Below are positions 1-64,000 of a DNA stretch of 64,000 bases, piece by piece (position 1 is the first letter of the stretch; every line of letters begins with the position of its first letter). The translations under genes and the position numbers were made by a program. Below the pieces are notes generated by a model. It was not told the origin of the DNA. It searched no databases and worked only from the letters and a program-made list of their open reading frames with translations. Location of the stretch: NCBI GenBank assembly GCA_907165135.1, contig OU015567.1, positions 10,974,001-11,038,000 on the forward strand. The letters are read 5' to 3'. The stretch comes from Oikopleura dioica. Its lineage: Eukaryota; Animalia; Chordata.

Positions 1-205
1 TGATTTCGAGTTTCAACACATAATAATTCTTGCAAAGATTAGCCTTGAACTAGCTTGCTAGTATTCTTCTTGTTTCGCAACAATAACACAGTAATCAAGT
101 CTTTTTACATATATTTTATTTTTATATTGGTTGAACTTTCCAGACAAATTATTTACAAACCTTCAATATAGAAGGAGGCCATGATATAGCATCACGAAAA
201 AATAA

Positions 206-2446
206 TTATTCTATTCCAAAGGCAGAAAAGATCTGACTCTTCATGTTTTTTATTTCGATCGTCAGGGCGTTGATGATGCCCAGAAGTCTGTCCTCCAACT
301 GATTCTCTGATGATTTGTTGTCAGCTTCCATTTTTTTCAGTCGATTTTCTATTTCAGGTGAAGCTGAAGTTTCTTTTTTGAAGAGAGATTGTATCATCAT
401 CATTTCCAGGAAGCGATCCTGTTTTGACTTTGCATGGGGGAATAAAATTGTTTGCAACTTCTTGGTAAATATTTACTATTATTAAAAGTAGGTATTGAGA
501 ATTTAAAACATTATTCTGAAAAGCTGTATGAATAATAATCCCTTTCCTTCTTTTCTGCCGATTTTTCCACATTTGTAATATGGTCTGATAGATCTGAAAT
601 TTCCTCCGTCAGTTTGATGTCGACCAACGATAGATTCTCTAAATTGCCTTCCATATCATCAACTGCCTCTTCAATAGCGACGATTCTTTCATTTTGGACA
701 GTGTTGACGTAAATTGTAGTTGGCAAAACTGTCGTTGATATTTCTTGGTCCACGACAGAGTCGAACGAGACCATTAACTCGCAATTAATGGATGGCTCGA
801 AGTTATTCGAAAGGAAATTCGTAGCGTCGTTTTGCTCTGCATCTGTTGCTAGAGCTGTTTGTAACTCGGCCATGATTGATGCCTCAAGAGTCTGCAAATC
901 TAAGAAGAACAATTTAAATATATCATTGTGTAGTAATTACCTGATGGAGAATTTATATTTGTATTATTTTCCGTCTTTTTATAATCCAAAATGATGTTAA
1001 CGATCGTTGAAGCAGTTGCAGAACGTCGACGACGGCTGACCCGGTTCTTTGAATATCTAATTCTTACATCGAGATCGAGATTGTTGTCCGTTGCGATGGC
1101 ATCCCAACTCGAGGAGAATATGTTGTTAATAACGGATGTGAGCAAAGCGTATGAACTCGAAGTTTTGTCTAGAAGCTCTGAGGACCAAGTCCAGTCATTT
1201 TCGAACTCAACAATCACTGAAAGATCGAAGTTGACTCCTTCTGCCAAAAGCATTGTGACCAAGGTTTTCTTGGAATCCGGGTAGACGACAACTCCGGATA
1301 TGGCAAGTGACTAAAATTTGCTAAAATCAGAGATGACGAAACCTCTAAACACGAACCTCTAAGATTTCGCCAATTTCTTTTTCCACTTCTTGTTCAATTT
1401 CTACTCCCACTGTATAAAAATTGCCTTCTTGTGATGCACTGTCGATTGTAATGTACAAAATATCATAAATATCGCTAAACTCCACACACAGCGAGTGACC
1501 ATCTATCAAATCCGGTTCAAAGGCATCGATGATATCATTAATTTTGCCAGTTGAGCTGATAAAAATTTTCGTTTCGTAAATAACTCGATACGTATCATTC
1601 TGAAGGGTCGCGTTGCATGCTTGAGGCGTGAAGTATTTTCCTTCGAACTGGGAAATATCCGATTCTTCCTCAGCTTGAGGGACTTCTTTGACGACTTCTT
1701 CAACGTCAACAGTGGTCATATTGATTCTTGACACTGCCGCTAAAATATCAAGAGGATCAACACCAGTTTCATTCTTCGTATCTTTGGAGATTTTTCCGTG
1801 GCTTCAATGAGAATCGAAAGAATTTCATCTTCCGCTGTGGTTGTATTCATGGATGAGTCGGAGTCCTCATGAGCATCGTTACTGTCAGTAGTATCACTTT
1901 CTGTGTCGTTGTCACTGTTTTCTTCGTCAGTATCTACAACCATCGTTATCGTCAGCTCTATATCAACGTCGAATCTGACGATGGGAGAGGGATTCAGTGA
2001 TTTTCGTTTTCGCAATGATGCTTCTGAGCAAGTAACATTTGCGTTTGCATTCGGCGAGCTCGAGTTAATAGCGCTGAGCACTTTGGCCTCGCATTCAGCA
2101 GTTGTTGTGTTCGAAGGAAAAGAAGCCTTTATGTTCGCAATAGCATTTTTCCTAACAACAGGAACTTCACAAATGCCTTCAACTTTCCAAACACATCCTC
2201 CCGGCTTGGCGACGAGAATAACGCCAAAGAGCATATCCATGCAATCACATGTCATTGTCACTCTCTCGAGGCATTGGGCCGAGCAGCTTTTCCGTGTTGA
2301 AATGATCTTCCTTGACAAGTATTACTCCTTGCGTCCGAGTAGATAATGTTGTTCTCGCAGAAGGGGTCCAGGGTTGTCCACTGAGTGCTGATGCTTGATG
2401 CTTGCATGGAAGAAAACACCCCTTTGATGAAAAACAACCAAATCAT
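206..2446 (-). CDS. Secreted Cys-rich/SEA-like/coiled-coil protein, copy A of a tandem pair (oikosin/mucin-like); carries two 1-nt frameshifts
   Basis: Track ORFs 2258-2473, 1740-2318, 1345-1734, 900-1262, 511-912 and 206-457 join into exons 2446-1357, 1310-941, 899-541 and 427-206. Introns are 46 nt GT-AG, 41 nt GT-AG and 113 nt GA-AG. Colinear with copy B along its whole length. Single-base deletions in homopolymers at 2288-2291 and 1791-1795 break the frame. Confidence 0.75.
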
Positions 2447-2496
2447 TTTCTTCTCAGTCTCTTGTTCTTTCAAAATTTTTATTTTAATCTTCTCGT

Positions 2497-2722
2497 AACT
2501 GGTTGCCTGATTCGAATAAAGTTGCAGACTTGACTTGAAGTATTTACGAGAGCTCAGTGGAAGATGGCGCTCTTAAATTGTCAAATAGAGCAGTTCGTAA
2601 ACCCTGAATTCGATGATTTCGATTGAAAATAAGGTAAACCATGTTGACCGGTCAGGTTTAGCCTAGAAAATAAAACAGGCGCTTACCCGGCTTAGCCTCA
2701 TCAGATACCTAATTTCAAGGTT
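2497..2722 (-). promoter_or_regulatory. Upstream region of copy A with short blocks conserved with copy B
   Basis: Plus-strand blocks TAACTGGTTG, GAAGTATTTA, GGAAG(A/G)TGGCGC, TTGACCGGTC, TTAGCCTAGAAAA and ATTTCAAGGTTG recur in the same order at 5654-5900, while the spacers between them have diverged. Confidence 0.55.
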
Positions 2723-3363
2723 GTTTACGCGCAAGCGCACCCGAGCCTCGGTTCCCGAGGAGGAGCAGAGCACTTTCGCTGAGTATTCGTTCGAAACGTA
2801 CAGTGGCTTCCTTCACTCCCGCCCCCTTTTAGTCATTAAACAGGTCATTAAACATACTGATTTGAGTGCCCTTGTTGTGAATATACTGATTTTTCTTGTG
2901 CCAATAATTGTAAAGGTCTCAACAATATAAGAACTATAACTTATAGTCTATAAGTTTTTAAAAAACGATTCTATTAGCAATTAGCTGGGGCTTTTATTTT
3001 TTAAAAAATTTTTCGAAATACTTTTCTTGTAGTTGAATACAGCATTACTTGAAGCCTTTAGTTTTAAAAATGGTAATAGAAAATATCAGTATGTTGAGTC
3101 AACATTGTTGACAATAAGTTGCCTAAATCGTCGAACCATAAATTTGTTCGTTGCAATAGCGTCAAATATGCTGCATTATAACTTGTTATTAATAACTTTT
3201 TTCATCATCGAAGTATTTGACAAGCAATTTTTATTCGTATTTGTTAAAAAGAATGATGCATTCAATAATATTGAGCAACAAAATGATTGAACTCAGCTGA
3301 CACATTATATACAAAAAATACAGAAACAGGATAAGAACTTACAGTAAGATCACAAAGTAATAA

Positions 3364-5600
3364 TTATTCAATGCCAAAAGCAGAAAAGATGTCACTCTTC
3401 ATGTCTCGTATCTCGATAGCCAAACCGTTGATGATATCCAGAAGTCTGCTCTCCAACTGATTCTGTGATGATTTGCTGTCAGCTTCCATTTTTCGTAGTC
3501 GATTATCCATATCCGCTGAAGTTGAAGGAGTCTTTTTGAAGAGCGATTGAAGAATCATCATTTCCATGAAACGGTCTTCCTTTGACTTTTTAGGGGTTAT
3601 AATTTGTTCGTTATTTATAGTATAAATTTTATACATTTATTTTGTAAATATGATTTGATAATATACCCTTTCCTTTTTACTAACCGAGTTTTCAACGTTC
3701 GAAATTTCGCCTGATAGATCTGAGATGTCGCCCGCCAGTTCAATGTCCATCAACGAAAGATTCTTTAAACTTTCTTCCATGTCTTCAACTGCTTCTTCGA
3801 GGTCACTTATTCTTTCACTATCCATTGTATTGACTTGTACTGTTGTTGGTGGTGCTATGGTCGTCGATTCTTCTTGGTCCTCTTCAGAGTCGAATGTGAC
3901 TGTTACCTCGCAATTCATAGACGGCTGGAAATTACTGGAAAGGAAGTTCGTGGCGTCATTTTGCTCGGAATCTGTTTCCAGAGCTTCTGTTAAGTCGGCC
4001 ATAATAGATACCTCGAGCGACTGCAAATCTAAGAAAAATGTCATTCATGTCATGTCTTATATCAGATAAAAGACATCTCTGTTAAGAATTACCTAATGGT
4101 GAATTAATGTCTGTATTATTTGCTGAAGTTGTATAATCCAAGGTAATGGTCACGGTTGTAGAAGCAGTTGCGGATCGTCGACGACGGTTGACCTGGTTCT
4201 TTGAATACTTGATTTGTACATCGAGGTCGAGGTTGTTCTCCGTAGCGATGGTATCCCAACTCAGTGAGAATATGTTATAAATAACGGACGTAAGCAAGGC
4301 GTAAGAACTCGATGTTTTATCAAGTAGCTCTGAAGACCAAGTCCAGTCATTTTCGAATTCTATATTGACTGAAACATCGAAGGTTATTCCTTCGGCGAAG
4401 AGCATCAGGACCAAAGTTTTGTTGAAATCAGGATATACAACAGTTCCGGAAAGGGCTAGTGACTAAAATTGGATTAACCTAAAGAGGAAAAAGTTGAACT
4501 TTTACCTCTACGATTTGGTCAATTTCTTGCTCCACTTTTTGTTCGATTTCTACTCCCTCGATATAAAAATTCCCTTCTTGTGGTGCACTGTCGACTGTAA
4601 TGTACAATACATCATAAATGTCGTTAAATTCCACACATAGCGAGTGATCGTCTATCAAATCAGTTTCAAATGCATCGATGATATCGTCGACAATGCCAGT
4701 TGAGCTGAGGAAAATCTTCTTTTCGTAAATAACTCGGTACGTATCGTCTTGAAGCGTTGTGTTGCAGGTTTGAGGCGTGAAGATTGTGTCTTTGAATTGA
4801 GAAATATTGGATTCTTCCTCAGCTGGGGTGGCTTCTTCTACGACTTCTTCAATTTCTATCCTGGTAATATTGATCTTAGTTGGGGCATCTAAAATGTCAT
4901 TTGGATCGACGCCGGTTTCATTTTTCGTACTTTCGGAAATCGTTTCTGATGCTTCAATAAGAATCGATAGAATTTCTTGTTCCGAGGTGTTTGTATTTGT
5001 TGTATTTGAGCTGAAATTTTCCTGTGAATCGCTATCGTCCGTAGTTGTACTGGAGATATCCGTGTCTGTGTTGTTTTCTGAAATATCGACCACTTGTGTT
5101 ACTGACAATTCGATATCAATAAAAAATGTGACGGTTGGAGAAGAGTTTAGCGATCTCCGTTTTCTCAGCTGAGCTTGCGTGCATGTCACATTCGCACTTG
5201 CTTTCGACGAGCTCGACTCGATAGCATTCAGCATTTTGTTCTCGCATTCAGCAGCTGTCGTATTTGATGGGAAAAGAGCCTCTACAATTGCACTTGCCGT
5301 CTTCTTTACCACAGGGACTTCGCAAATTCCCTCTATTTCCCAAACACATCCTCCAGGCTTTGCAATAAGAATTGTGTTGAAAAGTATATCCATGCAGTCA
5401 CATGTCATTGTTACTCTCTCGAGGCACTGTGCTGAACAGCTTTTTCCGTGTTGAAATGATCTTCCCTCGCAGGTATTACTTCTCGCGTCCGGGTAGATGA
5501 TGTTGCTCTCGCAGAAGGGGTCCAGCGTTGTGAATTGAGTGATGATGCTTGCTGTTTGCATAGAGGAAAGCACTCTTTGGATGAAAAATAGTAGGATCAT
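3364..5600 (-). CDS. Secreted Cys-rich/SEA-like/coiled-coil protein, intact copy B (~682 aa; oikosin/mucin-like)
   Basis: ATG at 5600 in AAAATG context. Exons 5600-4506, 4462-4093, 4028-3667 and 3585-3364 with GT-AG introns of 43, 64 and 81 nt join in frame. Hydrophobic N-terminus MILLFFIQRVLS, 8-Cys module, RKRR and RRRR furin-type sites, S/T/D-rich linkers, SEA-like segment (FENDWTWSSELLDKTSSSYALL), heptad-rich C-terminus. The family assignment is inference. Confidence 0.85.
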
Positions 5601-5653
5601 TTTCAAACAAAAGCTCTCTTCTTTTCAAAAAAGTAGATTTTTCTCGTTTTTAC

Positions 5654-5900
5654 TAACTGGTTGATTGATTCAGATAAATTTCAAAGCGTAATCTGGAAGT
5701 ATTTATAGGGCTCAATGGAAGGTGGCGCGCGTAATCGTAAAGGAGATGTGTGAGAACACCCTAAATTTGAAGATTTAGCGCGACGATAAGCAGGTGGATG
5801 TCCTTCTCGAACTTGACCGGTCTTAGCCTAGAAAACAATAATTTTTCTATTAAATGCTTCATCCGGTTTAACTCTATCAGTCATGCGATTTCAAGGTTGA
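5654..5900 (-). promoter_or_regulatory. Promoter of copy B with TATA box (TATAAATA at 5707-5700)
   Basis: TATA box about 100 nt upstream of the ATG; motif blocks shared with the copy A upstream region. Confidence 0.6.
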
Positions 5901-7090
5901 GAATGAGTTTGAAACTTTTTCAACTTTTCGGAACAGTGATTGCAAGTAAATCTCTAAGGTCTTCTGTTTGAATCCTGTTTGATATCCTGAGTGAAGCTAC
6001 TTATACATAAAGCTTTGGAAATGCGGTGCTACTCGTGTGGAAAGAAATCATATATGAACAACTGATAACTTTACTGAATGTACGAGTATATCCCAGAATA
6101 TATAGTCCTCTTGAATTGGCATCATGCCAGCCGTCGTATTTAATTTTAAAATAATATAGAGCCAGAACTAGAGTTGTACAAAACAAGGAAGATTTTCAAA
6201 CCTTTCAGACAACAGAAATGTGAGCTCTTCAGTTCATGTGAGGTCATGAATTATATTTTCAAGGTCATTTCAAATATTGAACCCTAAAAACCTGATTTCA
6301 CGAGAAGATAAAAGATTCTGTTCCCATTGCATGGGCTAAACACCTGTTCGCGTGCTTTATCTACCGCTTTACTACATAAAACAGGTCCTTGCAGACGGTT
6401 CTTTCACCGATCAAAAAGCATGATTTGAACCCTCAAGAATTATTTACAACATTATAACTTGCACACATCGTAAACTCACAGCTTAATATGGCTTCAAAGA
6501 AAATATCTGTGAAATGACAAAATCTTCCAGCCCAAAATTAATTTTCCATCAACAGAATTCCTCCTTCGCCGGAGGAAGCCGTGGGAAAATCACACAAGTG
6601 CTCGTTAAAATTACGTGATTACTAATCACTGATTAGTAAAAGACTAAAAGAGAAGAAAACTCCTGTTGAATATAAAAATTGGATAATTTCTGCGGCTTGA
6701 ATTTGATATTTCGGGTTTTGTCGAAGCAACAACCTCCGGCCAAGTCCCCGAGAAAAATAAATCCGCCGTGAAGGCTCACTCTGACAAGGCTCTGACGGGT
6801 CCTATTCTATTTAATACATAGAGAATACGAATGATAAGCGAAGAACTATCACAACTAGAGAAAAGCTATCCTAGAAACACAGAAATCGGAAAAAGAAAGC
6901 CAAAATCGCCAAACAAAAGAGTCTCTGAAAGAATGTGTACTTGACTGCTTTCAATATTCCGGCTCATTTAGTTTTTTAGCTAAACTCGATGATTTTAGAA
7001 TGAGAAATTGAGAAACACCTCTACTTCTTCTCGCACACTCACACAGGACAGATCAACCCACACAAAACACAACACAAATAGAAACAAACA

Positions 7091-10000
7091 ATGAAAGGTT
7101 TGAGTTAGTGAGTGTCATCGCATATTTACCATTTTTTAGTCGTCCACATTCAGAAGAAGCACCTGAAAAGGATAATCGTCGCGATTTTCATCTTCAGCTG
7201 TCTCGTTTCTTTCTACTTTCACTCAGACAGTAAACCGACTTCATCAAAACTCCACAAAAAGTCCGAGAAGAAACACAAAAAGCACCACTCTAGCTTCAAC
7301 CCCGAACTCAAAGATGATCCAGTGGAAGACTCCCTAGACGCTCCATCCTTCGATTCAAAGAACGAAATTCCCGATTTTCAATCTTTTAACGAGGATGAAG
7401 AAAAATCTGACGAAGAGATTCAGCTGGAGAAAGAATCCTACGGAGACGGATTCAAAAAGTGGCGCCTTGAAGAACTTGATCCGACTGATTACGAGGGCTG
7501 GCCAAAGTTGACGAATCGAGCTGGGAACTACGAGCAACGGCCGGAGATTCCAGAGGTTGGATCTGAAGGACATGATGGCACCAACACCGGGGAAGGAGGA
7601 CTTTCTCCGATTAGACTGACTTCTGATGACCAGAGAAAGGTACAAGCGGCTCTCGGCCTTTGGGGATTCAACATGGTAGCTTCGGATAAAGTCAATATGG
7701 ACCGAATTCCCGCTGACTTGCGCATGGAAGAGTGCAAGCGATGGGACTACCCAGACAAACTTCCTGCTGTTTCCGTTATCCTCGTCTTTCACAACGAAGG
7801 CTTCTCCACTCTTTTGAGAACAGTCCACTCTGTGGTCAACTATTCGCCTCCAGAGATGCTCCACGAAGTTGTGATGCTTGACGACGGCTCAACGCGAGAA
7901 TACATCACTAACGGAACGATTGACCGGTACATTGAACGATGGGACGGCCTTGTGAAGATTTTCCACAACGAAAAGCGAGAAGGGCTCATTCGCGCGAGAA
8001 CAATCGGAGGAAAGCACTCGACTGGTTCTGTTCTCGTCTATTTGGATGCTCACTGCGAAGTTGAACCCAACTGGCTCCCTCCTCTTGTTACACCTATTGC
8101 CAAAAACTATAAGGTAAACTCACTCTCTTAGAATATCAGACTCGATCTTCCAGGTATCTACTGTCCCGATGATCGACTCTATCGATGGAAACACTTACGT
8201 CTTCGAGCCCCAGCAAGGAGGAGACGAAAATAACCTGGCCAGGGGCGCGTGGGACTGGAATTTCGACTGGAAGCGAATTCCGTTGAACAAGCGTGAGAAA
8301 GCCCGCCGTCAGACTATCTCTGAGCCTTTCAGAAGTCCCGGTACTTGAATTTCTATGACTTATTCTTTGATTTTATTTGAAGCAATGGCTGGAGGTTTGT
8401 TTGCTATCTCTCGGAGATGGTTTATTGAACTCGGCTGGTACGATGACAAGCTTGAAATCTGGGGCGGAGAGAACTTCGAGTTGAGCTATAAGTTGTGGCA
8501 GTGTGGAGGAGAGTTGCTTTTCGTCCCGTGCTCTCGCGTTGGCCATACTTACAGAATGCCTGGTTGGGGCGGAAACGGAACACCAGATGAGCTCAGAGGT
8601 AGTCAGTGTTTAAAATGGGCTGTTTGTGTCTTCTTTAGGGAAAAACTTCATCGCCATCAACTACAACCGAGTAATCGAAACCTGGTGGGATGAAAACTAC
8701 AAGAAATATTACTACCAGCGCCGCCCAGAAAACAAAAATGTCGATGTCGGCGATCTCACAGATGTTCTTGCAATCAAGGTTTTAACTTACTTGGGTAGAA
8801 AGTGCGAATCATTATTTAGGAAAAACTTCAATGCAAGGATTTCTCTTGGTACATGCGCGAAATCGCGTATGACATTCCAAAGTACTGGCCGATGGTGCAG
8901 CCTAAGAATCAAGCGTGGGGCGTCTTGAAAAACGAAGGGACCGGCCTTTGCCCGAATTCTCGCAACTCGAAACAGGTAGATTACCCGGACTATCTCTACG
9001 ACACGGAAAAATCAGAAGAAGAACTGGCGTTTTTGGAAAATTTATACCAAGAGCAGATTTTTGATGCGTTGAGGGTACTTGGTTGGGGGATGTTTTCTTG
9101 GCGCAGTTTGGAATATCCAAACTGTTTCTTTCTAAATTTGAGTCGATCCAAATTTATTTGAAAATTTAGGCCGTTCAGCGAAATGCTCAGAATGTGAGTT
9201 TTATAGGAGTTTGATTGGACTTAGTTTTACCTTTTTTAAATTTGATAAATGATCTCACTTCGTGAACTTTTAAACAATTTTAGGGAGAAGCAATCCAAGC
9301 TGATGCTGGCTGCAATGTTCGTCTTTCTCTCACTTGGCGAGAGGATATTCGAATAGGTTCTTGAAAAATGCTCAACCGTTCTTCAAAATTCTTGTTTTTC
9401 AGGCGATGGACCTGTTAAAAACAATGCAATGTGCTGGGACGATTCTATGGGTGCTAACAAGCGAATATCCTACTGGAGCTGTCATAATGGCCACGGAAAC
9501 CAGCTCTACAAGTATCTCCCAGATACCAAGGTACCAAAGGCCTCGAAAAACTGATTCTTTGAGCCAGAGTTTGAAATTTTCGTGACTCGCGAGCGGCTCA
9601 CTTGAGAGCGAGCGAGCACGAGCATGATGCTCTTTGTGCTCCCGAGCACATTTATTTCAGAGTTCGCGCTCTTTGCGCTCGCGAGCGCATTTCATTTCGC
9701 GCTCTCGCTCTCTTGGCTCTCGAGCACTGGCCGAATTGTGCTCTCGCTCGATCGGCTCTCGAGCTGAAAAAACTGACTCGCGAGCAGCTTTCAAGTGCCT
9801 CAAATGATTCGGCGGCCCCGTGACTAATTCCATCTGAGTCCCTGTCACAGGAGTTAGCACCTCGCGGTGGGCATGTTTTATCTGTTTACTCTCGGCTTTT
9901 CGCATTCTGCTGCCGAGATTACGGACCTAATGAATCCTCAAAGAAATTTATTTATGAAATTGAATAATTATGCGAGAAAATTATTCTTTTAATTTTGCTC

Positions 10001-10461
10001 GCGAGCCGCTCGTGAGTCAATTCCATGGCGAGCACGAGAGCAGCCGCTCCCGCTCGTCTAGCTCCCGAGCATTGCCGACATATGCGCTCGTGCTCTCTGC
10101 GCTCGCGAGCGGGTTCAAATTTGGGCTCGTGCTCTTATGGCTCTCGAGCCAACTCATTTTCATGCTCCCGCTCCCCTGCTCTCAGAGCAATGATAAATTT
10201 TCGCTCTCGCTCTTTTCGCTCGCGAGCATTTGCGAGCATTTCAAACTCTGCTTTGAGCAATTATTCTAGCAAATCTACCATCCTTCCCATCGGCTCTGCG
10301 TTCAAATGGTAGAAGACTACCTGATTTTCGCCGCTTGTGATGGCAAAGAACCTAACCAGAAATGGACTTGGAGCGAAGTCGACGAAGAAGTACTCGGCCG
10401 CGCTATGAAGTCACGAAATCAACCCGGTGACGATCCACCAGAGCTCGATTACATTCAATAA
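7091..10461 (+). CDS. GALNT7: Polypeptide N-acetylgalactosaminyltransferase, GALNT7-like
   Basis: ATG 7091. GT-AG introns at 7098-7139, 8114-8153, 8341-8382, 8599-8638, 8779-8819 and 9531-10269. Type II TM segment, DxH motif (YLDAHCE), [37 protein letters not shown], ricin-type lectin (WREDIRIG...CWD...CHNGHGNQ...[10 protein letters not shown]...NQKW). Stop at 10459-10461. Exon structure at 8975-9285 is unresolved. Confidence 0.92.
9565..10250. mobile_element. hAT-type MITE (686 bp) in the last GALNT7 intron
   Basis: 13-bp TIR CAGAGTTTGAAAT / ATTTCAAACTCTG; exact 8-bp TSD CTTTGAGC (9557-9564 and 10251-10258); interior rich in GCTC/GAGC motifs. Removing it leaves a 45-nt intron. Confidence 0.9.
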
Positions 10462-10950
10462 TTCATTCTCTATTTGCTAGAAAGCTGTAGTACAGTTCAT
10501 GACGACCAATCTTCCTAACCTTATCCCGCTAAAACCCACCCCTCTTTTGTTACAACACAATCAAGTGCCTATTTCATTAATATTTTTGTGCAATAAACGC
10601 TCAATTTACCTTTCTGTAATTCAAAAAATAAATGAAGTTATATAAATTAAAATTTCATGAACATTAATTCAATTCGCAGGTGCAAGAGATTCCTCCTTGT
10701 TGATTGCAGAAAGAAGGCTTGAGAATAAAGCCGGTAGGACAGGTCTTTCAACTGGTGTGGTAATAAAGTTGGTTTTCGAGCCAGATTCTAAGGCCTTGGT
10801 TGGTTTGTAATTCCTTTTTTCTTCGAGAAAAAGCAGCTCCGCTCGAAAGTGCTCCTCGTTGACGCTTATTTTTCTGGAAACCGGGTTCGAGCCGAAGCGC
10901 CGCCGCTCCGTTGAAAAGTTTTCAATTTTGCTTTTTCGTGTTCACTTTAA

Positions 10951-11685
10951 GGGACACGGGCGAGCAGCGCGGAGCCGAACTTTACGCGCTCGCCATTATT
11001 CTTGAAAATGAGATTTTTCAAAATTTCTTTTTGCTAATATCATCTATAACTCTTCAGCTTTCTATTCCAGCTCTCAGTTTGTTTCTATCATTACTGACTG
11101 ACGAGCTAGCGAGAAAAAGAGACGCGCAACTTCAAAAGGCATCAAGTCCTTCAATCTTCATTTTATTTTCATGAAATTAGCACCATTGAAAAGCCCATTA
11201 AATTCTGAGCAGATCATACGTAAAGCGCTAAGCTGAAAATGTACTAATTGCGCAGGACGCGCTGATAAACCTAGGAACTTAGCGCGCTCCGCACGGCAGG
11301 GCGCTCCGATTTAACTTTTTGGGCTCCTTGCACATGATTCCCGCTGGGCGCGCGCTAAGTTACCTTGTTTATCTGATCTTTATCGCCAATTAGTGCACTT
11401 TCAGTTTAGCGCTATACGTATGATCTGCTCAGAATTAAATGCGCTTTTCAATGGTGCTAATTTCATGAAAATAAAATGAAGATTGAAGGACTTGATGAGT
11501 TTTGAAGTTGCGCGTCTCTTTTTCTCGCTAGCTCGTCAGTCAGTAATGATAGAAACAAACTGAGAGCCGGAATAGAAAGCTGAAGAGTTGTAGATGATAT
11601 TAGCAAAAGAAATTTCGAAAAATCTCATTTTGAGCGCTCATGACGAGCGCGTGAAGTTCGGCTCCGCGCTGCTCGCCCGTGTCCC
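10951..11685. mobile_element. Foldback MITE (735 bp), TTAA target, GGG...CCC ends (Kolobok-like)
   Basis: About 340-bp near-perfect inverted arms starting GGGACACGGGCGAGCAGC and ending GCTGCTCGCCCGTGTCCC; TTAA on both sides. Confidence 0.9.
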
Positions 11686-11697
11686 TTAAAAGTCGTT

Positions 11698-12334
11698 ATG
11701 GGTCGCAAAAGACGACAGACGCCTTTTCGAAAATCCGTTGGTACTTCGGTCAAAAGCACCAAAGAGCCGGAAAAAACCGACGACACTACTGATAGAGATG
11801 ATATGAAGCGACAAATCTTGCAGATGATGGCAAAATTTCAGAAGTTTTTGGATTCTGAATCTGAGCAGCCTCAGAAGACTGCCGCAAAACAGGATCAACG
11901 CGCCGCATCGAAGTCTGCTTCAGCCTTTTCGCGAAATGAAGGTAATTATTGAAACTTTATCGTTCATTATTTTTTATTATTAATTAAGCAAAAAGGAGCA
12001 GAAAGGGAAGAAGGAGCTGGTCCTTGAAAACATCAACCAAGCAGTTTCAGGCGCGTTTTCTTCTACACTTTTATTTGAAAATGGAGACTTTGTTGTAGCT
12101 AGAATTAAATTCTCATGCCAGAAAGCGATGGAAAGTTACAGGGCCAGCTACGTGAAAATGAGCACCCTGCTTGAAAAAGCCAGTGCAAAAGGAAAAAACA
12201 ACGAAAAAGCGACCCGTGAGTAAACTTCTTGATTGAGAGTCTTTTCTTACTTCTTTTTAGCCCAAGAAATTTTGAGCGAGACTCTTCAAGAATTGGGGAC
12301 GAAGAAACACGACGAGAATGGAATTCTCATCTGA
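11698..12334 (+). CDS. Small putative spliced gene, basic/charged product of unknown function
   Basis: 84-codon first exon ending at a GTAATT donor; later GTGAGT...TTTAG intron and a stop at 12334. Phases of the internal exons could not be reconciled unambiguously. Confidence 0.35.
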
Positions 12335-12384
12335 ATACTTGAAGTCGTCCTGCTCTGGTAGTAGGGGGTTATCATTCGAGCTGC

Positions 12385-12496
12385 CCCTAACCCTTAACCT
12401 AACCCAGGGGCTAGGCCCCCGGGACCCCCAGGAGGGGCCTAAACCAGGGGCTTTGCCCCGGACCCCCTTAAGAGTTCCTAGTCCCTAACCCTAACC
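12385..12496. repeat. CCCTAA telomere-like hexamers flanking two copies of a GGGGC-NNN-GCCCC hairpin unit
   Basis: CCCTAACCCTTAACCTAACCC at 12385 and CCCTAACCCTAACC at 12483; units ccaggggctaggcccccgggacccc and ccaggggctttgccccggacccc lie between them. Confidence 0.6.
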
Positions 12497-13931
12497 ACTA
12501 GCTCAGATTCTATAGATCTTGGATGGCTCGAATCATAGGCTCGAATGATAACCCCTCTCTTCGCCTGCTCTCTTTGTTGATCGAGCTACCAATAAATGAA
12601 AACAAAAATATCCAATTGTTTGTTTTTGCAAGGCACATGTCAGTTGTAAGGTTTAGTCCCGTGAAGACGTGTGTTTGTAATGCGATCTCGGATAGATTTT
12701 ATGTTTGGCTGATTTATAAACTTCGATAAACTTGGTTCAAAGTCTCGACGAATTCAACTTGACTTTTACTTCTTGAGGTTATGTTTGTATGCTTTCGATA
12801 AAAATAAACGCCTTTTAATTCAAATTGATTCTGGTGAAGTATATTTTGACAAGGTTTTAATCAAAGCAAATCGTCTGAATATAGAAAATGAATTTCGTTA
12901 TTTTATTTTATCTTCTGCTTTGAAGCGTGTCTGGCTCTGAAGACGACCGGAATTTAACATCAAAAATGAGCTTAAAACAAACGTCGGTTAATTTACATTT
13001 GTTTGATCCAAAAATACTGCGAGAATTTTCAACTACCCACTGTTTCTCCTTTAGCAGATGTTTTCGCATTGAGCAAAGCCACAGCTTACATTCATCTCTT
13101 CAAAAGCGAAACGGCAGTTCAATAGAATACTCTGCTTTTATCGTCAATATGAAGGTTGTCAAACAATCAACTCAACAGGAAATCGTGCAGCTTTGGAAAC
13201 AAGCTATCATCAAATAAAATTAAGTATTTGGGCCATCTTTGAAAACATATAATTTGAAAGCGCGAGGAAGAACCGTTAGTTATTAGCGGGAGAAACAGGT
13301 GCTTGGAAATATCGGACGCATGAGCGAGTACTTTATCACATGCATGTCCAAACAAGCAGTAAGAGAGTGACACTTTAGAACGTGTAAGGAAATTTTTCAA
13401 AGGCGCACTCAACGGCCCGCTGACAGGGCGAAGAGACAGAAGAATTTGAAGAAGCGAGACAAGACGCCCCTTGTTAGAGGAGCAATTATCGCTTTCGATA
13501 ATTACATGGATCAAGAATCCCCATCTTGCGACTATTTGTAATTATTTTATGCTACAGAAATTATCCACGCATCTTTCGTTATTAAACAACATCATTAAGA
13601 CTCTTGCACCTGTGTTTTGATTAGATGCATATTTTATCCGACAGATCGATTTCGGTACGAGGTAGCACTCGTACAAGTTTCTCGAATAATAAGTTGGTAA
13701 CGACCGTAGTAAATTAGTTAACAACTTGTATCAAATCGACAACTAATGATTTACAAATTTGTCCATGATGTTTTATTGAAGAAAACTTCCATAGGGGCAA
13801 GTCAAATGAGTTCAATTGAGCGCCCCGAGCACTTGGAAGGACTCTTCACGACGAATGGTGGTTTCTCCGAGAAGTGCGAAGCTAGAAATCTTTTCATGCA
13901 TACTTTCTTATCTTTAGGTTTCCAGTCTTAC

Positions 13932-16466
13932 CTCGTTTGACTTCCCCGGCGCTTGATCGCCAGCTCCGCTTCGATATATGAATCAGTTCTTGTTTTGTCA
14001 TCTCTTGATAATACCCCGACGATTACTTAAAAATGAGTTGGTTCAACGTCGAGGAAGTCTTTTTCAAGTATTTATTCTGTCAAAATACCTGTAGAAATGC
14101 CAACAAAGAGATTGACCACGAAGGCTCCAACAAACACCGAAGCACTGGCTAATGGAGCCCTTGTGGAGACATTGAGGAACATCAGCATCGGTGTCATGCT
14201 GAGGGAGGTTTCAAATTTTGCGGACGGAAAATTTTTTTCTCAGATTTTTGTTTCATCTGAAAAAGCGTGAAAAATGACGCAGATTGATGGTCGAATGATC
14301 GCTCCAGCAAAGATATTTTGGGAGAAAAGTAATTTTGAATGTTCAAAAATGGGTCAACTGGTCACCGTCACTGTGACTCATAGAAAATAGGTACTTTTAT
14401 TTTCTCTTCGGATTCTTCTTTTTCAGAGCGAGATCTAGTGGGAGGCCTAAAATGAGCGAGGTTTGATAAGGGATTTGATGAGATAACATCATCTGAAAGA
14501 AGTGATGAAAAAGCTCTGAAAATGGGCCGAAAATAGGAACGAGCAGCGACAAAACGACCTCGAAATCAGGCGCTTAAAATAAGGCTCATCCCATTTCCGA
14601 AACTGAAAATTTCGGAAAGGAAAGGGCAGCGACTAAACGGGGTCGAAATACGGCACCTCAGAATAAGTTTGGCCCATTTCTCATCATAAACATGATCCTG
14701 AATCATATGATCCATGTCGCCTATCCAACAAATGAAAAAATTGGTCACTCCTTGGAGTTATCAAGTGTTAGACCCACCATTCGACTCGTCTCAACGAGCT
14801 TAACAAAACTGCGCTATCGGCTTTCACCCTTTTTCAAAAAATCCTTGCGGACCTTTTTATTCTTGCCAATATCAGATTGCAAATTGACTAATTTCATATG
14901 AGACCTCCCGCGTCGACGTAAATCTCCATCAAGTTCTTGCCAACTGCCGAGCTCAGACTTTCATTCCATCAAGTGATCTTCTCCGCAGACGTCCAGAAAA
15001 CACTCCTTCGCTCTCGAAATAGTCGGAAGAGACGATCTAGATCCTTGATAATTAAATTTAAGGGGCTTTAAGCGGGCTTACAGCGGGTAATCGCTCCCCT
15101 TAAAATTTTTTGAAACCATAATAAAGGAAAAACTTGTATAATCTATATTTTTATACCAAATGGGTGAGGGTGGGGTTGGGGACATAACTGAGATTGATGA
15201 ACTCAGAATCCCTCGCCTATGTCAAGCCCCTTAAATTTAATAATCAAGGAACGGGGCTGAAACAAGCCCCGTAAATTTAATTATCAAGGATCTAGATCGT
15301 CTCTTCCGACTATTTCGAGAGCGAAGGAGTGTTTTCTGGACGTCTGCGGAGAAGATCACTTGATGGAATGAAAGTCTGAGCTCGGCAGTTGGCAAGAACT
15401 TGATGGAGATTTACGTCGACGCGGGAGGTCTCATATGAAATTAGTCAATTTGCAATCTGATATTGGCAAGAATAAAAAGGTCCGCAAGGATTTTTTGAAA
15501 AAGGGTGAAAGCCGATAGCGCAGTTTTGTTAAGCTCGTTGAGACGAGTCGAATGGTGGGTCTAACACTTGATAACTCCAAGGAGTGACCAATTTTTTCAT
15601 TTGTTGGATAGGCGACATGGATCATATGATTCAGGATCATGTTTATGATGAGAAATGGGCCAAACTTATTCTGAGGTGCCGTATTTCGACCCCGTTTAGT
15701 CGCTGCCCTTTCCTTTCCGAAATTTTCAGTTTCGGAAATGGGATGAGCCTTATTTTAAGCGCCTGATTTCGAGGTCGTTTTGTCGCTGCTCGTTCCTATT
15801 TTCGGCCCATTTTCAGAGCTTTTTCATCACTTCTTTCAGATGATGTTATCTCATCAAATCCCTTATCAAACCTCGCTCATTTTAGGCCTCCCCACTAGAT
15901 CTCGCTCTGAAAAAGAAGAATCCGAAGAGAAAATAAAAGTACCTATTTTCTATGAGTCACAGTGACGGTGACCAGTTGACCCATTTTTGAACATTCAAAA
16001 TTACTTTTCTCCCAAAATATCTTTGCTGGAGCGATCATTCGACCATCAATCTGCGTCATTTTTCACGCTTTTTCAGATGAAACAAAAATCTGAGAAAAAA
16101 TTTTTCCGTCCGCAAAATTTGAAACCTCCCTGAGATAAGTGGCTGACACTCCCGATAAAAGGCCACAAGATATGATGTGCACCATGTTTAAGGAAGTAAA
16201 TCGCTTCCAACGACAAATCAAAAGACCAATGAGACCTGTCAACAGCGATAAGGCTTGAATTTTTAAGAGAAGGTTTATCTTCGTCTTTTACCTGCATACA
16301 GTGAAAGTAACACGATAAATAAGATGGAAACAATAGACTTGACTTCATTGTCTTCAAAAATGTACCCAACTGTAGATCTCCTTCCTTCGGATAGAGAAAT
16401 CACCTCTTGCATAATACTTTTTCTGTCTATGAGCATCACAATGCCCGTGCTAATCAACGAGTTCAC
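13932..16466 (-). CDS. Multi-pass membrane protein (partial), possibly a degenerate Ion_trans-type S5-pore-S6 region; one exon interrupted by a foldback element
   Basis: Exons 16466-16292, 16253-16131 plus 14199-14089, and 14025-13932, with GT-AG introns of 38 and 63 nt, read VKSIVSILFIVLLSLYAALSLLTGLIG...SATYL|SMTPMLM...SVFVGAFVVNLFVGISTVIVGVL. The gene probably extends both ways (candidate exons 13170-13900 and 16500-18300). The channel assignment rests on motif resemblance only. Confidence 0.6.
14203..16130. mobile_element. 1928-bp foldback element with ~858-bp near-identical arms; 3-bp TSD TGA (PIF/Harbinger-like ends)
   Basis: Arms 14203-15060 and 15272-16130 are reverse complements; termini GGGAGG...CCTCCC; TGA at 14200-14202 and 16131-16133; no transposase ORF. 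Confidence 0.92.
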
Positions 16467-18766
16467 AAATTTGATTGCTTTCTAAGTAAGATTTAACAGC
16501 ATCAATTTTGGAACTGGAGCTTAGTCCATCCACACAGAAAATAAAGCTCATTACAGACAACGTACTTTTGAATGGATTTTCTTCGCCCTTCAAATCTCTC
16601 TCACTTCTTGAAAAAAGCGACATTTTCAGAAAGATTTTCTCGATTGTTTATAAAAAGTTGAAGATGGCAAAGTGGCTTGGCGAGGGAGAGGGTTATCGAA
16701 ATTAATTACCGACGAGGGAGTTAATTTAACACACTTCTCGTGTACTCGGAAGACTTTCTGGGTCAAACAAGACATCAAAATTCTGACGGACATCTGTATT
16801 TGCCGCTGAAATCTTCAGCCTGAAGAAACTGTCAAAAATAACAAGCAAAAGTTGTAATCGCAGATCAGAATCTTTAATATCGCGAAATGCATCAATTTTC
16901 TCGAGTTCCTCAGAAGGACCATAATACGAAAACAAATTTTGTGATATGGGATTTTTGAATGTACATGCTGGGCCAGCTCTGGTCTCTCTTCAAAACGTAT
17001 AATTCTTTCGCCTTTTACTAAAGAATTCCGTGGAGAGGGACACTCTTATGAGTATTTGATTTTTCTGAAGCCCTACACGGGGCAATCTATCCAAACCTCC
17101 CATAAACTTCACAAGTTTCATTGATACGTGTTGAAAATGCGTCAACTGAAAACTGCAGATTTCAAACAGTAACTGATAACAAATGTTATAGTGTTATTTC
17201 AGTTTATCACAGCTTTACTTTATTTTTAATAATTCGAATCATAACCAAATGTTTACGAAACAGTCTTTTTCAGCAAAATGATTTTGCCAAAATCTTAGAA
17301 TGAATCTACCATGGAGTTGAGCTCTAAGTGGAGATAGGGGAATCTGAGGTTCGCGAGAATACATGGTCTTTGCGCGAACCCGAATTCTGAGCGCGCCTAA
17401 TTTTGCGACAGCTGTGTCTAGCCAATCAGCGGACATTTTTATATGCAAATTAGGTCAATCCTGCTTTCAATCGAAGAGTTGTGTTTACTTAAATCACATC
17501 TCCATCATATAAGGCCTTGTTATTGCACCTTTGAGTTCCATTTTTGAGATACTAGTAGGTTTGATTAAGTGTCACAACAATGTTAGCACTTTTCCTCGTT
17601 GTCCTGCTTCAGTTTGTCGGGCCACTGCGAGTCTATTTATAGAGATAACCAAAAGTAACGGAAGAATTATTCGAAGAAAGTTCAATGCAAATTACAAGCT
17701 AGTAATTTGAAAAGGTGACAAGGTCCCTTTTAGAATTCTTTTCTTTTTTGAAAAATTAGTTGTTGCATGTCCGGAAGAGAAAAACGTGCCCACTGCGACC
17801 ATGATCCTTTTTGCGAAACCATCTTTCGGCCACAAGGGATGGCCATGAGCACCAGCGGTGCCCCCAGCTGGCGGTATTTGTATTCTGCCTTGTCTATAAA
17901 TTCATTCTGGTAAAATTCTGAGATTTCTGAGGAAAAAGCAATGGCTTTCTTTTCTTTTCGGTTTTACATCCCTTTGATGGATAAATCAATAACACCTTGT
18001 TTGCATTCTGGCCTGCTTCGGTAAGCCATGTTCCAACGAAAATGGAAATCCTCAGCTTCCTCCCGGCTCAGCACCAAAGCCGACAGAGCTTTCTCAAACC
18101 CAGCGCCGGCTTAGCCGCACAAATGAGCCAAATCCAACAGCAAAGTTTCCGAGAAAGCAGCGGAATAGGAAAACTTCTGTCTAGCTAGTAAGCCTTTTCG
18201 ATTTTACGCAGCATTAGGCCGTATAAATTTCGTTGAGCGTTTCAGTCACGTTTTTAAGAATCACCGAAATTCGACAAATTCCAACGTGTCTTTAGTATTC
18301 TCTCGCGGAGAAAGCGCCATGTCAAGAGAAAATTATCTTATCTTTATTGTGCCCAGTCAGTGTTTAACCTGTCTACTGGGACGATAAGAGATCCATTAAT
18401 CAGCATGTCTCCCGCCGAGATTTGTCACTTTTGACGGTTCATTAGTGGCTGCTCGATGAACACGTACCAACCATATGTTTATGAGACGCGGAAGGCTTAC
18501 GAAACTCGCGTGAAAAAATTTGGAATCCCAAAAGCCGATCCGATTTGATTCCATTAGTCGCTTGCTGACGCGTTTTTACTGACGTTTTACTGTAAATAGA
18601 TGACGTAAATCTTTTAATTTCACTTTTTCTGTTTATTCATTAATAAAAGTAACACAGTTTTAATGAAATGAAAAAAGATCAAAACTGCAAATCGTACAAA
18701 ATATAAAAAGTTAGTGCTCAAGAACTAGGAGTGTATATAAGTTAGATTAGTTAGCATTAGCAGCAT

Positions 18767-20530
18767 TTATGGAATATACACTTTTAAAATAAGTTTAAAA
18801 GCTTCATCATTTTTCGTATTTTTTCTTGAATTCATCTGTTAGAGGAACTTTCGTATCTAACTCTGTCGATAATAGCTGCTTCACCCCACAGAGACCACCC
18901 GACATATGAAGATAATTCCAGCTTCCAGTTTCATAAAGCATTTTGGCGTTTGTAAATGGATGTCCTGGATTTGTGCAAGCTCCATGGCCTTGTTCTTTTG
19001 AACAGATTCGAAAATTGTCAATTTAAGACATGCAGAAATAAATATTCTTTTTATAATTTCAAATCGGTTCCTGTTATGTCCAAGAATTCACTGAGCTTCA
19101 TCTTTGGATATTCGACGATTTCTGTTTCCGCCGGTTTTCTTTTCAAAAGCAAGTTCTTTGCCGAACAGTCGATAATGCCTTCCGCACAGCTAGTAAAAGT
19201 GTCCTTTGCCTTTTGGATTTCTTCTTTCATTTTCTAAAATTTCAATTACTTGGCTGACTAGATAAAGACACAAATGTATTTACCTCATGTCCAAATGCTT
19301 CAATTTTTCTGTGCAAAGAAGCATTGAAATAATCGTACATCAGAGTGTCTGTTTTGTGAAACTCTTCAAAAGTAGCTTGTCTTTCAGCATTTAGTGGTTC
19401 AATTTCGTATTTTCGTACATTAGTGCTTTCTTGGTACAAATGCTCGTATTCAGCGCAGAGCATATGTTTCATCAGAACAATTCCTTCCCAAAAATGTTCG
19501 GTAATCAAGACCAGGTCGAATTGCTTGTCGAGTCTCGCCAAACTCTCCTTCACGTATTCCATATCGTTTATTCTGTCGAAATCCATCCCGAGCTCGAATG
19601 ACTGGGGGTTACTGTTGATGGATAGGGAAATAAAAAGAGCTCGCGGGAAGCGAATTAGAGTGCGACTTACGTGGACCGCAATCTCAAAAATCCACAATGA
19701 CACTAAAAAATTAACCCGACTTAGTTACGGAAAGGCCGATTTCAAATCGGCGATTTGACCTAGGAAACTCAATCTTCGCTATCCAACCGTGTCCCTTACT
19801 CGGTAAGCGAAAGGTATCGATGCATCGTACGTATTTGGGAGAATGTCGAGGAACTCTTCAATTGTTTGGTTCGGCTTTCCATTAGCGTACTTGTTGACTT
19901 TGGAGAAGAGCAGGTTGTAGGGGAAGCCCCAACAAGCCCATTCACAATTGTTCGAGTTTTTGTAAAAATAGTTGTAGGTCGATCGAAAAGTTGCCAGCGG
20001 CTCACGAACAGTTGTGAAAGTTTTGACTTTCGCTCTATTAGGGTCAAGAATCGGCGGCAAATAATCCATGTTCCAGCGGAAGTGATACTCCATTGCTATT
20101 AAAAGGCTAGAACGCTGCATTAGAAAGCTTTATCTATTTTTGAAACCCACGGATATCCTTAATCCCTTAATTCCAAATCGCAACAACGACAATCTTTCGC
20201 AGCCCTTTCCTAAAACTGGATCGTTTCTTTTGCTATTTCCCCAGCAGAGCTCGTTGAATTTTGCCGGAAAACAACCTCCTTGAACTCCCATTTGCGGTTT
20301 TTCCATTTTGCTGAATGCACCGATGATATGGAGCCATTTGTCGACAATGTCTTTAAATGTCGTCGAAGCTGTTTTGTGTTTTTTGAGGAAGATGATTCCA
20401 TCTTGAGGCTGACACTCGTTCTTCCATAAATCGAGATCGGCTGTCAGTGGAATTCCTTTGAATTCATGATAGAGGGCGGATTTTCTGTTTTCAGTTGTTT
20501 CTGATGGAGGTTCTCGACTTGCTCGCCCAA
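18767..20530 (-). CDS. Galactose-3-O-sulfotransferase family protein (GAL3ST-like)
   Basis: PAPS-binding IIFLKKHKTASTTF (~20400-20360), YHFRWN, FTTVREPLATFRSTYNYFY, QSFELG, LDKQFDLVLITEHFWEGIVLMKHML and DTLMYDYFNASL are typical of the family. The 5' exon(s) and the exact 3' end are uncertain. Confidence 0.85.
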
Positions 20531-23500
20531 TAAGACTTTTTTGAGTTAAAAAAACTAAGTTTCAACTTCAGAAATGATGATAGTTGAACTCAATGCCTGA
20601 TAATAATGAGAAATACTAAAGATATGATGATCTTGTGATTCCTTAGCCAACCTGAAAAGTATGTTTTGAAGGTAAATACGTCTAGCGATGGCTCAATAAA
20701 TATACTCCAGCTATTGCAATTTATTGTTTCGTGAGTGATTATACCTTTTATATCTTCTTGAGATGTCATTCTCTTAATCTTATGCAGAGATACAGCTAGA
20801 AGATTACGATGAGAACGAAAAGTTTCACGGAACTTTGCCGCCGGCAGTGTCGATCGGGGTTCTTGAGCTGCAAATTTTAATGAAATTTTGTCGGTTAAAA
20901 TATTCATCCGATAGAATAAGAATTTAAAATCGAGATGAATTTCGAAGCCGGCAGATACCGTAATGTCGCTCGTATTTTATTTCATTTTTATATTTCTCAC
21001 CCAGCATTAAGGCGCAATTACAAAGATATTTAATAATAATAAAAGCCCTCAAATTTGACAAGATCAAAATGAAGTTGGACCTCTTAGGTCATATTTTACA
21101 AAGCTGGGGCATAAGAAATGCTAGAAACAATCCGATTTCCGGCTGGGCCAATTTCTCTCCGGTGGGACAAGACGACATTTGAAGAAACCGGAAATTATTT
21201 GCGCAGATAACTTGTTGATTGAGCTTCAGAGAAATGCTTAATTAAAAAATAATTTTCCTGAGAAAGCGAATTCTCTCAGCTTTGCCAAATATGCACGCAT
21301 ACATTTCGCAGTGCATTAGCCACGTCCATGATCAGGATCAACCCACACCCGTTCATTACGTTCTTGCAGATTGCCATCCAAACAAGCTCATGAATTCTTA
21401 CAGGACCGAGTCAAAACTGAAACATGATCAGTCAGTTGCAGAAACCCGTGTGTATGGAATAACTCATTTAAGCTAGATTTCAAATCTGAAACTTCCTTTC
21501 TCATCTGATCGGCTGCTGAATACAAAACACGAGAAGGTAACGCATCGCTTCTAAATGCGCCCACAGAGTCTGCTCAGTCTGCGCATCTGACTTTATTCCT
21601 GGCGCTTACTCTCTGACATCCGGAAAAGTTCATGCATACATGCGTTCCATACGTCCTCCTACACGTGTTCGTATCCTTTTCGGCGAATCATTGTCAACTG
21701 CATCCAGCAATCTGGTACTTTTTAAGGAAGGATCGACAAATTGAAAGAAGTATTTTATTTCATTAAAATTGTTGAATTTTTTTTTCTATTAGGAACTAAA
21801 GGTATCGATCAAAGTTTAAACTTTTTTTTCCCGTTTTTAATAAACACTGTATGTTTTCGCGAGCGTGTACGTTGTCAGTGTTATGTAAAACACTAACTGC
21901 ACGTTTAGTTCGCTGCTGGTAAAGTTTGAACGTACGCATAAACACCTGTCCAGCTCGAAAAAGAGGGGAGAGTGCTCTAAGTCCGCGAGGGCTTGTCACA
22001 AAAGTGCAGATCCACTTTGTCCGAACATCGTTGTCCGTGTTTGCTGTCCCTCCATCGCCGGAAACGTGCTCTTGTCGCCAAAGCGACTAAATTTTGACAA
22101 TCCGGAAAAATCCACCAAATCAGAGGATAGATGCTCGGATTCCGAGAAGATTATCTGCGCTAAAATTAGAAAGAGATACTGTCTCTTTCTTTTGTAATTG
22201 TTAACTTTCGTAAATCCAAAAGAATCAAACAAGTTCATTCGCCCACTTCACCTTTCAGAAATTGTATCTCAAGCAAAAAGAATTACTATCAAACCACAGA
22301 ATGATTTCGTAACGTTTCTTCGCCTCGTATCTCGAAAACTTTCGCTATCTAAATTCAACAGGATCATTAAAATCTTCTCAGGCTTTGATCCCAAACAATT
22401 TATAATTTTCAACCCCTCGCTCATAAATTTGATAAGAGTTCGTTTCCCATCCATTTTTTCCGCGAATTAACGGGACCCAGGAAAGACAAAATAATCGTTT
22501 TCGAATTTTGGCTGAACCGGGTACTCAGTTTTGCGGTCAACTTGCAAACTCTGGCGAGTACGAGCTTTTTGTAATCGCTTAAAAATCGAACTCAGGGGTT
22601 CCCAGCGATCAAGTCATTAGCTCCTGACGTGGGATTCTTCATTCACTGAATTAAAACTGGCCGCTGAAAATTTCATCCCTCGAATCAACTGTCAGTTGTA
22701 GCCCGGAATTCGATTGAAGGATCTTTTCATGTAAAGATCCTTACCCTTGAATTCGAGTTTTATTATCAATACATGTTGTGAGAATATTAATACTCCTTAA
22801 TTTTGATTGAAAATAATATTTTGCCAAGAAATATAAAATGTTCCCAGAAGTAAAGCGCTTTCCGAGTGTCGGAAGAACTTGCATGCCGCAAATAATAACT
22901 CAGGGGCGCGGTTCTTTGAGGCGCCGCAGACACACACTGGACGGATCTTCGTGTTGACTCCAGTGGTCGAGCTCCATCCGATAGCCCGAATTTGACGATG
23001 CTGCAAAGAAGATAACACACGCTCTTTTTCAATATTAAAATCCTTATCAGAAATGCTTTCCTAAAAGTCTGTCTTTTCCAAAATTCGTACGATCCCGGAT
23101 ATAATGTAACAAGCTTTTTAGCTCTTTGCTCAAACCGTTAAAGAAAAGATAACGAAAACCAGCAGCTTCGTTTTGAAGGAAAAACTATGTTCACTTGCCA
23201 AGATACGCAAAGTTCAAAACGCATTTTATCTTCACATCCGCTTTCACAGAAATACAAAATGTTTTCTAACTTAGTCGTGAAAGAGTCCTTTTGAGCGGAA
23301 AATGAGAGCAGATTGTACCGCAAATTAGCCGTCTTGGAACTTTGATGGGTTGATAATTTTTTCTCTAAAAGCGTCTTGCGCCTTATCAAAACTCCCTTAT
23401 CATACTTACCGTAACTTCACAGCCTAATCGTTGGGTTTGCAAGCTTCTTTATTTCACTAGGATAGTTCTACAAAGGGCATAAGCATAAATCTTATTTTAG

Positions 23501-24049
23501 AAATCTTCACTCAATCTTACAAGAAAAAAAAGGCTTCATAACATCTGCACGTGGTTGTTTTTAAATCCGTGCAAGATGCTTTGCGTTCACGTATCGTTAT
23601 TTCGCCGTGAATAATTTCCAACTTCCTTTAGAGCGTTTCCGCGTTTCCGTAAACTCACAATAATAGAAAACAAGAAATCTGATTTTCATATTGTTTAGGT
23701 TGTTACATTGTATTTGCATAAACAAACAGGCGTAAAGCGCCTTACTGGTTTTTGGCAGAATAGTCAAATTGTGACGGGACAAATTCAAAACAAAATTTTC
23801 AAATTCAAATATAATAATATATACAGTTCGTTGGGTCACGTGGACATAATAGTTACAGAGCTTTGACAAATGTACAAGCAGCAACTGAATACCAACTGAA
23901 TAGTAATCAGTTATCAACATAAAGTATCGAGGGGGTTTAGCCGGGAGGAAGTTTTCATCTTTCTCGCCAGCTAGGAAATGTAAACAGGGGATAATTTAAA
24001 AAAGCGACTCTCGGTTTTCAGGGAGCCATCTTCTCGGAGAGTGTAAAAA

Positions 24050-27000
24050 TTAGCCACGGACGGGTCGGGTTGGTCTAGTTGGCCGGCTTGGTGGGGCAGC
24101 GTCGCTGGTTTGGTCTTCTGGCTTGCCGTATGGGTATCGAGCTCGGTAAGGGTGTCGGATCTCGCTGGGCTCAGGTCGCTGAGTCTTGGTGAAGTCTGGC
24201 TCTCCAAGATGAGCCCACTGGCCAGTGTAGCCGTATTCTTGGACAACTAAGCCCTGGAGAGACTGGCAAGCGCTGTAGTTATTCTCAGTTCGCTCGAAGA
24301 TTCGGAAGTTCTCGCAACCCTAAAAATAAACTCTTAGCAAAAATCAACGAGTAAAAAGCCGTTGGAATAACATTCGGATTAGCAAAAAAAAAATGAAAAG
24401 ATTAAATCTCGGCGGTTGACCCAAAAGTGTGACCCAAAACATCCCCAGTCCGGCGAATTCAAGGTGGAGTGTCTACCCGATAAAATTGTTTTGGGCAGAA
24501 TCAGTCCCAGTTTCTGTTTTACTTTCTAATAGATAATTATATTTAACCAACCAACACTTGTATCTAACAATTCGTTAGTTGAAAAAAAAAGAAATTGATC
24601 TGATTTTCAAAAATAGATTTAGTGAACGTCCAACTCACTCCAAAATTGGATCATCATTGTTTGGCTCCCACCGCGATTGTTTAAACTGAGTCAAAACAAA
24701 AAACGGGATGATCTTACGTTGATAGCACAGCAGAATTTGGTGTCTTTGTCGAAGGCAGCTCGTCGGCAGCAGCATCGCTTATTGTTCGTGTAGGGCATGC
24801 CGTTGCAGCATCCGATTCGCACCTTCTTTTGGGCTTGAATTTCAGCAGCAGCGGGGGAATACGCAGGTGTATTCTAAATTCCAGGATTAGGGAGAAAATA
24901 ATCCAGGGGATTTCGATGGAATGAAGCATTAATTCCTAGCGTATCTACAGTAGTTTGCATCCCTAACTCATGTCTTTTTTTCTACGTCTTATCATACGCG
25001 AAAATCAAATTATCATCCAATTATGAGCGATAAGTCTAGCAAACCACGTTTGTTATCACCCAAATATTGTCATAATAATTAGGGATAAATAGTACAATTA
25101 AAAAGTTTTGCAGCAAAACATTTGAAGAACTTTTCAATAACCATTCCAAGGAGAGTAATAACGAGCTTTGTTTCTGTACTAGCGTCGCGAATTACCAAGC
25201 GCACTGGCAAGTGAGTCGCTGGACGCGTATCTGGATAATTCGGGAGCTCAACTTGAGCTCACCTTAGTTGATACTCTCCACGATTAGAAAAGAACCTGGT
25301 GACAATAGACCTTGTCTTCTAAATTTCGAACCGGGCTTCCGCTTACGCAAAAGAAGGGAATAGATACTTATCATTGTTCTAATGATATAATATGATATTT
25401 GCTATGTTCAACAAAACCCGATTTGAACAAGAACATCTAGCTTATGAAATGGACATCAAGACAAGATAAAACCGAACAGAAGGCGCTGGGGAAGGCGCGG
25501 TCCAAATGAGATAACATTTAAGCTTTGTTTTTCTGCTTCGAGCTTGATAAATTAGGATGTTGGACATACCGGAGTGGTTTCAAGCGCAGCTGTGAAGTCG
25601 TCGTCAGCGTCCTCAGAGTCTTGTCGCGGGTTGAAGACAATAAATAATAATGGTAATACTCAGAGTTTTTTTGCCTATTTTGCCATTGAAAAAATGTTTT
25701 GAAAAGAAAACTAGCGGATCGCTTTAAATAATTTTAAGCGCAGAAAGTATCACGTTTGCCGAAAACTCGCGTATTTAGAAAGCCACTCTTTCTAATCTTC
25801 CCTAACTCTCAAATAACAAAAAAGGGACAAAATTCAAGTTTCAGTTTCAACCACGAAGCTTGATCAGCGGCGTCATCATCGACATCGTTGTTCCACTGGG
25901 AGCTGTCGAAGCCAGCGTTTCGTCCATCGAAGGAGAAGCGGGAGTCGTCGGCGGAGAAAAACAACTGTTGGTTATAATCATTACCTTCGTCCTCCGCCGA
26001 CGCAGTATCAGCAGCCTCGGTGGATTGCCTGCTTCCACCGTTTCCTCCACCACCACCGGCGGTTCGAGATCTAGGGGCGGGAGTGGTGCTTTCCTGCTTT
26101 TGAGCTTCAGTTTGGGGAGCTTCGGAGCTAGATTGGGGAATTCAAGTTTACGCTCAAAGAGGCTGGAGAGATCGAAAGTGCCCAAAAATCCGGAACTAGT
26201 GCTAGTAGTGGTAGAAGTGCTAGTAGAAGTAGTGCTAGTGGTGGTACTAGTAGTTGTTGTTGTGGTAGTGGTAGAAGTAGTAGTGGTGGTGGTGGTGCTC
26301 GTCTTTCTTGCCCGGCGAGCCACGCACTTTGGATCTTGAAGGCATGCATCGTTCTTGGCCTTTCGCTCCGCATCTCGAATCTTTTTCTGTGCAGCTCGGT
26401 GTTCTGTTCAAAGATCACAATACTTGCTCATTAACACGATAGAAAAATCCGGGTACCGTGGCTAAATGATTCGAGCGTAGCTCTAAACACAACCTCGCCC
26501 CGGCTTTTCAAGGCTGGCAGGCTTCAAATCTGATGAGCTCTGCGCTATTGAATCATCTTTAGATCCAGATTCTGAGCGTAGCTCCGGATTCTTGAGATTT
26601 TTCATTTGAACCATAAACAGCACCTTTCTAAAATGATAAACTTTATTTATCCAAAATTCGAGATAACATATAATAAATTCGTTTCTAGCCAAAACTTCTT
26701 ATCATCAAAATCAACGAGTATTTAATACTAAATAGATAAGAAAATTTCCAAATCAAACTTCAACTCTTCGCGCAAAGGGTTAAAGTTGAAGCCGACTTAA
26801 AGTGAATTATTCCTAAAACAAACTCTCGTTTCCGGTTTCTTTTTCATTTCTGCTAAAGAAGGGCGTTTCTCTTTATACAAATGCGCTTTAGAGGAAATCA
26901 ACCGACTCGTAACGCTTGCTTGGAAATAAACCACCACGTCCTCATATTTGTATCGGCTAATTAAGCAGGCGCATTCTATTTTCCCCAAACATGGTATTTT

Positions 27001-27656
27001 TTTGTTGGAAATCATTTTATTTGTGATTCATTCCTTTAGCTAACTTCCAGTCCATGCAGAACTCGCCTCGATCTTCGGAGGATCGAGTGAGCTTGAGAGC
27101 TTTCTCTTCGTCGGATTCGGGGAGCATCGACTCTCCCTGGTGGTAGAATTTGATACCGTTCAGGTCTGAAACATTCCATTACAACGTCATTGAGACTCAC
27201 TCGAAAAATGAACCCGAGCCATATTACCACGTAACAGGCTACTCGCTACTTGTTAAATGAGTAACAAAAACTTACAGACAACGCCGAGCTCCTCGATTGG
27301 GGCAAATCGATCTTCTGGATATTGGTACTTGATGTACTCCTTGTCTTCTTTCTGCTGGTGGAAAAACATCTTTTCCATTTTGTTCGAGTTTTCGATCAAA
27401 TAAGATGGCTCGAATTTGATTTCATATGGCCTGAAAAAGAAATATAGTACTGATAAAAGAAATATAGTACTTACATATCCAATGGATCGACTTGAAATGC
27501 GGAAGATCTCTTGGCGAAAGTAGCTTCGTCATCTTCCACGAGATTGCTGCCACGTCCAACTACTGCGCTGACGCCTAAGTAACCGACTGTAGCCAGGCCG
27601 ACGAGAGAGAGTGTTCTGCTCGACCATTTTGTGATTCTGAATGAAAATGTTATCAT
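24050..27656 (-). CDS. Secreted or type II membrane Thr-rich protein with galaxin-like di-cysteine repeats (house-protein/mucin-like)
   Basis: N-terminal hydrophobic stretch (RTLSLVGLATVGYLGVSAVVG); exons bounded by GT/AG; poly-Thr tract; acidic linker; CCNGMPYTNNKRCCCRRAAFDKDTKFCCAIN|GCENFRIF near 24800-24300; Pro/Arg tail ending TAA at 24050. Some internal exons are unresolved. Confidence 0.65.
26195..26298 (-). repeat. Coding ACT/ACC/AGC trinucleotide tract encoding ~34 Thr/Ser residues
   Basis: Directly visible; translates as TSTTTTTTTSTTTTTTTTSTTTSTTSTSTSTTTSTSS. Confidence 0.9.
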
Positions 27657-30600
27657 TTGATTTTGAAAAATGGTCAAAATGGAATTGAAAAGGTAGAAAA
27701 TCGAGAAAGCGAAACTTCTAAAACATTCGCCGCGGCGATTTTTTAATTTGCAAAATGCTCGTGGGCCTTATCCCGTTTACCGGAAATATGCCGCCGGTAA
27801 ATCAAATTTCTGCGCGCAATTCTATGCTCTGCATTCCGTGCTCACTTTTCTTATACATTATTCAATCAAGCAAATATTTTTGCAATTCAGAAGCAAGTTT
27901 ATGAAAGAGAAAAATAGAGTGACCGTTCAGAAGCCTTTGCCCTCTTGGAAGTGATTTAAAGCGTAATTATGTAAAAACAAGCGAGCGTGAAACCGTCATT
28001 TGAATATTCTGGACACGATGAGTGAATCAAATCCAGCTCCTAGTTCTGATAAAATTCTGAATCGTGGGCTCGAAATTTTGATTTCTTCCTTTCATAATTT
28101 GAACAGAGGTCCGAACAGAATACTGTGGCATGTAGAGTTTAGCTGATAAGGCGGCAAGTACGAATCTGCGTTGAGCAATACAAGGATAAGGCGGGGGTCT
28201 CCACCTCGATTCAGCCTTATCACCTCGTCGAAAATTTTTAATACACTCTTGGATCTTCCGCAGGGTTCCGCGGCTTATCAGTAAACCAAACTGACGATTA
28301 TGCGGCCGCAGAGACGCATCCCTTACGCTGGAATCAGGTTTTAAAACAAGGTTAACCCTCGATTACTGTTTATAAGAGGGAGAAAATAGAAAGCTCGCTT
28401 ATGCGCAAACTTTTCTTGTTTCTATTCCGGTCTGGGGAACGAGCCTTGCCACAAAATCGGCTTTGTCTGGGCAGCTTTACTCTCCCAAACACGTAAACCT
28501 TTTTTAGGAAAATGGAAGTGTTCGTTAGAGCCACTTGATGAACTGCCAAACTTGTTAGCTAAGGTAAACATGCTAGACTAGTTATGAAACGAAAAGGTTG
28601 AAAAAGTTCAATTCTATTTCCGCCTGTCTGGATGGAAGTGTACAATCTTCGCGGAAGTTAACGTTAGCTGATGTGTTTAGTGCGACTTTATAGTTTCTCC
28701 CAAATACCATATAATTGGTCGACCTTTTCACATGGCAGCGCTCACATTTTCAGGGCGAAAATTAAAATGACATTTTATAAAATATAATGCGCCTTAATAA
28801 TTTTACGTCTTATGTGAGCAACTTTCAATCATTGTCTAAGCGAATTAAGTCGCTCCTGAAGAAAGTAGACATCTCAATTATTATTTCAATGCCGTGGATT
28901 CCATTCCGCCCTTCACTAATTTCGCCGCTCGGCTCTTGAACTCTCTGACTTATCAAAATTACTGCCAAGTGGGGTCGGGTCCTTAGAGCATGTTAATTTT
29001 TCCTTTTATATTTCCTTCCGCGAAGAGCCACGTTGAACGGAAATCTCAATGTTTTTTCAAACTCATGGCCGCGTCAAGAAGCCCAAGCTAAATTCAGCCG
29101 AATCGATCTCAAGACGTGTAGCATGTTTTGATTCTTGATTTGGTCTGGACGGACGCCCAGTGGGTTAAAACTCGAAAACGCCAATTGAAGCTGCTCGAGA
29201 GTGGCAATTTGGAGATTAGATGTTCAAGAGCCTGGCGATTGTTGAGTTCAAACCAACGCGAAGGAAAATTAATGGCTCGACCGCGGATTGAGGGTGAATG
29301 CGCCCTTTACGCGTAATCTACTTGGAACAAGGAGCAGATCCAAATAGCAGAAAATGGCGTAATCCAATCGGATCAGAAGACCAAATTACTACCCTCATCA
29401 AATCTTGAGAGGGGGTTCCTGAATCAAAAGAAGATTTGAGAGGGTTGCTCTTAACGTGAACCTTGCTCTTCGAAAATGTCTACGAGACAAAATCTTAAGA
29501 GTAAATGCCAGATCGTCGACAATGATGTGGTGATTAAAATACAGGCACTGCTTGTAAATGGCATTTGGTGTGGATAATATGCAAGAAATCGGCGTTATGG
29601 CAACGTTTTGAAATTTGAAATTTCACCGGTCGCGTTGCCCCACCATTTGGCCGTGACGACCTTAAAGGCCATCGACGGCCACCTGCTACTATCGAAGGTT
29701 CTCGGCCTGAGTCAACCTTTGCAAAGGTAGTACTGGATGAGTTGCTTTGTGAGAGCGTGGTGACCTGCGTTAATGGCTGAAATTGGCGCGTCCGATTACG
29801 AAAATTCAAGCGCCGCTTAGCCAAACAACAAGAACTCGAAATCGAATTAGTGTCTGAGAAGTGAGCGTAGAGGAATTCTCAGAAGAAAACTCGTGAGCTG
29901 TGATTTTAAAATTGCCGGAAAGATGTAAACATCGGTAACGATCTTTCGCATAAGTACAAAGGCTGTTTTTCCTCCTTGTTTGAGTTGTGCGCTGGCTGAA
30001 AAAGCAAAATGGAGAACCTTTTTTCTTGAGGAAGGAGATAAAAACACAAGCTTAGACTGTATATGCACGCTCTGCTTCACGAGTTTTTACGAGAAGATAT
30101 CGTAAAAACTTCGCAGAAACGCATCGACGAGGACTTTAACCAGTTAAGCTTGTCGTCTCAATTTCTTGGTGGAAATTAAGGACGTTTTTTTCTTGGATAA
30201 ATAGCGTCCGTGATGATTTTTTTCCTTCACCACATCACCGGTGCTAGAATTTCCGACAACCGGTCAAGTGAGAAAAATACAGCCCTCTAATCCAGGAGAA
30301 AGTTCAACAATACGAAAAACCACTTCCAGCTCTCCAAAGCGCGAACCCGCCTATTAGCGAATATTTTAGCATGATTAACGTGTCGCCGAAACTGCTTCCT
30401 AATGGCGCAACAAATTATGCACGGAAGTACGCACATGTTCCTAAACACTGCTTCTAAATCCAAATTGAGTTTTAACGACGGAAGACTTATATATTCGAAT
30501 AAGTTTTTAGAACAGAGCTTTTTTTTTATTTCCCATGAAAAAATCATCAAACTATTAACTCAAAAATAATTGGTCTTGTTCGACAACTCATCCTTCTTAA

Positions 30601-33600
30601 CCGAGCCCTTAGTTTATACCATCAACAAGACAAGACCAATAATTGTTCAGAGCGTACTCGAGAAGTGACTGCTGTTTACCCTAAAACCGCTACCTTAGAG
30701 GTTTTTTTCATGGCGTTAATAATTATTAGTTTTTCGTTAATAAATACGAATTTTTGTTTAGTATTTTAATATAAACAACTATTTCTCGAAGAAATCGCTA
30801 ATTAACCCATCTTTCCCATGGAAGAAAAACGAACCTATGTCCGAACATAGAAAAGAGAGCAATTACGGTCTTGGAAGACGGCTTTGGAACGGGAAGGATG
30901 ACCTGATAATTATGCCCTGTTAATGACTATTCCGCGAGATTGACACCCCGAGCGCAGCATAATTTCCATGACGCGGATTTCGGGATTTTCGAATTTCATT
31001 CGCGAAAATCTCTACCGCGAAAAGTCATGAGCTCGGCCTCGAGTGGTCGAACTTGTGCAGATCCGTATTCAGGAGAGAGGTTTAACGGCTTATGTACACT
31101 TGTGACTTTGGGAACGTTTTTAGAGCTCTTTGAAAAAGACAATTTCAAACTGTTCGACTGTCAAAATTAAAATCAATCAATGCGAAATCGAAACAACTCG
31201 CAAAGAATTCTTCGCGCGAAAGGGTAATTTTTAAAGAATGGAACGAACGCGTTGAATGAGTGTTTAACTAAATATTTGCATTCGAAGCTTCTTTCAAGTC
31301 ACGTTTTCGCCATTTTCCCCTTCAAAATTTGAAATTGGGAAAAAAGAGATTATGAGCCAGCCGAGTCTCTGTCTCAGCCAGTGCTGCTTGTGATCGGGTT
31401 ATTCGATAATTATCATATATAAAAACATCATATCTTATGTGCGGAAGAATTGATAGTGTGTACCACGTGATGTCGCCGACACACAGACAGACCTATCGGA
31501 TACTTCCAAATCTCCGAGAAAACCGCGGATTAAGGTTATACCAAACGTGTGGCTCCGGCTGGCTTAGGTTCTCTTAGAGGCCTCATCCCTGCGTGAGCTT
31601 TTTGGTATCTGCGCTTTTTTTTATCTCGCTTGGGTTTTTTTTCTCAAGATCAAGGTTTAAAACTTTCGTTTTAAAAAAGAAATAAATGCAGTAGGAGCGG
31701 CGATCTGCGGAAGATCTATCATGACTCTGCGGAAAAACACACAAGCTGACATTTGTTTGAAATTTTAGAAACGGGGATAATCTCGATGATGATATAATAT
31801 CAATGGAGTGGCTCCCTATTTCTTGGAACCCCGACTAAAAGGAAAACAAAACGATCAAATCAAGTAAAAAAATCGAATAACCTTAAAAAGCTCAAAGACG
31901 AAATCGCTAGCACAATTCAAACTCTCCGGAGCGGCCAATTAGGAAATGGATTTGGAGATTTTCATGAGTTGCAAAGATACGCAAAAAGACGGACTTAGTG
32001 AAAAATATTTAGAGTGTCTATTTGCGCTTAGTCTTGGACGAGGTTGAGGGCGAAACAAGGGTTTGAGGTCGGACTATAACATCTCTTCAAAACAGAAAAC
32101 TTGACTAGGCGATTTTTGTTCGAAAACTCGTTATTCAATTCAAAACTTTCTTTATACCCACGTTGCCTATTCTGTCAGCCAAGTACCCATGCGCACGCTT
32201 GAGCTCTCAAGCAGCAGAATTAGATTTTTTGTCTTTTTCGATGAGCTGGTGGCGGCACTCGAATTCGCCGCTGTATAAAAATGCTCTGGACCGCCCAAAT
32301 TAGTTTTTCATCTCTAAATGCTTCGAGCGAGCTTCCCAGATTGACGAAAAATCACATGTCGCCAGTTTATGCGTCTAAAGAATTTCAATAGACAATTTGC
32401 TAAACAAACTGCTGATCTTCTTATTGAGATGAAAAAATAAGGGTTTCAAGATATTTTTTTCTTTTATATAATTTGGATAAGAAGGGCGCTAGAATTTTGC
32501 AATGAATAATGTATATTTTGTCTAGCAAGTAGAATTGGATAATCCCTGACCTTAGTTGGGGAAAAGTGAGAGTGTATATTTATGCATGGCCGGATGGTCA
32601 GAGTAAGGAGTTATTCGGTATACAAATGGTATAACCACGTTCTCGAATATTTTCAGCATATTCCGCCCCTTGAAGATTTCTTCCGCTCGTCGGTTTTCAA
32701 GACTCTTGTTATTCAATATCTATTAACCGCGCTAAGGAAATAAGAAAGGGCATTTTTAGAAAAAGGGGATAAGTTCTGAGAGAGGGTGATCTTATTGTTA
32801 AGGAGGTCAGTAGCTCCTAGCTTGCACGTTTTTTATAAATGAATTTGAAACTTTGTTGCGACTGCAGACTACTGACAGAGACGGAAATAGAATTCACTTA
32901 CAATAGGATTTTCGGTAAGGGCTTAGGTACTTATCACGTGAGAAAAAATCCATGACACAGAACTACAGGTAAGCAAGCATACAATCATCTAAACCTCAAA
33001 TGCTTCCACAAGGCGTCCGCAAATTTAGAAATGGGAAGCAGAGGAGTTCTACTAGAGGAAATCAGAAAATTACAGGTTCGTGGTCAAAACGGGAGAAGGG
33101 GAGTTAAACTTTCCGGTTATATGATGATCGAAAAATAATGAACAGCTAGCTAGGGAATTAGAGAAAGACTAGCAAAGTAGACGTTATTGAAAACAAAGTT
33201 CAAAAAAACAAAGTTCTAAAATACAATGAAAATTGAAATTCAGACTCAGCAAGACTCAGTGAACAAGCTACTTCAACTGGTGGAATTGATGCTAACGCAA
33301 CTAAGGTGAGAGCGTTTCCAAACTCAATTTACATTTATAAAAATGCTAATCTGGAAAGGGCTCACCTTTCGCGCCAACTTCATTAGAATCCTACACGTAC
33401 TTTTTTGTACGTAATTTATGTTAAAACGAACACGGGCAATAAGTAATCTACGTAAGGGAAAATCACAAAAGCTGGTACAAAACTCTCGGAAGGCGGAAGG
33501 GCGCAAGACTCGTGCGTGTCCGTAAACAGAAAAAATAATTTAACGAGATTGTGCTTTAGAACATGTGTCAGGGAAGAGCGCAGTTGAATACCAAAATAGT

Positions 33601-34059
33601 TGTTCAATTAAGATAAGAAAATGCGATTAATTCAGAAATTCGAATAAAAATTAAATAGGCCTTTTGTCTTTGAAATAAATAATAAAAAAACTTCGTTTCT
33701 TATTTTTAGTGCTTCAAAATGCAAGCGCCTTCCTCACGAAAAATGCTGCGATTGCTGCCGAATCATGAGTACTCTGCCATTTTTGCCTTCTCCAAATCAA
33801 TAAATAAAAATCCCACTTTCGATTTTCTCTCTTTTCAGATTCTCTTCCATGATTTCATCTTATTCTCTTCAGGAATTTCTTACCGGGCTTTCAGTTTTTC
33901 GCTCATTTTGGTAGAAGAACGGGCGGGTGAGATTCTCTGGGTGAAAATAAATACAAGTGTATAAAAAATAAAAAAAGTTTACAAAGTATTGCTCCTATCA
34001 AAACTGGTGGAGTTCAGTTTTACGGATTTACTCCTAGAGACTTTTCTCGGTTGGTCAAT

Positions 34060-34190
34060 TACCAGTCCGTCGCGGTCCCTATCGACGGGCGCGTCCTTGC
34101 TGCTCGCGTGCGCCAGCAAGTTCGCGCGCGATTCTCAGCGCCACCTGAGTTGTCCCGAGCGCTGTGGCGCTGCGAGTCGCGGGACCTGGA
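34060..34190. other. GC-rich self-complementary island
   Basis: Stems CTTGCTG/CAGCAAG (34096-34120) and CAGCGCCAC/GTGGCGCTG (34136-34172) enclosed by GGTCCC/GGGACC (34074-34186) in AT-rich surroundings. Confidence 0.4.
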
Positions 34191-37100
34191 TAGTGGCTTT
34201 CGTACCTTAAACGGTGTAATAAATATCATATTGATTTGAAATATCATATTTGGATATAAGGATCAGGGAGCTATATCTGGACAGAAAGAATACTAATTTG
34301 GAACAGTGCTTCTAATTCTAAACTAATCCTAAATATTCTACTTGTATACCGGAAAACGCTAATATCGCATATCTTTATTCATATCAGTTGGTTATCAGAC
34401 TAAAGACAACCTCAAAAATCAAAAAAAAAATCTCTCGTTGAGAAATATTTATGATGGTCTTTCGATTTTTTTAGGATTTGAACATTAGTTTCTGCATTTT
34501 TTCATGTGCTCGAGATTAGTTGATGGTCCTCAAACGGGTGGAAAAACAAGTTCCGATAAGACCGCAAAGTTCACTTCCAAGAAATTACAATCCATCATTA
34601 CTGTTAGTTTCTGTGTAATTCTGTTCCAAAAGGACAGGCAATAACGATAAATCTTCTGACGCCGGAAGACGCCCTTGAAGCGACGTTCTACATCTAATTT
34701 CTCAATTTGACCTTCACTAGAAGGAAGATGCTTGATGGCCTAATCAAACAAACTGAGTAACGAGACTATACGTCTTCGCCAGCGAGTCCTCCAAGCGCCC
34801 GCTTAGCATGGATTAAAGTTGGCCGAGAGCGGCTTTCCTGAGCTGCCGGGATCTACTTGCTGGAATCATGCACTTTTGTGGACGGGTTTCGTATTTTAAT
34901 TGCTCCCGGCTCCTCTTAAAAAACCTTTTAATTATTCATTAACCAGTCTATTTTTTATCTTGTTTGAAAAGTTTTCACTGCAAATATTTTTGAGAAATTG
35001 GATGATAATTCCGATATAATTATCGAAGCTATTATGAAGCAATTATCGGAAATTAGTTCTTCAAATTTTTAAGAAACAATCAATCAAAACATGAAGCTAA
35101 TAATCGAAAGTAAGCCCATGTGAAAAATGTCGTCGAATAGTAAATTTCGAGCCAGGTGAAAATTTCGAAAGGCGGCTACTAATTGCTTCGTTTAACACAT
35201 TATGTGCAGCAGTTCGCACTATGCAGCATAACCTGTCCCCGGCCCATGCCAAGGTGTTAAAGGAGGACGAAAGTAATTGGCAGACAGAGGGTCTCCCGTG
35301 TGAAGCAAGCATGCACAGATGTTTCTTGAGTTGCATTCTTCAGAGCGATTATGCATGCGTCGATGTACCGGGTAGAAAGCTCCTCCACGTACTTTATAAG
35401 GCTTAAAATTATACATTCATCGTGTTTGGACCAAGCTAGAAATTCCAATTTTAGACTGATCCAGATAATACCTCTTCCCGTTTCGTATTCCTAAGGTCCC
35501 CCCTTCCGTTTCAAATTGCCGCTTATCCCGCCGTCAATTCATCTCTCCAGTATTAAATAACGTGGTTTACACTTGACGAACAATTTGTAGCCCAAAGTTC
35601 AAAACCAGCTTCCACGCTTCTTGATGCTCTTCCACGATTGAATTTTCGTCGCATTAGCTTCTCTTTGACATCGCGGTTAACATCGAATCCTGGCCTTTTA
35701 TCAGATTCATCTCCGATTCGGAGACAGTTGCACAACGTGTTCTGGTGAAATTATCGATGATGGATTGAAAAATTGCATTTTGCATGAGCACCGATTCAAA
35801 TTTTCGAATCTTAAAAGTATCACGCCGAGCTGATAGGCCTTCGATTCTTGTTGATTGTATTAGGTATACCTATTTTGATTAACATAATTGATATTGTTTC
35901 AAAACACAGTGAGATGGATGACGATAAAAATTGTAGTAACTGCATTGCTGTATTTATGTAGCGCATGTTATGAACCCATGTCCGAATGTCGTTTCTGTTA
36001 CTTTCGTGTACCTAGCGTGTCTTCTCCAATTATCAATACGGACTTGCGGCGAAAAAAGTTTATCCGATACCTTCTGTTTCATCTCCTTTTCTTTGCTTTC
36101 TCCGTGTAGCTCGTTATATTTCATGAAAAAGGATATTGAAAGCAAATAAGATCAGAGGGCGATTCTATCCTTACTAAGTCCTCACTTATTTATTGTTGGT
36201 AATGAGATCTTGTTAGGAATGATTAAACGACATGCCTTTTTTATCCGACAATCAATCAAATTGTCATCATAAACAATGAAGCAGCTTTTTTCTCTGTCTA
36301 GCTTAAACTTCCGGATTTTTGTCGAAATAAGAACAGATTTGCAGTTTTCTGAAAAATCCATGGACCATGGATGTCGTATTATTGTACTCTCTTTCCTATA
36401 AGCCTTAAAAGGGGTGATTACCACATTGACTTGCTCAAATGAGCCAATTTGTTCACGTCTTGCCTCGTAACCGGTCGATTAGATTCTTCTAAAACCTCAA
36501 ATTTAGGGGCTTAATTTCAAAAAACTAATTCTCACGGCTGAAAAAACAAGTTTACTTTTAACAGAGATTGATGATGGCAAAAGAACGATGATGTAAGACT
36601 TACAGTTGGCGACAAATTGGGGTTTTGGGTTGATGATTCTGCGGCGCGTAAAAAGGTCTTCGTTTGTAAATAGTCCCGAGATTTGAACAAATCATCGCCA
36701 CTTTGTCTAGCTCTCCCATCATTTGGCAAAATTATTTTGTGAACGGGAGCCTTTTCTAAGCAAAAAAAATCGGTAAGTCGAGCTACAAAGCTATTCTACG
36801 TTCACCCTCAGCGCACGTTATTGCGGCTTGATCGGCGGTGGGGTCCCTTAGTTCTTTTATTCATCGTTCAACCCTTTAAATTATTCCGCCGGAATGTCTC
36901 TAATATTTTTTAAGCCGAACAGATACTTATTATATGAAAAAAATGTCAGTCTAAAAGGGTTGATAATTTCTAACCAAATCACAAAATCCTTCATGTTTTT
37001 ATATTACATTTGGAAAAATTGTGCGATCAAGCTTATTACCCGCTTCTTTGATGCTAAATTTCGCGAATTTACCGATTCAATAATCTTACATAATATTTTC

Positions 37101-40100
37101 ATAGCGCGAAAAAAAAACGCGCGAAAAAGTCTAGACGCCGAGGTAGTTTTTTGCACCGCGGAAAACGGTTTAACCCGTCGGCGCAAGCGTCGATCAGAAT
37201 CGGCGGAGGACAAGCTGCTGGAGGATCAGTCCCGCACCGCGGTCTGTAAACTACATTTCAACACCCAAGTTGACGGTTCTTCTGGGAACGGATACCTGGC
37301 TTCTCGATTCCGGCGAATAATCAAAACAAGCGGGAGTACAAAGATGCGAATTAATTCAATAAAGAACAACTCGATTCAAAGACTGGATTTGTTGGACCAC
37401 TCTATAGTTCTTCGTAATTAATTTATTTAGGACTAAAGGACAGAATTTACCCCAATAACAAAATCGCGCTTGGAGAGGCCCATCCTAACAGGCCACCATC
37501 GTTCAAATTCTTATGAAAGCTTTGTGTTTTTGACCAAAAGAAACGAGCAAAAGTACAAACAGAAAATAATAGTACAAAAGTCGGAAATAACTAAGAAAGC
37601 AGAAACTACTCAGATACAATCGTGGACGAAATTGAACTCGACAATTTCAAGAGCTCGGGAATTTCGGAGACATCTACTCACGTTTTTTGATTTTTCGCTT
37701 TGTCAGAATTCAGCTGAAGCAAAATAGAAATTCCTGAATACGTGATTTTCTTTACGAAAATTCAAAATTTGAACTTTTTTCCGTTGAAATTGAGATGATA
37801 TATTTTCGAATTTCGGACGAGAAAATTGTGCTTGGAAATTATTTTTTCGGCAATCAAAAGTAGCTCTATAATTTGTTGTGGGTCGATTTCCAACGGGAAA
37901 TTGCTTCATGTTCGACGCTTGTACTTGTTCGAGGTCGAGCAATTGCCAATTGGAAAAAAATGCTTATTTTGATGAAAAAGATTCACGACGTCGTTATCAC
38001 GAGGTCGTGTCATCCTCTCACTCAAATATTTACGTTGGTTGAGCATAATTTTAGAATTAATTACAAACACAACTTGATCTTTTCGTTTTGACTAGAAATC
38101 AACTTCCACGATGAAATTGTGCAGGGATCATTATTTAAATTGAGCTAGCTCTTTTCTTTTTTATCATATTCGACCAGCTAGATTTCATCATTGAACGCCT
38201 GGAAGGTTACGTTCCAAGCAAAAACTAACAAGAAAAAACGGCGAGTTCCACTTTCCACGTGCGAGCTAACGATCACTTCGCTGCATGGCAAAGAGGATCC
38301 CCGTCACCATGTTGAAAATATCTCCCTTCCGGAGCGTCTTTTTCCATTCTAACGTAAAAAACGTCATCCTTCGCCGTCCCACGACAAAGTTGCTATTCTT
38401 AGCTAAAGTAAAAATCCGCTGCGGAACACAGAGGAGGAGCAGTAGGTAGTTACTCGATCTAATGATTATCCTAGTTGAGGATGAGTAGAGAGGCATAGAA
38501 TTGTGGATAGTTTATCTAATGAACTTAGGCTTGGCGGGAAGAATGCGTCCAACCTCACTGGTAGCGCGTTTGTGCATTATCTAATCTCCCCAGTGTAAGT
38601 GCTTTTGAGTTGACCTTTATGAGACTGAAAGTGTCTTGCTGCACGTGCTTTCCCATCCGACGTTCGTGTGGTTTTCCCGATAAAATGATTATGATACTTT
38701 TTCGACCCTTCGGAATTCTTCTAAAGAGCCCAAGTCTTTCAGCATCAACAAGTTCAAATTCGATGGAAAGTAAGCTGGAAGGAGGGATTAAGAGGAAACG
38801 CGCTGTAAGGGGTGACTTGTATTTACGGGCGATGGTACGAGTCGAGATAGGCAAGATCAATAATCCATTTGGATTATCTCCGTATGCGCCACGTTGAGAG
38901 CGCTCCAAAGTGATCAGCCAGCAATTTTTACACTTTTAATCTTTTTTTTCTGTAATTCGTGAAATCAGCGTTTTAAATTTTTGACTGCAATAAAATCGTG
39001 TTTTCATATCAATTACCCCAAGCTGGATTTTCAAAAACGACTCAAGACGACTGGGAGGACGAGTCTGGGCGGCTTTGAGACCGCAAAACCATGTTTTCAG
39101 TAGCTTCAGAGCCAAAAATGACCGCCGAAGTGATGCTTCAATAATGGGGAACATCTTCACGCGAGCAGGATATAAGTTCTCGTCCGGATACTAAATTAAG
39201 TGGAACTTGAAATTGAAAAAACGTTTTTTTTATACGCAATAAAAATGTATCAGAATCGCCACAAAAATTTGTAAACATGCGTTTTTTAATTCTAAAAATG
39301 TGACGAATTCGCAGCTACGAAAACAGTTTCCCTTTTTTCAACTCTGCAAAAACAACCGTTGATCGAGTTACTCGAATAAAGTAACGGGTAAATAAAGAAA
39401 ACGCCCTTCACCTTGCTAGTGCTCATCTTAGATAAGAGTTGGTTTTTCCGGTTTTACAAAGAGCTTTTGTAAAGGAGACATTCCGGCAAAGAGGAAGTTT
39501 AAACTAAAGCTAGAGAGGTTTACATAAAATGAGGAAGCGAAATTCAACCAAAAAGCCGCAAAGTGGAAAGTGCTTTTGTCAGATTATCGCGAACTCTTAT
39601 TTAATAAACCGCTTCAAAACGCTTTAGATCTGAACTTGAGTGCTTCAATATTCGACAGCTGGCAAGAAATGTCACGTGAAAGAGTCTTCTAATCCGAGTC
39701 GGCTGCTTCTGATCTTGTCTAGCTTTGACATCGAGCCCAATTTTTTATTTTCACCTGTTGAATTAGATAACTTTCCAAATGTGACCCTCTACAAAGCCTC
39801 ATCGAAGCCTTGAATGTCTTATTGAAAATATTGACCTATAATTTCGATGCTTAAAACAGAGGAAACAAGCATAATAAATTTCTTGAAATTTATTTTTCAT
39901 TTTACTTGCTTATCGAACTTTTTGAAAACCGAAGTTGAGTCAGATGATTTTCACGAAAAAAAAACAACGTGGCGGTTTTTTTTCTCGTTTTGGAAAATAA
40001 AGTTATTGACACGGGAGACCTTATCGGCTCCTCCTCGCTTGACAAGATCTGGCGTGTTCTGACGTAAGACGTAAGAAATTAAAAGACGTAAAAACGGGAA

Positions 40101-43100
40101 ACGGAAAGGCTCAAGGCTCCATATCAACGGCTGTGGTCGTGTTAACACTCGAAGGACAAATTATAGCGTCGATTGATGGAGCAACATCAGCGCAAAATCT
40201 TGATCAAGCGGCGAACATCTTCGCTTTCGTCTTTTTCTGGACAGGAAATCGACCGCTAAATTTGGATTTTATTAAGAATATGGACTTATTAAATCATTCA
40301 TCAGAGAATTTTCTATTTGGGCCCTCAAATTTTTGGAATTAAAACAGTAACTTAAACATCATTGAAATTCGTTGTGAGGGAAAGAGGTAGTTGGATTGTT
40401 TGCGCGTTGGAATATTCAAAAGATGGCTCTTGAAATTATGGGTTTTGAGATGTCCACGATTTTAGCTTGTCCAAATATCGTATTTGAATCGACTGTGGAG
40501 CTAAACGAGTTAATTAGTCACACGTTCTTTTGAGTTTCAGTCCAACTCAGCTCAAACCGAGGAAACTGGCTAAGTTACTGGTAGCTCTTTGACTGAACCT
40601 AAATCCGTAGTTCTTGAGCGGCGGTAAGCCTTTTAAAGATAGCCTCGAATAAAGCCTTTCACGTTCGCACAATAGAAGTCGGCCCCCGCCGGCGCAGCTT
40701 TGCACACAAGTAGTGGAGCTCGTAATTTTCAAGGTTTCATAAATCCACATTCCGCAGCCGCCTTTCTTGGCGCAGGAAGGAAGCTTCTAATTACAGTTCT
40801 CACCCTCTCCTCATTCTTCTTCTATCGCCAGTACCTGCAGATGGCCCTTCTTTCATGGATCGTACTTGTAAAGTTATCAAGATGCTAAGAAGGACCTGCA
40901 GCTTTCTAATTTTTAAATATTCACATTCTAAATTGCGACTATTTAGCAAATAACATCTATGCAAATGAACACTGCATATAGCAAAATAACTGGCTGCTGT
41001 TTTCATTATAGTTCCTGCCCAGGAGTCGCGGAAAAATATATTTTTGACAAAGTGGCGCTCTACTAAAATATTGGATGCTTGAAACCGAACGCTAAATTAT
41101 GACTTTCTAAAATCGTTCATATCTTATCTCCTGACAGATTGTTCCCCGTCGTAAAATGATTTTTGCAACGTTTTAAAGTCTATCTAAAAACGTATGCATT
41201 TTTCTTCATGAATCTTTTACTTTCGATTCTTAGCTAAAATTTTACGGCTAAATTTTCCGCAATTTTCTGCATTATGCAATTTTTGCTTAGACAAGAAAAA
41301 GGACGAGCCCTTATTTTAATGCTTTCCGTCGTTATCTTTTTTTACATGGCAATTATTTGCCAAGCGCTAGAATATTCTTCTGAACAGTAAAAAATGATAA
41401 GTTTCAGCTGCCGATTGAAGGAACCTGGACTCCGCAAAATTTCATCTAAATTCGGATAATCTTGATTTTTGGGATTTGGCTGTTATATAAGTCAACTTTC
41501 TAAAATGAATTTTTTCGACGATTATCGCTAGAATCTTTGAATTGTGAAGAAAAAGATGATCCGATTTCCTGAAAAACAGAAGAGACCATCACGAGTCCGA
41601 CCAAAATTCCACCGATAATCGACCCTACTGCGGCTCCAGCTTATCTTTTAAGGGCTCACAATACGTAACTCATCTTGATTGTCTCTTTCTTCATGCGCCA
41701 AGGAGTTAAATGGCGCAAGAACTAAATAATTATTTTCGTAGCTTTATCAGTGAGCCTTTCCTTGGGATGAGTCAGGTGCGTCGCCGCCTAGGCATAATTA
41801 AAAAACAAGGGTACCCTTCTTTTATTCACATTTCGCGCGATAAACTACCCACAGTTCCAAACGTATCAGCACAGCACGGCCGCAGATGCTTTTTGAAAAA
41901 TTGCACCTCGGAGCACGTGGTGCCCAGCGCGCAACGTGAATCCCGAAAAAAAAATTATATAATTTTGCAAATTGGAATTCCAGCGCACCCGTTTTTCTTT
42001 ATCAAAAAAGAGCCAAATGGAAGATTGACTGATTTACAAGTAGATCAATTCAAGGTTGATTTTCTCCAGAATCAGCAAAAATGAAAGGCTGAAACTGAAT
42101 GGGTTTAAGATTGCGGAGGTCTGCTTCCGCCCGTTCCACGTTGTTCAAAATTGACAAAGAGTCATTTTGTGCTCTTCCGAGGCTTTCCATCAAATGCTAT
42201 AATCACTTTTCCGGCTTTTGCGAAGTCTGATTTTGCACTATAAAACGATTCCATGTACGAACAAAGAAGCAAAAACCCATGATTTCAACTTTTGCTCGTT
42301 TTCTCGAAAACCGCGGTCGCAATTTTCTTTATCTCCCTGAGAGTTATTTTTATTCATTCCTAAAAAATACTCAAGAATCGCGACAACACGTCGTTAAACA
42401 CGTTGTTTGCCAATTCGCAGAGAATTAGGGGCGCAAAAAATCTTGTCTCGACGAAGAAAAAATCCGTGAGAACGATGTCGACAAGATTTTGAAATGAATC
42501 AAAGTAATTAAGGACTATTTTAGTGGCAGCTAAGAGGAATTTTATTTCTTCGGAGGAATTAAATTTAATTAAGAATTAATTGTGAATAAGACAAAAAAAA
42601 AGTAGTTATTGTATACCTAGTTCCAGAAGTTCGTTTTTCGTAACATGCGGTTTATGTTCTATTTGGTGGAAATTGCGGTCGAAGCGACTTTTCGCGACTT
42701 GGAACTAGGAGACACTCTTGTCTAGTTTCAATGCGATTAATCAAGCGATAAACTTGACGGTACTCCATCAACACTTTAGCATAAGAAGCATAAATAAGGA
42801 GCGAGGAAGGCTCTTTTATTACTCCCTTCCACCAAACACGTTTTACTTGAATATAGACCAATCTCATCTGGTTCGATTTCGTTGAATGCCACTCAGTTTC
42901 AGACCCTTCAGATTTTAAATCTAGCACTCGGGGTCCTTATTCTTTGCTTGGTTTTGATGATGCCGACAAAGTCAGATAAGAACGGAGGAAAGGGTCTCGA
43001 AATTCAACTTGAATTTCTTCTGATTTTCGTTGGAACTCGTTTTCGTTGTCATAATTGCATCACGATTCTTGGGAGCGAAACCGTTACAGTATCTCAATGT

Positions 43101-44729
43101 TAATAACAAAATATTTAGGGTGATCCCGGGCTTACAATCAAGGTCCCAATTTATACACTTGACACTAATGGTTATCAACTACAGGTAGGTAATTCATCCC
43201 TGACAAAAGCACCATCGGAATATCCGTCAACGACATATTTATCTTCATACTTGACATTTTCATCAATTATCTCCTTGTCTCTCAGCGTATTAGGGGCGGC
43301 TAGACATTTCATAATTGAATTTTTCCAAGAGAAGAAATTTCAAATTTCGCAAATGTGACTTACCGGAAAAGACGGCAGTGTAGCCAACGTAGTTGGACAT
43401 ATCCACTCGGACCTCTTCAGCCTAAAAGATTTAAAGAGTTACAAAGGTAAGGTTTGTTATAAATTCAAAAGGGCCCCGCTCTTAGGTGAATGTAAATTAT
43501 GACAAAATTCTAGGGTCTCTTTTAGAGATAAAAATCTTACTTTATGCCTTTGTTTATAAGAAATTGGGGAATAAAAAACCGCTAAATTGAGTTCAAATGG
43601 TTCGTCCTTTTTATTTTGACGTCCGTCGTAACGGCTCTTAGATAGAAATCCAAGGCCGAGGAAAAAAAGACCGTCAGACTTTATTTTCCCGTCGTTTATC
43701 AAAATTATTGAAGCTCTCTCAGTTTCGAAAAAATGTGGTCAGATTACTCCAGAGCCTGCGAAAACTTTTTCCACTTCAAAGTTTGAGTTTTCGCTTGTCA
43801 TAATAATTTTCCGGGTTGGTTTTTCTTTTAGAACAAGTTTGGAAGTTGTAAAAAATTAAGTTTGATTATTATGATTGGGAGTACGTGTGAGAAATATTTG
43901 CATTTTCTGGTGCATTAAAATTTTTCGCTCTGACGCGGGGGAGCAGATATTTGAGATGATCATTTTTAGTCCTTTTCTTCGCCCTTAAGTTCATTTAGCT
44001 CTTATATCATGTTATGATTTCTGATCCAAAACAATGAAGTTTGTTCATTCGATATTTGATTTCCGGAAAAACTATCTTTTTCAAACGGGCTCGACAATGG
44101 AACAAAAAACTGGTAATTTTTTATTTTCCGAGATTTCACGCGCTTAGCAACGACCGCAGAAAAATGTCGAGAAAATCGTCGAAAAATCTTAAATTAAATC
44201 TGCCGCCTTCTAATTCTATTTCCTTGATTCCTCTTTCCGAGTGTTACGCAAGGAACATATTGAATATAACACATTGGGCATAGACTAGTGATAATATTCC
44301 TCGAGAGTGCGGCTCGCGAAATAACGACCACTCAATTTGAAGAGTTCTGTGCTTAGATAACGTGCGAAAATTACGTACGGCGATAAATTCTGATGCTCAC
44401 ACGTGATTTCGTGCATAAACTTTCAGGAACCAGGCTGGCAGTTACTTAGAACGTAGCTCTTCACTTTTAGAATCATTAGAATCACTGGCCATTCTCTGAG
44501 CGACAAGATGAGAATATTTTCTATAATAATATTTATATACTTTATAAGAAATATTACTAACGTATATTTCTGCAAGCTCTATAATTTTTTAATAAAAAAT
44601 TGTATTTTAGAAGCCAACTCGCCAATCAGGAAGAAATCGCTTCCAGAGACAACATACCGAGCTCATCAAAAAGAGACGATTTTAACCCTTCCTTTTGTTC
44701 GGAAGAATTTACCTGTATCTGATATTGTA

Positions 44730-47700
44730 GATAATTGAACGCCTCGTTTAATCCGAGCTCCTTATCAGCTGTTTTGTGAGCTGGCTTGTCAAGTAGATAA
44801 AATTGAATCTAAAAAATTGTCAATTTGAAGAAGAAAAAATTGAGAAAAGAGATTCTTACGTAACAGATCTTGTCCCCACAGGTCAATCCTCGAAGCAGGG
44901 GTGGATATTTTGATATCAAACCATTATTTCAACCGTTTTTGATTTGAAATTTCAAAAGATAATCGCAATTTCAATTTTTTCAAATTTCATTGTCTTTGCA
45001 AAGAAAATGATTGTGCTGCCAATTTTGAAATTTCAATCATTTCATTTTTCAATTTTCAAAACTTTTTCAAATCCAGACTCGTTTTGCAGATTTTTTGCAG
45101 ATTTCATTTTCATTTCAAATCTAAATAGGCTCACCGAGCGGGGGCGCCGAGCAGTGAGCCCGCCGAAAATAAACTGGAAAATCTTGCCTATAAAATAAAT
45201 CTTTTGAATTTTCGAATTCGGGAAATTTCTCGCAAGCAATAAACTTTATATAGTAAAAGCTAAAAACTAACAATTTCAAAAGCCCACGAGAGCTGTCGAT
45301 TTCGGAGCATTTCCGACTCTACGCGATTTTTTCGGAAAATCCGCCGATGCTTCCCAGTCGTCTTCGTTTGCCCAAGATCGCCGTTTGCCCAAGTTAATAT
45401 ATTTGATGTGAATAAATTTTGATTTATTGACAAAAATCGAGTGGTCTCCGCTCGCCTAAGTCGCTTTTTCCCCGAGATCGTCGTTTGCCCAACTTGAGGA
45501 AACGGCGATTTGGGTAAAGGGCGATGTGAAGTAAATTTGATTTATTCATCGCTTAACTTTATTTACAATATTGTTATTGACTCCAACGTTAATCCCGGCT
45601 TCTCCAATGGCAATCTTGGCTTCAACAACTTCAATCATGGTAACCGTTGCTCCGACGTCAACGGTGGTTTTTCAAGCGTCAATCCCGGCTTCTCAGACGT
45701 CAAGCTCGACTTCACCAACGTCCATTTCGGCTTCTACGTTAACCCCAGTTTCACGAACTTCAATCTTTCGGGCTCTGTTGACAATCCTGGCTTCTCCAGC
45801 GTCAATCCCGTTCCTCCTAGATTGGGTTGACGTTGAAGAAACCAGGATTAACATTTGCTAAGCCAGGATTGAAATTGCTGAAGCCTGGATTGACGATATT
45901 GAAGCCAGAATTGACGTTGAAGAATGCACGATTGGCGTTATTGATGCCAGGACTAATGTTTGAGAAGTCGGGATTGACATTGGAGAAACAAGAATTGAAG
46001 TTGGTGAAGCCAGGATTGACGTTTGAGTAGTCGGGATTGACGTTATAGAAGCCAATGAAAAAATTTATTGATCAATCAATTGAAATTATTTCACATCGCC
46101 GAAGATCTCCGTTTCCCAAGCTGGGCAAACGGCGACTTGGGGAAACTGCGACTTGGGCAAACGGAGACCACTCACAAAGATCCCCGTTTCAAAGAGTTGG
46201 GCGAATGGCGACTTGGGGAAACGGCGACTTGGACAAACGGAGACCACTCGATTCTATCCGTTTCCGCGCTGTTCTCTGATCCTCCGATCTGATCAGAGCA
46301 GTGTTTGAAACAGTGTTTGAAAAATGATGAGCAAGCGCTCATTCTCACTCACTCATGTAAAATTTCAAGGCCATTGCTCGCGCTCACTCGCTCACCTTAA
46401 AATTGCGAGATCTCTGCTCGCGCTCACTTGCGCTCGCTTACGACCTATTTTCGTAAAAATAACGTCCGATTTGCGAAATCTTTCCTGATTTCATTTTTAA
46501 GGGCGCTACCGTCGATTCCCCAAGTTGACCCTTGAGTAACTCGGGACTTAGTTATCTAGGCGGTCCCTATTTAGGCGTATTGAATAGATCAATCCTAGAC
46601 CTTAACTTTAACAGAGAGGTTTCTCAATTGATTAACAAAAAACGGCTAAATTTCGGCTTGAAGTCAACATCTTTGCCAAAATGGCCTAAATAAAGGCTTG
46701 AATAACTCAAAAATAAGCCTGATAACGAAATCTCATTTTATTTTAAACTCATTATTTGAACATTGATATTTAAAGTGAAAGAAGGATTTTTAAGGGATCC
46801 CCTCCCGATTTGAAAAATTTCATCGAGAGCTTTTGCTTGGTATAATTTTAAAATGATCATCGTCTGAGGATCATTTCCATATATTATGTCAAGGGGCGTA
46901 CGTCACGTGATTAGCCGTGACAAAGGCTTGAAAATGGCTTATTTTGATGAAAAAAATTACTAAGAAAAAATTCGCAAAATTTTCGACTTTTTAAAGTCGA
47001 CGAAATCATATAAATGAGGGCTTTTTAGAAAGCTTAGACGAAGCTGAATCAGAAAAAATAGGTCCTGATAAAATCAATTGCCACAAAGAGGTGCTAGAGA
47101 GCATAAAAAGTCACAAAAATGGCAAAAAGCAGTCGAAAAAGTTTTTGTTTAGAGAAATTCTAAAATCCTTGACCAAATCGGATGCCTGTACTAGAGATTG
47201 TAGAAGAGGTATCAAGGAAAGTTTGGATAATAAAATAAGGGGAATATATTAGAGGTGAAAAAGTAGTTCGACTTTGAAAATGGCCTAAAACCGGGTTTTG
47301 GCGACTATCAATGTCTTTAGAGCGATTTTTATAGGTGATTCCCCTTATCAAATTTATTTTCTATACTAGAGATTGCTCATTTAGAAATGCTCTTTAAAAT
47401 AAGCCCCTAACCTTCAAGATAGCTAAGCCCGAAAAAGTAGTTCGACCTCAAAGTTGGCGAAATCGGGGGATCCCTTAATGAGAAACGAAAAATAAGAAAA
47501 TTTATTTTTTGAAAATTGTTTCTCAAAAATCTCCCGGGCCTTGAAAATTTCAGTGTTTAATCATCACGAGCGAGCGCTCATGCTCGCTCACTCATGAAAA
47601 AGTTTGGGGCTTCTGCTCGCGCTCGCTCACTCACGTTAAAATCGGGGAACCTTCGCTCGCGCTCGCTCACTCACGAAAAATTTCGGGGCTCTGCTCGCGC

Positions 47701-49170
47701 TCACTCGCTCATCTTAGTTTTGACCATTTTTTGCCTGAGAATCGAATAGTCGGACGAGCGCGGGCGCGAAGGGTCCGATTTTTGGATGGGCGGATGTGCG
47801 CGGGCACAACTCCAATCGAAAGACACGAAAAACAACCAAAACCCACCGAAAACCCACCGACCAACAAAGAAAACGGACGCAATTTACATAGAAAGGACCT
47901 ATTTTACGCAGAAAATATCCGATTTTCTAATTTTCTGTGTAAAATAAGTCCTTTTCTCGGTAAAAAGTCGACTCGGGTTTGACTTTCATGGGATATGCCA
48001 TGAGCAGAGATAGCGAAGCTGACGGCTAAGGTTAGCTTAGCTACCGGGAAATTTTTTTGACCAGCTTCGCTACTCTCAGCCAGGGTTGTAAATCACCCTG
48101 ACCACCGCACCTCGAGGGCGGGGTGGTTGCATAGCACCTTGATATTTTTTGAGGTGGGGTGGGGTGGTCACGGAAGCACCTCAATTTTTCGAAGCCGTGG
48201 CAATGTACGACATTTCCAACTCTGAGTCAGGTTCAGGTGCCTGACTCAGGCCAAAATACTGGGTATTTTCGACCAAGTTCGTAAAATTAAAAAATTTCAT
48301 TTTTATGCACCCTGAGGGTGAGGTGGGGTGGGGTGGGTGGATTTGGATCCACCCTGGTGATTTTTGAGGTGGGGTGGGGGTTCGAAGCCACCTTAGAATT
48401 TTTCAGGGTGGGGTGGGGTGGTTCTCACGGCGAAGTCGAAATGTCGGGGTGGTGTTAGGGTGGGGTGGCTGGGGTGGGGTGCTCTCAGCTACCGGGAGAC
48501 ACTGATGAGATCCCCCCTAAATCATAAAAAATAAAGGGTTCACTAGAATTATCCAAAAGGGAAATAAAGCGGGCTTACGTTTTTCCCCTCCTTGAAATCT
48601 GCAAAAATTCGTTTTTTCAATTTCATTTTTCAAACTGTTTTCAAATCGAAAAACAGGCTTCATCAGCTGAAAAGTGCGTTTTTTCAATTTCAAATTTATT
48701 TCAAAACCGTGCGAGAAGCTTTTCTGTTTGCAATCATCGCACATTTCATTTTTCAACTTTTTTTCATTTGCAAAGCTATTTCATCAGCTTTTTTTTGCAA
48801 TTTCATTTGAAATTTCAGATTTTGAAATGATGAAATTGATGATTCCACTTTTTTGAAAAACGGGTTGATATCAAAATATCCACCCCTGCCTCGAAGGCGA
48901 TTGATGCGCAAGTAGCCGACGCCAGCAGCTGCCGATAGTGCCGTTTGGAACTCTGGCTTTGGGTTGTTCAACGTTATCAACTGACGTGGACAAAGATGTT
49001 AGCGCAAAATAAGCTACAGTAATTCTCTTTAGGATCAGCTGCGATTATCCCGAAGAGTCTTGAACTGTTGAATAACCGACTTTTAGAAATTCTTCGTAGA
49101 ATCGTTCCTTGACAACTGGGCCCATCTCGTTGACATCTGTTATATTTACTTGAAGAAATTTGTGTCGCTT
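44730..49170 (-). CDS. Exons of an unidentified multi-exon gene; one exon interrupted by a 4-kb hAT-like element
   Basis: Reconstituted 120-nt exon (48980-48889 plus 44887-44860) lies between an AG acceptor and a GTAAG donor and reads LITLNNPKPEFQTALSAAAGVGYLRINRLR|GLTCGDKICY. It continues through a 51-nt GT-AG intron into IQFYLLDKPAHKTADKELGLNEAFNYLQYQIQ. Further candidate exons at 43415-43190, 49170-49010, ~50000-49900 and 53070-52850. Confidence 0.55.
45345..46257. mobile_element. Nested foldback element with ~15-bp subterminal repeats (CGCCGTTTGCCCAAG-like) and a central 21-bp minisatellite in inverted halves
   Basis: AATCGAGTGGTCTCCG at 45436 pairs with CGGAGACCACTCGATT at ~46240-46254; GGCGATGTGAA pairs with TTCACATCGCC. 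No clear TSD. Confidence 0.7.
46308..46440 (+). mobile_element. Left-end fragment of a GCTC-rich hAT-like MITE
   Basis: Starts CAGTGTTTGAAA (compare CAGAGTTTGAAA at 9565), followed by GCTCGCGCTCACTC motifs. A similar fragment lies at 47551-47715. Confidence 0.5.
46794..47474. mobile_element. TTAA-flanked MITE (681 bp), GGG...CCC ends (Kolobok-like), nested in the 4-kb element
   Basis: TTAA-GGGATCCCCTCCCGATT ... AATCGGGGGATCCC-TTAA. Confidence 0.8.
47551..47715 (+). mobile_element. Second GCTC-rich MITE fragment
   Basis: Starts CAGTGTTT; three tandem GCTCGCGCTCGCTCACTCAC-type units. Confidence 0.5.
48081..48481 (+). mobile_element. 401-bp GGGGT-rich insertion with an 8-bp direct flank (CTCTCAGC); G-quadruplex-prone
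   Basis: CTCTCAGC at 48073-48080 and 48482-48489; left end CAGGGTTG; repeated GGGGTGGGGTGG blocks; no matching right TIR. Confidence 0.6.
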
Positions 49171-52100
49171 CCCAGCGAAACATTTCTGTTGATGGTTTTA
49201 TCTTGACAGGTTAAATTCATCCCGCGCCGATTTGAAATTAATATTTTGGCGCTCTAAAGTTCCTGTTGGCTGAAATCCGGAAGGCACGGAATTAGAAATT
49301 ACTATCGCCTTGACCTGGTGTCACTCAAAGTCCCCGCAAATTTCATGATTCTCAGCTATCAAACTAAGCCGAAATCGTCAGACAACTCCGACGGTGAAAA
49401 TTAGCCCACCGCGACATCTGTCATTTCTTGTTGTGGGAAAACCAAAGCCTAAACAACGATTTTAGTAAATTGTGCTCAATTCGCGGCCGCTTCTCATTTC
49501 AATTCATCTTTTTTTCGAGGAGGATGACGAAATTAAACTGCGTAATTATGGGCTTCGCTTTCAGCTATATTGGTCAGGTGGGCATCCTTCACAGAAAAAA
49601 GATGTATTACTGATACAGTATCAGTCGCGAAATTTTGCATTATACTTTGAAGTTATTTGGCCAACTCGATTTGCTACCTTAGACTCTTTTTCCAAAGAAT
49701 CAATTAATTGAATCTTTTTTAGTGAGAAAGAAGAGTGCTTTCTGTTTATTGTAGATTGGAGTCTATTTTTAGAATAATGATGAACGTTATGAATGGCGCC
49801 CATGATACAATTAATTAGAGGCTATTTTTTATCAAGAATAAATGGAAAAAAATGATAAGCGGAAATGAGCTGTGAGGTTAATTTCAAAATTACGAACCTG
49901 GACGGCATCGAAGGTCTTATGCGGGTTTGCGGAAGGTGACTCGTTGTAGTAGTAAATCGTGTAGTCAGTGTGGTGGTGATGACCCGCTGAAAACGGCACG
50001 GCTCAGACTGCGCTCGAGAAAGATTACTACTCGATTCTGACACCGACCGTGGTCGATGCTGAGCTGCTTGATTACCACAAATCCAAAATATGCCACCGTC
50101 GTTTTTCGCGAGTTTTTTCGTTATTTTGTTTTGAATAAATTTATGTTCGATTCGCACTTTATAGAATCTGCTTCTATTTGACGTTCTTATTACAAAAATT
50201 TTGTAAAAAAGAAGCTCTTGGAAATTTCAAGCAGTGAGCTGTACTCGTTGGCTTATCTGGCGTCGAGGAAGTGGCCGATGCGATGGAATTTGTAAATTGT
50301 GCCAAAATGGAAAGCGATAACAATGTCCGCTCGCTCAGTTCTAAGCACCACAAAACTCTTGTAAGACGTTTTATTCAAGAATTCTTATGCAAGGTCTATC
50401 TTTCTATTTCTTTTAAGTTCATTTCAAAGGATAATTGTCTGTTCATTTCCTCGAGTGGCCACAAAAGGAGCCTATGAAGGTTGACCCAGTTAAAGTGAAA
50501 ATAACTTCCTGTCTTTTGATCTGTTTGGAATGTTTAATTGGTTTCCAAATGGTTCATTTTTAGAGAAGCTTAGTATCAAGTCTGAGCCGATTCCTGCGGT
50601 TACGGGCTGAACAGAGCGCGTCCTGAGCTGGAGAGGCTGCATGCTTCGTGTTCTGAAAGAGAAAGAGAAAGTTAGTTGTGTTCCCATTCTAAAGGGATTT
50701 GTGAAGTAATGAGCTCATTTACGCAAGCAAACTGACTGGCAAGAGTGTAGCCACGGAAGAGCTATTTGACCAAAACTAATTAAAATGCTAAAGCGTGGAG
50801 GCCATTTCGGACAAGAGGCTTATGGTAAGGACTCCCAGAGTCAGGAGCCTTACGGGCTCCTCCCTTTTCGAAAAGAAAAACAAACACCGTCTGCCATCTT
50901 CTCCAAAGATTGCATAAGGTGCTTAACACGTTTTTGCTTTTTGGGCTGAAAATTTTACGAAATAATTTGATAAAATAAAAAAAACAAGAATATAGTCTCC
51001 AATTCATTTTGTTTGGGGCAAAAACTTTTGGGTAAAAAGTTTCGAACTATTCCTTTGTATGTAAAGATGTTCAATTCTAGCTACTTTCAGCAAGCATCTT
51101 TATTGTTGGTTAATATTGGAGACTCTTAGCTGCCAACGAACTCATTCTTTTGGCCAAAAACAAAACGGGAGCTTAATGAGAAACCATCGTTATCAAATTA
51201 TCAAAAACGTTTTGGGGGTTGATCTTTCGGTAGAATCAAGATAGTCTACCGGTAAACAATCGAGATCTTTGTGGAGAGATAATCAAATTAGTTTCTTTCT
51301 GGAACCTGAGTTGTCTATGAAAGAAACCTTGCTGCTTAGCACTTACTTATTTACTTACTTGTCAGTTAAAGAATTTGAATTAAGTTATTGATTGATTATT
51401 GCGCGGTTATTATTTATGATCGGTAGACTTACGAGTCTTCAGGACTAGCTCCTTCCCAAAAAATCCAATCTTCTGTGGAAAATGCCCATTCAAAGGTGTA
51501 CGCCTGTCCTTTTTTCGGAGTTCTTTTCGAAGACCAAAAGTTCGCATCGATGTATCGCACTTCTTGAGATCCCATTTTGTAACGTTCCAAAAATCTGACT
51601 CTAAGCCGTATCTTTAAAGTTGATCTGCGGGGCTATTTTCACGTAAAAGCATTTCGTGGATAAAGATCGTGGGTTATTGAATTGGGTGAATTTTGATTAC
51701 TGACGTTTTTCAAAAAGCAAAGTCAAAAATGTGGTTAACGTGATTTGAATTTGTGAGTGACATTAACCCCGACAAGGTAACAGACTTTAGAAAAGCGCCT
51801 GAGCGATTGCCGATTTCGCGCATTTCAAAAAGAAAGGAGGCGAAATCTGATTACGCTTTGGGAAAAAAGTGATTGTGGCAAATTTGGCTTGTGGCAGATT
51901 TTAAGTCAGACTTTTTGAAACTCTTTTAGGAAGTTGCAGAAAAATTGCTAAAGCATTGAGTGGTTACTGGGGAAGTTGAAGTGGTGCTGGACCGGTTGGT
52001 AAATTACAGGTTCTGCCTGGCGCGTCTGGTTACATAGATTGTTTTTGGAACGTTGCCTTGTACCAATACTCGTTTGGATCTGGAATCTGCCAAAACCACT

Positions 52101-55100
52101 CAGGCGAGTGCATTGATATCTGAAAGCAAGGTGTGAAATTGGCGCTCTTGAAAATATACTAGTATCTTGCGAGAAAAATTAAAGAAAACCTGAGTTCCCA
52201 AAAACTGCAGAACTAAAAAGCTGAGTCAAGTCAAGGCCTTCTCCTGCATCTGGGGCAATTATACAGAAAGTACGTTTAGAGATGCATTAGACAGGAGGAA
52301 CAAGGGAAACGATTCGCGAGAATGTCGAATAAAAATTCAATTGATACTAATTGAAGCAAAGCCCTCATCCTCTAAATGCAAGGCTTGCTTTTTTTTGGCC
52401 TGTTCTTCGTTTTATTTTTTGCTTTGGTTGCTTTTATCTATCTGGCACTCCTCAAAACAAACTAAGTACAATTCAGAGCAAATTCTGTTTAATTTCACTT
52501 TCAAGCAATCTTACTACCGACGAAAAAAGGTTGGGCGATTGTATTCACAATAACTAGGGCGTCTCGACGAAAAATATTTATTTTCAAAAAAATGCCCAAT
52601 CTTTGAAATATCAATTTATCGGGGCGGCGCGAGGAAATGGTCGATAGTTCGTAAATACGAAAACTGAATCTAATAGAGCTTACGAGAAATTGAATCAAAA
52701 TAATTAATCAGAAAAAGACCGTCTTTTCAAACCGTTGGGAGTTCTGAGGTCAATGAAATCTCTTATGAAATATATAAAAATTCTGCAAGAGGTACTCTTG
52801 ATGAAATAATTTTTCGCGAAAGCGGCGAATTATTTCAGTTCTGGAGGCATCTAAAAGCTGCTATAATCTGTTACCTTTCCGCCATGATACCACAAATCGG
52901 ATGCCGGGTCGTCGCCGAAACTAGGGTCCAACGAGTAGATTGAGCAATTTCCCGTAACCCGATCAACGGCGTAACTAAAAATGCGATGAGCCACGGCTTT
53001 ATAACCGGTTTCGACTTTCAGCGCCAAAAATTCTAGCTTTCGTTTCTTTGAACAACTGCGAAAAAAATGCAATTTAGCGAACGTGTAAAATGAACAGTCA
53101 CTTCATCAAAAGGAAGTCAACTGTTTTGGCTACTTAGCAAACTAGCAAGTACTTGATCCTTTCTCGGTAGACGTGTTTAGGGGCTTTTCTTAAGCATAGG
53201 TTTTTTATTGAAACAGCTTTTAGGGCTCAGATGCTTGCTATCCTAGCAAATCTGTTTTTCATAACTCAGGTTAAACTTTAGTTTCTAATTGCATCTAAAT
53301 AAAGAGGTATTTTGCTTATTGGATCAGCTGTATTTAAATGCAAGAGGTCATTAATAATTCATTGTCCAGGAACTTATTCGAAGAGAAAAGTCTTAACAAA
53401 AAATCTCGTGCTTTCAACAAACACGAGTCAATTTGTTATTCAGGACAGCTTGAAACTTGTTGAAAAATATCTAAGTTCACGTAGCCGCTATGTTCCGCCC
53501 CGTTTCTCGTGCATTTTTCGCTATTTTGTTGAATCGCGTTTTCAGCAATTAGAGCAAAGTATAGATACCAAGAATTCGGCGCTTTCATTGTTAGAGTGCC
53601 AGCGACACCGCTAATTGCAGTCAACTGTAGAAGTAGTCTTACTAGTTTTGTAAAGAAAATTAAGTCTTCAAATATTTTACTGTAGCCCAACAGAAGTACA
53701 AGATAAATGAGAAACGCTGCTTACCCTAAATCCGAGCTAAAATCGTGGATAAACTCCATTTCTGTGAGTCCATAGGCATTGATAAGATCCGCAAATCCAG
53801 CCGTATCGAGTGTGTACCTCGCCAATTTCTTATCGTAGTCGTAGTGAATGCTTAATTTGTGAAAATCAGTCTTTATCTTCGTGTCCTTTTTCGTCGTATT
53901 CAGATAGGGTTGAAAGCGTACCTCATATCGTAAACTGGCGATTCGAAACCTCTTTGTTGCAGGGTTCAGATAATAAATTTAAGGTCAGAGGAAAAATGAG
54001 GACTCAAGGTGAAAAATTGGATTGGTATCGAGCTTGCGGTTAGGAAATCCTGAGCCGGACGTGACCATGATCCACGAAAGGGGAAGCGACCACGTCCTTC
54101 TTGTGGCTTTAAAGTGAAAATAAGATAGTCCCGCTGCCAATTTAATTGTACTAGGAGTATGCCACGGGGAACTAAGAACTTCCGATCAAGGAAGTTCAGC
54201 CAAGACCAACTTGAGTGCACGGCAAAAATCGCGCCACCTCGCAAGTCCTGCAAAAATAGCTTTAGTTGTTAAAAAATTGAAAAATTTAAATATCTCCTCT
54301 TTAAAAACTTTTCTAACGTGTGTCCGTACACCGTGAGAAAGATAAAACGAATATCTGTGTTCATTGAAAAATTGTTAATTTTTGCACACGTGTTCTCGCG
54401 TAACGGACACTTGGGGTAAATATTTTCCTCTTCGAATGCCTGGAGAATTACTTCAAGATTGTAATTAGCCGTGCTTGCCATCACGTGGCTTTTGACCGAC
54501 CGGTGAAACTTTTCCGATAATTTAACAGTATAAAATGGTCATTTATGAGCGAATCAAAATGCCTACCCTTTTGATAATTCCTCAAGTTTTTAAGAGAATA
54601 AAAACTGCTCAGTTGTTTAATAGACTTTGAAGCCACAAGCGTTCACAATCTGTCTACGTGTATTTAATCCATAAGGTGCTGATATGAGAAGCTGTAGATC
54701 GGTAGCTATGTTTGGGGCGCATAAACCGGAATCAACCGGTGTTTTGATAGATCCCCCTAAGAGTAGATATAGTTCCATATTTTTTGGATAACTTGAAGCT
54801 GAACCCAGAACCCAGCGCCTTATCAGGGATCATTATTATTTTAGATTACAAAGGCAACTTTTGAGCAAATTGTTTTTTGGAGAGTCGTCATAGTTATTTG
54901 ACAAAGTTTAAATTCTATCCGCATTCTTAAATTATTTAGAAAAGTCGAAGTGGCTAAAGCGGTAAATATTTAAGATCCCATTCCGTAAATGTAATCCTTG
55001 ACTTCAAGTTTGCTATGCCAGGCTTTGGCGGACATTTGTGGAATTTCCGGTGTGTGCGAGGTCTGGCAAACCGTCAGATCCGGCAACAGAAATACTTCCG

Positions 55101-55598
55101 CGGGGGGCGTTTCTAATCTTACTCTGAAGATTTCGTACACTTTCAGGAGGCTCACGTTTTTATGTTTTAGCTTAAATTTCGGGGTCACTTCGGTAAGTCC
55201 TTCCTTGCAACACAGCAGTGGCTTCTTCGTCGATGTACTTTGTAAGGTCAAAATTCAATCTGCTTTTTCGTAACCTCTAATTTTCTGGTCAATTTTGACG
55301 CTGGAGGGGGGCTACAAAGGTGGCACTTTGCTCGAATTAAAAGAAAATGTCTCGTGATCGGGTTTAATCTCACTTCGAATTTTGCATTTAGAAGGTAAGA
55401 ATGAGCCACTTAAGGGTACCCAAAATATATTAAATAGAGTTAATGACGATAGATCTCAGATTTAAGAGGAAATATAGGCATATAAAAAGCCCTAGGCATT
55501 AAAAGAACGATTTTTTAAGGAGCATCGTCTTTTGAAAGAAATTTAAGAAATCAGTAGTCTTCTAAAATGGTCCAAAAAGAGACAGGCTGAAATTTCAA

Positions 55599-55964
55599 TT
55601 ATCCCATTTCCGGCCGAATCGCTAGAAAGATGACATTGCAAATCTTGACACGTCTAAAAACGCAAACAGCGCTTTCGGTTAAATCAGATTGACCCGGGCG
55701 AGCCTGGACGACGCGCAGCGGGATGGAAACGGAAGTTTCTGAAAAGTCGAATGTCAAAAACATGTCAATGCTCGTTTCTAAGCGCAAACCTGTTGGTATT
55801 GAATAAAAGACATCAAGTGCATACGACGCGGCCTTGTCCGGATATTTGAGTCTTTTTTGGCAGCTCAAACATGTGTTTCGCAATTTCAACAAATCAAAAT
55901 AACGAACAGAATCAAATCCGCGTAAAACATAAATTGAGACATTTGTCAGCCGCTTTCCTTGCAC
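55599..55964 (-). CDS. Putative exon with an F-box-like N-terminal motif
   Basis: 121-codon open frame; LTNVSIYVLRGFDSVRYFDLLKLRNTCLS resembles the F-box pattern. Resemblance only. Confidence 0.3.
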   Translation of the reverse strand: MQGKRLTNVSIYVLRGFDSVRYFDLLKLRNTCLSCQKRLKYPDKAASYALDVFYSIPTGLRLETSIDMFLTFDFSETSVSIPLRVVQARPGQSDLTESAVCVFRRVKICNVIFLAIRPEMG

Positions 55965-56256
55965 TCCACTGCCACGCTACTTTCCCACGAACACTTTTTA
56001 TCAGATTTCATGAAAAAAATATTTAGATGATGGTTCAGTTTTGATGTTCTTTCGAAATTGCAATGTGAGAAATGCCGCTCAGGTGAGGAGTCGAATTCAG
56101 GTTCGCATTCCACAGCGAGGAAAAGATGGAGATTCTAGTCAGGTTGAAGATCACCCAAACAGAGCACCTCTAAAGTCGAATTCCCAGCTCAATTTACCAG
56201 TAAAGACATTTCAGAGACAACAGAAAAGGATGATTTTTTCCGTCGCTGGGCTCGAA

Positions 56257-56903
56257 AAAACCTGAGTCAGGGTCTAAAAAGCTTTCCGACTTCGCTTGAA
56301 TTTGAGAATAAAATAAAAAATTCTTCTTGCGAGGCCGCTCTGGACGTTCGTTTTTTGAAAGCCGCTTCGCGGCTTTTCTTTAAAGATCTTTCAGACCCTA
56401 ATTGAGGTTGGGCTAAGAAAATCTTTTTACGCATTCAGTGCTTGTTATTTTAATGCGTTTATTTTTTCCGTTTTTCAAAAACAAAGAAACTCACGTTTCG
56501 TTTCGCCTATTCGTTGTGTAACTGCACGTGAGTGTCGTTAAGAGAATTAGAACCCACCCGATTGAAAATAATTGCTTCGATTTTGTTTCTAATAAATATG
56601 GCTGGCCGCGCGTGTGTTTTAATTGCAAGCAACTGCGGGTTTGAAAAGGCGTCGTTTCAATAGTTTTCGCGTTATTTGCCGAAAATATGAAAATGACGGG
56701 GATCCACGTTCTCCTGGAATAAGCCGAAGAATGTGCTTTTTATTTATTGAAAATAAGAGAAACATTCCTCACCTGGCAGGTTACTCTAATTCAATTGTAA
56801 ACTCTTTCATTATCTGATCAAAAACGACATGTAAAAGGTTGATAAAAGGGCAATTTCGGCCTATTAGACGGATAAACAGTTTGAGGACCCTGACTCAGGT
56901 TTT
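56257..56903. mobile_element. Probable MITE defined by an 18-bp inverted repeat
   Basis: AAAACCTGAGTCAGGGTC (56257-56274) and GACCCTGACTCAGGTTTT (56886-56903); no TSD identified. Confidence 0.45.
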
Positions 56904-57024
56904 CAACACAGGTTACTGAGTCGAGCATGAAGGCTTTTCTGACGCTGACGAAGACTATTTATATTTCGCGCCACCAAAAGTGCAAACTTTCGCCAAGAGA
57001 ATGTCATGTTCATCCCGCATTCAC

Positions 57025-57945
57025 TCAAAACGGGGCGTTATGTTTGGCGCAGTCTCCACCGAAAACGCTTGTCTCTGTTAGAAATCTGTTCCTAGTGGGC
57101 TCGAGATCCGGCTCAGGCTCAACCTTTTTGACGTCCGTGACGAAATCCGGACTCATCAGCACTTCCAACAGTGGCACGAACTCGTAGTCGACACTCGTCT
57201 CGGGATTTTGAAACTCCGGGATGAAAATTGGACTGCCTAAATCAATTTTTACACGAGTCAGGAAGTAAGCTTTTTTGGAATTTCGTAATTTTTTAAAAGG
57301 CTGGTCGAAAATCTGACTTTTTCAACCCTTTCTCGGGTCTCAAAAAACGAAGCTTCTCGAGAAATGAATGAAAGAGGGATACCTCGCTTTCTGAATTTTG
57401 AAAAATTTGGACCGGCTTGGAATTTGGAATTTTTGAAAGGCAGGAATTTTCAATTAGGTCTAATTCCGGAATCCGGCGTGATTAGATTTTTTGATGAAAA
57501 CCTTTGAAAGACTCAAGTTGCTTCGTGTCGCACTCGAAACCATCGTAGAGGAAGTGAACTTTGTTGCCGGCGAAATCCCACTTGGCAGTCGTGTAGATTC
57601 CGTTTTTTCGCACCGACATGATCTTTCGAAAAGGCCATAATTTATAGAATAGAAAGTTTGCTCGCCTTTACTGCTAGTTTTCTACAGTAAAAAAACAGAA
57701 AATCAAGAATGGTCATTTGCGAGGTCTTTGGAAAATGCGTCTATAATTATTTGCAGAGCTTGTTTTTAAAATTACGGAGGGTTTTGACCACGAGGGTGTC
57801 GTTTTAAGGGACTCTTTCCTGATCTGGGTCGGCCCCGGGTCTTTGGTCATTGAGTCTGCGGTAGAATTTGAGAAATTCAGTTCCGGTGTTGCGCTCCAGG
57901 TTGACGACGCTCTTCGTGGCGTAGAACTCATAATCACTGAAGCGT
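57025..57945 (-). CDS. 3' exons of an unidentified gene
   Basis: Open, protein-like exons: DYEFYATKSVVNLERNTGTEFLKFYRRL; IMSVRKNGIYTTAKWDFAGNKVHFLYDGFECDTKQLESFK with a GT donor; and, after an AG acceptor, SPIFIPEFQNPETSVDYEFVPLLEVLMSP...F* (stop 57025). Confidence 0.5.
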
Positions 57946-59602
57946 CATTTTAAATACAGGACAAATTCATCATTGTGACTTAAATAAGAACAGACAGTTG
58001 TAAAGCCCCTTAGCAGGCGCAAAAATCCTTTCAGATTTATTTTGAGACGCTGGTCTCGACACCTTCTGAGGCCCTACACGGGTTAATATTTAGAGACTCC
58101 TAAAATAAAGAGTTCATCGAATTTACTTTCTTAATCCTCATTTGTTTGTTTCGCGTTTTCGCGCGATCAGAAACACTAAACCGCACGATTTAACATTCTA
58201 ACACATTCTTCTGTAAACATGACACTAGTAGAAGAATAGTAGTAAAAGAACAAACCTTGATACGATTTGAGAAGATACGAAAAAGAAGCTTACATATGCT
58301 GCATGTTGCTGTACGCACGAGTTACTCAAGTTATCTTATTTTGAAAATTAACTTCTCTTCATTATCATTTGAAATTTTCTTCTAAGAAGTCATGATGTCA
58401 GAAAGTCACCTTGTGAAGTTTGCCCATCTATCCGGCTGTCCCCCAACCGGATCGTCCGAAAAAACACACTGAAATAACAGCAAAGGGCCAAAGAATCTCA
58501 TTCTCTGCAATTTCAAATGGATCTAATAATGGCCTGGTCTACTCTCTATTAGAATCGTTTCTTTGTTTTTCGCGCATAAATACAAACTTCGGAGGAGCGT
58601 TTTCCATGCTCAGATGCCTTCGTTTCCAACAACTACAAACAGAACGACTTATCAGATCATCCCGAGAAAGGTCTTGTTCATGCTCGCTAGCGGTAAACAT
58701 TGCCAGTCAGAAGTGCTGTCAGTCAGCCCGTTAGAGATGTGATGATCTTTTGAATTTCAATGGAATTCATTCGGTGTAATCTCAGCGTTTTGACACGCCG
58801 CAGTCGGATGATGCCGCGGCCTCAATCTGCACCCTCTTCGGACGAAGGATAATTGTAAAACCCATGCTCCCCAGGCTTGGAATTTCATTCTTACATCAAC
58901 TGGTGCTCCAGATACGGAATTTGCTTCGTCTAAATTTTGTTGACTCTCAGACTCTATCTCAAATTCAAGGTTCTCTCGGCATCAATAATAGACGATCAAG
59001 TATAATCTGCGTAATCACATTCAACAATAATTATGTTTTTCATCAAAGTTAACAGTAGAAACCAATCGAACTTCACGAATAGACATCAAGATCGTGCTCT
59101 TGATACTTTCAAGTGCGGACTGTTTATTCTCACTGTAAAATATCTCAACGGAAATGAACAACATAAGCAATTCTCTTTGTATTTCTTCTGTTTAGTATTA
59201 TTACTTTTTTTAATCAATCGATTAGAGTTTGGGTACGCTTGATGCCGATCTTGGTAGCGTATAAACACATAAACGCACGCTTGGATTTTTTTATCGAGCA
59301 AGATTAAATTTTGATGGACGCAATTTATTTTGAGAAAACAAAATCAGGAGAGATTATTTTTGGTGTCCGCGAGATGGTATGCAAATATGCCGCGCTCGGG
59401 GATCGTGGAAAGTTTCAAATTGTTTTTCCAAAAGCATGAAAAGTCAGTAGGACACGTTCTGCGCCTTGCGCTGGAATGGAAGCTCCCCATAATAACTAAA
59501 TATAGAAAAGATAAAGCGAAAAGATGGAGCTCAACCAAAGCAGTAACTTCTCACTTTGGACTGGTTTGCTAAAAACAAGGGATGATATAATTAGTAGTTT
59601 AA

Positions 59603-59996
59603 GGGGGTAGAACTAGATTTTTGGAAAAAAACGTGATTTTCGGAAGGCACTTTAAATAAGAAAAAACTGTTTTTACTTATGATTACGCAATTTCCTCAAA
59701 AATGTTGCTAGATAAATGGTTAAACTATCTTAAAATGAGATTTAAAAAACTTGGCTAGTCACGTGACTCGAGAAATTTGAGGACGCGAATACGCTAAAAT
59801 TGCGATTTTCAAAGAGGTGGGTTGACGTTTCGCTCTCTAGCGCCAAAATGTGTTGACGAAAAAATTTTAAGAAAAATGTTGTTAGATCTAGGTTTGTTCT
59901 ATCTTCAGCCGAAGAGAGAATTTGAAAATCTAAGCTCTCCTGGCTTTGAGCGCCGGTCTAGAATTGCCTATTTTCAAAAAACCTAGTTCTACCCCC
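59603..59996. mobile_element. TTAA-flanked MITE (394 bp), Kolobok-like
   Basis: 14-bp TIR GGGGGTAGAACTAG / CTAGTTCTACCCCC with TTAA on both sides. Confidence 0.88.
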
Positions 59997-60179
59997 TTAA
60001 CGAGAAATTTGTAGTAAAAACTCATCAAAATTTTTGGTAGACAAAATCGCATCGGTTTTTAGCAAAATTTAGCCAGTAAAAAGTGTCAATGAAACTTTCT
60101 GAGAGAAATATGCGTTGTGTTTCTCCTAGAAGAAGATAATTTCCGCGTAAAATATCCGTCCAAGATCCGATACATTCGA

Positions 60180-63100
60180 TTATTTGCTCAACCCTCTTGC
60201 GGGCACTTTTAAATTATTGAACGAGAAATAAACTCGTTGATGCCTGTGAAACATTCTTTTAGTGGAACGTTGCTTTAGAAAGGGCCCGCTGTTTGAATCG
60301 CTTTTGCACCTGTGGATTTCGTTCCTGTAGTATTTTAGCGTCTCGTACTCGATCTCCGCCGGGGTTGCGCTGCAGCTGGCTTCTTCGCTATCGTCGGACT
60401 TATCCGCGCCTTGTGTAAAAAAGATTAAAAACAGGCGCTAGAACTCACCGTCTAGATTTTAATTGGCTTATAAGAATTTCCAAGAACTCCGAAAATCAAA
60501 AACCTCAAAGTTATCTTGAGAATGAGACGTTCTAAAATGAAGCTTCACCGGCTTTATGAAGGGTAAACCCGCTTTGCGTCATTTTAGCAATAAAATAATT
60601 TCGAAAGCATAATATGATAAGAAAAGATAGAATCTTATCATTACAAATTCAATATCGCCGTATGTTTACGAAACTCGCTTTTACGAAAAATGAAGTACTT
60701 ACATAATTGCTTGACAAGAATCTTGCGGATGATATTTATGATCAGCTCGACAAAGCCGAAAAAGGTCGCAGCCGAAATCCCCAAAAACAGGCCGAAGCAT
60801 CCTCCGAATGAAGTGACAATAAACTATTACGCGCTATAATACATCCCCTTTGCTCTAAGCTTAATTATTACTAATAGGTTATAACTATAGGGCCTTATAA
60901 CTAAGGGCCTATATTTTAGGGGTGCGGTAAGTTCATATTATATATAATCATTCAATTTATATGTCACTCGAGCCTCCAATGTCTGATAAATATCTGATGA
61001 ATGGGTACTCAGCATACTCTGCAGAAGTGTTTCGTTTTTGTTTCGAAACGTAAAGTATGAAATCATCGTCTGAAATTCGGAACACTTTTCCTTTGATCAT
61101 CAACTCGTTCGTTTCCATCGTAATTAATATCGAAGCAATGTCTTTCCAACGGTTCAAATTTGATTGCAGGTGAGTCAATAAGACAATTATAATTGTTGTT
61201 TTGAACAATTCCTACGTTGACTTCAGTATCGGTCGTAGTATTTATCCACTAATAAGATATAATCGTTTGATTGAAGAACACAAACAGATTTTGTTTTTAT
61301 CTCACCTTGTGCCCGTATTGAATCTGTTTGGAATGAGGCGTTGAATGATAGCAGTCCTTTTCTCTCCCGTTGATAAAACATAGACTTACTCAATTGAATG
61401 CAAGGAAGTACCGTTAAATTTAAGTTAAGGGCTTAAGTATCTCGCAAGTTTTAGTTGAAATAATTAATTGCTACCTGTCTGTTTGGTCCAGGGGTCTAAA
61501 TTCGCAGTGCGAATTCGCTTTATTGCGAAGCGATGCGAAGCGAAGCGAATTCGCTTTCGCTTCGCTTCGCACTGGAGAGCAGAATTCGCTTCGCTTTCGC
61601 TTCGCAAAAATTCCCAAATTTTCGCATAGATTTTCGCACATCAAGCGACTTTGCTTGATCAGAATGATCTTTATCAACAGGGCTTATCTAGAATCGAAGA
61701 TGATCTCCTCTCCTATCGAGCAAGGGTGACCATTCGGGCAAGAAATCGTCGATTGGCCATCCGAATGCCCGGCCGAAATGAAGGGCCAAGAGTCGCACCG
61801 TGCGAATGCCCGGTCGAGTTGGTGATGGGATTTTCAATAGATAAAGGTTTGAAAAATAAGTTTCGAGAGGCTTTTGATTCAGTAAGAGGAGCAAGAGAGC
61901 AAAAATAAGTGTAAAGAATGCGAAATTTAAGAATTTTCCTCGGCGCGGGCTAGACTGAAATGCCCGAAAGCGCTGAATTCCCCGAAAGTGCCGAACTTGC
62001 CAAAATGCCCGCTTTTGCCCGGCCAAATTTAAGGGGCTGAGAATGCCCGGCAGAACACATTTTGCCCGGAAATTGTCCGTTTTCCCCGACTTCCCGATGC
62101 CCGAACGGTCACCTCCGCTATCGAGTTTGTTACTAACTTGGAATTATCAACAGTTAGATCCACCATTCGGCTTATATTGACGAGCTGAAAAAGGTACAAT
62201 AACAGATTTTTTTGTTATTTTCTGCTTCAAAAATAGGTTTTTGAAATCATCTTTGCTTTTGAGTGGCTGATTGTTAAAGATTCTTGCCGAGAATGCGTTT
62301 CAATTCAAGCGAAAAAATTTTCGCTTTTTTTCGCAATTTTCAATGATATTTCGCTTCGCTTTCGCTTCGCACATGGGCGAAGAATTCGCTTCGCTTTCGC
62401 TTCGCAAAAAATTTGAAAAAATGGTTCGCTTTCGCTTCGCTTTCGCACTAGGATTTCGGCTGATATTTAGACCCCTGTTTGGTCAATAATGTTAAGTTCT
62501 TGTTTGTACAAGTTTGTACTTAGGAGAGCATTTATCAATGATCATGGATCGTTTTGAATTCCGGTTGATATTTTAGCCATCAAATTGATCAAAAATTGTT
62601 ATAAAATTTAGAATTCGTTCTGTTAGTGATTTTTAATTGCCGAAAATGGATGAAACTGGCAATTTTTCTTGGCGATTCTATGATGCACCAATTAATGGCT
62701 CTTTTATAATTATTAGTAAATTATATTTCACTACACAAGTGATCTTCTTATCAACAGCTCCTTATCGCACTTACAATTCACCCGGTCAACCTTCGATTTG
62801 AACGCCAGCAACTCTCGTTTTACGCAGCTTATGTGGTCTGTTCTTTGAGGTTTTCATAATGATTATTTACGAATTAATAACGAAAGTGAAAATTCGCGGA
62901 GTTTCAGATTGCTTTTTCAATAAATTTGGCAAAATTGGATCTACGCACTGCGAAAGCATTAGAGCTAGAATTTTGATAAATATTGCTTTCTCACGCGGAG
63001 GCAGAAAATGAGTTCTGTTTCTTGGGGTAGATTTTAAATTTTCTAATTTCATATCTCGTCCACGTGCGGAACCAAACTAACTCGATTTTGATGTTTTTCA

Positions 63101-63480
63101 AGCTTTTTACAGTCTCAAACCAAATCATTATTATCACGAGAATCACCCTCTAAAGTTTAGAGTCTAAACTTTATAATCTAATGCATACATTCTAACTAAC
63201 ACTCTAAGCAAGAAATTTTGATAAAATTCTTTCGCATAATTTTGTTTTGTTCTAGTTCGCGGTATTTAGTAGTAACCTCGACGAAAAGAGAGCAGTTGCG
63301 ATAGAGGCCGTCAGGTATTTTATCCGGGAAGAATGGAGCTAAGAATGTCCTCGAGTGAAAAATACTTTCTTCTGGAAATTTGAGTACTTTACCTTTACAG
63401 TTGCACAGAGCAAGTGTCCTTTTTGATGGTGAACACAGTTTATCTAATTTCTGTGAAAATTTTATGTTTTGAACCATCAA
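60180..63480 (-). CDS. ENaC/degenerin/ASIC-family amiloride-sensitive channel (3' part; 5' end may lie beyond 63480)
   Basis: Spliced reading LPCIQLRL...DIASILITMETNELMIK|EYAEYPFIRYLSDIG|GCFGLFLGISAATFFGFVELII matches the family pre-TM2/TM2 signature (LxDIGGxxGLFxGxS). Cytoplasmic tail exons at 60490-60180. Confidence 0.85.
61489..62477. mobile_element. 989-bp hAT/P-like MITE with TTCGC subterminal repeats, inserted in an ENaC exon
   Basis: 13-bp TIR CAGGGGTCTAAAT / ATTTAGACCCCTG; 7-bp TSD TTTGGTC (61482-61488 and 62478-62484), or 8 bp if the terminal G is assigned to the target. Confidence 0.9.
61721..62117. mobile_element. 397-bp hAT-type MITE nested in the 989-bp element
   Basis: 8-bp TSD CTATCGAG (61713-61720 and 62118-62125); inverted GGTGACC(A/G)TTCGGGCA near both ends; internal TGCCCG repeats. 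Confidence 0.85.
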
Positions 63481-64000
63481 CCTGTTGATTGAGCACTCAT
63501 TTATACAATGTTCTTAACTCCAGTTTAAAATTGCCTTCAAGAAGCTTAGTTCTTAAGGCCGTTAATAAATTCTCAAAAACAAACTCTCCATTTGACCATT
63601 TTAAACAAGTCCCTTCAGTGTAGTTATCAAAGAATGCCAATTTTCCCTTTTTTGTGCAGTTGGAGAACGGACTTCCAAGTTTTGTCGTTGTTTGCTATAC
63701 TTTGTTCTAGCTTAGCAACTTCTCGGTGATTGATTTGGTTAAAATTCAAGTGCGTAGTTTTGACTCAAAACTAGACAATTCCCGTTTACCCTACTGTTTT
63801 ATGTAACGATACTTGTGATAAAGAGAGACTGAAGCTCAGCAATTTCCACCAAAAATAATTAGACTGGAATATTTTTACACTCCAAATACATAATAATTGC
63901 TGGAACAATTTCCTGGTGAAGTTTCACGATCGGAATCGACTTTGACGAAACTTGTAGTGACTAGAGACAGAAGTAAATGAGAAATAATAACTTGTTAATA

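Follow-up and report, generated by a model that had tools for sequence, protein, structure and literature searches.

Within a 64-kb window of the Oikopleura dioica genome, which is the whole stretch of DNA analysed here, three DNA transposons sit at sites from which each could be removed exactly as an intron on the minus strand, given a relaxed donor rule. Our preferred reading, towards which we lean only modestly, is that E1, E2 and probably E3 are recent non-autonomous insertions in coding exons that are tolerated through exact splicing, as newborn non-canonical introns. The origin of new introns is a long-standing question, and the clearest cases of intron birth are the specialised introners of algae and protists and the miniature-transposon introns of Fritillaria. 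If E1−E3 are spliced, they would represent intron birth in an animal by way of ordinary, unrelated transposons, with the relaxed donor rule as the enabling step, and a single 64-kb window would display every stage.

Table 1. Transposons, host exons and non-canonical introns discussed in the text (positions are those of the window).
Feature	Position	Strand	Remarks
E1, foldback-like non-autonomous transposon	14204..16129	-	arms of about 870 bp
E1 target-site duplication CTGAG, 5 bp	left 14199..14203, right 16130-16134
Candidate GG-AG intron at E1	14199-16129	-	exonic AG precedes
E1 host exon, upstream part	16130..16253	-	continues at 14198-14089
E1 host exon, downstream part	14089..14198	-	GT donor at its end
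Intron after E1 host exon	14026-14088	-
E2, non-autonomous hAT-like element, 4 kb	44896..48888	-
E2 duplication CCTCGAAG, 8 bp	left 44888..44895, right 48889-48896
Candidate GC-AG intron at E2	44889-48889	-	exonic AG precedes
E2 host exon, upstream part	48890..48980	-	continues at 44888-44860
E2 host exon, downstream part	44860..44888	-	then GT-AG intron 44809-44859
LolA_2nd_metazoa-like gene hosting E2	about 57938-41131	-	colinear protein matches to L003
E3, hAT-like miniature element, 989 bp	61489..62477	-	terminal inverted repeat CAGGGGTCTAAAT
E3 direct repeat CTGTTTGGTC, 10 bp	left 61479..61488, right 62475-62484
Candidate GG-AG intron at E3	61479-62474	-	exonic AG precedes
Putative E3 host exon, ASIC/ENaC-like gene, 50 nt in total	62475..62518, continues 61478-61475	-
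TTAA-flanked transposons outside exons (n = 2)	10946-11690; 59599-60000		not excisable as GN-AG introns
i1, GA-AG, 76 nt, galactose-3-O-sulfotransferase gene	18995..19070	-	14-nt closing stem (12/14) from donor
i2, GC-AG, 172 nt, splits DIGG motif of ASIC-like gene	60802..60973	-	AGTGACA repeat, offsets 5 and 10
i3, GA-AG, 72 nt, stop-free	61019..61090	-	AAGTGTT inverted repeat (7 nt), offsets 3 and 6
i5, putative GA-AG, 70 nt, newly found	61142..61211	-	GTTCAAA inverted repeat, offsets 5 and 10
i4, GG-AG, 100 nt, newly found	63513..63612	-	inverted repeat GTTTAAAAT, offsets 6 and 10
L, GA-AG, 607 nt, LolA-like gene, newly found	49987..50593	-	perfect 11-nt subterminal inverted repeat CGGCTCAGACT
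C, probable GA-AG, about 1.1 kb	55994..57091	-	boundaries ambiguous; 8-nt repeat CAGATTTC/GAAATCTG

E1 consists of two arms of about 870 bp with 99.5−100% complementarity, separated by a loop of 195 nt, and no protein-family match was found within it. A 3-bp duplication had been assigned to this element in the original prediction; this was wrong, the actual one being the 5-bp CTGAG. Empty sites with a single CTGAG copy are present in environmental and Logan contigs from two related lineages, L001 (about 75% identical) and L006 (Logan SRR7620404; about 80% identical), and by sequence comparison E1 is a true insertion. The almost identical arms indicate that it is a very recent one. An assembly palindrome artefact was considered for E1 and rejected, because 5 bp of host coding sequence are duplicated at its flanks and both lineages have clean empty sites. 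The host exon encodes a conserved multi-pass membrane protein, with 8/4/34 differences from L001 by codon position and nearly identical residues around the insertion site.

E2 is bounded by a perfect 24-bp terminal inverted repeat that starts CAGGGGTGG, and its interior holds tandem repeats and no transposase. The empty site, with one copy of CCTCGAAG, is found in L002, which is 97−99% identical, and E2 too is, judged by its empty site, a true insertion. About 19 colinear protein matches link the host gene to L003, the E2 host exon among them, and the open reading frame of L003 runs uninterrupted across the E2 site. An alternative frame for this exon (VDNVEQ...) was rejected, as L003 matches the LITLNN... 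frame.

Members of the hAT superfamily are marked by an 8-bp target-site duplication, short terminal inverted repeats starting CAG and a transposase with a BED finger and a dimerisation domain. The terminal repeats of E2 and E3 share the hAT-like start CAGGGGT, with duplications of 8 bp and 7−8 bp, respectively. No Pfam match, including to hAT transposase, was obtained for the open reading frames of either element, and the two are at best non-autonomous hAT derivatives. The claim that the three elements have unrelated terminal repeats thus survives for E1 against E2 and E3, but not for E2 against E3. Similarly, the 8-bp duplication claimed for E2 is correct, while the 7 bp claimed for E3 becomes 7−8 bp, extended by chance to the 10-bp direct repeat.

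All three elements had been placed inside coding exons. E1 and E2 do lie in conserved exons, as seen by comparison with homologues; the E3 exon is predicted from a gene model and a weak codon-usage score (likelihood ratio about 7). With this exon included, the 3′ half of the ASIC/ENaC-like gene forms one stop-free frame of 284 codons that ends in the DIGG/TM2 motif. No homologue spanning the exon was found: a search with the 105-aa frame yielded only two environmental fragments, ending about 740 nt short of E3, a search with the 84-aa ASIC frame yielded no candidates, and scans of JGI metagenomes for the E3 empty site and the E3 terminal repeat gave no matches. The homologues of the 84-aa frame, the 105-aa frame and P0001 included no annotated Oikopleura protein (P0001 matched only itself), and Pfam, run on individual exon segments from the host genes of E1 and E2 and from the ASIC-like gene, added nothing to the sulfotransferase match.

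As predicted, each element can be cut out exactly on the minus strand, with termini GG..AG for E1, GC..AG for E2 and GG..AG for E3, and exact excision is possible for all of them under the GN-AG rule only. In all three cases the duplicated target has, at its end or within it, an AG with a G behind it, and an intron made up of the transposon and a single duplication copy therefore starts with GG or GC and closes with AG. The AG/G donor context (the slash marking the cut) emphasised in the original prediction is indeed present at the three donors, yet it is automatic there because the end of the exon and the end of the intron are the same duplicated bases, and hence it does not count as independent evidence. 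Under random insertion, exact GN-AG compatibility would arise with a probability of 0.13−0.14 for E1, 0.06−0.07 for E2 and 0.05−0.09 for E3, compared with 0.013 or less per element under a GT-AG-only rule. The joint chance is 4−9 × 10−4 for all three and about 0.01 for the verified E1 and E2 alone, and 3/3 exonic elements in the window are compatible. Each element is present in a single copy in the 64-kb window. The donors of E1−E3 (GGAGG, GCAGG and GGGGT) lack the AG/GAA typical of most established non-canonical donors here, which speaks against the preferred reading. The set of transposons first picked out in this window may include only cases that fit the pattern.

The window holds at least 10 non-canonical GN-AG introns, in which the initial G precedes a base other than T. 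Removal of i4 is needed for the reading frame supported by L004 and L005, as is removal of introns A, D and L for that supported by L003, and removal of i2 restores the DIGG-TM2 motif. Two of these introns are lineage-specific: i4 is missing from two related lineages, and the L003 homologue has no intron at the position of L. The donor types of the GG-AG intron i4 (AAG/GGAC) and the GC-AG intron i2 (GAG/GCTC) are those of the candidate transposon introns. Near-terminal inverted repeats had been described in i1, i2 and i3, and these are real (12/14, 7 nt and 7 nt; shuffle p 0.02−0.05 each), that of i2 measuring 7 nt, or 12/13 with one gap. Across the window, 7/10 non-canonical introns have terminal inverted repeats, versus 0/16 GT-AG introns (Fisher p = 2 × 10−4), which agrees with the expectation that such repeats are commoner in the former; leaving out i1−i3 gives 4/7 versus 0/16 (p = 0.004). 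The ‘target-like direct repeats’ reported at short introns fared less well, as they span 2−5 nt and do not exceed the splice consensus (0−3 nt at GT-AG introns). No target-site duplications beyond that level were detected at the borders of i1−i5 or L. The suggested progression from fresh to decayed stages gains from introns of intermediate size, such as the 607-nt L with its 11-nt repeat, and loses from the short introns, which lack a duplication signal.

These stems can be read in more than one way. They may be decayed transposon ends, the short stem-bearing introns then descending from insertions such as E1−E3, or they may act as a functional clamp that unites weak splice sites, with a likeness to transposon ends that is convergent. 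We regard the clamp as a strong contender that falls somewhat short of an even chance. It accounts for the lack of a duplication signal above the splice consensus, and it draws support from the geometry of the stems: their offset sums range from 5 to 16 nt, matching no single duplication length, and the distance between arm and splice site is greater on the 3′ side than on the 5′ side, by 3−8 nt and most often by 5. In addition, RNA folding is much stronger for i1 and i4 than for shuffled sequences (z −3.4 and −2.6, respectively). The lineage-specific, stem-bearing introns i4 and L nevertheless indicate recent gain, and the fresh transposons share the stem geometry, with offsets of 0−1 and 5−7 in their candidate introns. 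The two explanations are compatible, since a relic may be retained for its function.

For the elements themselves, a rather unlikely reading, though one to be taken seriously, is that E1−E3 are no more than young alleles of the reference animal, deleterious or recessive null, which go unspliced and whose compatibility reflects coincidence and selective noticing. The absence of E2 from the near-identical L002 population marks this element, too, as very young and makes a null allele possible, the recency of E1 points the same way, and the chance level for E1 and E2 together is not negligible given that many windows were scanned. Against this stand the contrast between exonic and non-exonic elements (3/3 versus 0/2 compatible) and the otherwise intact, highly conserved host exons. 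The proposal that unrelated families become introns through a relaxed rule is favoured by the coding-exon sites, the GN-AG compatibility and the stem enrichment, and qualified by the possible null allele at E2. We think it improbable that compatibility is intrinsic to the elements or their choice of target, an introner-like design, rather than filtered by selection. CTGAG/CTCAG is a near-palindrome that provides an AG end on both strands, both E1 ends read GGAGG, and hAT ends of the form CAG/GGG place a G after AG; if the E1 family targets CTNAG and starts with GG, every transcribed copy would become a GG-AG intron in either orientation. On the other hand, one visible copy per family gives no gauge of target preference, the duplications of E2 and E3 have no common motif, and E3 requires a chance repeat extension of 2−3 nt.

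Under the preferred reading of exact splicing, E1, E2 and E3 would have entered minus-strand exons of three conserved genes in a host that already uses GA/GC/GG-AG introns, and the spliceosome would remove each element together with one copy of its duplication. The terminal inverted repeats would supply an end-to-end stem like that of most established non-GT introns in the window. A broader and more speculative proposal, which we put forward with some doubt, is that non-GT introns are recognised by AG/G...AG plus an end-joining stem. Any inverted-repeat transposon with an AG-bearing duplication would then be born as a working intron, and the GA/GC/GG-AG stem introns would be descendants of such births. 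If so, intron creation by transposon families of unrelated origin would be ongoing, which would account for the massive intron turnover of this species, and the stem-bearing GA/GC/GG-AG class would make up about a tenth of all introns.

The boundaries seen here are those of the known GN-AG introns of O. dioica, given as 11−12% of its introns in PMC8008620 (Bliznina et al. 2021, citing Denoeud et al. 2010); the literature searched contained no link between these introns and transposons or terminal stems. The 2023 re-annotation (bioRxiv 10.1101/2023.05.09.539028) allowed GG-AG sites by way of the hinted-splice-site option of AUGUSTUS, and a gene model with 14199-16129 as an intron would thus probably be based on an intron hint from RNA-seq. 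Introners are intron-generating DNA transposons described in Micromonas and Aureococcus (Huff, Zilberman and Roy 2016, via PMC13326754; PMC9860276 and PMC11282704), and the species that PMC9860276 names do not include Oikopleura. Like introners, the present elements combine terminal inverted repeats with target duplications in coding sequence, the end of the element providing one splice site and the duplicated target the second, such that excision restores the message. Unlike introners, they represent unrelated families without specialisation, one copy of each, with GG or GC rather than GT donors and with splicing predicted from sequence; many near-identical intron-forming copies were not found within the 64-kb window. 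The host is closer in Fritillaria borealis, also an appendicularian, where non-canonical introns derive from miniature transposons (Henriet et al. 2019, via PMC11282704). Both have lineage-specific non-canonical introns with terminal inverted repeats, and in both a tolerant spliceosome is proposed to neutralise insertions. In Fritillaria, AG-AC and AG-AT boundaries predominate and the introns carry duplications, whereas those here are GN-AG, the short ones having stems without duplications, and the fresh elements are 1−4 kb. Introns of 1−4 kb are unusual for this genome, a counterpoint to splicing. Finally, the ends of euglenid nonconventional introns, which have border repeats, pair into a stem that joins non-canonical junctions (PMC11282704); the pairing of ends is shared, whereas the lineage differs and euglenid junctions have no fixed dinucleotide, in place of the AG/G...AG found here.

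The three transposons that interrupt minus-strand genes in the window (E1-E3) can each be cut out exactly under the GA/GC/GG-AG (G*-AG) rule of O. dioica introns, as originally predicted: on the minus strand the cuts read GG..AG (E1), GC..AG (E2) and GG..AG (E3). An exonic AG precedes all three, in line with the proposed common AG|G donor context, but this is not additional evidence here, since the target duplication gives the upstream exon and the intron one and the same ending. When two host exons were used for a profile search, only environmental reading frames matched; the contigs of the matched frames were compared with the window.

Transposons, host exons and non-canonical introns of the window, with stem-test results
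Feature	Position	Strand	Character	Stem shuffle p
E1	14204-16129	+ (coordinates)	almost perfect palindrome; candidate intron 14199-16129	
E2	44896-48888		perfect 24-bp terminal inverted repeat, starting CAGGGGTGG; candidate intron 44889-48889	
E3	61489-62477		terminal repeat starts CAGGGGTCTAAAT; candidate intron 61479-62474	
E1 host exon	16253-16130 + 14198-14089	minus	234 nt	
E3 host exon (model)	62518-62475 + 61478-61475	minus	50 nt, inferred from hand-built gene model	
i1	18995-19070	minus	short non-canonical intron	0.03
i2	60802-60973	minus	short non-canonical intron	0.05
i3	61019-61090	minus	short non-canonical intron	0.05
i4	63513-63612	minus	100-nt GG-AG; not in L004, L005	0.005
i5	61142-61211	minus	70-nt GA-AG, inferred	0.05
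L	49987-50593		607-nt GA-AG; perfect 11-nt repeat; L003 homologue intronless at position	<0.001
C	55994-57091		probable intron, ~1.1 kb, boundaries ambiguous	0.005

The arms of E1 (approx. 870 bp each, 99.5-100% complementary) enclose a 195-nt loop. Its insertion is corroborated by two related contigs, L001 (approx. 75% identity with the window) and L006 (Logan assembly of SRR7620404, approx. 80%), which run uninterrupted through the site with a single copy of the target; the duplication, however, is 5 bp (CTGAG, at 14199-14203 and 16130-16134) and not 3 bp as first proposed. Across the host exon, the window and L001 differ 8/4/34 times at codon positions 1/2/3 and nearly all residues flanking the site are unchanged, indicating that E1 lies in a strongly constrained exon. 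The encoded membrane protein matched no Pfam family. L001 and L006 also share a GA-AG intron of 52-54 nt (ACAG|GAAGC...AAAAG|TC; approx. 486-540 and 486-537, respectively), missing from the window (approx. 16371), with conserved ends and a diverged interior. The tail of L001 (942-1337) has no window match and by eye resembles a uroporphyrinogen decarboxylase of bacterial type; coverage of the contig is low, and past approximately 910 it may be a chimera.

E2 is flanked by an 8-bp duplication, CCTCGAAG, and contains tandem repeats; no transposase was found in it. In contig L002, 97-99% identical to the window, the site is empty and the 8-bp target is present once, which makes E2 either a recent insertion or a polymorphic one. 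The host gene has a homologue with LolA_2nd_metazoa domains on contig L003, whose reading frames match approximately 19 exons, colinear, over window 57938-41131; one frame crosses the E2 site uninterrupted (LITLNN...LRINRLR|GLTCGDK). Many introns of this minus-strand gene (41131-57938) measure 0.5-1.5 kb, some GT-AG and others GA-AG, and its first 11 exons correspond to a single uninterrupted 458-codon frame in the homologue (L003:950-3646); the lineages differ greatly in intron content here. L002 (approx. 1172-1401) departs abruptly from the window at approximately 44568, within intron N, continuing as sequence with hairpin-like repeats, which may be a separate insertion polymorphism; two further stretches are missing from it, one of 24 nt (window 49024-49047), the other of 14 nt (near 49620).

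E3 has a 7-8-bp duplication, extended by chance to a 10-bp direct repeat, and its ends are related to those of E2, both elements being hAT-like, contrary to the prediction of unrelated termini. No related contig reaching its site was found. The 3′ half of an ASIC/ENaC-like gene was assembled by hand, with E3 excised as proposed and ten other introns removed, giving one stop-free 284-codon frame from a cysteine-rich region through DIGG to a TM2 motif. A codon-usage score favours coding for the E3 exon by approximately 7 to 1, though some genuine exons of the gene are scored wrongly by it. Thus, of the coding-exon locations predicted for all three elements, those of E1 and E2 are upheld by empty sites and constrained or colinear frames, while that of E3 is only probable, given the hand-built model. 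The model (60644-63694, minus strand) has ten established introns, four of them non-canonical (i4, i5, i3 and i2), and two stretches each resembling the thumb segment ‘C.DP.L..L’, which hint at internal duplication.

Introns were catalogued from the L003 protein, nucleotide alignments to L001, L004, L005 and L006, and the ASIC model; the best ungapped inverted repeat beginning ≤12 nt from each intron end was compared with 1000 dinucleotide shuffles. The predicted repeats at the ends of i1, i2 and i3 were recovered, and in this window terminal repeats proved commoner in non-canonical than in GT-AG introns (7/10 versus 0/16 below p 0.07; Fisher p 2e-4), also without those three (4/7 versus 0/16, p 0.004) and among homology-anchored introns only (5/8 versus 0/10, p 0.007). 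No signal came from the L003-anchored non-canonical introns A and D or from GA-AG intron 428-540 (no terminal stem, p 0.97). RNA folding closed i1 and i4 end to end (z -3.4 and -2.6). In the stem-bearing introns, 0-6 nt separate the donor from the start of the 5′ arm, and 5-12 nt separate the end of the 3′ arm from the acceptor, a geometry shared by the fresh elements (offsets 0 and 5 for E1, 1 and 7 for E2). The target-like direct repeats claimed for short introns are unsupported: junction repeats (2-5 nt) are of no greater length than those of GT-AG introns, which measure 0-3 nt, and offset sums of 5-16 nt match no single duplication length. The stems may therefore be functional clamps as much as transposon relics.

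In simulations placing each element at random positions and orientations with its own duplication length, any exact excision starting with G and ending with AG was scored. Compatible insertions made up 13-14% (E1), 6-7% (E2) and 5-9% (E3), against 1.3% or less for each under GT-AG only; the relaxed donor rule thus enlarges the compatible target space approximately 5- to 20-fold. The joint chance is 4-9e-4 for the three elements and approximately 1e-2 for E1 and E2 alone.

The evidence best supports an account in which young, unrelated, non-autonomous transposons have inserted into constrained exons, where exact removal is possible only under the G*-AG rule; a stem joins their two ends, as it typically does in established non-GT introns, and same-type donors are already in use in the window (AAG|GGAC in i4, GAG|GCTC in i2). 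Together, these sequence features suggest that E1-E3 may plausibly be spliced, and that compatible insertions have probably been selected for. That the elements are instead null alleles is a serious rival, because all three are very young; E2 is missing from the near-identical population represented by L002. Compatibility could possibly also be built in, through a CTNAG target and a GG element end; every E1 copy would then be spliceable on either strand. Birth of introns from transposons is described as established in algae and protists in PMC11282704, PMC9860276 and PMC13326754, and as proposed for Fritillaria in the first of these; PMC8008620 puts non-GT introns, already known in O. dioica, at 11-12% of its introns. 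Our literature search, which did not extend to the 2010 and 2019 primary papers, found no link of these introns to transposons or terminal stems.

A tandem duplicate gene pair (128-2619 and 3284-5776) shows 74% identity over 2.5 kb. The remaining two transposons of the window, both TTAA-flanked, are non-exonic and allow no G*-AG excision. One is a foldback (10946-11690) with arms 85-90% complementary, ending a few bases 5′ of the ATG at 11698, where it may supply or disturb the promoter or 5′ UTR of that gene. The other, a 402-bp miniature element (59599-60000), separates the ASIC-like gene from the LolA-like one; it has a terminal inverted repeat of 30 nt, and its ends (TTAAGGG...) are similar to those of the foldback.

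Follow-up and report, generated by a model that had tools for sequence, protein, structure and literature searches.

Does a 1.9-kb transposon that has landed in a coding exon destroy the gene, or can it be removed from the transcript exactly, as an intron with the unusual boundaries GG-AG? This question is raised by a locus of Oikopleura dioica in which both readings can be followed to the nucleotide. The locus lies within a stretch of 64,000 nucleotides (the window; contig OU015567.1 of assembly GCA_907165135.1), and positions are those of the window unless another scaffold is named.

Results

The element and its target site

A first-pass annotation of the window had described a foldback transposon within a coding exon, and the inverted arms, a duplicated TCA and the two halves of the split exon are all present. 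The minus strand at the insertion site reads ...GCCACTTATC-TCA-[GGGAGGTTTC ... GAAACCTCCC]-TCA-GCATGACACC..., identical to the earlier reading TATC-TCA-[GGGAGG...CCTCCC]-TCA-GCATG. The extent of the element had been given as 14199-16129. The 1931 nt between these limits are indeed what has to be removed to restore the exon, but the element proper is a 1928-bp non-autonomous hairpin DNA transposon with long terminal inverted repeats (TIRs) and a foldback shape, located at 14203..16130 (termini GGGAGGTTTCAAATTTTGCGGACGG) and accompanied by a 3-bp target-site duplication (TSD). One TSD copy is found at 14200..14202 (TGA on the plus strand, TCA on the gene strand) and the other at 16131..16133. 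In the empty allele described below, 14198 is joined to 16130 with five letters that fit either side, and this 5-nt overlap, CTCAG, consists of the 3-bp TSD and, to its left and right, a single flanking base that matches by chance. A TSD of 5 bp (CTGAG) was rejected, as both family copies on scaffold C2 fail at 5 bp (CTTAG vs CTTAC) and fit at 3 bp alone. The TSD is taken to be 3 bp because no other length suits the three complete copies of the family.

The arms of the palindrome lie at 14203..15068 (866 nt) and 15264..16130 (867 nt), on either side of a 195-nt loop (15069..15263). The stem, which had been estimated at about 858 bp, thus has arms of about 866 nt. A repeat finder returned inverted arms at 14199-15068 and 15264-16134, with 629 nt at 100% and 244 nt at 99% and a spacer of 195 nt. 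Aligned against each other, the arms differ at three places within the element: single bases are mismatched at 14232 and 15061, and there is an indel of 1 nt at 14439. The alignment shows one more difference, at 14201. This is the central base of the duplicated target site, where a difference is expected because the target site is a direct repeat.

The longest open reading frame of the element has 69 aa and appears in mirrored form in each arm, for which reason we regard the element as non-coding. TRF detected no sub-repeat structure in the arms, the sole array being one of 11 nt x 2.9, and no Rfam families were found across 13500-17000. The element is a mosaic. Its mid-arm (query positions 304-759) is 79% identical to other foldback pairs, a 76-nt arm piece recurs at 89% at at least 17 loci, and in the loop lies a copy of a very abundant dispersed repeat that is tied to 56-bp tandem arrays. 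This loop repeat has about 300 candidate loci at 78-87% and a k-mer depth of about 190,000 in DNA run X1. As in the Drosophila Foldback (FB) elements, two long inverted arms make up almost the whole element. However, the arms here are without tandem sub-repeats and the TSD is 3 bp rather than 9 bp; "foldback" refers to the shape only.

The host gene

The interrupted gene is single copy and lies on the minus strand at 13812..16623. Frames read from the sequence give a 5-exon model whose product has about 218 aa and four hydrophobic helices, starting with an ATG at 16623 and ending with a stop codon at 13814-13812. All four introns are GT-AG: intron 1 at 16554-16482, intron 2 at 16291-16254, intron 3 at 14088-14026 and intron 4 at 13931-13882. 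Introns 2 and 3 flank the split exon upstream and downstream, and have the 38 and 63 nt that had been reported for them. The 5´ part of the split exon (16130..16253) encodes ..LSLLTGLIGLLICRWKRFTSLNMVHIISCGLLSGVSATYL and aligns to positions 585-654 of an orthologue on contig L019; the 3´ part (14089..14198) encodes MTPMLMFLNVSTRAPLASASVFVGAFVVNLFVGIST. The exon as it stands, 16253..14089, measures 2165 nt. After removal of 1931 nt, a phase 1-1 exon of 78 codons (234 nt) is left, exactly as had been calculated, and both halves (...GVSATYL and MTPMLMF...) translate without a break. If the insertion allele is instead read straight through, ...ATYL is followed by 19 foreign residues and a stop, and the conserved C-terminal 90 residues are lost.

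Orthologues were found as three mispredicted fragments from other lineages (P0001, P0002 and P0003), the first two of which came from a search of representative sequences with exon 2. The orthologous exon is uninterrupted in diverged contigs, namely L019 (P0001 and P0002) and L024 and L025 (the third fragment). When the exon is compared with that of L019, 17 codons of its 3´ half are identical, 18 have changed synonymously and one carries a replacement; in the 5´ half, 13 changes are synonymous and 8 are replacements. Because the orthologous exon is intact and synonymous changes outnumber replacement changes, the comparison indicates that the gene is real and constrained, that the exon is under strong purifying selection, and that the element sits in its best-conserved stretch.

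Pfam searches with the three exon pieces and with the orthologous uninterrupted exon gave nothing above chance. RELT (E=0.046) and TMEM128 (E=1.1) were rejected as host families on account of their chance-level Pfam scores, as was a lead from the ESM Atlas (best score 0.77). The genome holds no paralogue of the gene, and the search for a full-length host protein, published or predicted, returned only the mispredicted fragments of other lineages. The gene is lineage-restricted, encoding a predicted membrane protein with four helices and belonging to no known family.

The insertion is polymorphic

Two DNA runs are informative about the insertion. In run X1, contigs 13910-14218 and 16102-16700 span both junctions between flank and element. 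They end at the start of the arm repeat because k-mer assembly must stop there. In run X2, which comes from another study, a 379-nt contig with a depth of 61 joins 14198 to 16130 exactly, skipping 1931 nt. An empty allele had been set beforehand as a check on the insertion, and this contig provides it. It contains the 38-nt intron 16254-16291 and 15 nt of the 63-nt intron. We therefore take it for a genomic empty allele rather than a cDNA, since the neighbouring intron is retained and the contig carries about 10 SNPs. SNPs linked to the insertion site lie at 16241, 16220, 16162, 14168 and 14108. The differences from the window amount to about 2.7%, which fits the 3.6% heterozygosity reported for the Okinawan O. 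dioica assembly OKI2018_I69 (PMC8008620).

Arm sequence that does not differ from the window is present in X2 too, with a depth roughly double that of the flanks, and the X2 contigs include pieces of the boundary between arm and loop. The X2 sample may thus be heterozygous for the insertion. The insertion is real, young and segregating, and it is not fixed; its youth and segregation follow from the presence of the exact empty allele in X2. The earlier proposal of a recent insertion is borne out by this allele and by the uninterrupted exon of the diverged orthologues.

A low-copy family

The genome contains the 25-nt terminus GGGAGRTTTCAAATYTTGCGGACGG at nine places: at both ends of three complete elements and at three solo ends. 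Besides the copy described here, with its TSD TGA, the complete elements are found at C2:9606784-9607034 (251 bp) and C2:1156794-1158878 (2085 bp), both with the TSD TTA. The 2085-bp copy likewise has long near-perfect arms, and the hairpin architecture is a family trait because this copy on another scaffold shares it. Both C2 copies lie within pre-existing introns, not in exons. In a coiled-coil gene, one has inserted into a 57-nt intron, within the TAA of the donor CAAG|GTAAGG, and the GGG terminus of the element recreates GTAAGG there. The other is found 24 nt upstream of a TTTCATCAG acceptor. An apparent second exonic copy on C2 was rejected, as the 199-aa open frame at that site is explained by a 57-nt intron that is in frame and free of stops. 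A hairpin element in NALCN was also considered as a member and rejected, since its termini differ (TCTAGAAGGGG..).

In its classification, the family resembles PIF/Harbinger-Tourist elements in having a T-N-A duplication of 3 bp (TTA, TTA, TGA), preceded by C in 3/3 copies, and in being non-coding with inverted termini. It departs from them in that one TSD is TGA rather than TWA and that the arms are 866 nt and not tens of nt. A six-frame profile search of the whole genome found no Harbinger-type transposase DDE_Tnp_4 (PF13359), and no large ORF of a candidate autonomous partner was seen beside the solo end on C4. Because this transposase is undetectable in the genome, the label PIF/Harbinger-like is applied by the duplication only. 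With only three complete copies this is a low-copy family, and hence no intron-generating swarm.

The element read as an intron

On the gene strand, the element and one TSD copy could be read as a hypothetical GG-AG intron of 1931 nt (14199..16129, minus strand), defined by sequence only. Its boundaries, CAG|GG at 16130/16129 and CTCAG| at 14199/14198, restore the frame and have the form G+non-T ... AG. The junction left by exact excision would read ...TATCTCAG|CATGACA... Because the direct repeat is CTCAG, the empty site is restored by six equivalent cut positions, and one of the six, beginning with GG, ends in AG. The candidate acceptor, CCTCCCTCAG, is pyrimidine-rich, and its AG is made of the A of the TSD and the G of the flank.

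Four full-scoring U1 genes in the genome have the canonical 5´ end AUACUUACCUG. Pairing with U1 is possible at 8/9 positions for CAG|GGAGGT, compared with 7/9 for the gene's own donors and 4/9 for the inner GT register, GAG|GTTTCA. The annotated prediction that use of the GT four bases into the element would shift the frame is correct: this GT, at 16125-16124, would leave 4 extra nt (GGAG). Exactness as such would be weak evidence for an intron. It could arise by chance in about 1-in-4 cases, because all that an exact GG-AG requires is that the TSD be followed by a G, like the first base of the TIR. Furthermore, the donor is complementary to the acceptor tract, and the two form the foot of the 866-bp duplex. 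The stem would draw both splice sites together, and the same stem would bury the donor and the acceptor tract.

RNA reads were sought in two oligo-dT (poly-A) runs with the same species label (X22 and X23; 1.5-1.8 billion letters each). The split exon has 0 reads in X22 and X23 combined, and the last exon only 3, which carry four differences and a divergent 3´ end. The gene is nearly silent in these two runs. RNA reads also fall at 14543-14573 and 15759-15789, as matches of 30 nt to related repeats in other places. The sole 14198->16130 joint in the data is in the DNA contig with the neighbouring intron retained.

Discussion

Transposons have been linked to intron gain in several systems. Introners of Micromonas, Aureococcus and others (Huff et al., 2016 and Gozashti et al., 2022, reviewed in PMC11282704) are likewise TIR DNA transposons with a 3-bp TSD. 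As in these, one splice site would come from the element end and the other from the TSD and the flank, giving an excision that is exact on paper. Introners number hundreds to thousands of near-identical copies, each of which forms an intron in an unrelated gene. Here only three copies are complete, and neither of the other two is an intron in its own right. The candidate donor would be GG and not GT, and the element is 1.9 kb with a giant hairpin. Gozashti et al. (2022) makes no mention of Oikopleura. Oikopleura introns from transposon insertion have been reported (PMC3443670, Table 1).

Closer relatives provide a second comparison. Larvacean non-canonical introns (PMC8008620; PMC7072748) come from the same animal group, in which non-GT donors are tolerated, and inverted-repeat ends could pair. 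Of the introns in OKI2018_I69, 11% are non-GT-AG and the median length is 49 bp (PMC8008620), and GA-AG introns are frequent in the O. dioica lineage (PMC7072748). The documented O. dioica non-GT-AG introns are short and mostly GA-AG or GC-AG, in contrast to the 1931 nt and GG-AG considered here. In Fritillaria borealis, MITE-derived non-canonical introns have AG-AC/AG-AT ends (Henriet et al., 2019, as summarised in PMC11282704 and PMC13326754). In introns of that type the ends pair, and RNA shows that the major spliceosome processes them. Pairing ends are present in the O. dioica element, but its boundaries would be GG-AG and not AG-AC/AG-AT.

Exonic transposons can also be spliced out of mRNA in other organisms. 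Tc1 in C. elegans and Ds/dSpm in maize are removed in this way, mostly imprecisely and through cryptic GT-AG sites. As with these alleles, the present case concerns a DNA transposon in an exon, and the phenotype would depend on the extent to which it is spliced out. The difference is that an exact, non-canonical option exists here on the sequence.

We have demonstrated a hairpin transposon with defined ends and a target-site duplication in a constrained gene, together with its empty allele, and we infer that the mRNA of the insertion allele is affected such that this allele has probably lost its function or is strongly weakened. A non-autonomous, low-copy DNA transposon with GGGAGG termini and a T-N-A duplication would recently have inserted into the best-conserved coding exon. 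The transcript would then be read through, and the protein would be truncated after ...ATYL and its foreign tail. Loss of function is the most likely outcome because read-through drops the conserved C-terminal residues. The allele would persist because it is recent and the intact allele also segregates. That the two other complete copies are intronic is the pattern that selection against exonic copies would leave. The position of both proposed splice sites inside the 866-bp duplex and the length of 1931 nt against a median of 49 bp also point to disruption, while the tolerance of non-GT donors in the lineage (PMC8008620; PMC7072748), the good match to U1, the good acceptor CCTCCCTCAG and the Oikopleura introns reported to stem from transposon insertions (PMC3443670, Table 1) weigh against it.

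One intriguing, if rather unlikely, possibility is that the major spliceosome excises the element together with one copy of the TSD precisely, as an intron with GG-AG ends, and that the allele is functional. U1 would bind CAG|GGAGGT co-transcriptionally, and the arms would then zip, bringing the CCTCCCTCAG acceptor to the donor. The geometry is exact and unique in that a single one of the six cut positions ends in AG, the GG register pairs with U1 far better than the competing GT register (8/9 vs 4/9), and 11% of the introns of the assembly are non-GT-AG (PMC8008620). TSD-assisted exact excision is, moreover, the known mechanism of introners (PMC11282704; Huff et al., 2016, cited there), and the 2.1-kb C2 member sits right behind a donor, within the intron of an apparently intact gene. 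Several observations speak against it. Exactness would arise by chance in about one case in four, the insertion is not fixed, the proposed intron would be some 40-fold longer than the median (49 bp; PMC8008620), and a limited literature search found no documentation of a GG-AG class in O. dioica. No spliced read occurs among those of X22 and X23, which have 0 on the split exon, and the complementary donor and acceptor tract would be paired at the base of the stem. A perfect dsRNA of 866 bp should also draw in enzymes of RNA interference or editing. That we are looking at a polymorphic animal intron caught at birth, its hairpin spliced exactly as GG-AG, is a hypothesis that the sequence makes reasonably plausible, but on the whole a rather unlikely one.

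Removal of transposons from the exons of other organisms is often imprecise. Cryptic sites could act in the same manner here, e.g. the GT at 16125-16124 with the AG at 14200-14199, to give a frameshifted or internally altered mRNA that is effectively null. A canonical GT is available 4 nt into the element, but its context, GAG|GTTTCA, pairs with U1 at 4/9 positions only, and we consider this route improbable. It is very improbable that the palindrome or its second arm is absent from the animal and a product of polishing or of fold-back reads in Nanopore sequencing. In favour of such an artefact, the assembly was built from Nanopore data (PMC8008620), X1, which supports the junctions, may derive from the assembled animal, and k-mer contigs cannot span the arms. 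However, precise TIRs and a 3-bp TSD are found at both ends, X1 contigs show both junctions and X2 has the boundary pieces of arm and loop. A second full-length member with the same long-arm architecture lies on another scaffold, and the three differences between the arms are not expected from mechanical duplication. An artefact is thereby largely excluded as a refutation of the finding.

In conclusion, on present evidence the disruptive reading makes this locus a young and unremarkable insertion polymorphism, in a genome that is highly heterozygous and very dense in genes. If exact splicing were true, it would represent a dated, still-segregating gain of a transposon-born intron in a chordate relative, the two alleles of which could be compared directly, and it would imply tolerance of a giant hairpin as well as of a non-GT donor. 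The main value of the locus is that it is well characterised: its empty allele is known, linked SNPs are at hand and the host gene is constrained.

Repeats in the arms and loop

The arms of these elements seem to be built from modules that they hold in common. Two further foldback-like pairs (G000:C5:11751994-11754071 and G000:C1:8415562-8420783, G000 being the whole genome assembly and C1-C5 its contigs) match the middle of the arm (query 304-759) at 79% identity and do not share its termini. A 76-nt piece, present in both arms (window 14743-14818 and 15514-15589), has matches at ≥17 loci with 82-89% identity. Since it occurs at these other loci as an inverted pair with a spacing of ~475 bp (e.g., G000:C5:6201756-6202305 and G000:C1:9262873-9263429), it probably represents the terminus of a distinct MITE-like family, ~550 bp in length. 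At window 14543-14573 and 15759-15789, ~40 RNA reads were found in each of the two poly-A runs. These reads match the 30 nt only and carry unrelated sequence on either side, and thus reflect transcription of a related repeat at some other site in the genome.

In the loop of the element, window 15113-15263 is a copy of a dispersed repeat that is highly abundant in the genome (~300 candidate loci, 78-87%). Elsewhere in the genome, the 3´ part of this repeat is arranged as tandem arrays with a period of 56 bp, e.g., at G000:C4:8499600-8501800, G000:C5:7038830-7040142, G000:C5:7788475-7791338, and G000:C4:10735949-10737989. In many contigs, short GGCCCGAAGGGCC-like inserts of variable kind lie between 15221 and 15263, and the k-mer depth in the DNA run X1 reaches ~190,000 at window 15215-15315.

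The host gene and U1 snRNA

In the diverged orthologue of the host gene on contig L019, the interrupted exon is two codons longer than in the window gene (RFGFASF vs. RFTSL). The orthologue has an additional intron (L019 366-419, between ...GRRST and VGYIFED...) that the window gene lacks (~16372), which amounts to an intron presence/absence difference between lineages.

Four full-scoring U1 snRNA genes are present in G000 (C2:4941612, C2:10211337, C5:9925004, and C5:10664610), and all three of the four that were retrieved start with ATACTTACCTG at the 5´ end. Two low-scoring U1-like copies that adjoin each other (G000:C4:6603540 and C4:6604182) might be variants or pseudogenes.

Other members of the family

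Two solo family termini on C4 (G000:C4:6451343 and C4:6477858) are identical and have the same orientation. With 26.5 kb between them, they point to a segmental duplication that includes a truncated family copy. A 2085-bp copy (L014, G000:C2:1156794-1158878) interrupts a CAAG/GTAAGG donor at its TAA, and GTAAGG is restored by the GGG end of the element. The donor belongs to a 57-nt intron in a gene for a coiled-coil protein. The insertion is thereby predicted to have lengthened this intron to 2.1 kb and to have given it a long hairpin, and the locus would provide a natural test of whether such long hairpins are tolerated within introns.

Follow-up and report, generated by a model that had tools for sequence, protein, structure and literature searches.

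Among animals, Oikopleura dioica is the classic example of fast intron gain, and its introns abound in non-GT splice donors. In maize, exonic insertions of the hAT elements Ac/Ds were reportedly found by Wessler and colleagues, between 1987 and 1991, to be spliced from pre-mRNA; their removal is said to be usually imprecise, with several sites used and leaky alleles, and it is not known to include a scarless GC-AG cut taken from the target-site duplication. In Micromonas and Aureococcus, DNA transposons known as introners make introns via the target-site duplication (Huff et al. 2016, cited in PMC13326754 and PMC11282704), and surveys of introners across eukaryotes are available (PMC9860276, PMC12130899), with family medians of 30-654 nt (PMC9860276). 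Introner families have also been catalogued in a TARA Arctic metagenome-assembled genome of Oikopleura sp., so that transposon-like repeated introns do exist in larvaceans; these are about 200 nt long and have mostly GT donors, with no GC listed, and their ends and duplications are marked '?' (PMC9860276 supplement). Another larvacean tunicate, Fritillaria borealis, has non-canonical introns that arose from miniature transposons (Henriet et al. 2019, cited in PMC11282704 and PMC13326754); according to these citing accounts, genic insertions there gave lineage-specific introns whose non-GT donors are tolerated by the major spliceosome, the ends being mostly AG-AC/AG-AT and the U2AF subunits duplicated.

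The window analysed here, the whole 64-kb stretch of O. dioica DNA, contains a transposon inside a coding exon. The locus is probably best read as a non-autonomous element of the hAT superfamily that inserted very recently in the middle of a 120-nt constrained coding exon, and not as an established intron. It resembles the introners in that a coding exon is interrupted by an element that is non-autonomous and has inverted ends and a target-site duplication, one splice dinucleotide would be part duplication and part element, removal of the element with one duplication copy would on paper leave the mRNA unchanged, and the same site is empty in a relative. It differs from them in being a single 4-kb copy whose splicing is putative, and in that its putative donor is GC; the TARA Arctic families share its genus. 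With maize Ac/Ds it has in common the hAT superfamily, an 8-bp duplication, a CAGGG(A/G)TG… terminus and an exonic insertion with donors near or in the element end, donors that are putative here. The likeness to Fritillaria, as far as the citing accounts describe it, lies in a genic transposon insertion in a larvacean, whereas the ends here would be GC-AG, within the usual G(A/C/G)-AG class of Oikopleura. Introns of the Fritillaria AG-AC type were considered and rejected, the introns read here being GT-AG or G(A/C/G)-AG. The features of the locus are collected in Table 1.

Table 1. Positions of the element, its duplications and repeats, the host-gene exons and the putative intron, in window coordinates.
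Feature	Positions	Strand	Remarks
hAT-like DNA transposon, apparently non-autonomous	44896..48888	minus	3,993 bp; ends read directly
Target-site duplication, copy 1, CTTCGAGG	48889..48896	minus	last G is base 1 of the putative intron
Target-site duplication, copy 2, CTTCGAGG	44888..44895	minus	AG at 44890-44889 is the putative acceptor
Inverted repeat, transcript-5' end, CAGGGGTGGATATTTTGATATCAA	48865..48888	minus	C of the putative GC donor at 48888; rival GT at 48883-48882
Inverted repeat, transcript-3' end	44896..44919	minus	pyrimidine-rich end …TCCACCCCTG just before the putative acceptor
Further upstream exon, …GHHHHTDYTIYYYNESPSANPHKTFDAVQ	49898..49986	minus	covered by RNA reads, which end at 49898
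Upstream 35-codon exon, KCFAGKRHKF…EEFLK	49081..49185	minus	translation, L001 alignment
Interrupted exon, 5' part	48890..48980	minus	91 nt; translation, diverged-lineage RNA over 48890-48954, L001 alignment
Interrupted exon, 3' part	44860..44888	minus	29 nt; donor GTAAGA next, at 44859
Downstream 32-codon exon	44713..44808	minus	preceded by a 51-nt GT-AG intron; covered by RNA reads
Following downstream exon, AEEVRVDMSNYVGYTAVFS	43364..43421	minus	start fits the loose RNA end at 44713
Probable additional exon, …APNTLRDKEIIDENVKYEDKYVVDGYSDGAFVRDELPT	43183..43299	minus	frame continues from the previous exon; 3' boundary uncertain
Putative scarless GC-AG intron	44889..48889	minus	4,001 nt; sequence logic

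The element is bounded by two copies of an 8-bp duplication that are identical at 8/8 bases and by terminal inverted repeats that match at 24/24 bases, complementarity becoming weaker further inward, and the perfection of both repeats and duplication suggests that the insertion is young, with too little time elapsed for selection on it to be tested. Its terminus begins CAGGGGTGG, which fits the hAT start criterion (C/T)A(G/A)NG, and the CAGGG… end is one that we take to be Ac-like; the terminus CAGGGGT is common to a second element in the window, at 61490-62476. Tandem arrays with units of 21, 16 and 40 nt make up the interior, together with foldback arms and repeats rich in G. The longest ORF of the element is at most 106 aa, and a Pfam search of 10 element ORFs detected neither transposase domains nor transposase remnants; with a transposase ORF absent, the element would be non-autonomous. 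A hAT transposase has a BED finger, an RNase-H-like core and a hATC dimerisation domain, and can be encoded by an autonomous partner instead. Taken together, the 8-bp duplication, the Ac-like terminus and the lack of a transposase ORF fit a non-autonomous hAT-like element. Its 17-base terminal word is present at two places in the window, both of them element ends, against 0.12 matches expected by chance (from shuffles, with up to 3 mismatches allowed), and no further copies of the element were found within the 64 kb. Related copies are present in RNA of a diverged lineage, where the reads exit the element exactly at 44896.

Rejoining the two parts of the interrupted exon gives 91 + 29 = 120 nt behind an AG at 48982-81. 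The rejoined exon is translated as LITLNNPKPEFQTALSAAAGVGYLRINRLR, followed by the G of a split codon (G|GA) and then by LTCGDKICY, and its phase matches that of exon 44808..44713. The claim of the earlier note that removing 4,001 nt leaves a 120-nt exon with a normal acceptor upstream and a GTAAG donor downstream, in frame with the next exon, therefore stands. The neighbouring exon on the upstream side had to be corrected, as it is the 35-codon exon 49185..49081, which that note did not list, and not 49986..49898. This exon agrees with the loose RNA read ends after 49898 and before 48954, and a canonical intron of 100 nt, with its GT at 49080 and its AG at 48982-81, separates it from the interrupted exon. 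The insertion lies in a series of six consecutive exons, all of them open, in phase and bordered by AG…GT. The product of exon 44713..44808 shares 94% identity with residues 62-93 of P0001, the sole protein match, which is an ORF reading through the exons and introns of the genomic contig L001. No Pfam domains were detected in three host-gene exons, and no paralogues of the host gene were found within the window; a possible paralogous trace at 32517-32540, an 8-residue match, was judged to be chance.

L001, a genomic contig from a related Oikopleura, is colinear with the window on both sides of the insertion, lacks the element and carries the exon uninterrupted, with a single target copy, CTTCGGGA. 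Homology to L001 ends exactly at the boundary of duplication and repeat, and on the other side it restarts precisely at duplication copy 2. The earlier note had placed a 4-kb hAT-like element within a coding exon, and this empty site, along with the 8-bp duplication and the CAGGG… terminus, bears it out. Third codon positions account for 23/30 differences between window and L001 (77%); by codon positions 1/2/3, the differences number 0/2/7 in 48890..48980 and 2/0/8 in 44713..44808. The mRNA reads of the diverged lineage likewise carry the exon uninterrupted and lack the element, and 14/20 of their listed differences from the window lie at third codon positions. The exon around the insertion is a genuine, selectively constrained coding exon, and the host gene is lineage-restricted and has been under purifying selection. 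An ORF running from the exon into the element (48756-48998, minus strand) had no match in a large protein collection. Two JGI metagenome contigs, L002 and L003, were rejected as relatives, since they share with the window a 20-base exon word by chance and no other similarity.

In the pre-mRNA of the insertion allele, a duplication ending in AGG and a repeat starting with C would create G|GC…AG|G, and a spliceosome that accepts GA, GC and GG donors could excise the element and one duplication copy without a scar. The GC at the start of the putative intron consists of the last base of the duplication and the C that opens the inverted repeat, while the AG at its end belongs to the second duplication copy; these origins of donor and acceptor, as proposed in the earlier note, were confirmed by coordinates. 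On paper, excision of 44889-48889 as G|GC…AG|G restores the exon exactly and in frame. The generalisation that any element with a CAG start and an AGG-ending duplication offers such a cut holds by simple logic. For this phase, a random 8-bp target gives an AGG ending with a chance of 1/64, and one case can therefore be due to chance.

We favour, for an insertion of this kind, a mixture of transcript fates as the best guess, rather than a clean conversion to an intron. Some transcripts would undergo exact excision via the GC donor at 48889 and the AG at 44890-89; some would instead pair the donor GT at 48883 with this AG, and would gain 6 nt or two codons; and others would be lost to premature polyadenylation or to the use of internal sites. 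The insertion allele, probably a rare one or one confined to the individual that was sequenced, would then be weakened or null. Exact GC-AG splicing at any detectable level is possible, if somewhat short of likely, while its being the main transcript fate is doubtful.

Reads of four RNA runs, three of them oligo-dT and one single-cell, were aligned to 44400-50100 (5,701 letters). Every aligned read is 90-95% like the window, and none across the four runs is at least 99% alike; this degree of likeness shows that their source is a diverged lineage or a paralogue. The earlier note had suggested looking for reads across the junction 48890/44888, and there are none in the four runs, in which all reads are 90-95% alike and none is from a carrier; since the RNA is not that of insertion carriers, the missing junction reads are uninformative either way. 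For the Okinawa assembly, RNA libraries of embryos, immature adults and adults are described that agree with the genome at 99.14% (PMC8008620). The statement that the element forms an exact GC-AG intron is accordingly kept in part: an exact cut with restoration of the frame is possible, whereas the formation of the intron found no junction reads behind it. A joint from 44805 to 48890 was considered as a splice of the element and rejected, as the 32 letters between its two sides are the homologue's intact exon, namely the 29 nt of the 3' exon part and the first 3 nt of the exon that follows. Within one RNA run, the homologous transcripts fall into two distinct classes.

The locus could alternatively be a newborn scarless GC-AG intron that is efficiently spliced and leaves mRNA and protein unchanged, which we consider unlikely. 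U1 and U6 would act on G|GCAGGG at 48889 and U2AF on the duplication AG at 44890-89, and several features are consistent with such a route. In addition to the exact geometry and the restored frame, the acceptor AG is preceded by 105 bases that contain no other AG, a spacing reached by 8/3,816 AG-to-AG gaps in the window, and it lies behind the pyrimidine-rich repeat end, with 13/20 pyrimidines directly before it. Pairing of the inverted repeats would bring the two putative splice sites side by side. The species has many GA-AG splice sites (PMC7072748), G(A/C/G)-AG introns are tolerated in the host lineage (PMC8008620, PMC7072748, PMC13326754), and introners are documented to co-opt the target-site duplication as a splice site (PMC9860276, PMC11282704). 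However, the donor fits the U1 consensus at -2, -1, +1, +3 and +5 only, and a GT donor lies 6 nt downstream. A terminal stem of -71.5 kcal/mol, which spans both putative splice sites, also counts against clean excision. The element in transcript sense also contains 8 AATAAA hexamers, one of them at 48700, 5 strong internal donors (GTGAG[TA]) and 4 T-rich acceptors, and at 4,001 nt the putative intron would be about 80 times the median intron length of the species, which is 49 bp (PMC8008620). The lack of junction reads stands on the same side, though it comes from RNA of the wrong lineage.

Excision could also proceed through the canonical GT in the inverted repeat (CAGGG|GTGGAT, 48883-82), which lies six bases inside the element and in frame with the AG at 44890-89. 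The mRNA would then carry 6 extra bases, changing …LRGL… to …LRGRGL…. The CAGGGGT terminus common to the element at 61490-62476 suggests that this GT is part of the conserved end of the family, and maize Ds, also a hAT element, is spliced out of exons with the help of donors that lie in its end. As a donor, GGG|GTGGAT is nevertheless weak at -3, -2, +4 and +5 and sits within the terminal stem, and the four RNA runs, whose reads are of a diverged lineage, hold no supporting read; we regard this route as quite unlikely to be the explanation of the locus. That the gene copy is dispensable or dying, for instance as a redundant paralogue, with a neutral insertion and an irrelevant transcript, is improbable: the absence of RNA reads from the window copy, the two transcript classes in one run (which suggest more than one copy or allele) and the three exons lacking a Pfam domain would agree with it, but the six consecutive intact exons, the excess of third-position differences from L001 and the lack of a paralogue in the window do not, and the absent reads are explained by lineage mismatch, cryptic species being present under one label (bioRxiv 10.1101/2023.05.09.539028).

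Under the preferred reading of a recent insertion, the locus documents only the first half of an insertion-to-intron step, a young insertion into a constrained exon, and the insertion variant is an introner-like candidate. If the element is unspliced, it is an ordinary loss-of-function variant. An exonic transposon with a ready-made scarless cut would allow the passage from insertion to intron to be tested directly, and in a chordate that can be cultured. A wider and rather speculative reading, which we think unlikely, is that hAT elements with a CAGGGGT… terminus are true animal introners in this Oikopleura lineage. Targets ending in AGG would give rise to scarless GC-AG introns, and other targets to introns with 6 additional bases via the GT of the repeat, while the terminal stem, and ends that are free of AG and rich in pyrimidines, would have evolved as adaptations that help removal. 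If true, such elements would be a concrete and ongoing source for the massive intron turnover of the species and for its excess of G(A/C/G)-AG introns, and tolerance would extend to large elements, as shown by the 4-kb copy.

Two side observations run against reading the locus as a plain insertion. The acceptor context, with its 105-nt AG-free zone and 13/20 pyrimidines, is unusually good, and in the Okinawa assembly of O. dioica 11% of introns are non-GT-AG (PMC8008620).

On the minus strand, the insertion reads …ATCGC CTTCGAGG / CAGGGGTGGATATTTTGATATCAA … TTGATATCAAAATATCCACCCCTG / CTTCGAGG ATTGACC…, with a hAT-like element of about 4 kb lying between two copies of an 8-bp target duplication. 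The inverted repeats of the element are perfect over their outer 24 bases, with weaker subterminal complementarity further in, and a 17-base word from the terminus occurs in just two places in 64 kb, both of them termini, where shuffles predict 0.12 matches with three mismatches permitted. Excision of 48889..44889 removes 4,001 nt that start with GC and end with AG, and leaves an exon of 91 + 29 = 120 nt, preceded by AG at 48982-81 and followed by GTAAGA at 44859. The rejoined exon translates as LITLNNPKPEFQTALSAAAGVGYLRINRLR, then G, then LTCGDKICY, and reads on in phase into exon 44808..44713 (IQFYLLDKPAHKTADKELGLNEAFNYLQYQIQ). The earlier note had described the duplication, the GC start, the AG end and the in-phase 120-nt exon, and is right to the base. 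The evidence best supports a very young insertion allele, in which a hAT element with perfect ends, absent from relatives, sits in a constrained exon.

That the insertion interrupts a genuine coding exon, as the earlier note had claimed, is borne out by RNA coverage, an intact exon in a related genome and the pattern of substitution, which all agree. Four RNA runs under the same species label, three oligo-dT and one single-cell, have reads on 49986-49898, 48954-48890 and 44808-44713. Reads pass from 48890 to 44805 with exactly 32 letters between, which are 29 nt of the second part of the exon and 3 nt of the next exon, and which encode RELTCGNEICY-L versus RGLTCGDKICY-I in the window. The 32-residue downstream exon, searched against 1.84 billion representative proteins, has one match, P0001 (E = 8e-12, 94% identity), which is an ORF from the 667-bp ENA metagenome contig L001. 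L001 comes from the genome of a related Oikopleura and aligns colinearly with the window at 82-86% identity, intron sequence included. The exon is uninterrupted in L001 (…RINRLRELTCGDEICY, then gtaagg) and the target is single-copy (CTTCGGGA); similarity to the window ends at the first duplication/repeat boundary and restarts at the second duplication copy. Third codon positions hold 23 of the 30 differences that separate these exons of the window from L001, and by our own count 14 of the 20 listed differences between the window and the RNA reads, a bias that indicates purifying selection on these exons.

Six consecutive exons of the host gene stay open and in phase, each between an AG and a GT. 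The earlier exon model around the insertion omits one of them, the 35-codon exon, which is shown by loose ends of RNA reads and by L001. No Pfam family was matched by the three host-gene exons searched, and the gene is therefore uncharacterised. A stop-free stretch further downstream, with a run resembling a membrane helix, may from its sequence be the C-terminal exon, in which case the host gene would encode a single-pass membrane protein. Separately, a local excess of silent change adjoins the insertion site: the 29 nt directly 3′ of the insertion (44860-44888, minus strand) carry 11 differences from L001, of which 8 sit on third codon positions (about 10 such positions exist there), and the amino acids are mostly kept. 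The neighbouring exons show third-position differences from L001 at 7 of 21 and 8 of 32.

Coordinates of the insertion, the host gene and other features in the window
Feature	Position	Strand	Remarks
8-bp direct repeat (duplication) CTTCGAGG	48896-48889 and 44895-44888	-	sequence read
4-kb element	48888..44896	-	3,993 bp between both duplication copies
Host-gene exons	49986-49898; 49185-49081; interrupted exon; 44808-44713; 43421-43364; ~43299-43183	-	open, in phase
35-codon exon KCFAGKRHKFLQVNITDVNEMGPVVKERFYEEFLK	49081-49185	-	between exons 49986-49898 and 48980; matched by RNA-read loose ends and L001
Stop-free stretch	41503-41640	-	sequence read; membrane-helix-like run AVGSIIGGILVGLVMVSSVF, then polar tail
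Odd-junction region	48954-49080	-	L001:30-112
820-bp foldback module	45435-46253		inside 4-kb element
Block of GGGGTGGGGTGG repeats	48117-48482		inside 4-kb element
hAT-like miniature element	9565-10250	+	686 bp
Miniature element	61490-62476	+	~990 bp
Candidate GC-AG intron	60802-60973	-	172 nt

An 8-bp duplication and a terminus beginning CAGGG are hallmarks of hAT elements, and the terminus of the 4-kb element resembles that of maize Ac. The longest ORF in the element is at most 106 aa and ten of its ORFs matched no transposase domain in Pfam, so that, together with the duplication and terminus, it is best called a non-autonomous hAT-like element. Its interior consists of 21-, 16-, 40- and 39-nt tandem arrays, foldback arms and G-rich repeats, and no further copy is present within the 64-kb window. 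The foldback module carries 21-nt repeats in both orientations, and the GGGGTGGGGTGG block is matched by reads of all four RNA runs with 2-3 mismatches, so the block is repeated elsewhere. In X5, one of the RNA runs, about 11 diverged-lineage reads at 44896-45066 (plus strand) derive from a related element in other flanks that is without 122 nt of the 4-kb element (44920 to 45043). These reads exit the element exactly at 44896, an independent mark of its terminus, and indicate that relatives of the element exist and are transcribed in another lineage.

The RNA reads are 90-95% alike to the window, bar one at 95-99%, and the junction 48890/44888 is in none of them. For RNA of the lineage that was assembled, agreement with the genome is 99.14% (PMC8008620), and the one label O. 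dioica covers a complex of cryptic species that separated about 25 and 7 million years ago (bioRxiv 10.1101/2023.05.09.539028). Likeness of 90-95% places the reads in another lineage or a paralogue; they are therefore uninformative on splicing of the 4-kb element, and the absent junction carries no weight either way.

The scarless GC-AG intron put forward in the earlier note is a legitimate, testable hypothesis. The mechanism proposed is already known from introners, and exonic hAT elements spliced from RNA are known from maize. In introners the duplication is co-opted to form part of a splice site, which leaves the mRNA unchanged (PMC9860276, PMC11282704, PMC12130899), and introner families are listed for one Oikopleura metagenome-assembled genome (supplement of PMC9860276). 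In the Okinawa assembly, 11% of introns are not GT-AG and the median intron length is 49 bp (PMC8008620); the window, with G+C of ~40%, introns of 51 nt and 100 nt and many G(A/C/G)-AG introns, fits the Okinawan lineage of O. dioica. Around the proposed donor the predicted pre-mRNA would read GAG/GCAGGGGTGG, and around the acceptor …ATATCCACCCCTGCTTCGAG/G. Several features favour removal: the AG of the duplication is the first after 105 AG-free bases (among the window's 3,816 AG-to-AG gaps, only 8 are as long), pyrimidines occupy 13 of the 20 bases before it, and GC, GA and GG donors are known in the host (PMC8008620). The ends of the element can also pair (computed -71.5 kcal/mol), which would bring both splice sites side by side; against clean removal, however, the same stem buries both sites, and the GC donor fits the U1 consensus at only 5 of 9 positions. 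A canonical GT (GGG/GTGGAT, 48883) lies six bases further inside the element, and its use with the same AG would add two codons to the mRNA. In transcript sense the element also contains eight AATAAA hexamers (the first of them 188 nt into the element, at 48700), five GTGAG[TA] donors and four T-rich acceptors, and is about eighty times the length of a usual intron. For a CAG…CTG element in a random 8-bp target, exact GC-AG phase has a probability of 1/64, and some exact GN-AG phase arises in about 6/64 of targets by our calculation, so that one exact case can be chance. The transcript fate of the insertion allele is probably mixed; scarless splicing is unlikely to be the main fate, and that it would be detectable at all is somewhat doubtful.

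At 48954-49080 (minus strand), mRNA of the diverged lineage shows the join …CTCAA/AGAGTTCC, which falls 27 nt 3′ of the canonical AG that the window has at 48981. The conserved acceptor in L001, GTCCACGTCAG, does not share a frame with the AAA/GT donor, and the mRNA junction can be read only as GT-CA, TC-AG or AG-TC, not as GT-AG. A direct repeat, CCTTAA(A)GTC, flanks this junction, and the window has a 43-nt insertion relative to L001 in the region. The region may thus hold a further intron that is non-canonical or of transposon origin. Another class of RNA reads, at 48929-48980 (minus strand), retains GTCCACGTCAG and 19 nt and skips about 31 nt to 48929; it could stem from another paralogue or another allele, or be an odd isoform.

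Elsewhere in the window, the candidate GC-AG intron, flanked by …LSDIG/G CFGLFLGISAATF, the second membrane-helix motif of a DEG/ENaC-type channel, looks right by eye as an intron dividing DIGG; its ends (GCTCGAGTGACA…) are unlike those of the 4-kb element. The ~990-bp miniature element has ends that start CAGGGGTCTAAAT and flanks TTTGGTC, and shares its first seven bases, CAGGGGT, with the 4-kb element. The duplication of the 686-bp miniature element is a perfect 8 bp (CTTTGAGC), and the inverted repeats of this element agree at 13 of 14 bases (CAGAGTTTGAAAT). The duplication is like CTTCGAGG at 6 of 8 positions, and the two hint at a target preference ending in GAG, which, if true, would favour AG acceptors.

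Follow-up and report, generated by a model that had tools for sequence, protein, structure and literature searches.

How Oikopleura gained its many lineage-specific, often non-canonical introns is a standing question, and a transposable element lying within a coding exon poses it at a single site: could such an element be removed from the transcript as an intron, or does it simply break the gene? In the Okinawa assembly of Oikopleura dioica (OKI2018_I69), the median intron is 49 bp long and 11% of introns have boundaries other than GT/AG (PMC8008620), and the O. dioica spliceosome is permissive, accepting G*-AG introns (PMC4122922). In a relative of this species, Fritillaria borealis, MITE-derived non-canonical introns have been described (PMC11282704, summarising Henriet et al. 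2019). The stretch of O. dioica DNA analysed here, which we call the window, is 64,000 nt long and contains, on its minus strand, a 989-bp element that interrupts a short exon of a putative ion channel gene. To our knowledge, the combination of transposon insertion and permissive splicing has been shown for Fritillaria and several protists, and not directly for O. dioica.

The locus provides a clean test, with a young insertion, single-copy flanks, a conserved exon and an empty state in related lineages, and the products of exact removal, one-codon deletion, exon skipping, frameshift and retention are mutually distinguishable. If exact GG-AG removal is true, intron birth has been caught in the act in O. 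dioica, a chordate; if the element is not spliced, the locus is simply a null allele of one among many channel paralogues. We consider it reasonably probable that the element is a young non-autonomous DNA transposon that inserted into a conserved 48-nt exon and segregates as a variant with several pre-mRNA fates, weighted towards loss of function. The structural part of this reading alone, that a real young transposon lies in a real coding exon, is in our judgement very likely.

The element and its family

Read on the minus strand, the site has the form ...TTATT GACCAAA (CAGGGGTCTAAAT ... ATTTAGACCCCTG) GACCAAA CAGACAG GTAGC, in which the parentheses enclose the element (Table 1). The terminal inverted repeats are complementary at 13 of 13 positions, and the GACCAAA target-site duplication is perfect (7/7). 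Because the host CAG that follows the downstream duplication is identical to the first 3 nt of the element, the direct repeat around the element is effectively 10 nt long (GACCAAACAG). The flanks of the element are single-copy in the genome, and the longest open reading frames within it encode at most 112 amino acids.

A search of the genome (64.28 Mb in 19 contigs) with the element as query returned 102 matches. The 20-nt terminus occurs 39 times at two or fewer mismatches, while its reversed control does not occur at all (0), and the structure is therefore not a product of chance. The matches define a family of ~40 copies with termini CAGGGGTC and a 7-bp target duplication. Nine full copies other than that in the window were checked; they are 1113-1232 bp long and have the same termini, flanked by 7-bp duplications of unrelated sequence, such that a constant 7-bp duplication and identical termini were found in 10 of 10 inspected copies, including the one in the window. 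The earlier note on this DNA had called the element a MITE, and these data bear out that it is a real non-autonomous element with terminal inverted repeats. MITEs are usually shorter than 800 bp and lack a transposase; the sizes of the copy in the window (989 bp) and of the family (1.1-1.2 kb) are owed to a nested 397-bp element. An autonomous partner or transposase was sought at four further termini and none was found; the sequences there proved to be short variants, a remnant of 35 bp and a copy with only one end. The short variants of the family are 654-669 bp long, and two of them bear duplications of ~7 bp.

The nested element also stands alone elsewhere in the genome, and it is common to other copies of the outer family (91-96% identity over query positions 1-828). 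It was therefore acquired before the copy at 62477..61489 transposed. The earlier note had taken the nesting as a sign of persistence, but since the nested element predates that transposition, the time for which the copy has resided at the exon site cannot be read from it. The insertion is young, judging from its perfect duplication and inverted ends and from the 96% identity of the nearest family relative over query positions 1-828. The scaffold of the Okinawan reference that carries it (C5) is 16.16 Mb and autosome-sized, which allows for heterozygosity of the sequenced animal at the site, and the insertion probably segregates as filled and empty alleles.

Other copies of the family occupy diverse positions. 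One (L011, G000:C1:14247800-14248912) carries the duplication CTGTCAG with GTAAC immediately after it (CAG|GTAAC) and is apparently inserted at a sequence resembling an exon/intron junction, and another (L007, G000:C1:8772528-8773745) lies within an internal (CCCTAA)n telomere-like array. The 35-bp remnant (L022, G000:C5:9943535-9943569) consists of nothing but the two inverted ends, fused head to head (CAGGGGTCTAAATATCAGCCAAATTTAGACCCCTG), and represents the family reduced by deletion to its minimum. The inverted end, CAGGG|GTCTAA, contains a GT, such that a weak canonical donor lies 5 nt into any transcribed copy, whether sense or antisense.

Table 1. Features of the interrupted gene and of the element, in window coordinates unless a locus is named
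Feature	Position	Strand	Remarks
Conserved upstream exon TDHISCVKRELL..CKCDKELL	62740..62853	minus	GA-AG intron next, ~226-229 nt long, to 62519
Intron after the CKCDK exon	62519 to ~62745; L017 ~955-1023; L018 ~760-862	minus (window)	
Interrupted 48-nt coding exon, 5' part, 41 nt (..QTCTNKNLTLLTK)	62478..62518	minus	starts after acceptor CCTAAG
Upstream target-site duplication GACCAAA, 7 bp	62478..62484	minus	codons ..G ACC AAA
Non-autonomous TIR element, 989 bp	61489..62477	minus	family copies 1.1-1.2 kb; this copy has an internal deletion
5' terminal inverted repeat CAGGGGTCTAAAT	62465..62477	minus	holds GG donors (62474, 62473) and GT at 62472
Nested 397-bp element	61721..62117	minus	8-bp duplication CTCGATAG at 62125-62118 and 61720-61713
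3' terminal inverted repeat ATTTAGACCCCTG	61489..61501	minus	
Downstream target-site duplication GACCAAA	61482..61488	minus	
Interrupted exon, 3' remainder CAGACAG	61475..61481	minus	ACAG (61478-61475) is the 4-nt micro-exon of the exact route
43-nt GT-AG intron	61432..61474	minus	modelled, with comparison to L017 and L018
20-nt exon ..ALNLNLT	61412..61431	minus	best-fitting model
55-nt GT-AG intron	61357..61411	minus	position shared with introns of L017 (GT-AG) and L018 (GC-AG)
Conserved exon DCYHSTPHSKQIQYGHK (DCYHS exon)	61307..61356	minus	donor GTGAGA next
Conserved exon WINTTTD..	61248 onward	minus	common to Okinawan, L017 and L018 sequences
Conserved exon ..ITME..YPFIRYLSDIGG			no limits set; common to Okinawan, L017 and L018 sequences
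Pore-helix (TM2) exon CFGLFLGISAATFFGFVELI (CFGLFLGIS..)	60704..60801	minus	common to Okinawan, L017 and L018 sequences
293-nt GT-AG intron after the pore exon	60410-60702	minus	from diverged-lineage RNA (X12)

The insertion site and its host gene

The open frame at the site spans 16 codons in the Okinawan sequence, which is not significant on its own, and orthologues were therefore sought. A scan of JGI metagenome contigs provided two loci of related Oikopleura lineages (L017 and L018) that carry the same gene from its Cys-rich region through the pore helix, and the element is absent from the orthologous site in both. Between the CKCDK and DCYHS exons, each contains one continuous exon (FDHTNLILQENKDLTKKDRVCISSLIIMLN in L017, FEHALFIIQDRKNLTRTNSVSKSILIISLH in L018), in which the homologous stretch is free of stops over 49 and 45 codons, respectively, and the two exons end at one shared donor position, which is GT in L017 and GC in L018. 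The Okinawan sequence aligns to this exon as ..QTCTNKNLTLLTK|QT + ALNLNLT. Four codons upstream of the site is an NK[ND]LT motif in which the three sequences use three different leucine codons (TTA, CTT and CTA), as would be expected under constraint at the protein level.

In the Okinawan gene, the interrupted exon joins the CKCDK exon upstream in frame, via the GA-AG intron of 226-229 nt, and an in-frame path leads downstream across the 43-nt intron, the 20-nt exon and the 55-nt intron listed in Table 1 to reach the DCYHS exon. On this comparative evidence the insertion site is coding, as the earlier note had proposed, and the acceptor at 62518 and the 43-nt intron at 61474-61432, also proposed there, fit the in-frame model joining the conserved exons. 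The end that had been given to the downstream exon (a GTAAGT donor at 61389, with an 18-nt micro-exon) falls outside the conserved frame (KDCYHSTPHSKQIQYGHK); we replaced it with a GT donor at 61411 and an acceptor whose last base is 61357, which are consistent with that frame. An intron of 28 nt (61389-61362) was also considered and discarded as too short.

Since L017 and L018 have this exon in one piece, the 43-nt intron is specific to the Okinawan lineage, and on sequence comparison it is a gain in that lineage or otherwise a loss in the other two. The Okinawan ..ITME..YPFIRYLSDIGG exon has 72 extra stop-free nucleotides (61019-61090, minus strand) relative to L017 and L018, which is consistent with a hidden 72-nt GA-AG intron; because these 72 nt are missing from both orthologues, we dropped an initial reading of FILYV..DIGG as a conserved beta-strand region. 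In all three lineages, the intron after the CKCDK exon needs a donor other than GT to close in frame, namely GA or, under some models, GC, which suggests that this is a conserved position for a non-canonical intron.

The host gene had been identified as an ENaC in the earlier note. The pore-region motif GG-x-x-GL-x-x-G-x-S...E, preceded by L-S-D-I-G-G, is present as YLSDIGG together with CFGLFLGISAATFFGFVELI, and a comparison of the pore exon with the PDB returned only two sequences at E <= 10, both of them FMRFamide-gated Na+ channels aligned at TM2 (E = 0.37). The TM2 exon, as a single-exon query, scored 14.2 bits against Pfam ASC (PF00858), below the cut-off of 23.6 (E = 0.022), and the insertion locus is not among the 68 matches of a genome-wide scan for Pfam ASC. 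The data point, weakly, to a divergent DEG/ENaC-like gene. Protein-level searches added little: a whole-library search with the 105-aa neighbouring exon found one metagenomic fragment only (P0001), the contig of which (L016) ends upstream of the site; a word-based search with an 84-aa piece gave no match; and an exact-product look-up of two window ORFs gave no record.

Reads from two DNA runs (X1 and X5), one bulk RNA run (X12) and one single-cell RNA run (X9) were examined over the locus. Both RNA runs derive from a diverged lineage without the insertion allele, most reads being less than 90% alike and 915 of 917 X12 reads being only partly placed. The one informative joint in X12 connects 60703 to 60409 (6 mismatches in 14 nt) and supports the intron after the pore exon, so the protein continues into an acidic C-terminal exon, GADKSDDSEEAS.., and the orthologue in the diverged lineage is expressed. 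Neither RNA run contains a joint over the element, and runs from this lineage cannot test the insertion allele. The DNA contigs of X1 and X5 break at the element, and none among those listed bridges the filled or the empty site; the one contig that X1 has on the right flank differs from the assembly at 6 positions, and its alignment ends 21 nt short of the junction, leaving a further 24 letters unplaced. Read depth on the element itself derives from related repeats.

The diverged-lineage RNA has no depth over 62478-63138 or 61135-61468, which could be taken to mean that the element is intronic, or that the gene is a decaying pseudogene and its "exon" a chance open frame of 16 codons, a length without significance by itself, at a locus that Pfam ASC does not detect. 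Short diverged exons would, however, escape read placement at 80% likeness, and a chance frame is difficult to reconcile with the 45-49 codons open in the matching frame of L017 and L018, the conserved positions of the flanking introns, the synonymous changes at NK[ND]LT, the conserved exons to which the frame connects both upstream and downstream, and the open frames of every conserved exon in the Okinawan gene. We give this explanation little credence, and we continue with the reading of an insertion in a coding exon.

Fates of the interrupted transcript

The element sits between Lys and Gln codons, 7 nt from the donor of the exon, and if it is retained the computed translation reads TKQ-GSKYQPKS-stop, terminating 9 codons into the element. 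Two in-frame GG-AG escape routes had been proposed, and their arithmetic is correct at the level of sequence. In the first, removal of a 996-nt intron (62474..61479, GG..AG, GGGTCT..AAACAG) gives a computed mRNA identical to that of the empty site, and in the second, removal of a 1042-nt intron (62473..61432, also GG..AG) costs a single Thr codon. The GG donor is weak (CAG|GGGTCT), and the canonical GT at 62472, within the inverted end, rivals both GG donors and leads to a frameshift with either acceptor. Exact removal hinges on the chance CAG that follows the duplication and is not built into the family; for family members in general, it would need AG|G within the 7-bp target. Because the mRNA produced by the first route is indistinguishable from that of an empty allele, only homozygous carriers are informative.

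Could the locus be a nascent intron, in which the element is efficiently and exactly removed by the first route with help from the terminal stem, such that the allele is neutral and heading towards a fixed non-canonical intron? The computed restoration of the empty-site mRNA speaks for this, as do the 11-12% of O. dioica introns that are non-GT/AG, which are enriched among new introns (PMC8008620; PMC4122922), and the MITE-derived non-canonical introns known in Fritillaria (PMC11282704). The interrupted exon, moreover, already bears the 43-nt intron specific to the Okinawan lineage, and further inserts of this kind occur elsewhere in the gene. In the predicted RNA fold, the inverted ends pair in both the MFE and the centroid structures. 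Such pairing of the 13-bp ends would bring the splice sites to within ~10 nt of each other, yet it would bury the GG donor in the stem, with the GT competing one or two nucleotides away. Exact removal would also require either a 4-nt micro-exon or ordered splicing, and the family termini do not suffice for exact splicing, which takes either AGG in the target or, as at this site, a chance repeat. On balance we regard this outcome as unlikely, though by no means negligible, and we are slightly more doubtful of the version in which a ~1-kb segregating insertion leaves exactly as a GG-AG intron via the micro-exon or ordered splicing with the inverted ends zipping the splice sites together.

A different in-frame exit uses native splice sites only. 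The interrupted exon measures 41 + 7 = 48 nt, a multiple of 3, and skipping of the whole exon would therefore keep the frame. If the insertion ruins recognition of this exon, the upstream GA donor would be joined to the acceptor at 61432 with the loss of 16 residues from a stretch of low conservation whose length differs among the lineages. The tiny introns of O. dioica, however, suggest intron rather than exon definition, and the resulting intron of ~1.3 kb would be unusual for the species. We doubt that skipping is what the insertion chiefly causes.

We put substantial in-frame rescue of the insertion allele, by any route, at somewhat below an even chance. As parts of that rescue, exact GG-AG removal appears improbable, in-frame skipping of the whole exon perhaps marginally more so, and the one-codon-deletion route very improbable. 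A transcript that is mainly truncated or frameshifted, and thus loss-of-function, has in our estimate a little better than an even chance. Loss of function would be tolerable because the genome contains dozens of ASC-family loci and because the allele may be heterozygous. The locus is thus a good candidate for a nascent intron and, equally, a plausible null allele of one among many channel paralogues.

Comparison with known systems

P-element-like and other DNA transposon families generate a 7-bp target duplication and have short inverted ends starting with CA. The family described here resembles them in its constant 7-bp duplication and its short, perfect inverted ends starting with CA, and differs in that no transposase or autonomous partner was found for it at the four further termini searched.

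Huff et al. are said to have reported in 2016 that the introners of Micromonas and others are transposon-derived spliceosomal introns. The element in the window bears similarity to Micromonas introners and to the MITE-derived introns of Fritillaria in three respects: a short non-autonomous element with terminal inverted repeats lies, with its target-site duplication, inside a coding exon; the host spliceosome tolerates donors other than GT; and the element supplies one splice site while duplicated or repeated host sequence supplies its partner, such that removal can be exact. It differs from both in that its removal is known as a sequence possibility only, in a family of just ~40 copies, and in that its exactness is due to a chance 3-nt extension of the repeat rather than to the design of the family. 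Its candidate boundaries are GG-AG, in contrast to the AG-AC and AG-AT boundaries of Fritillaria, and at ~1 kb it is far above the median O. dioica intron of 49 bp. The locus is also comparable with an ordinary polymorphic exon insertion, that is, a loss-of-function allele, given its perfect duplication and ends, a nearest copy at 96% identity, lineages without the element, and a stop 9 codons in. What distinguishes it from such an insertion is an unusually permissive host spliceosome together with several in-frame exits.
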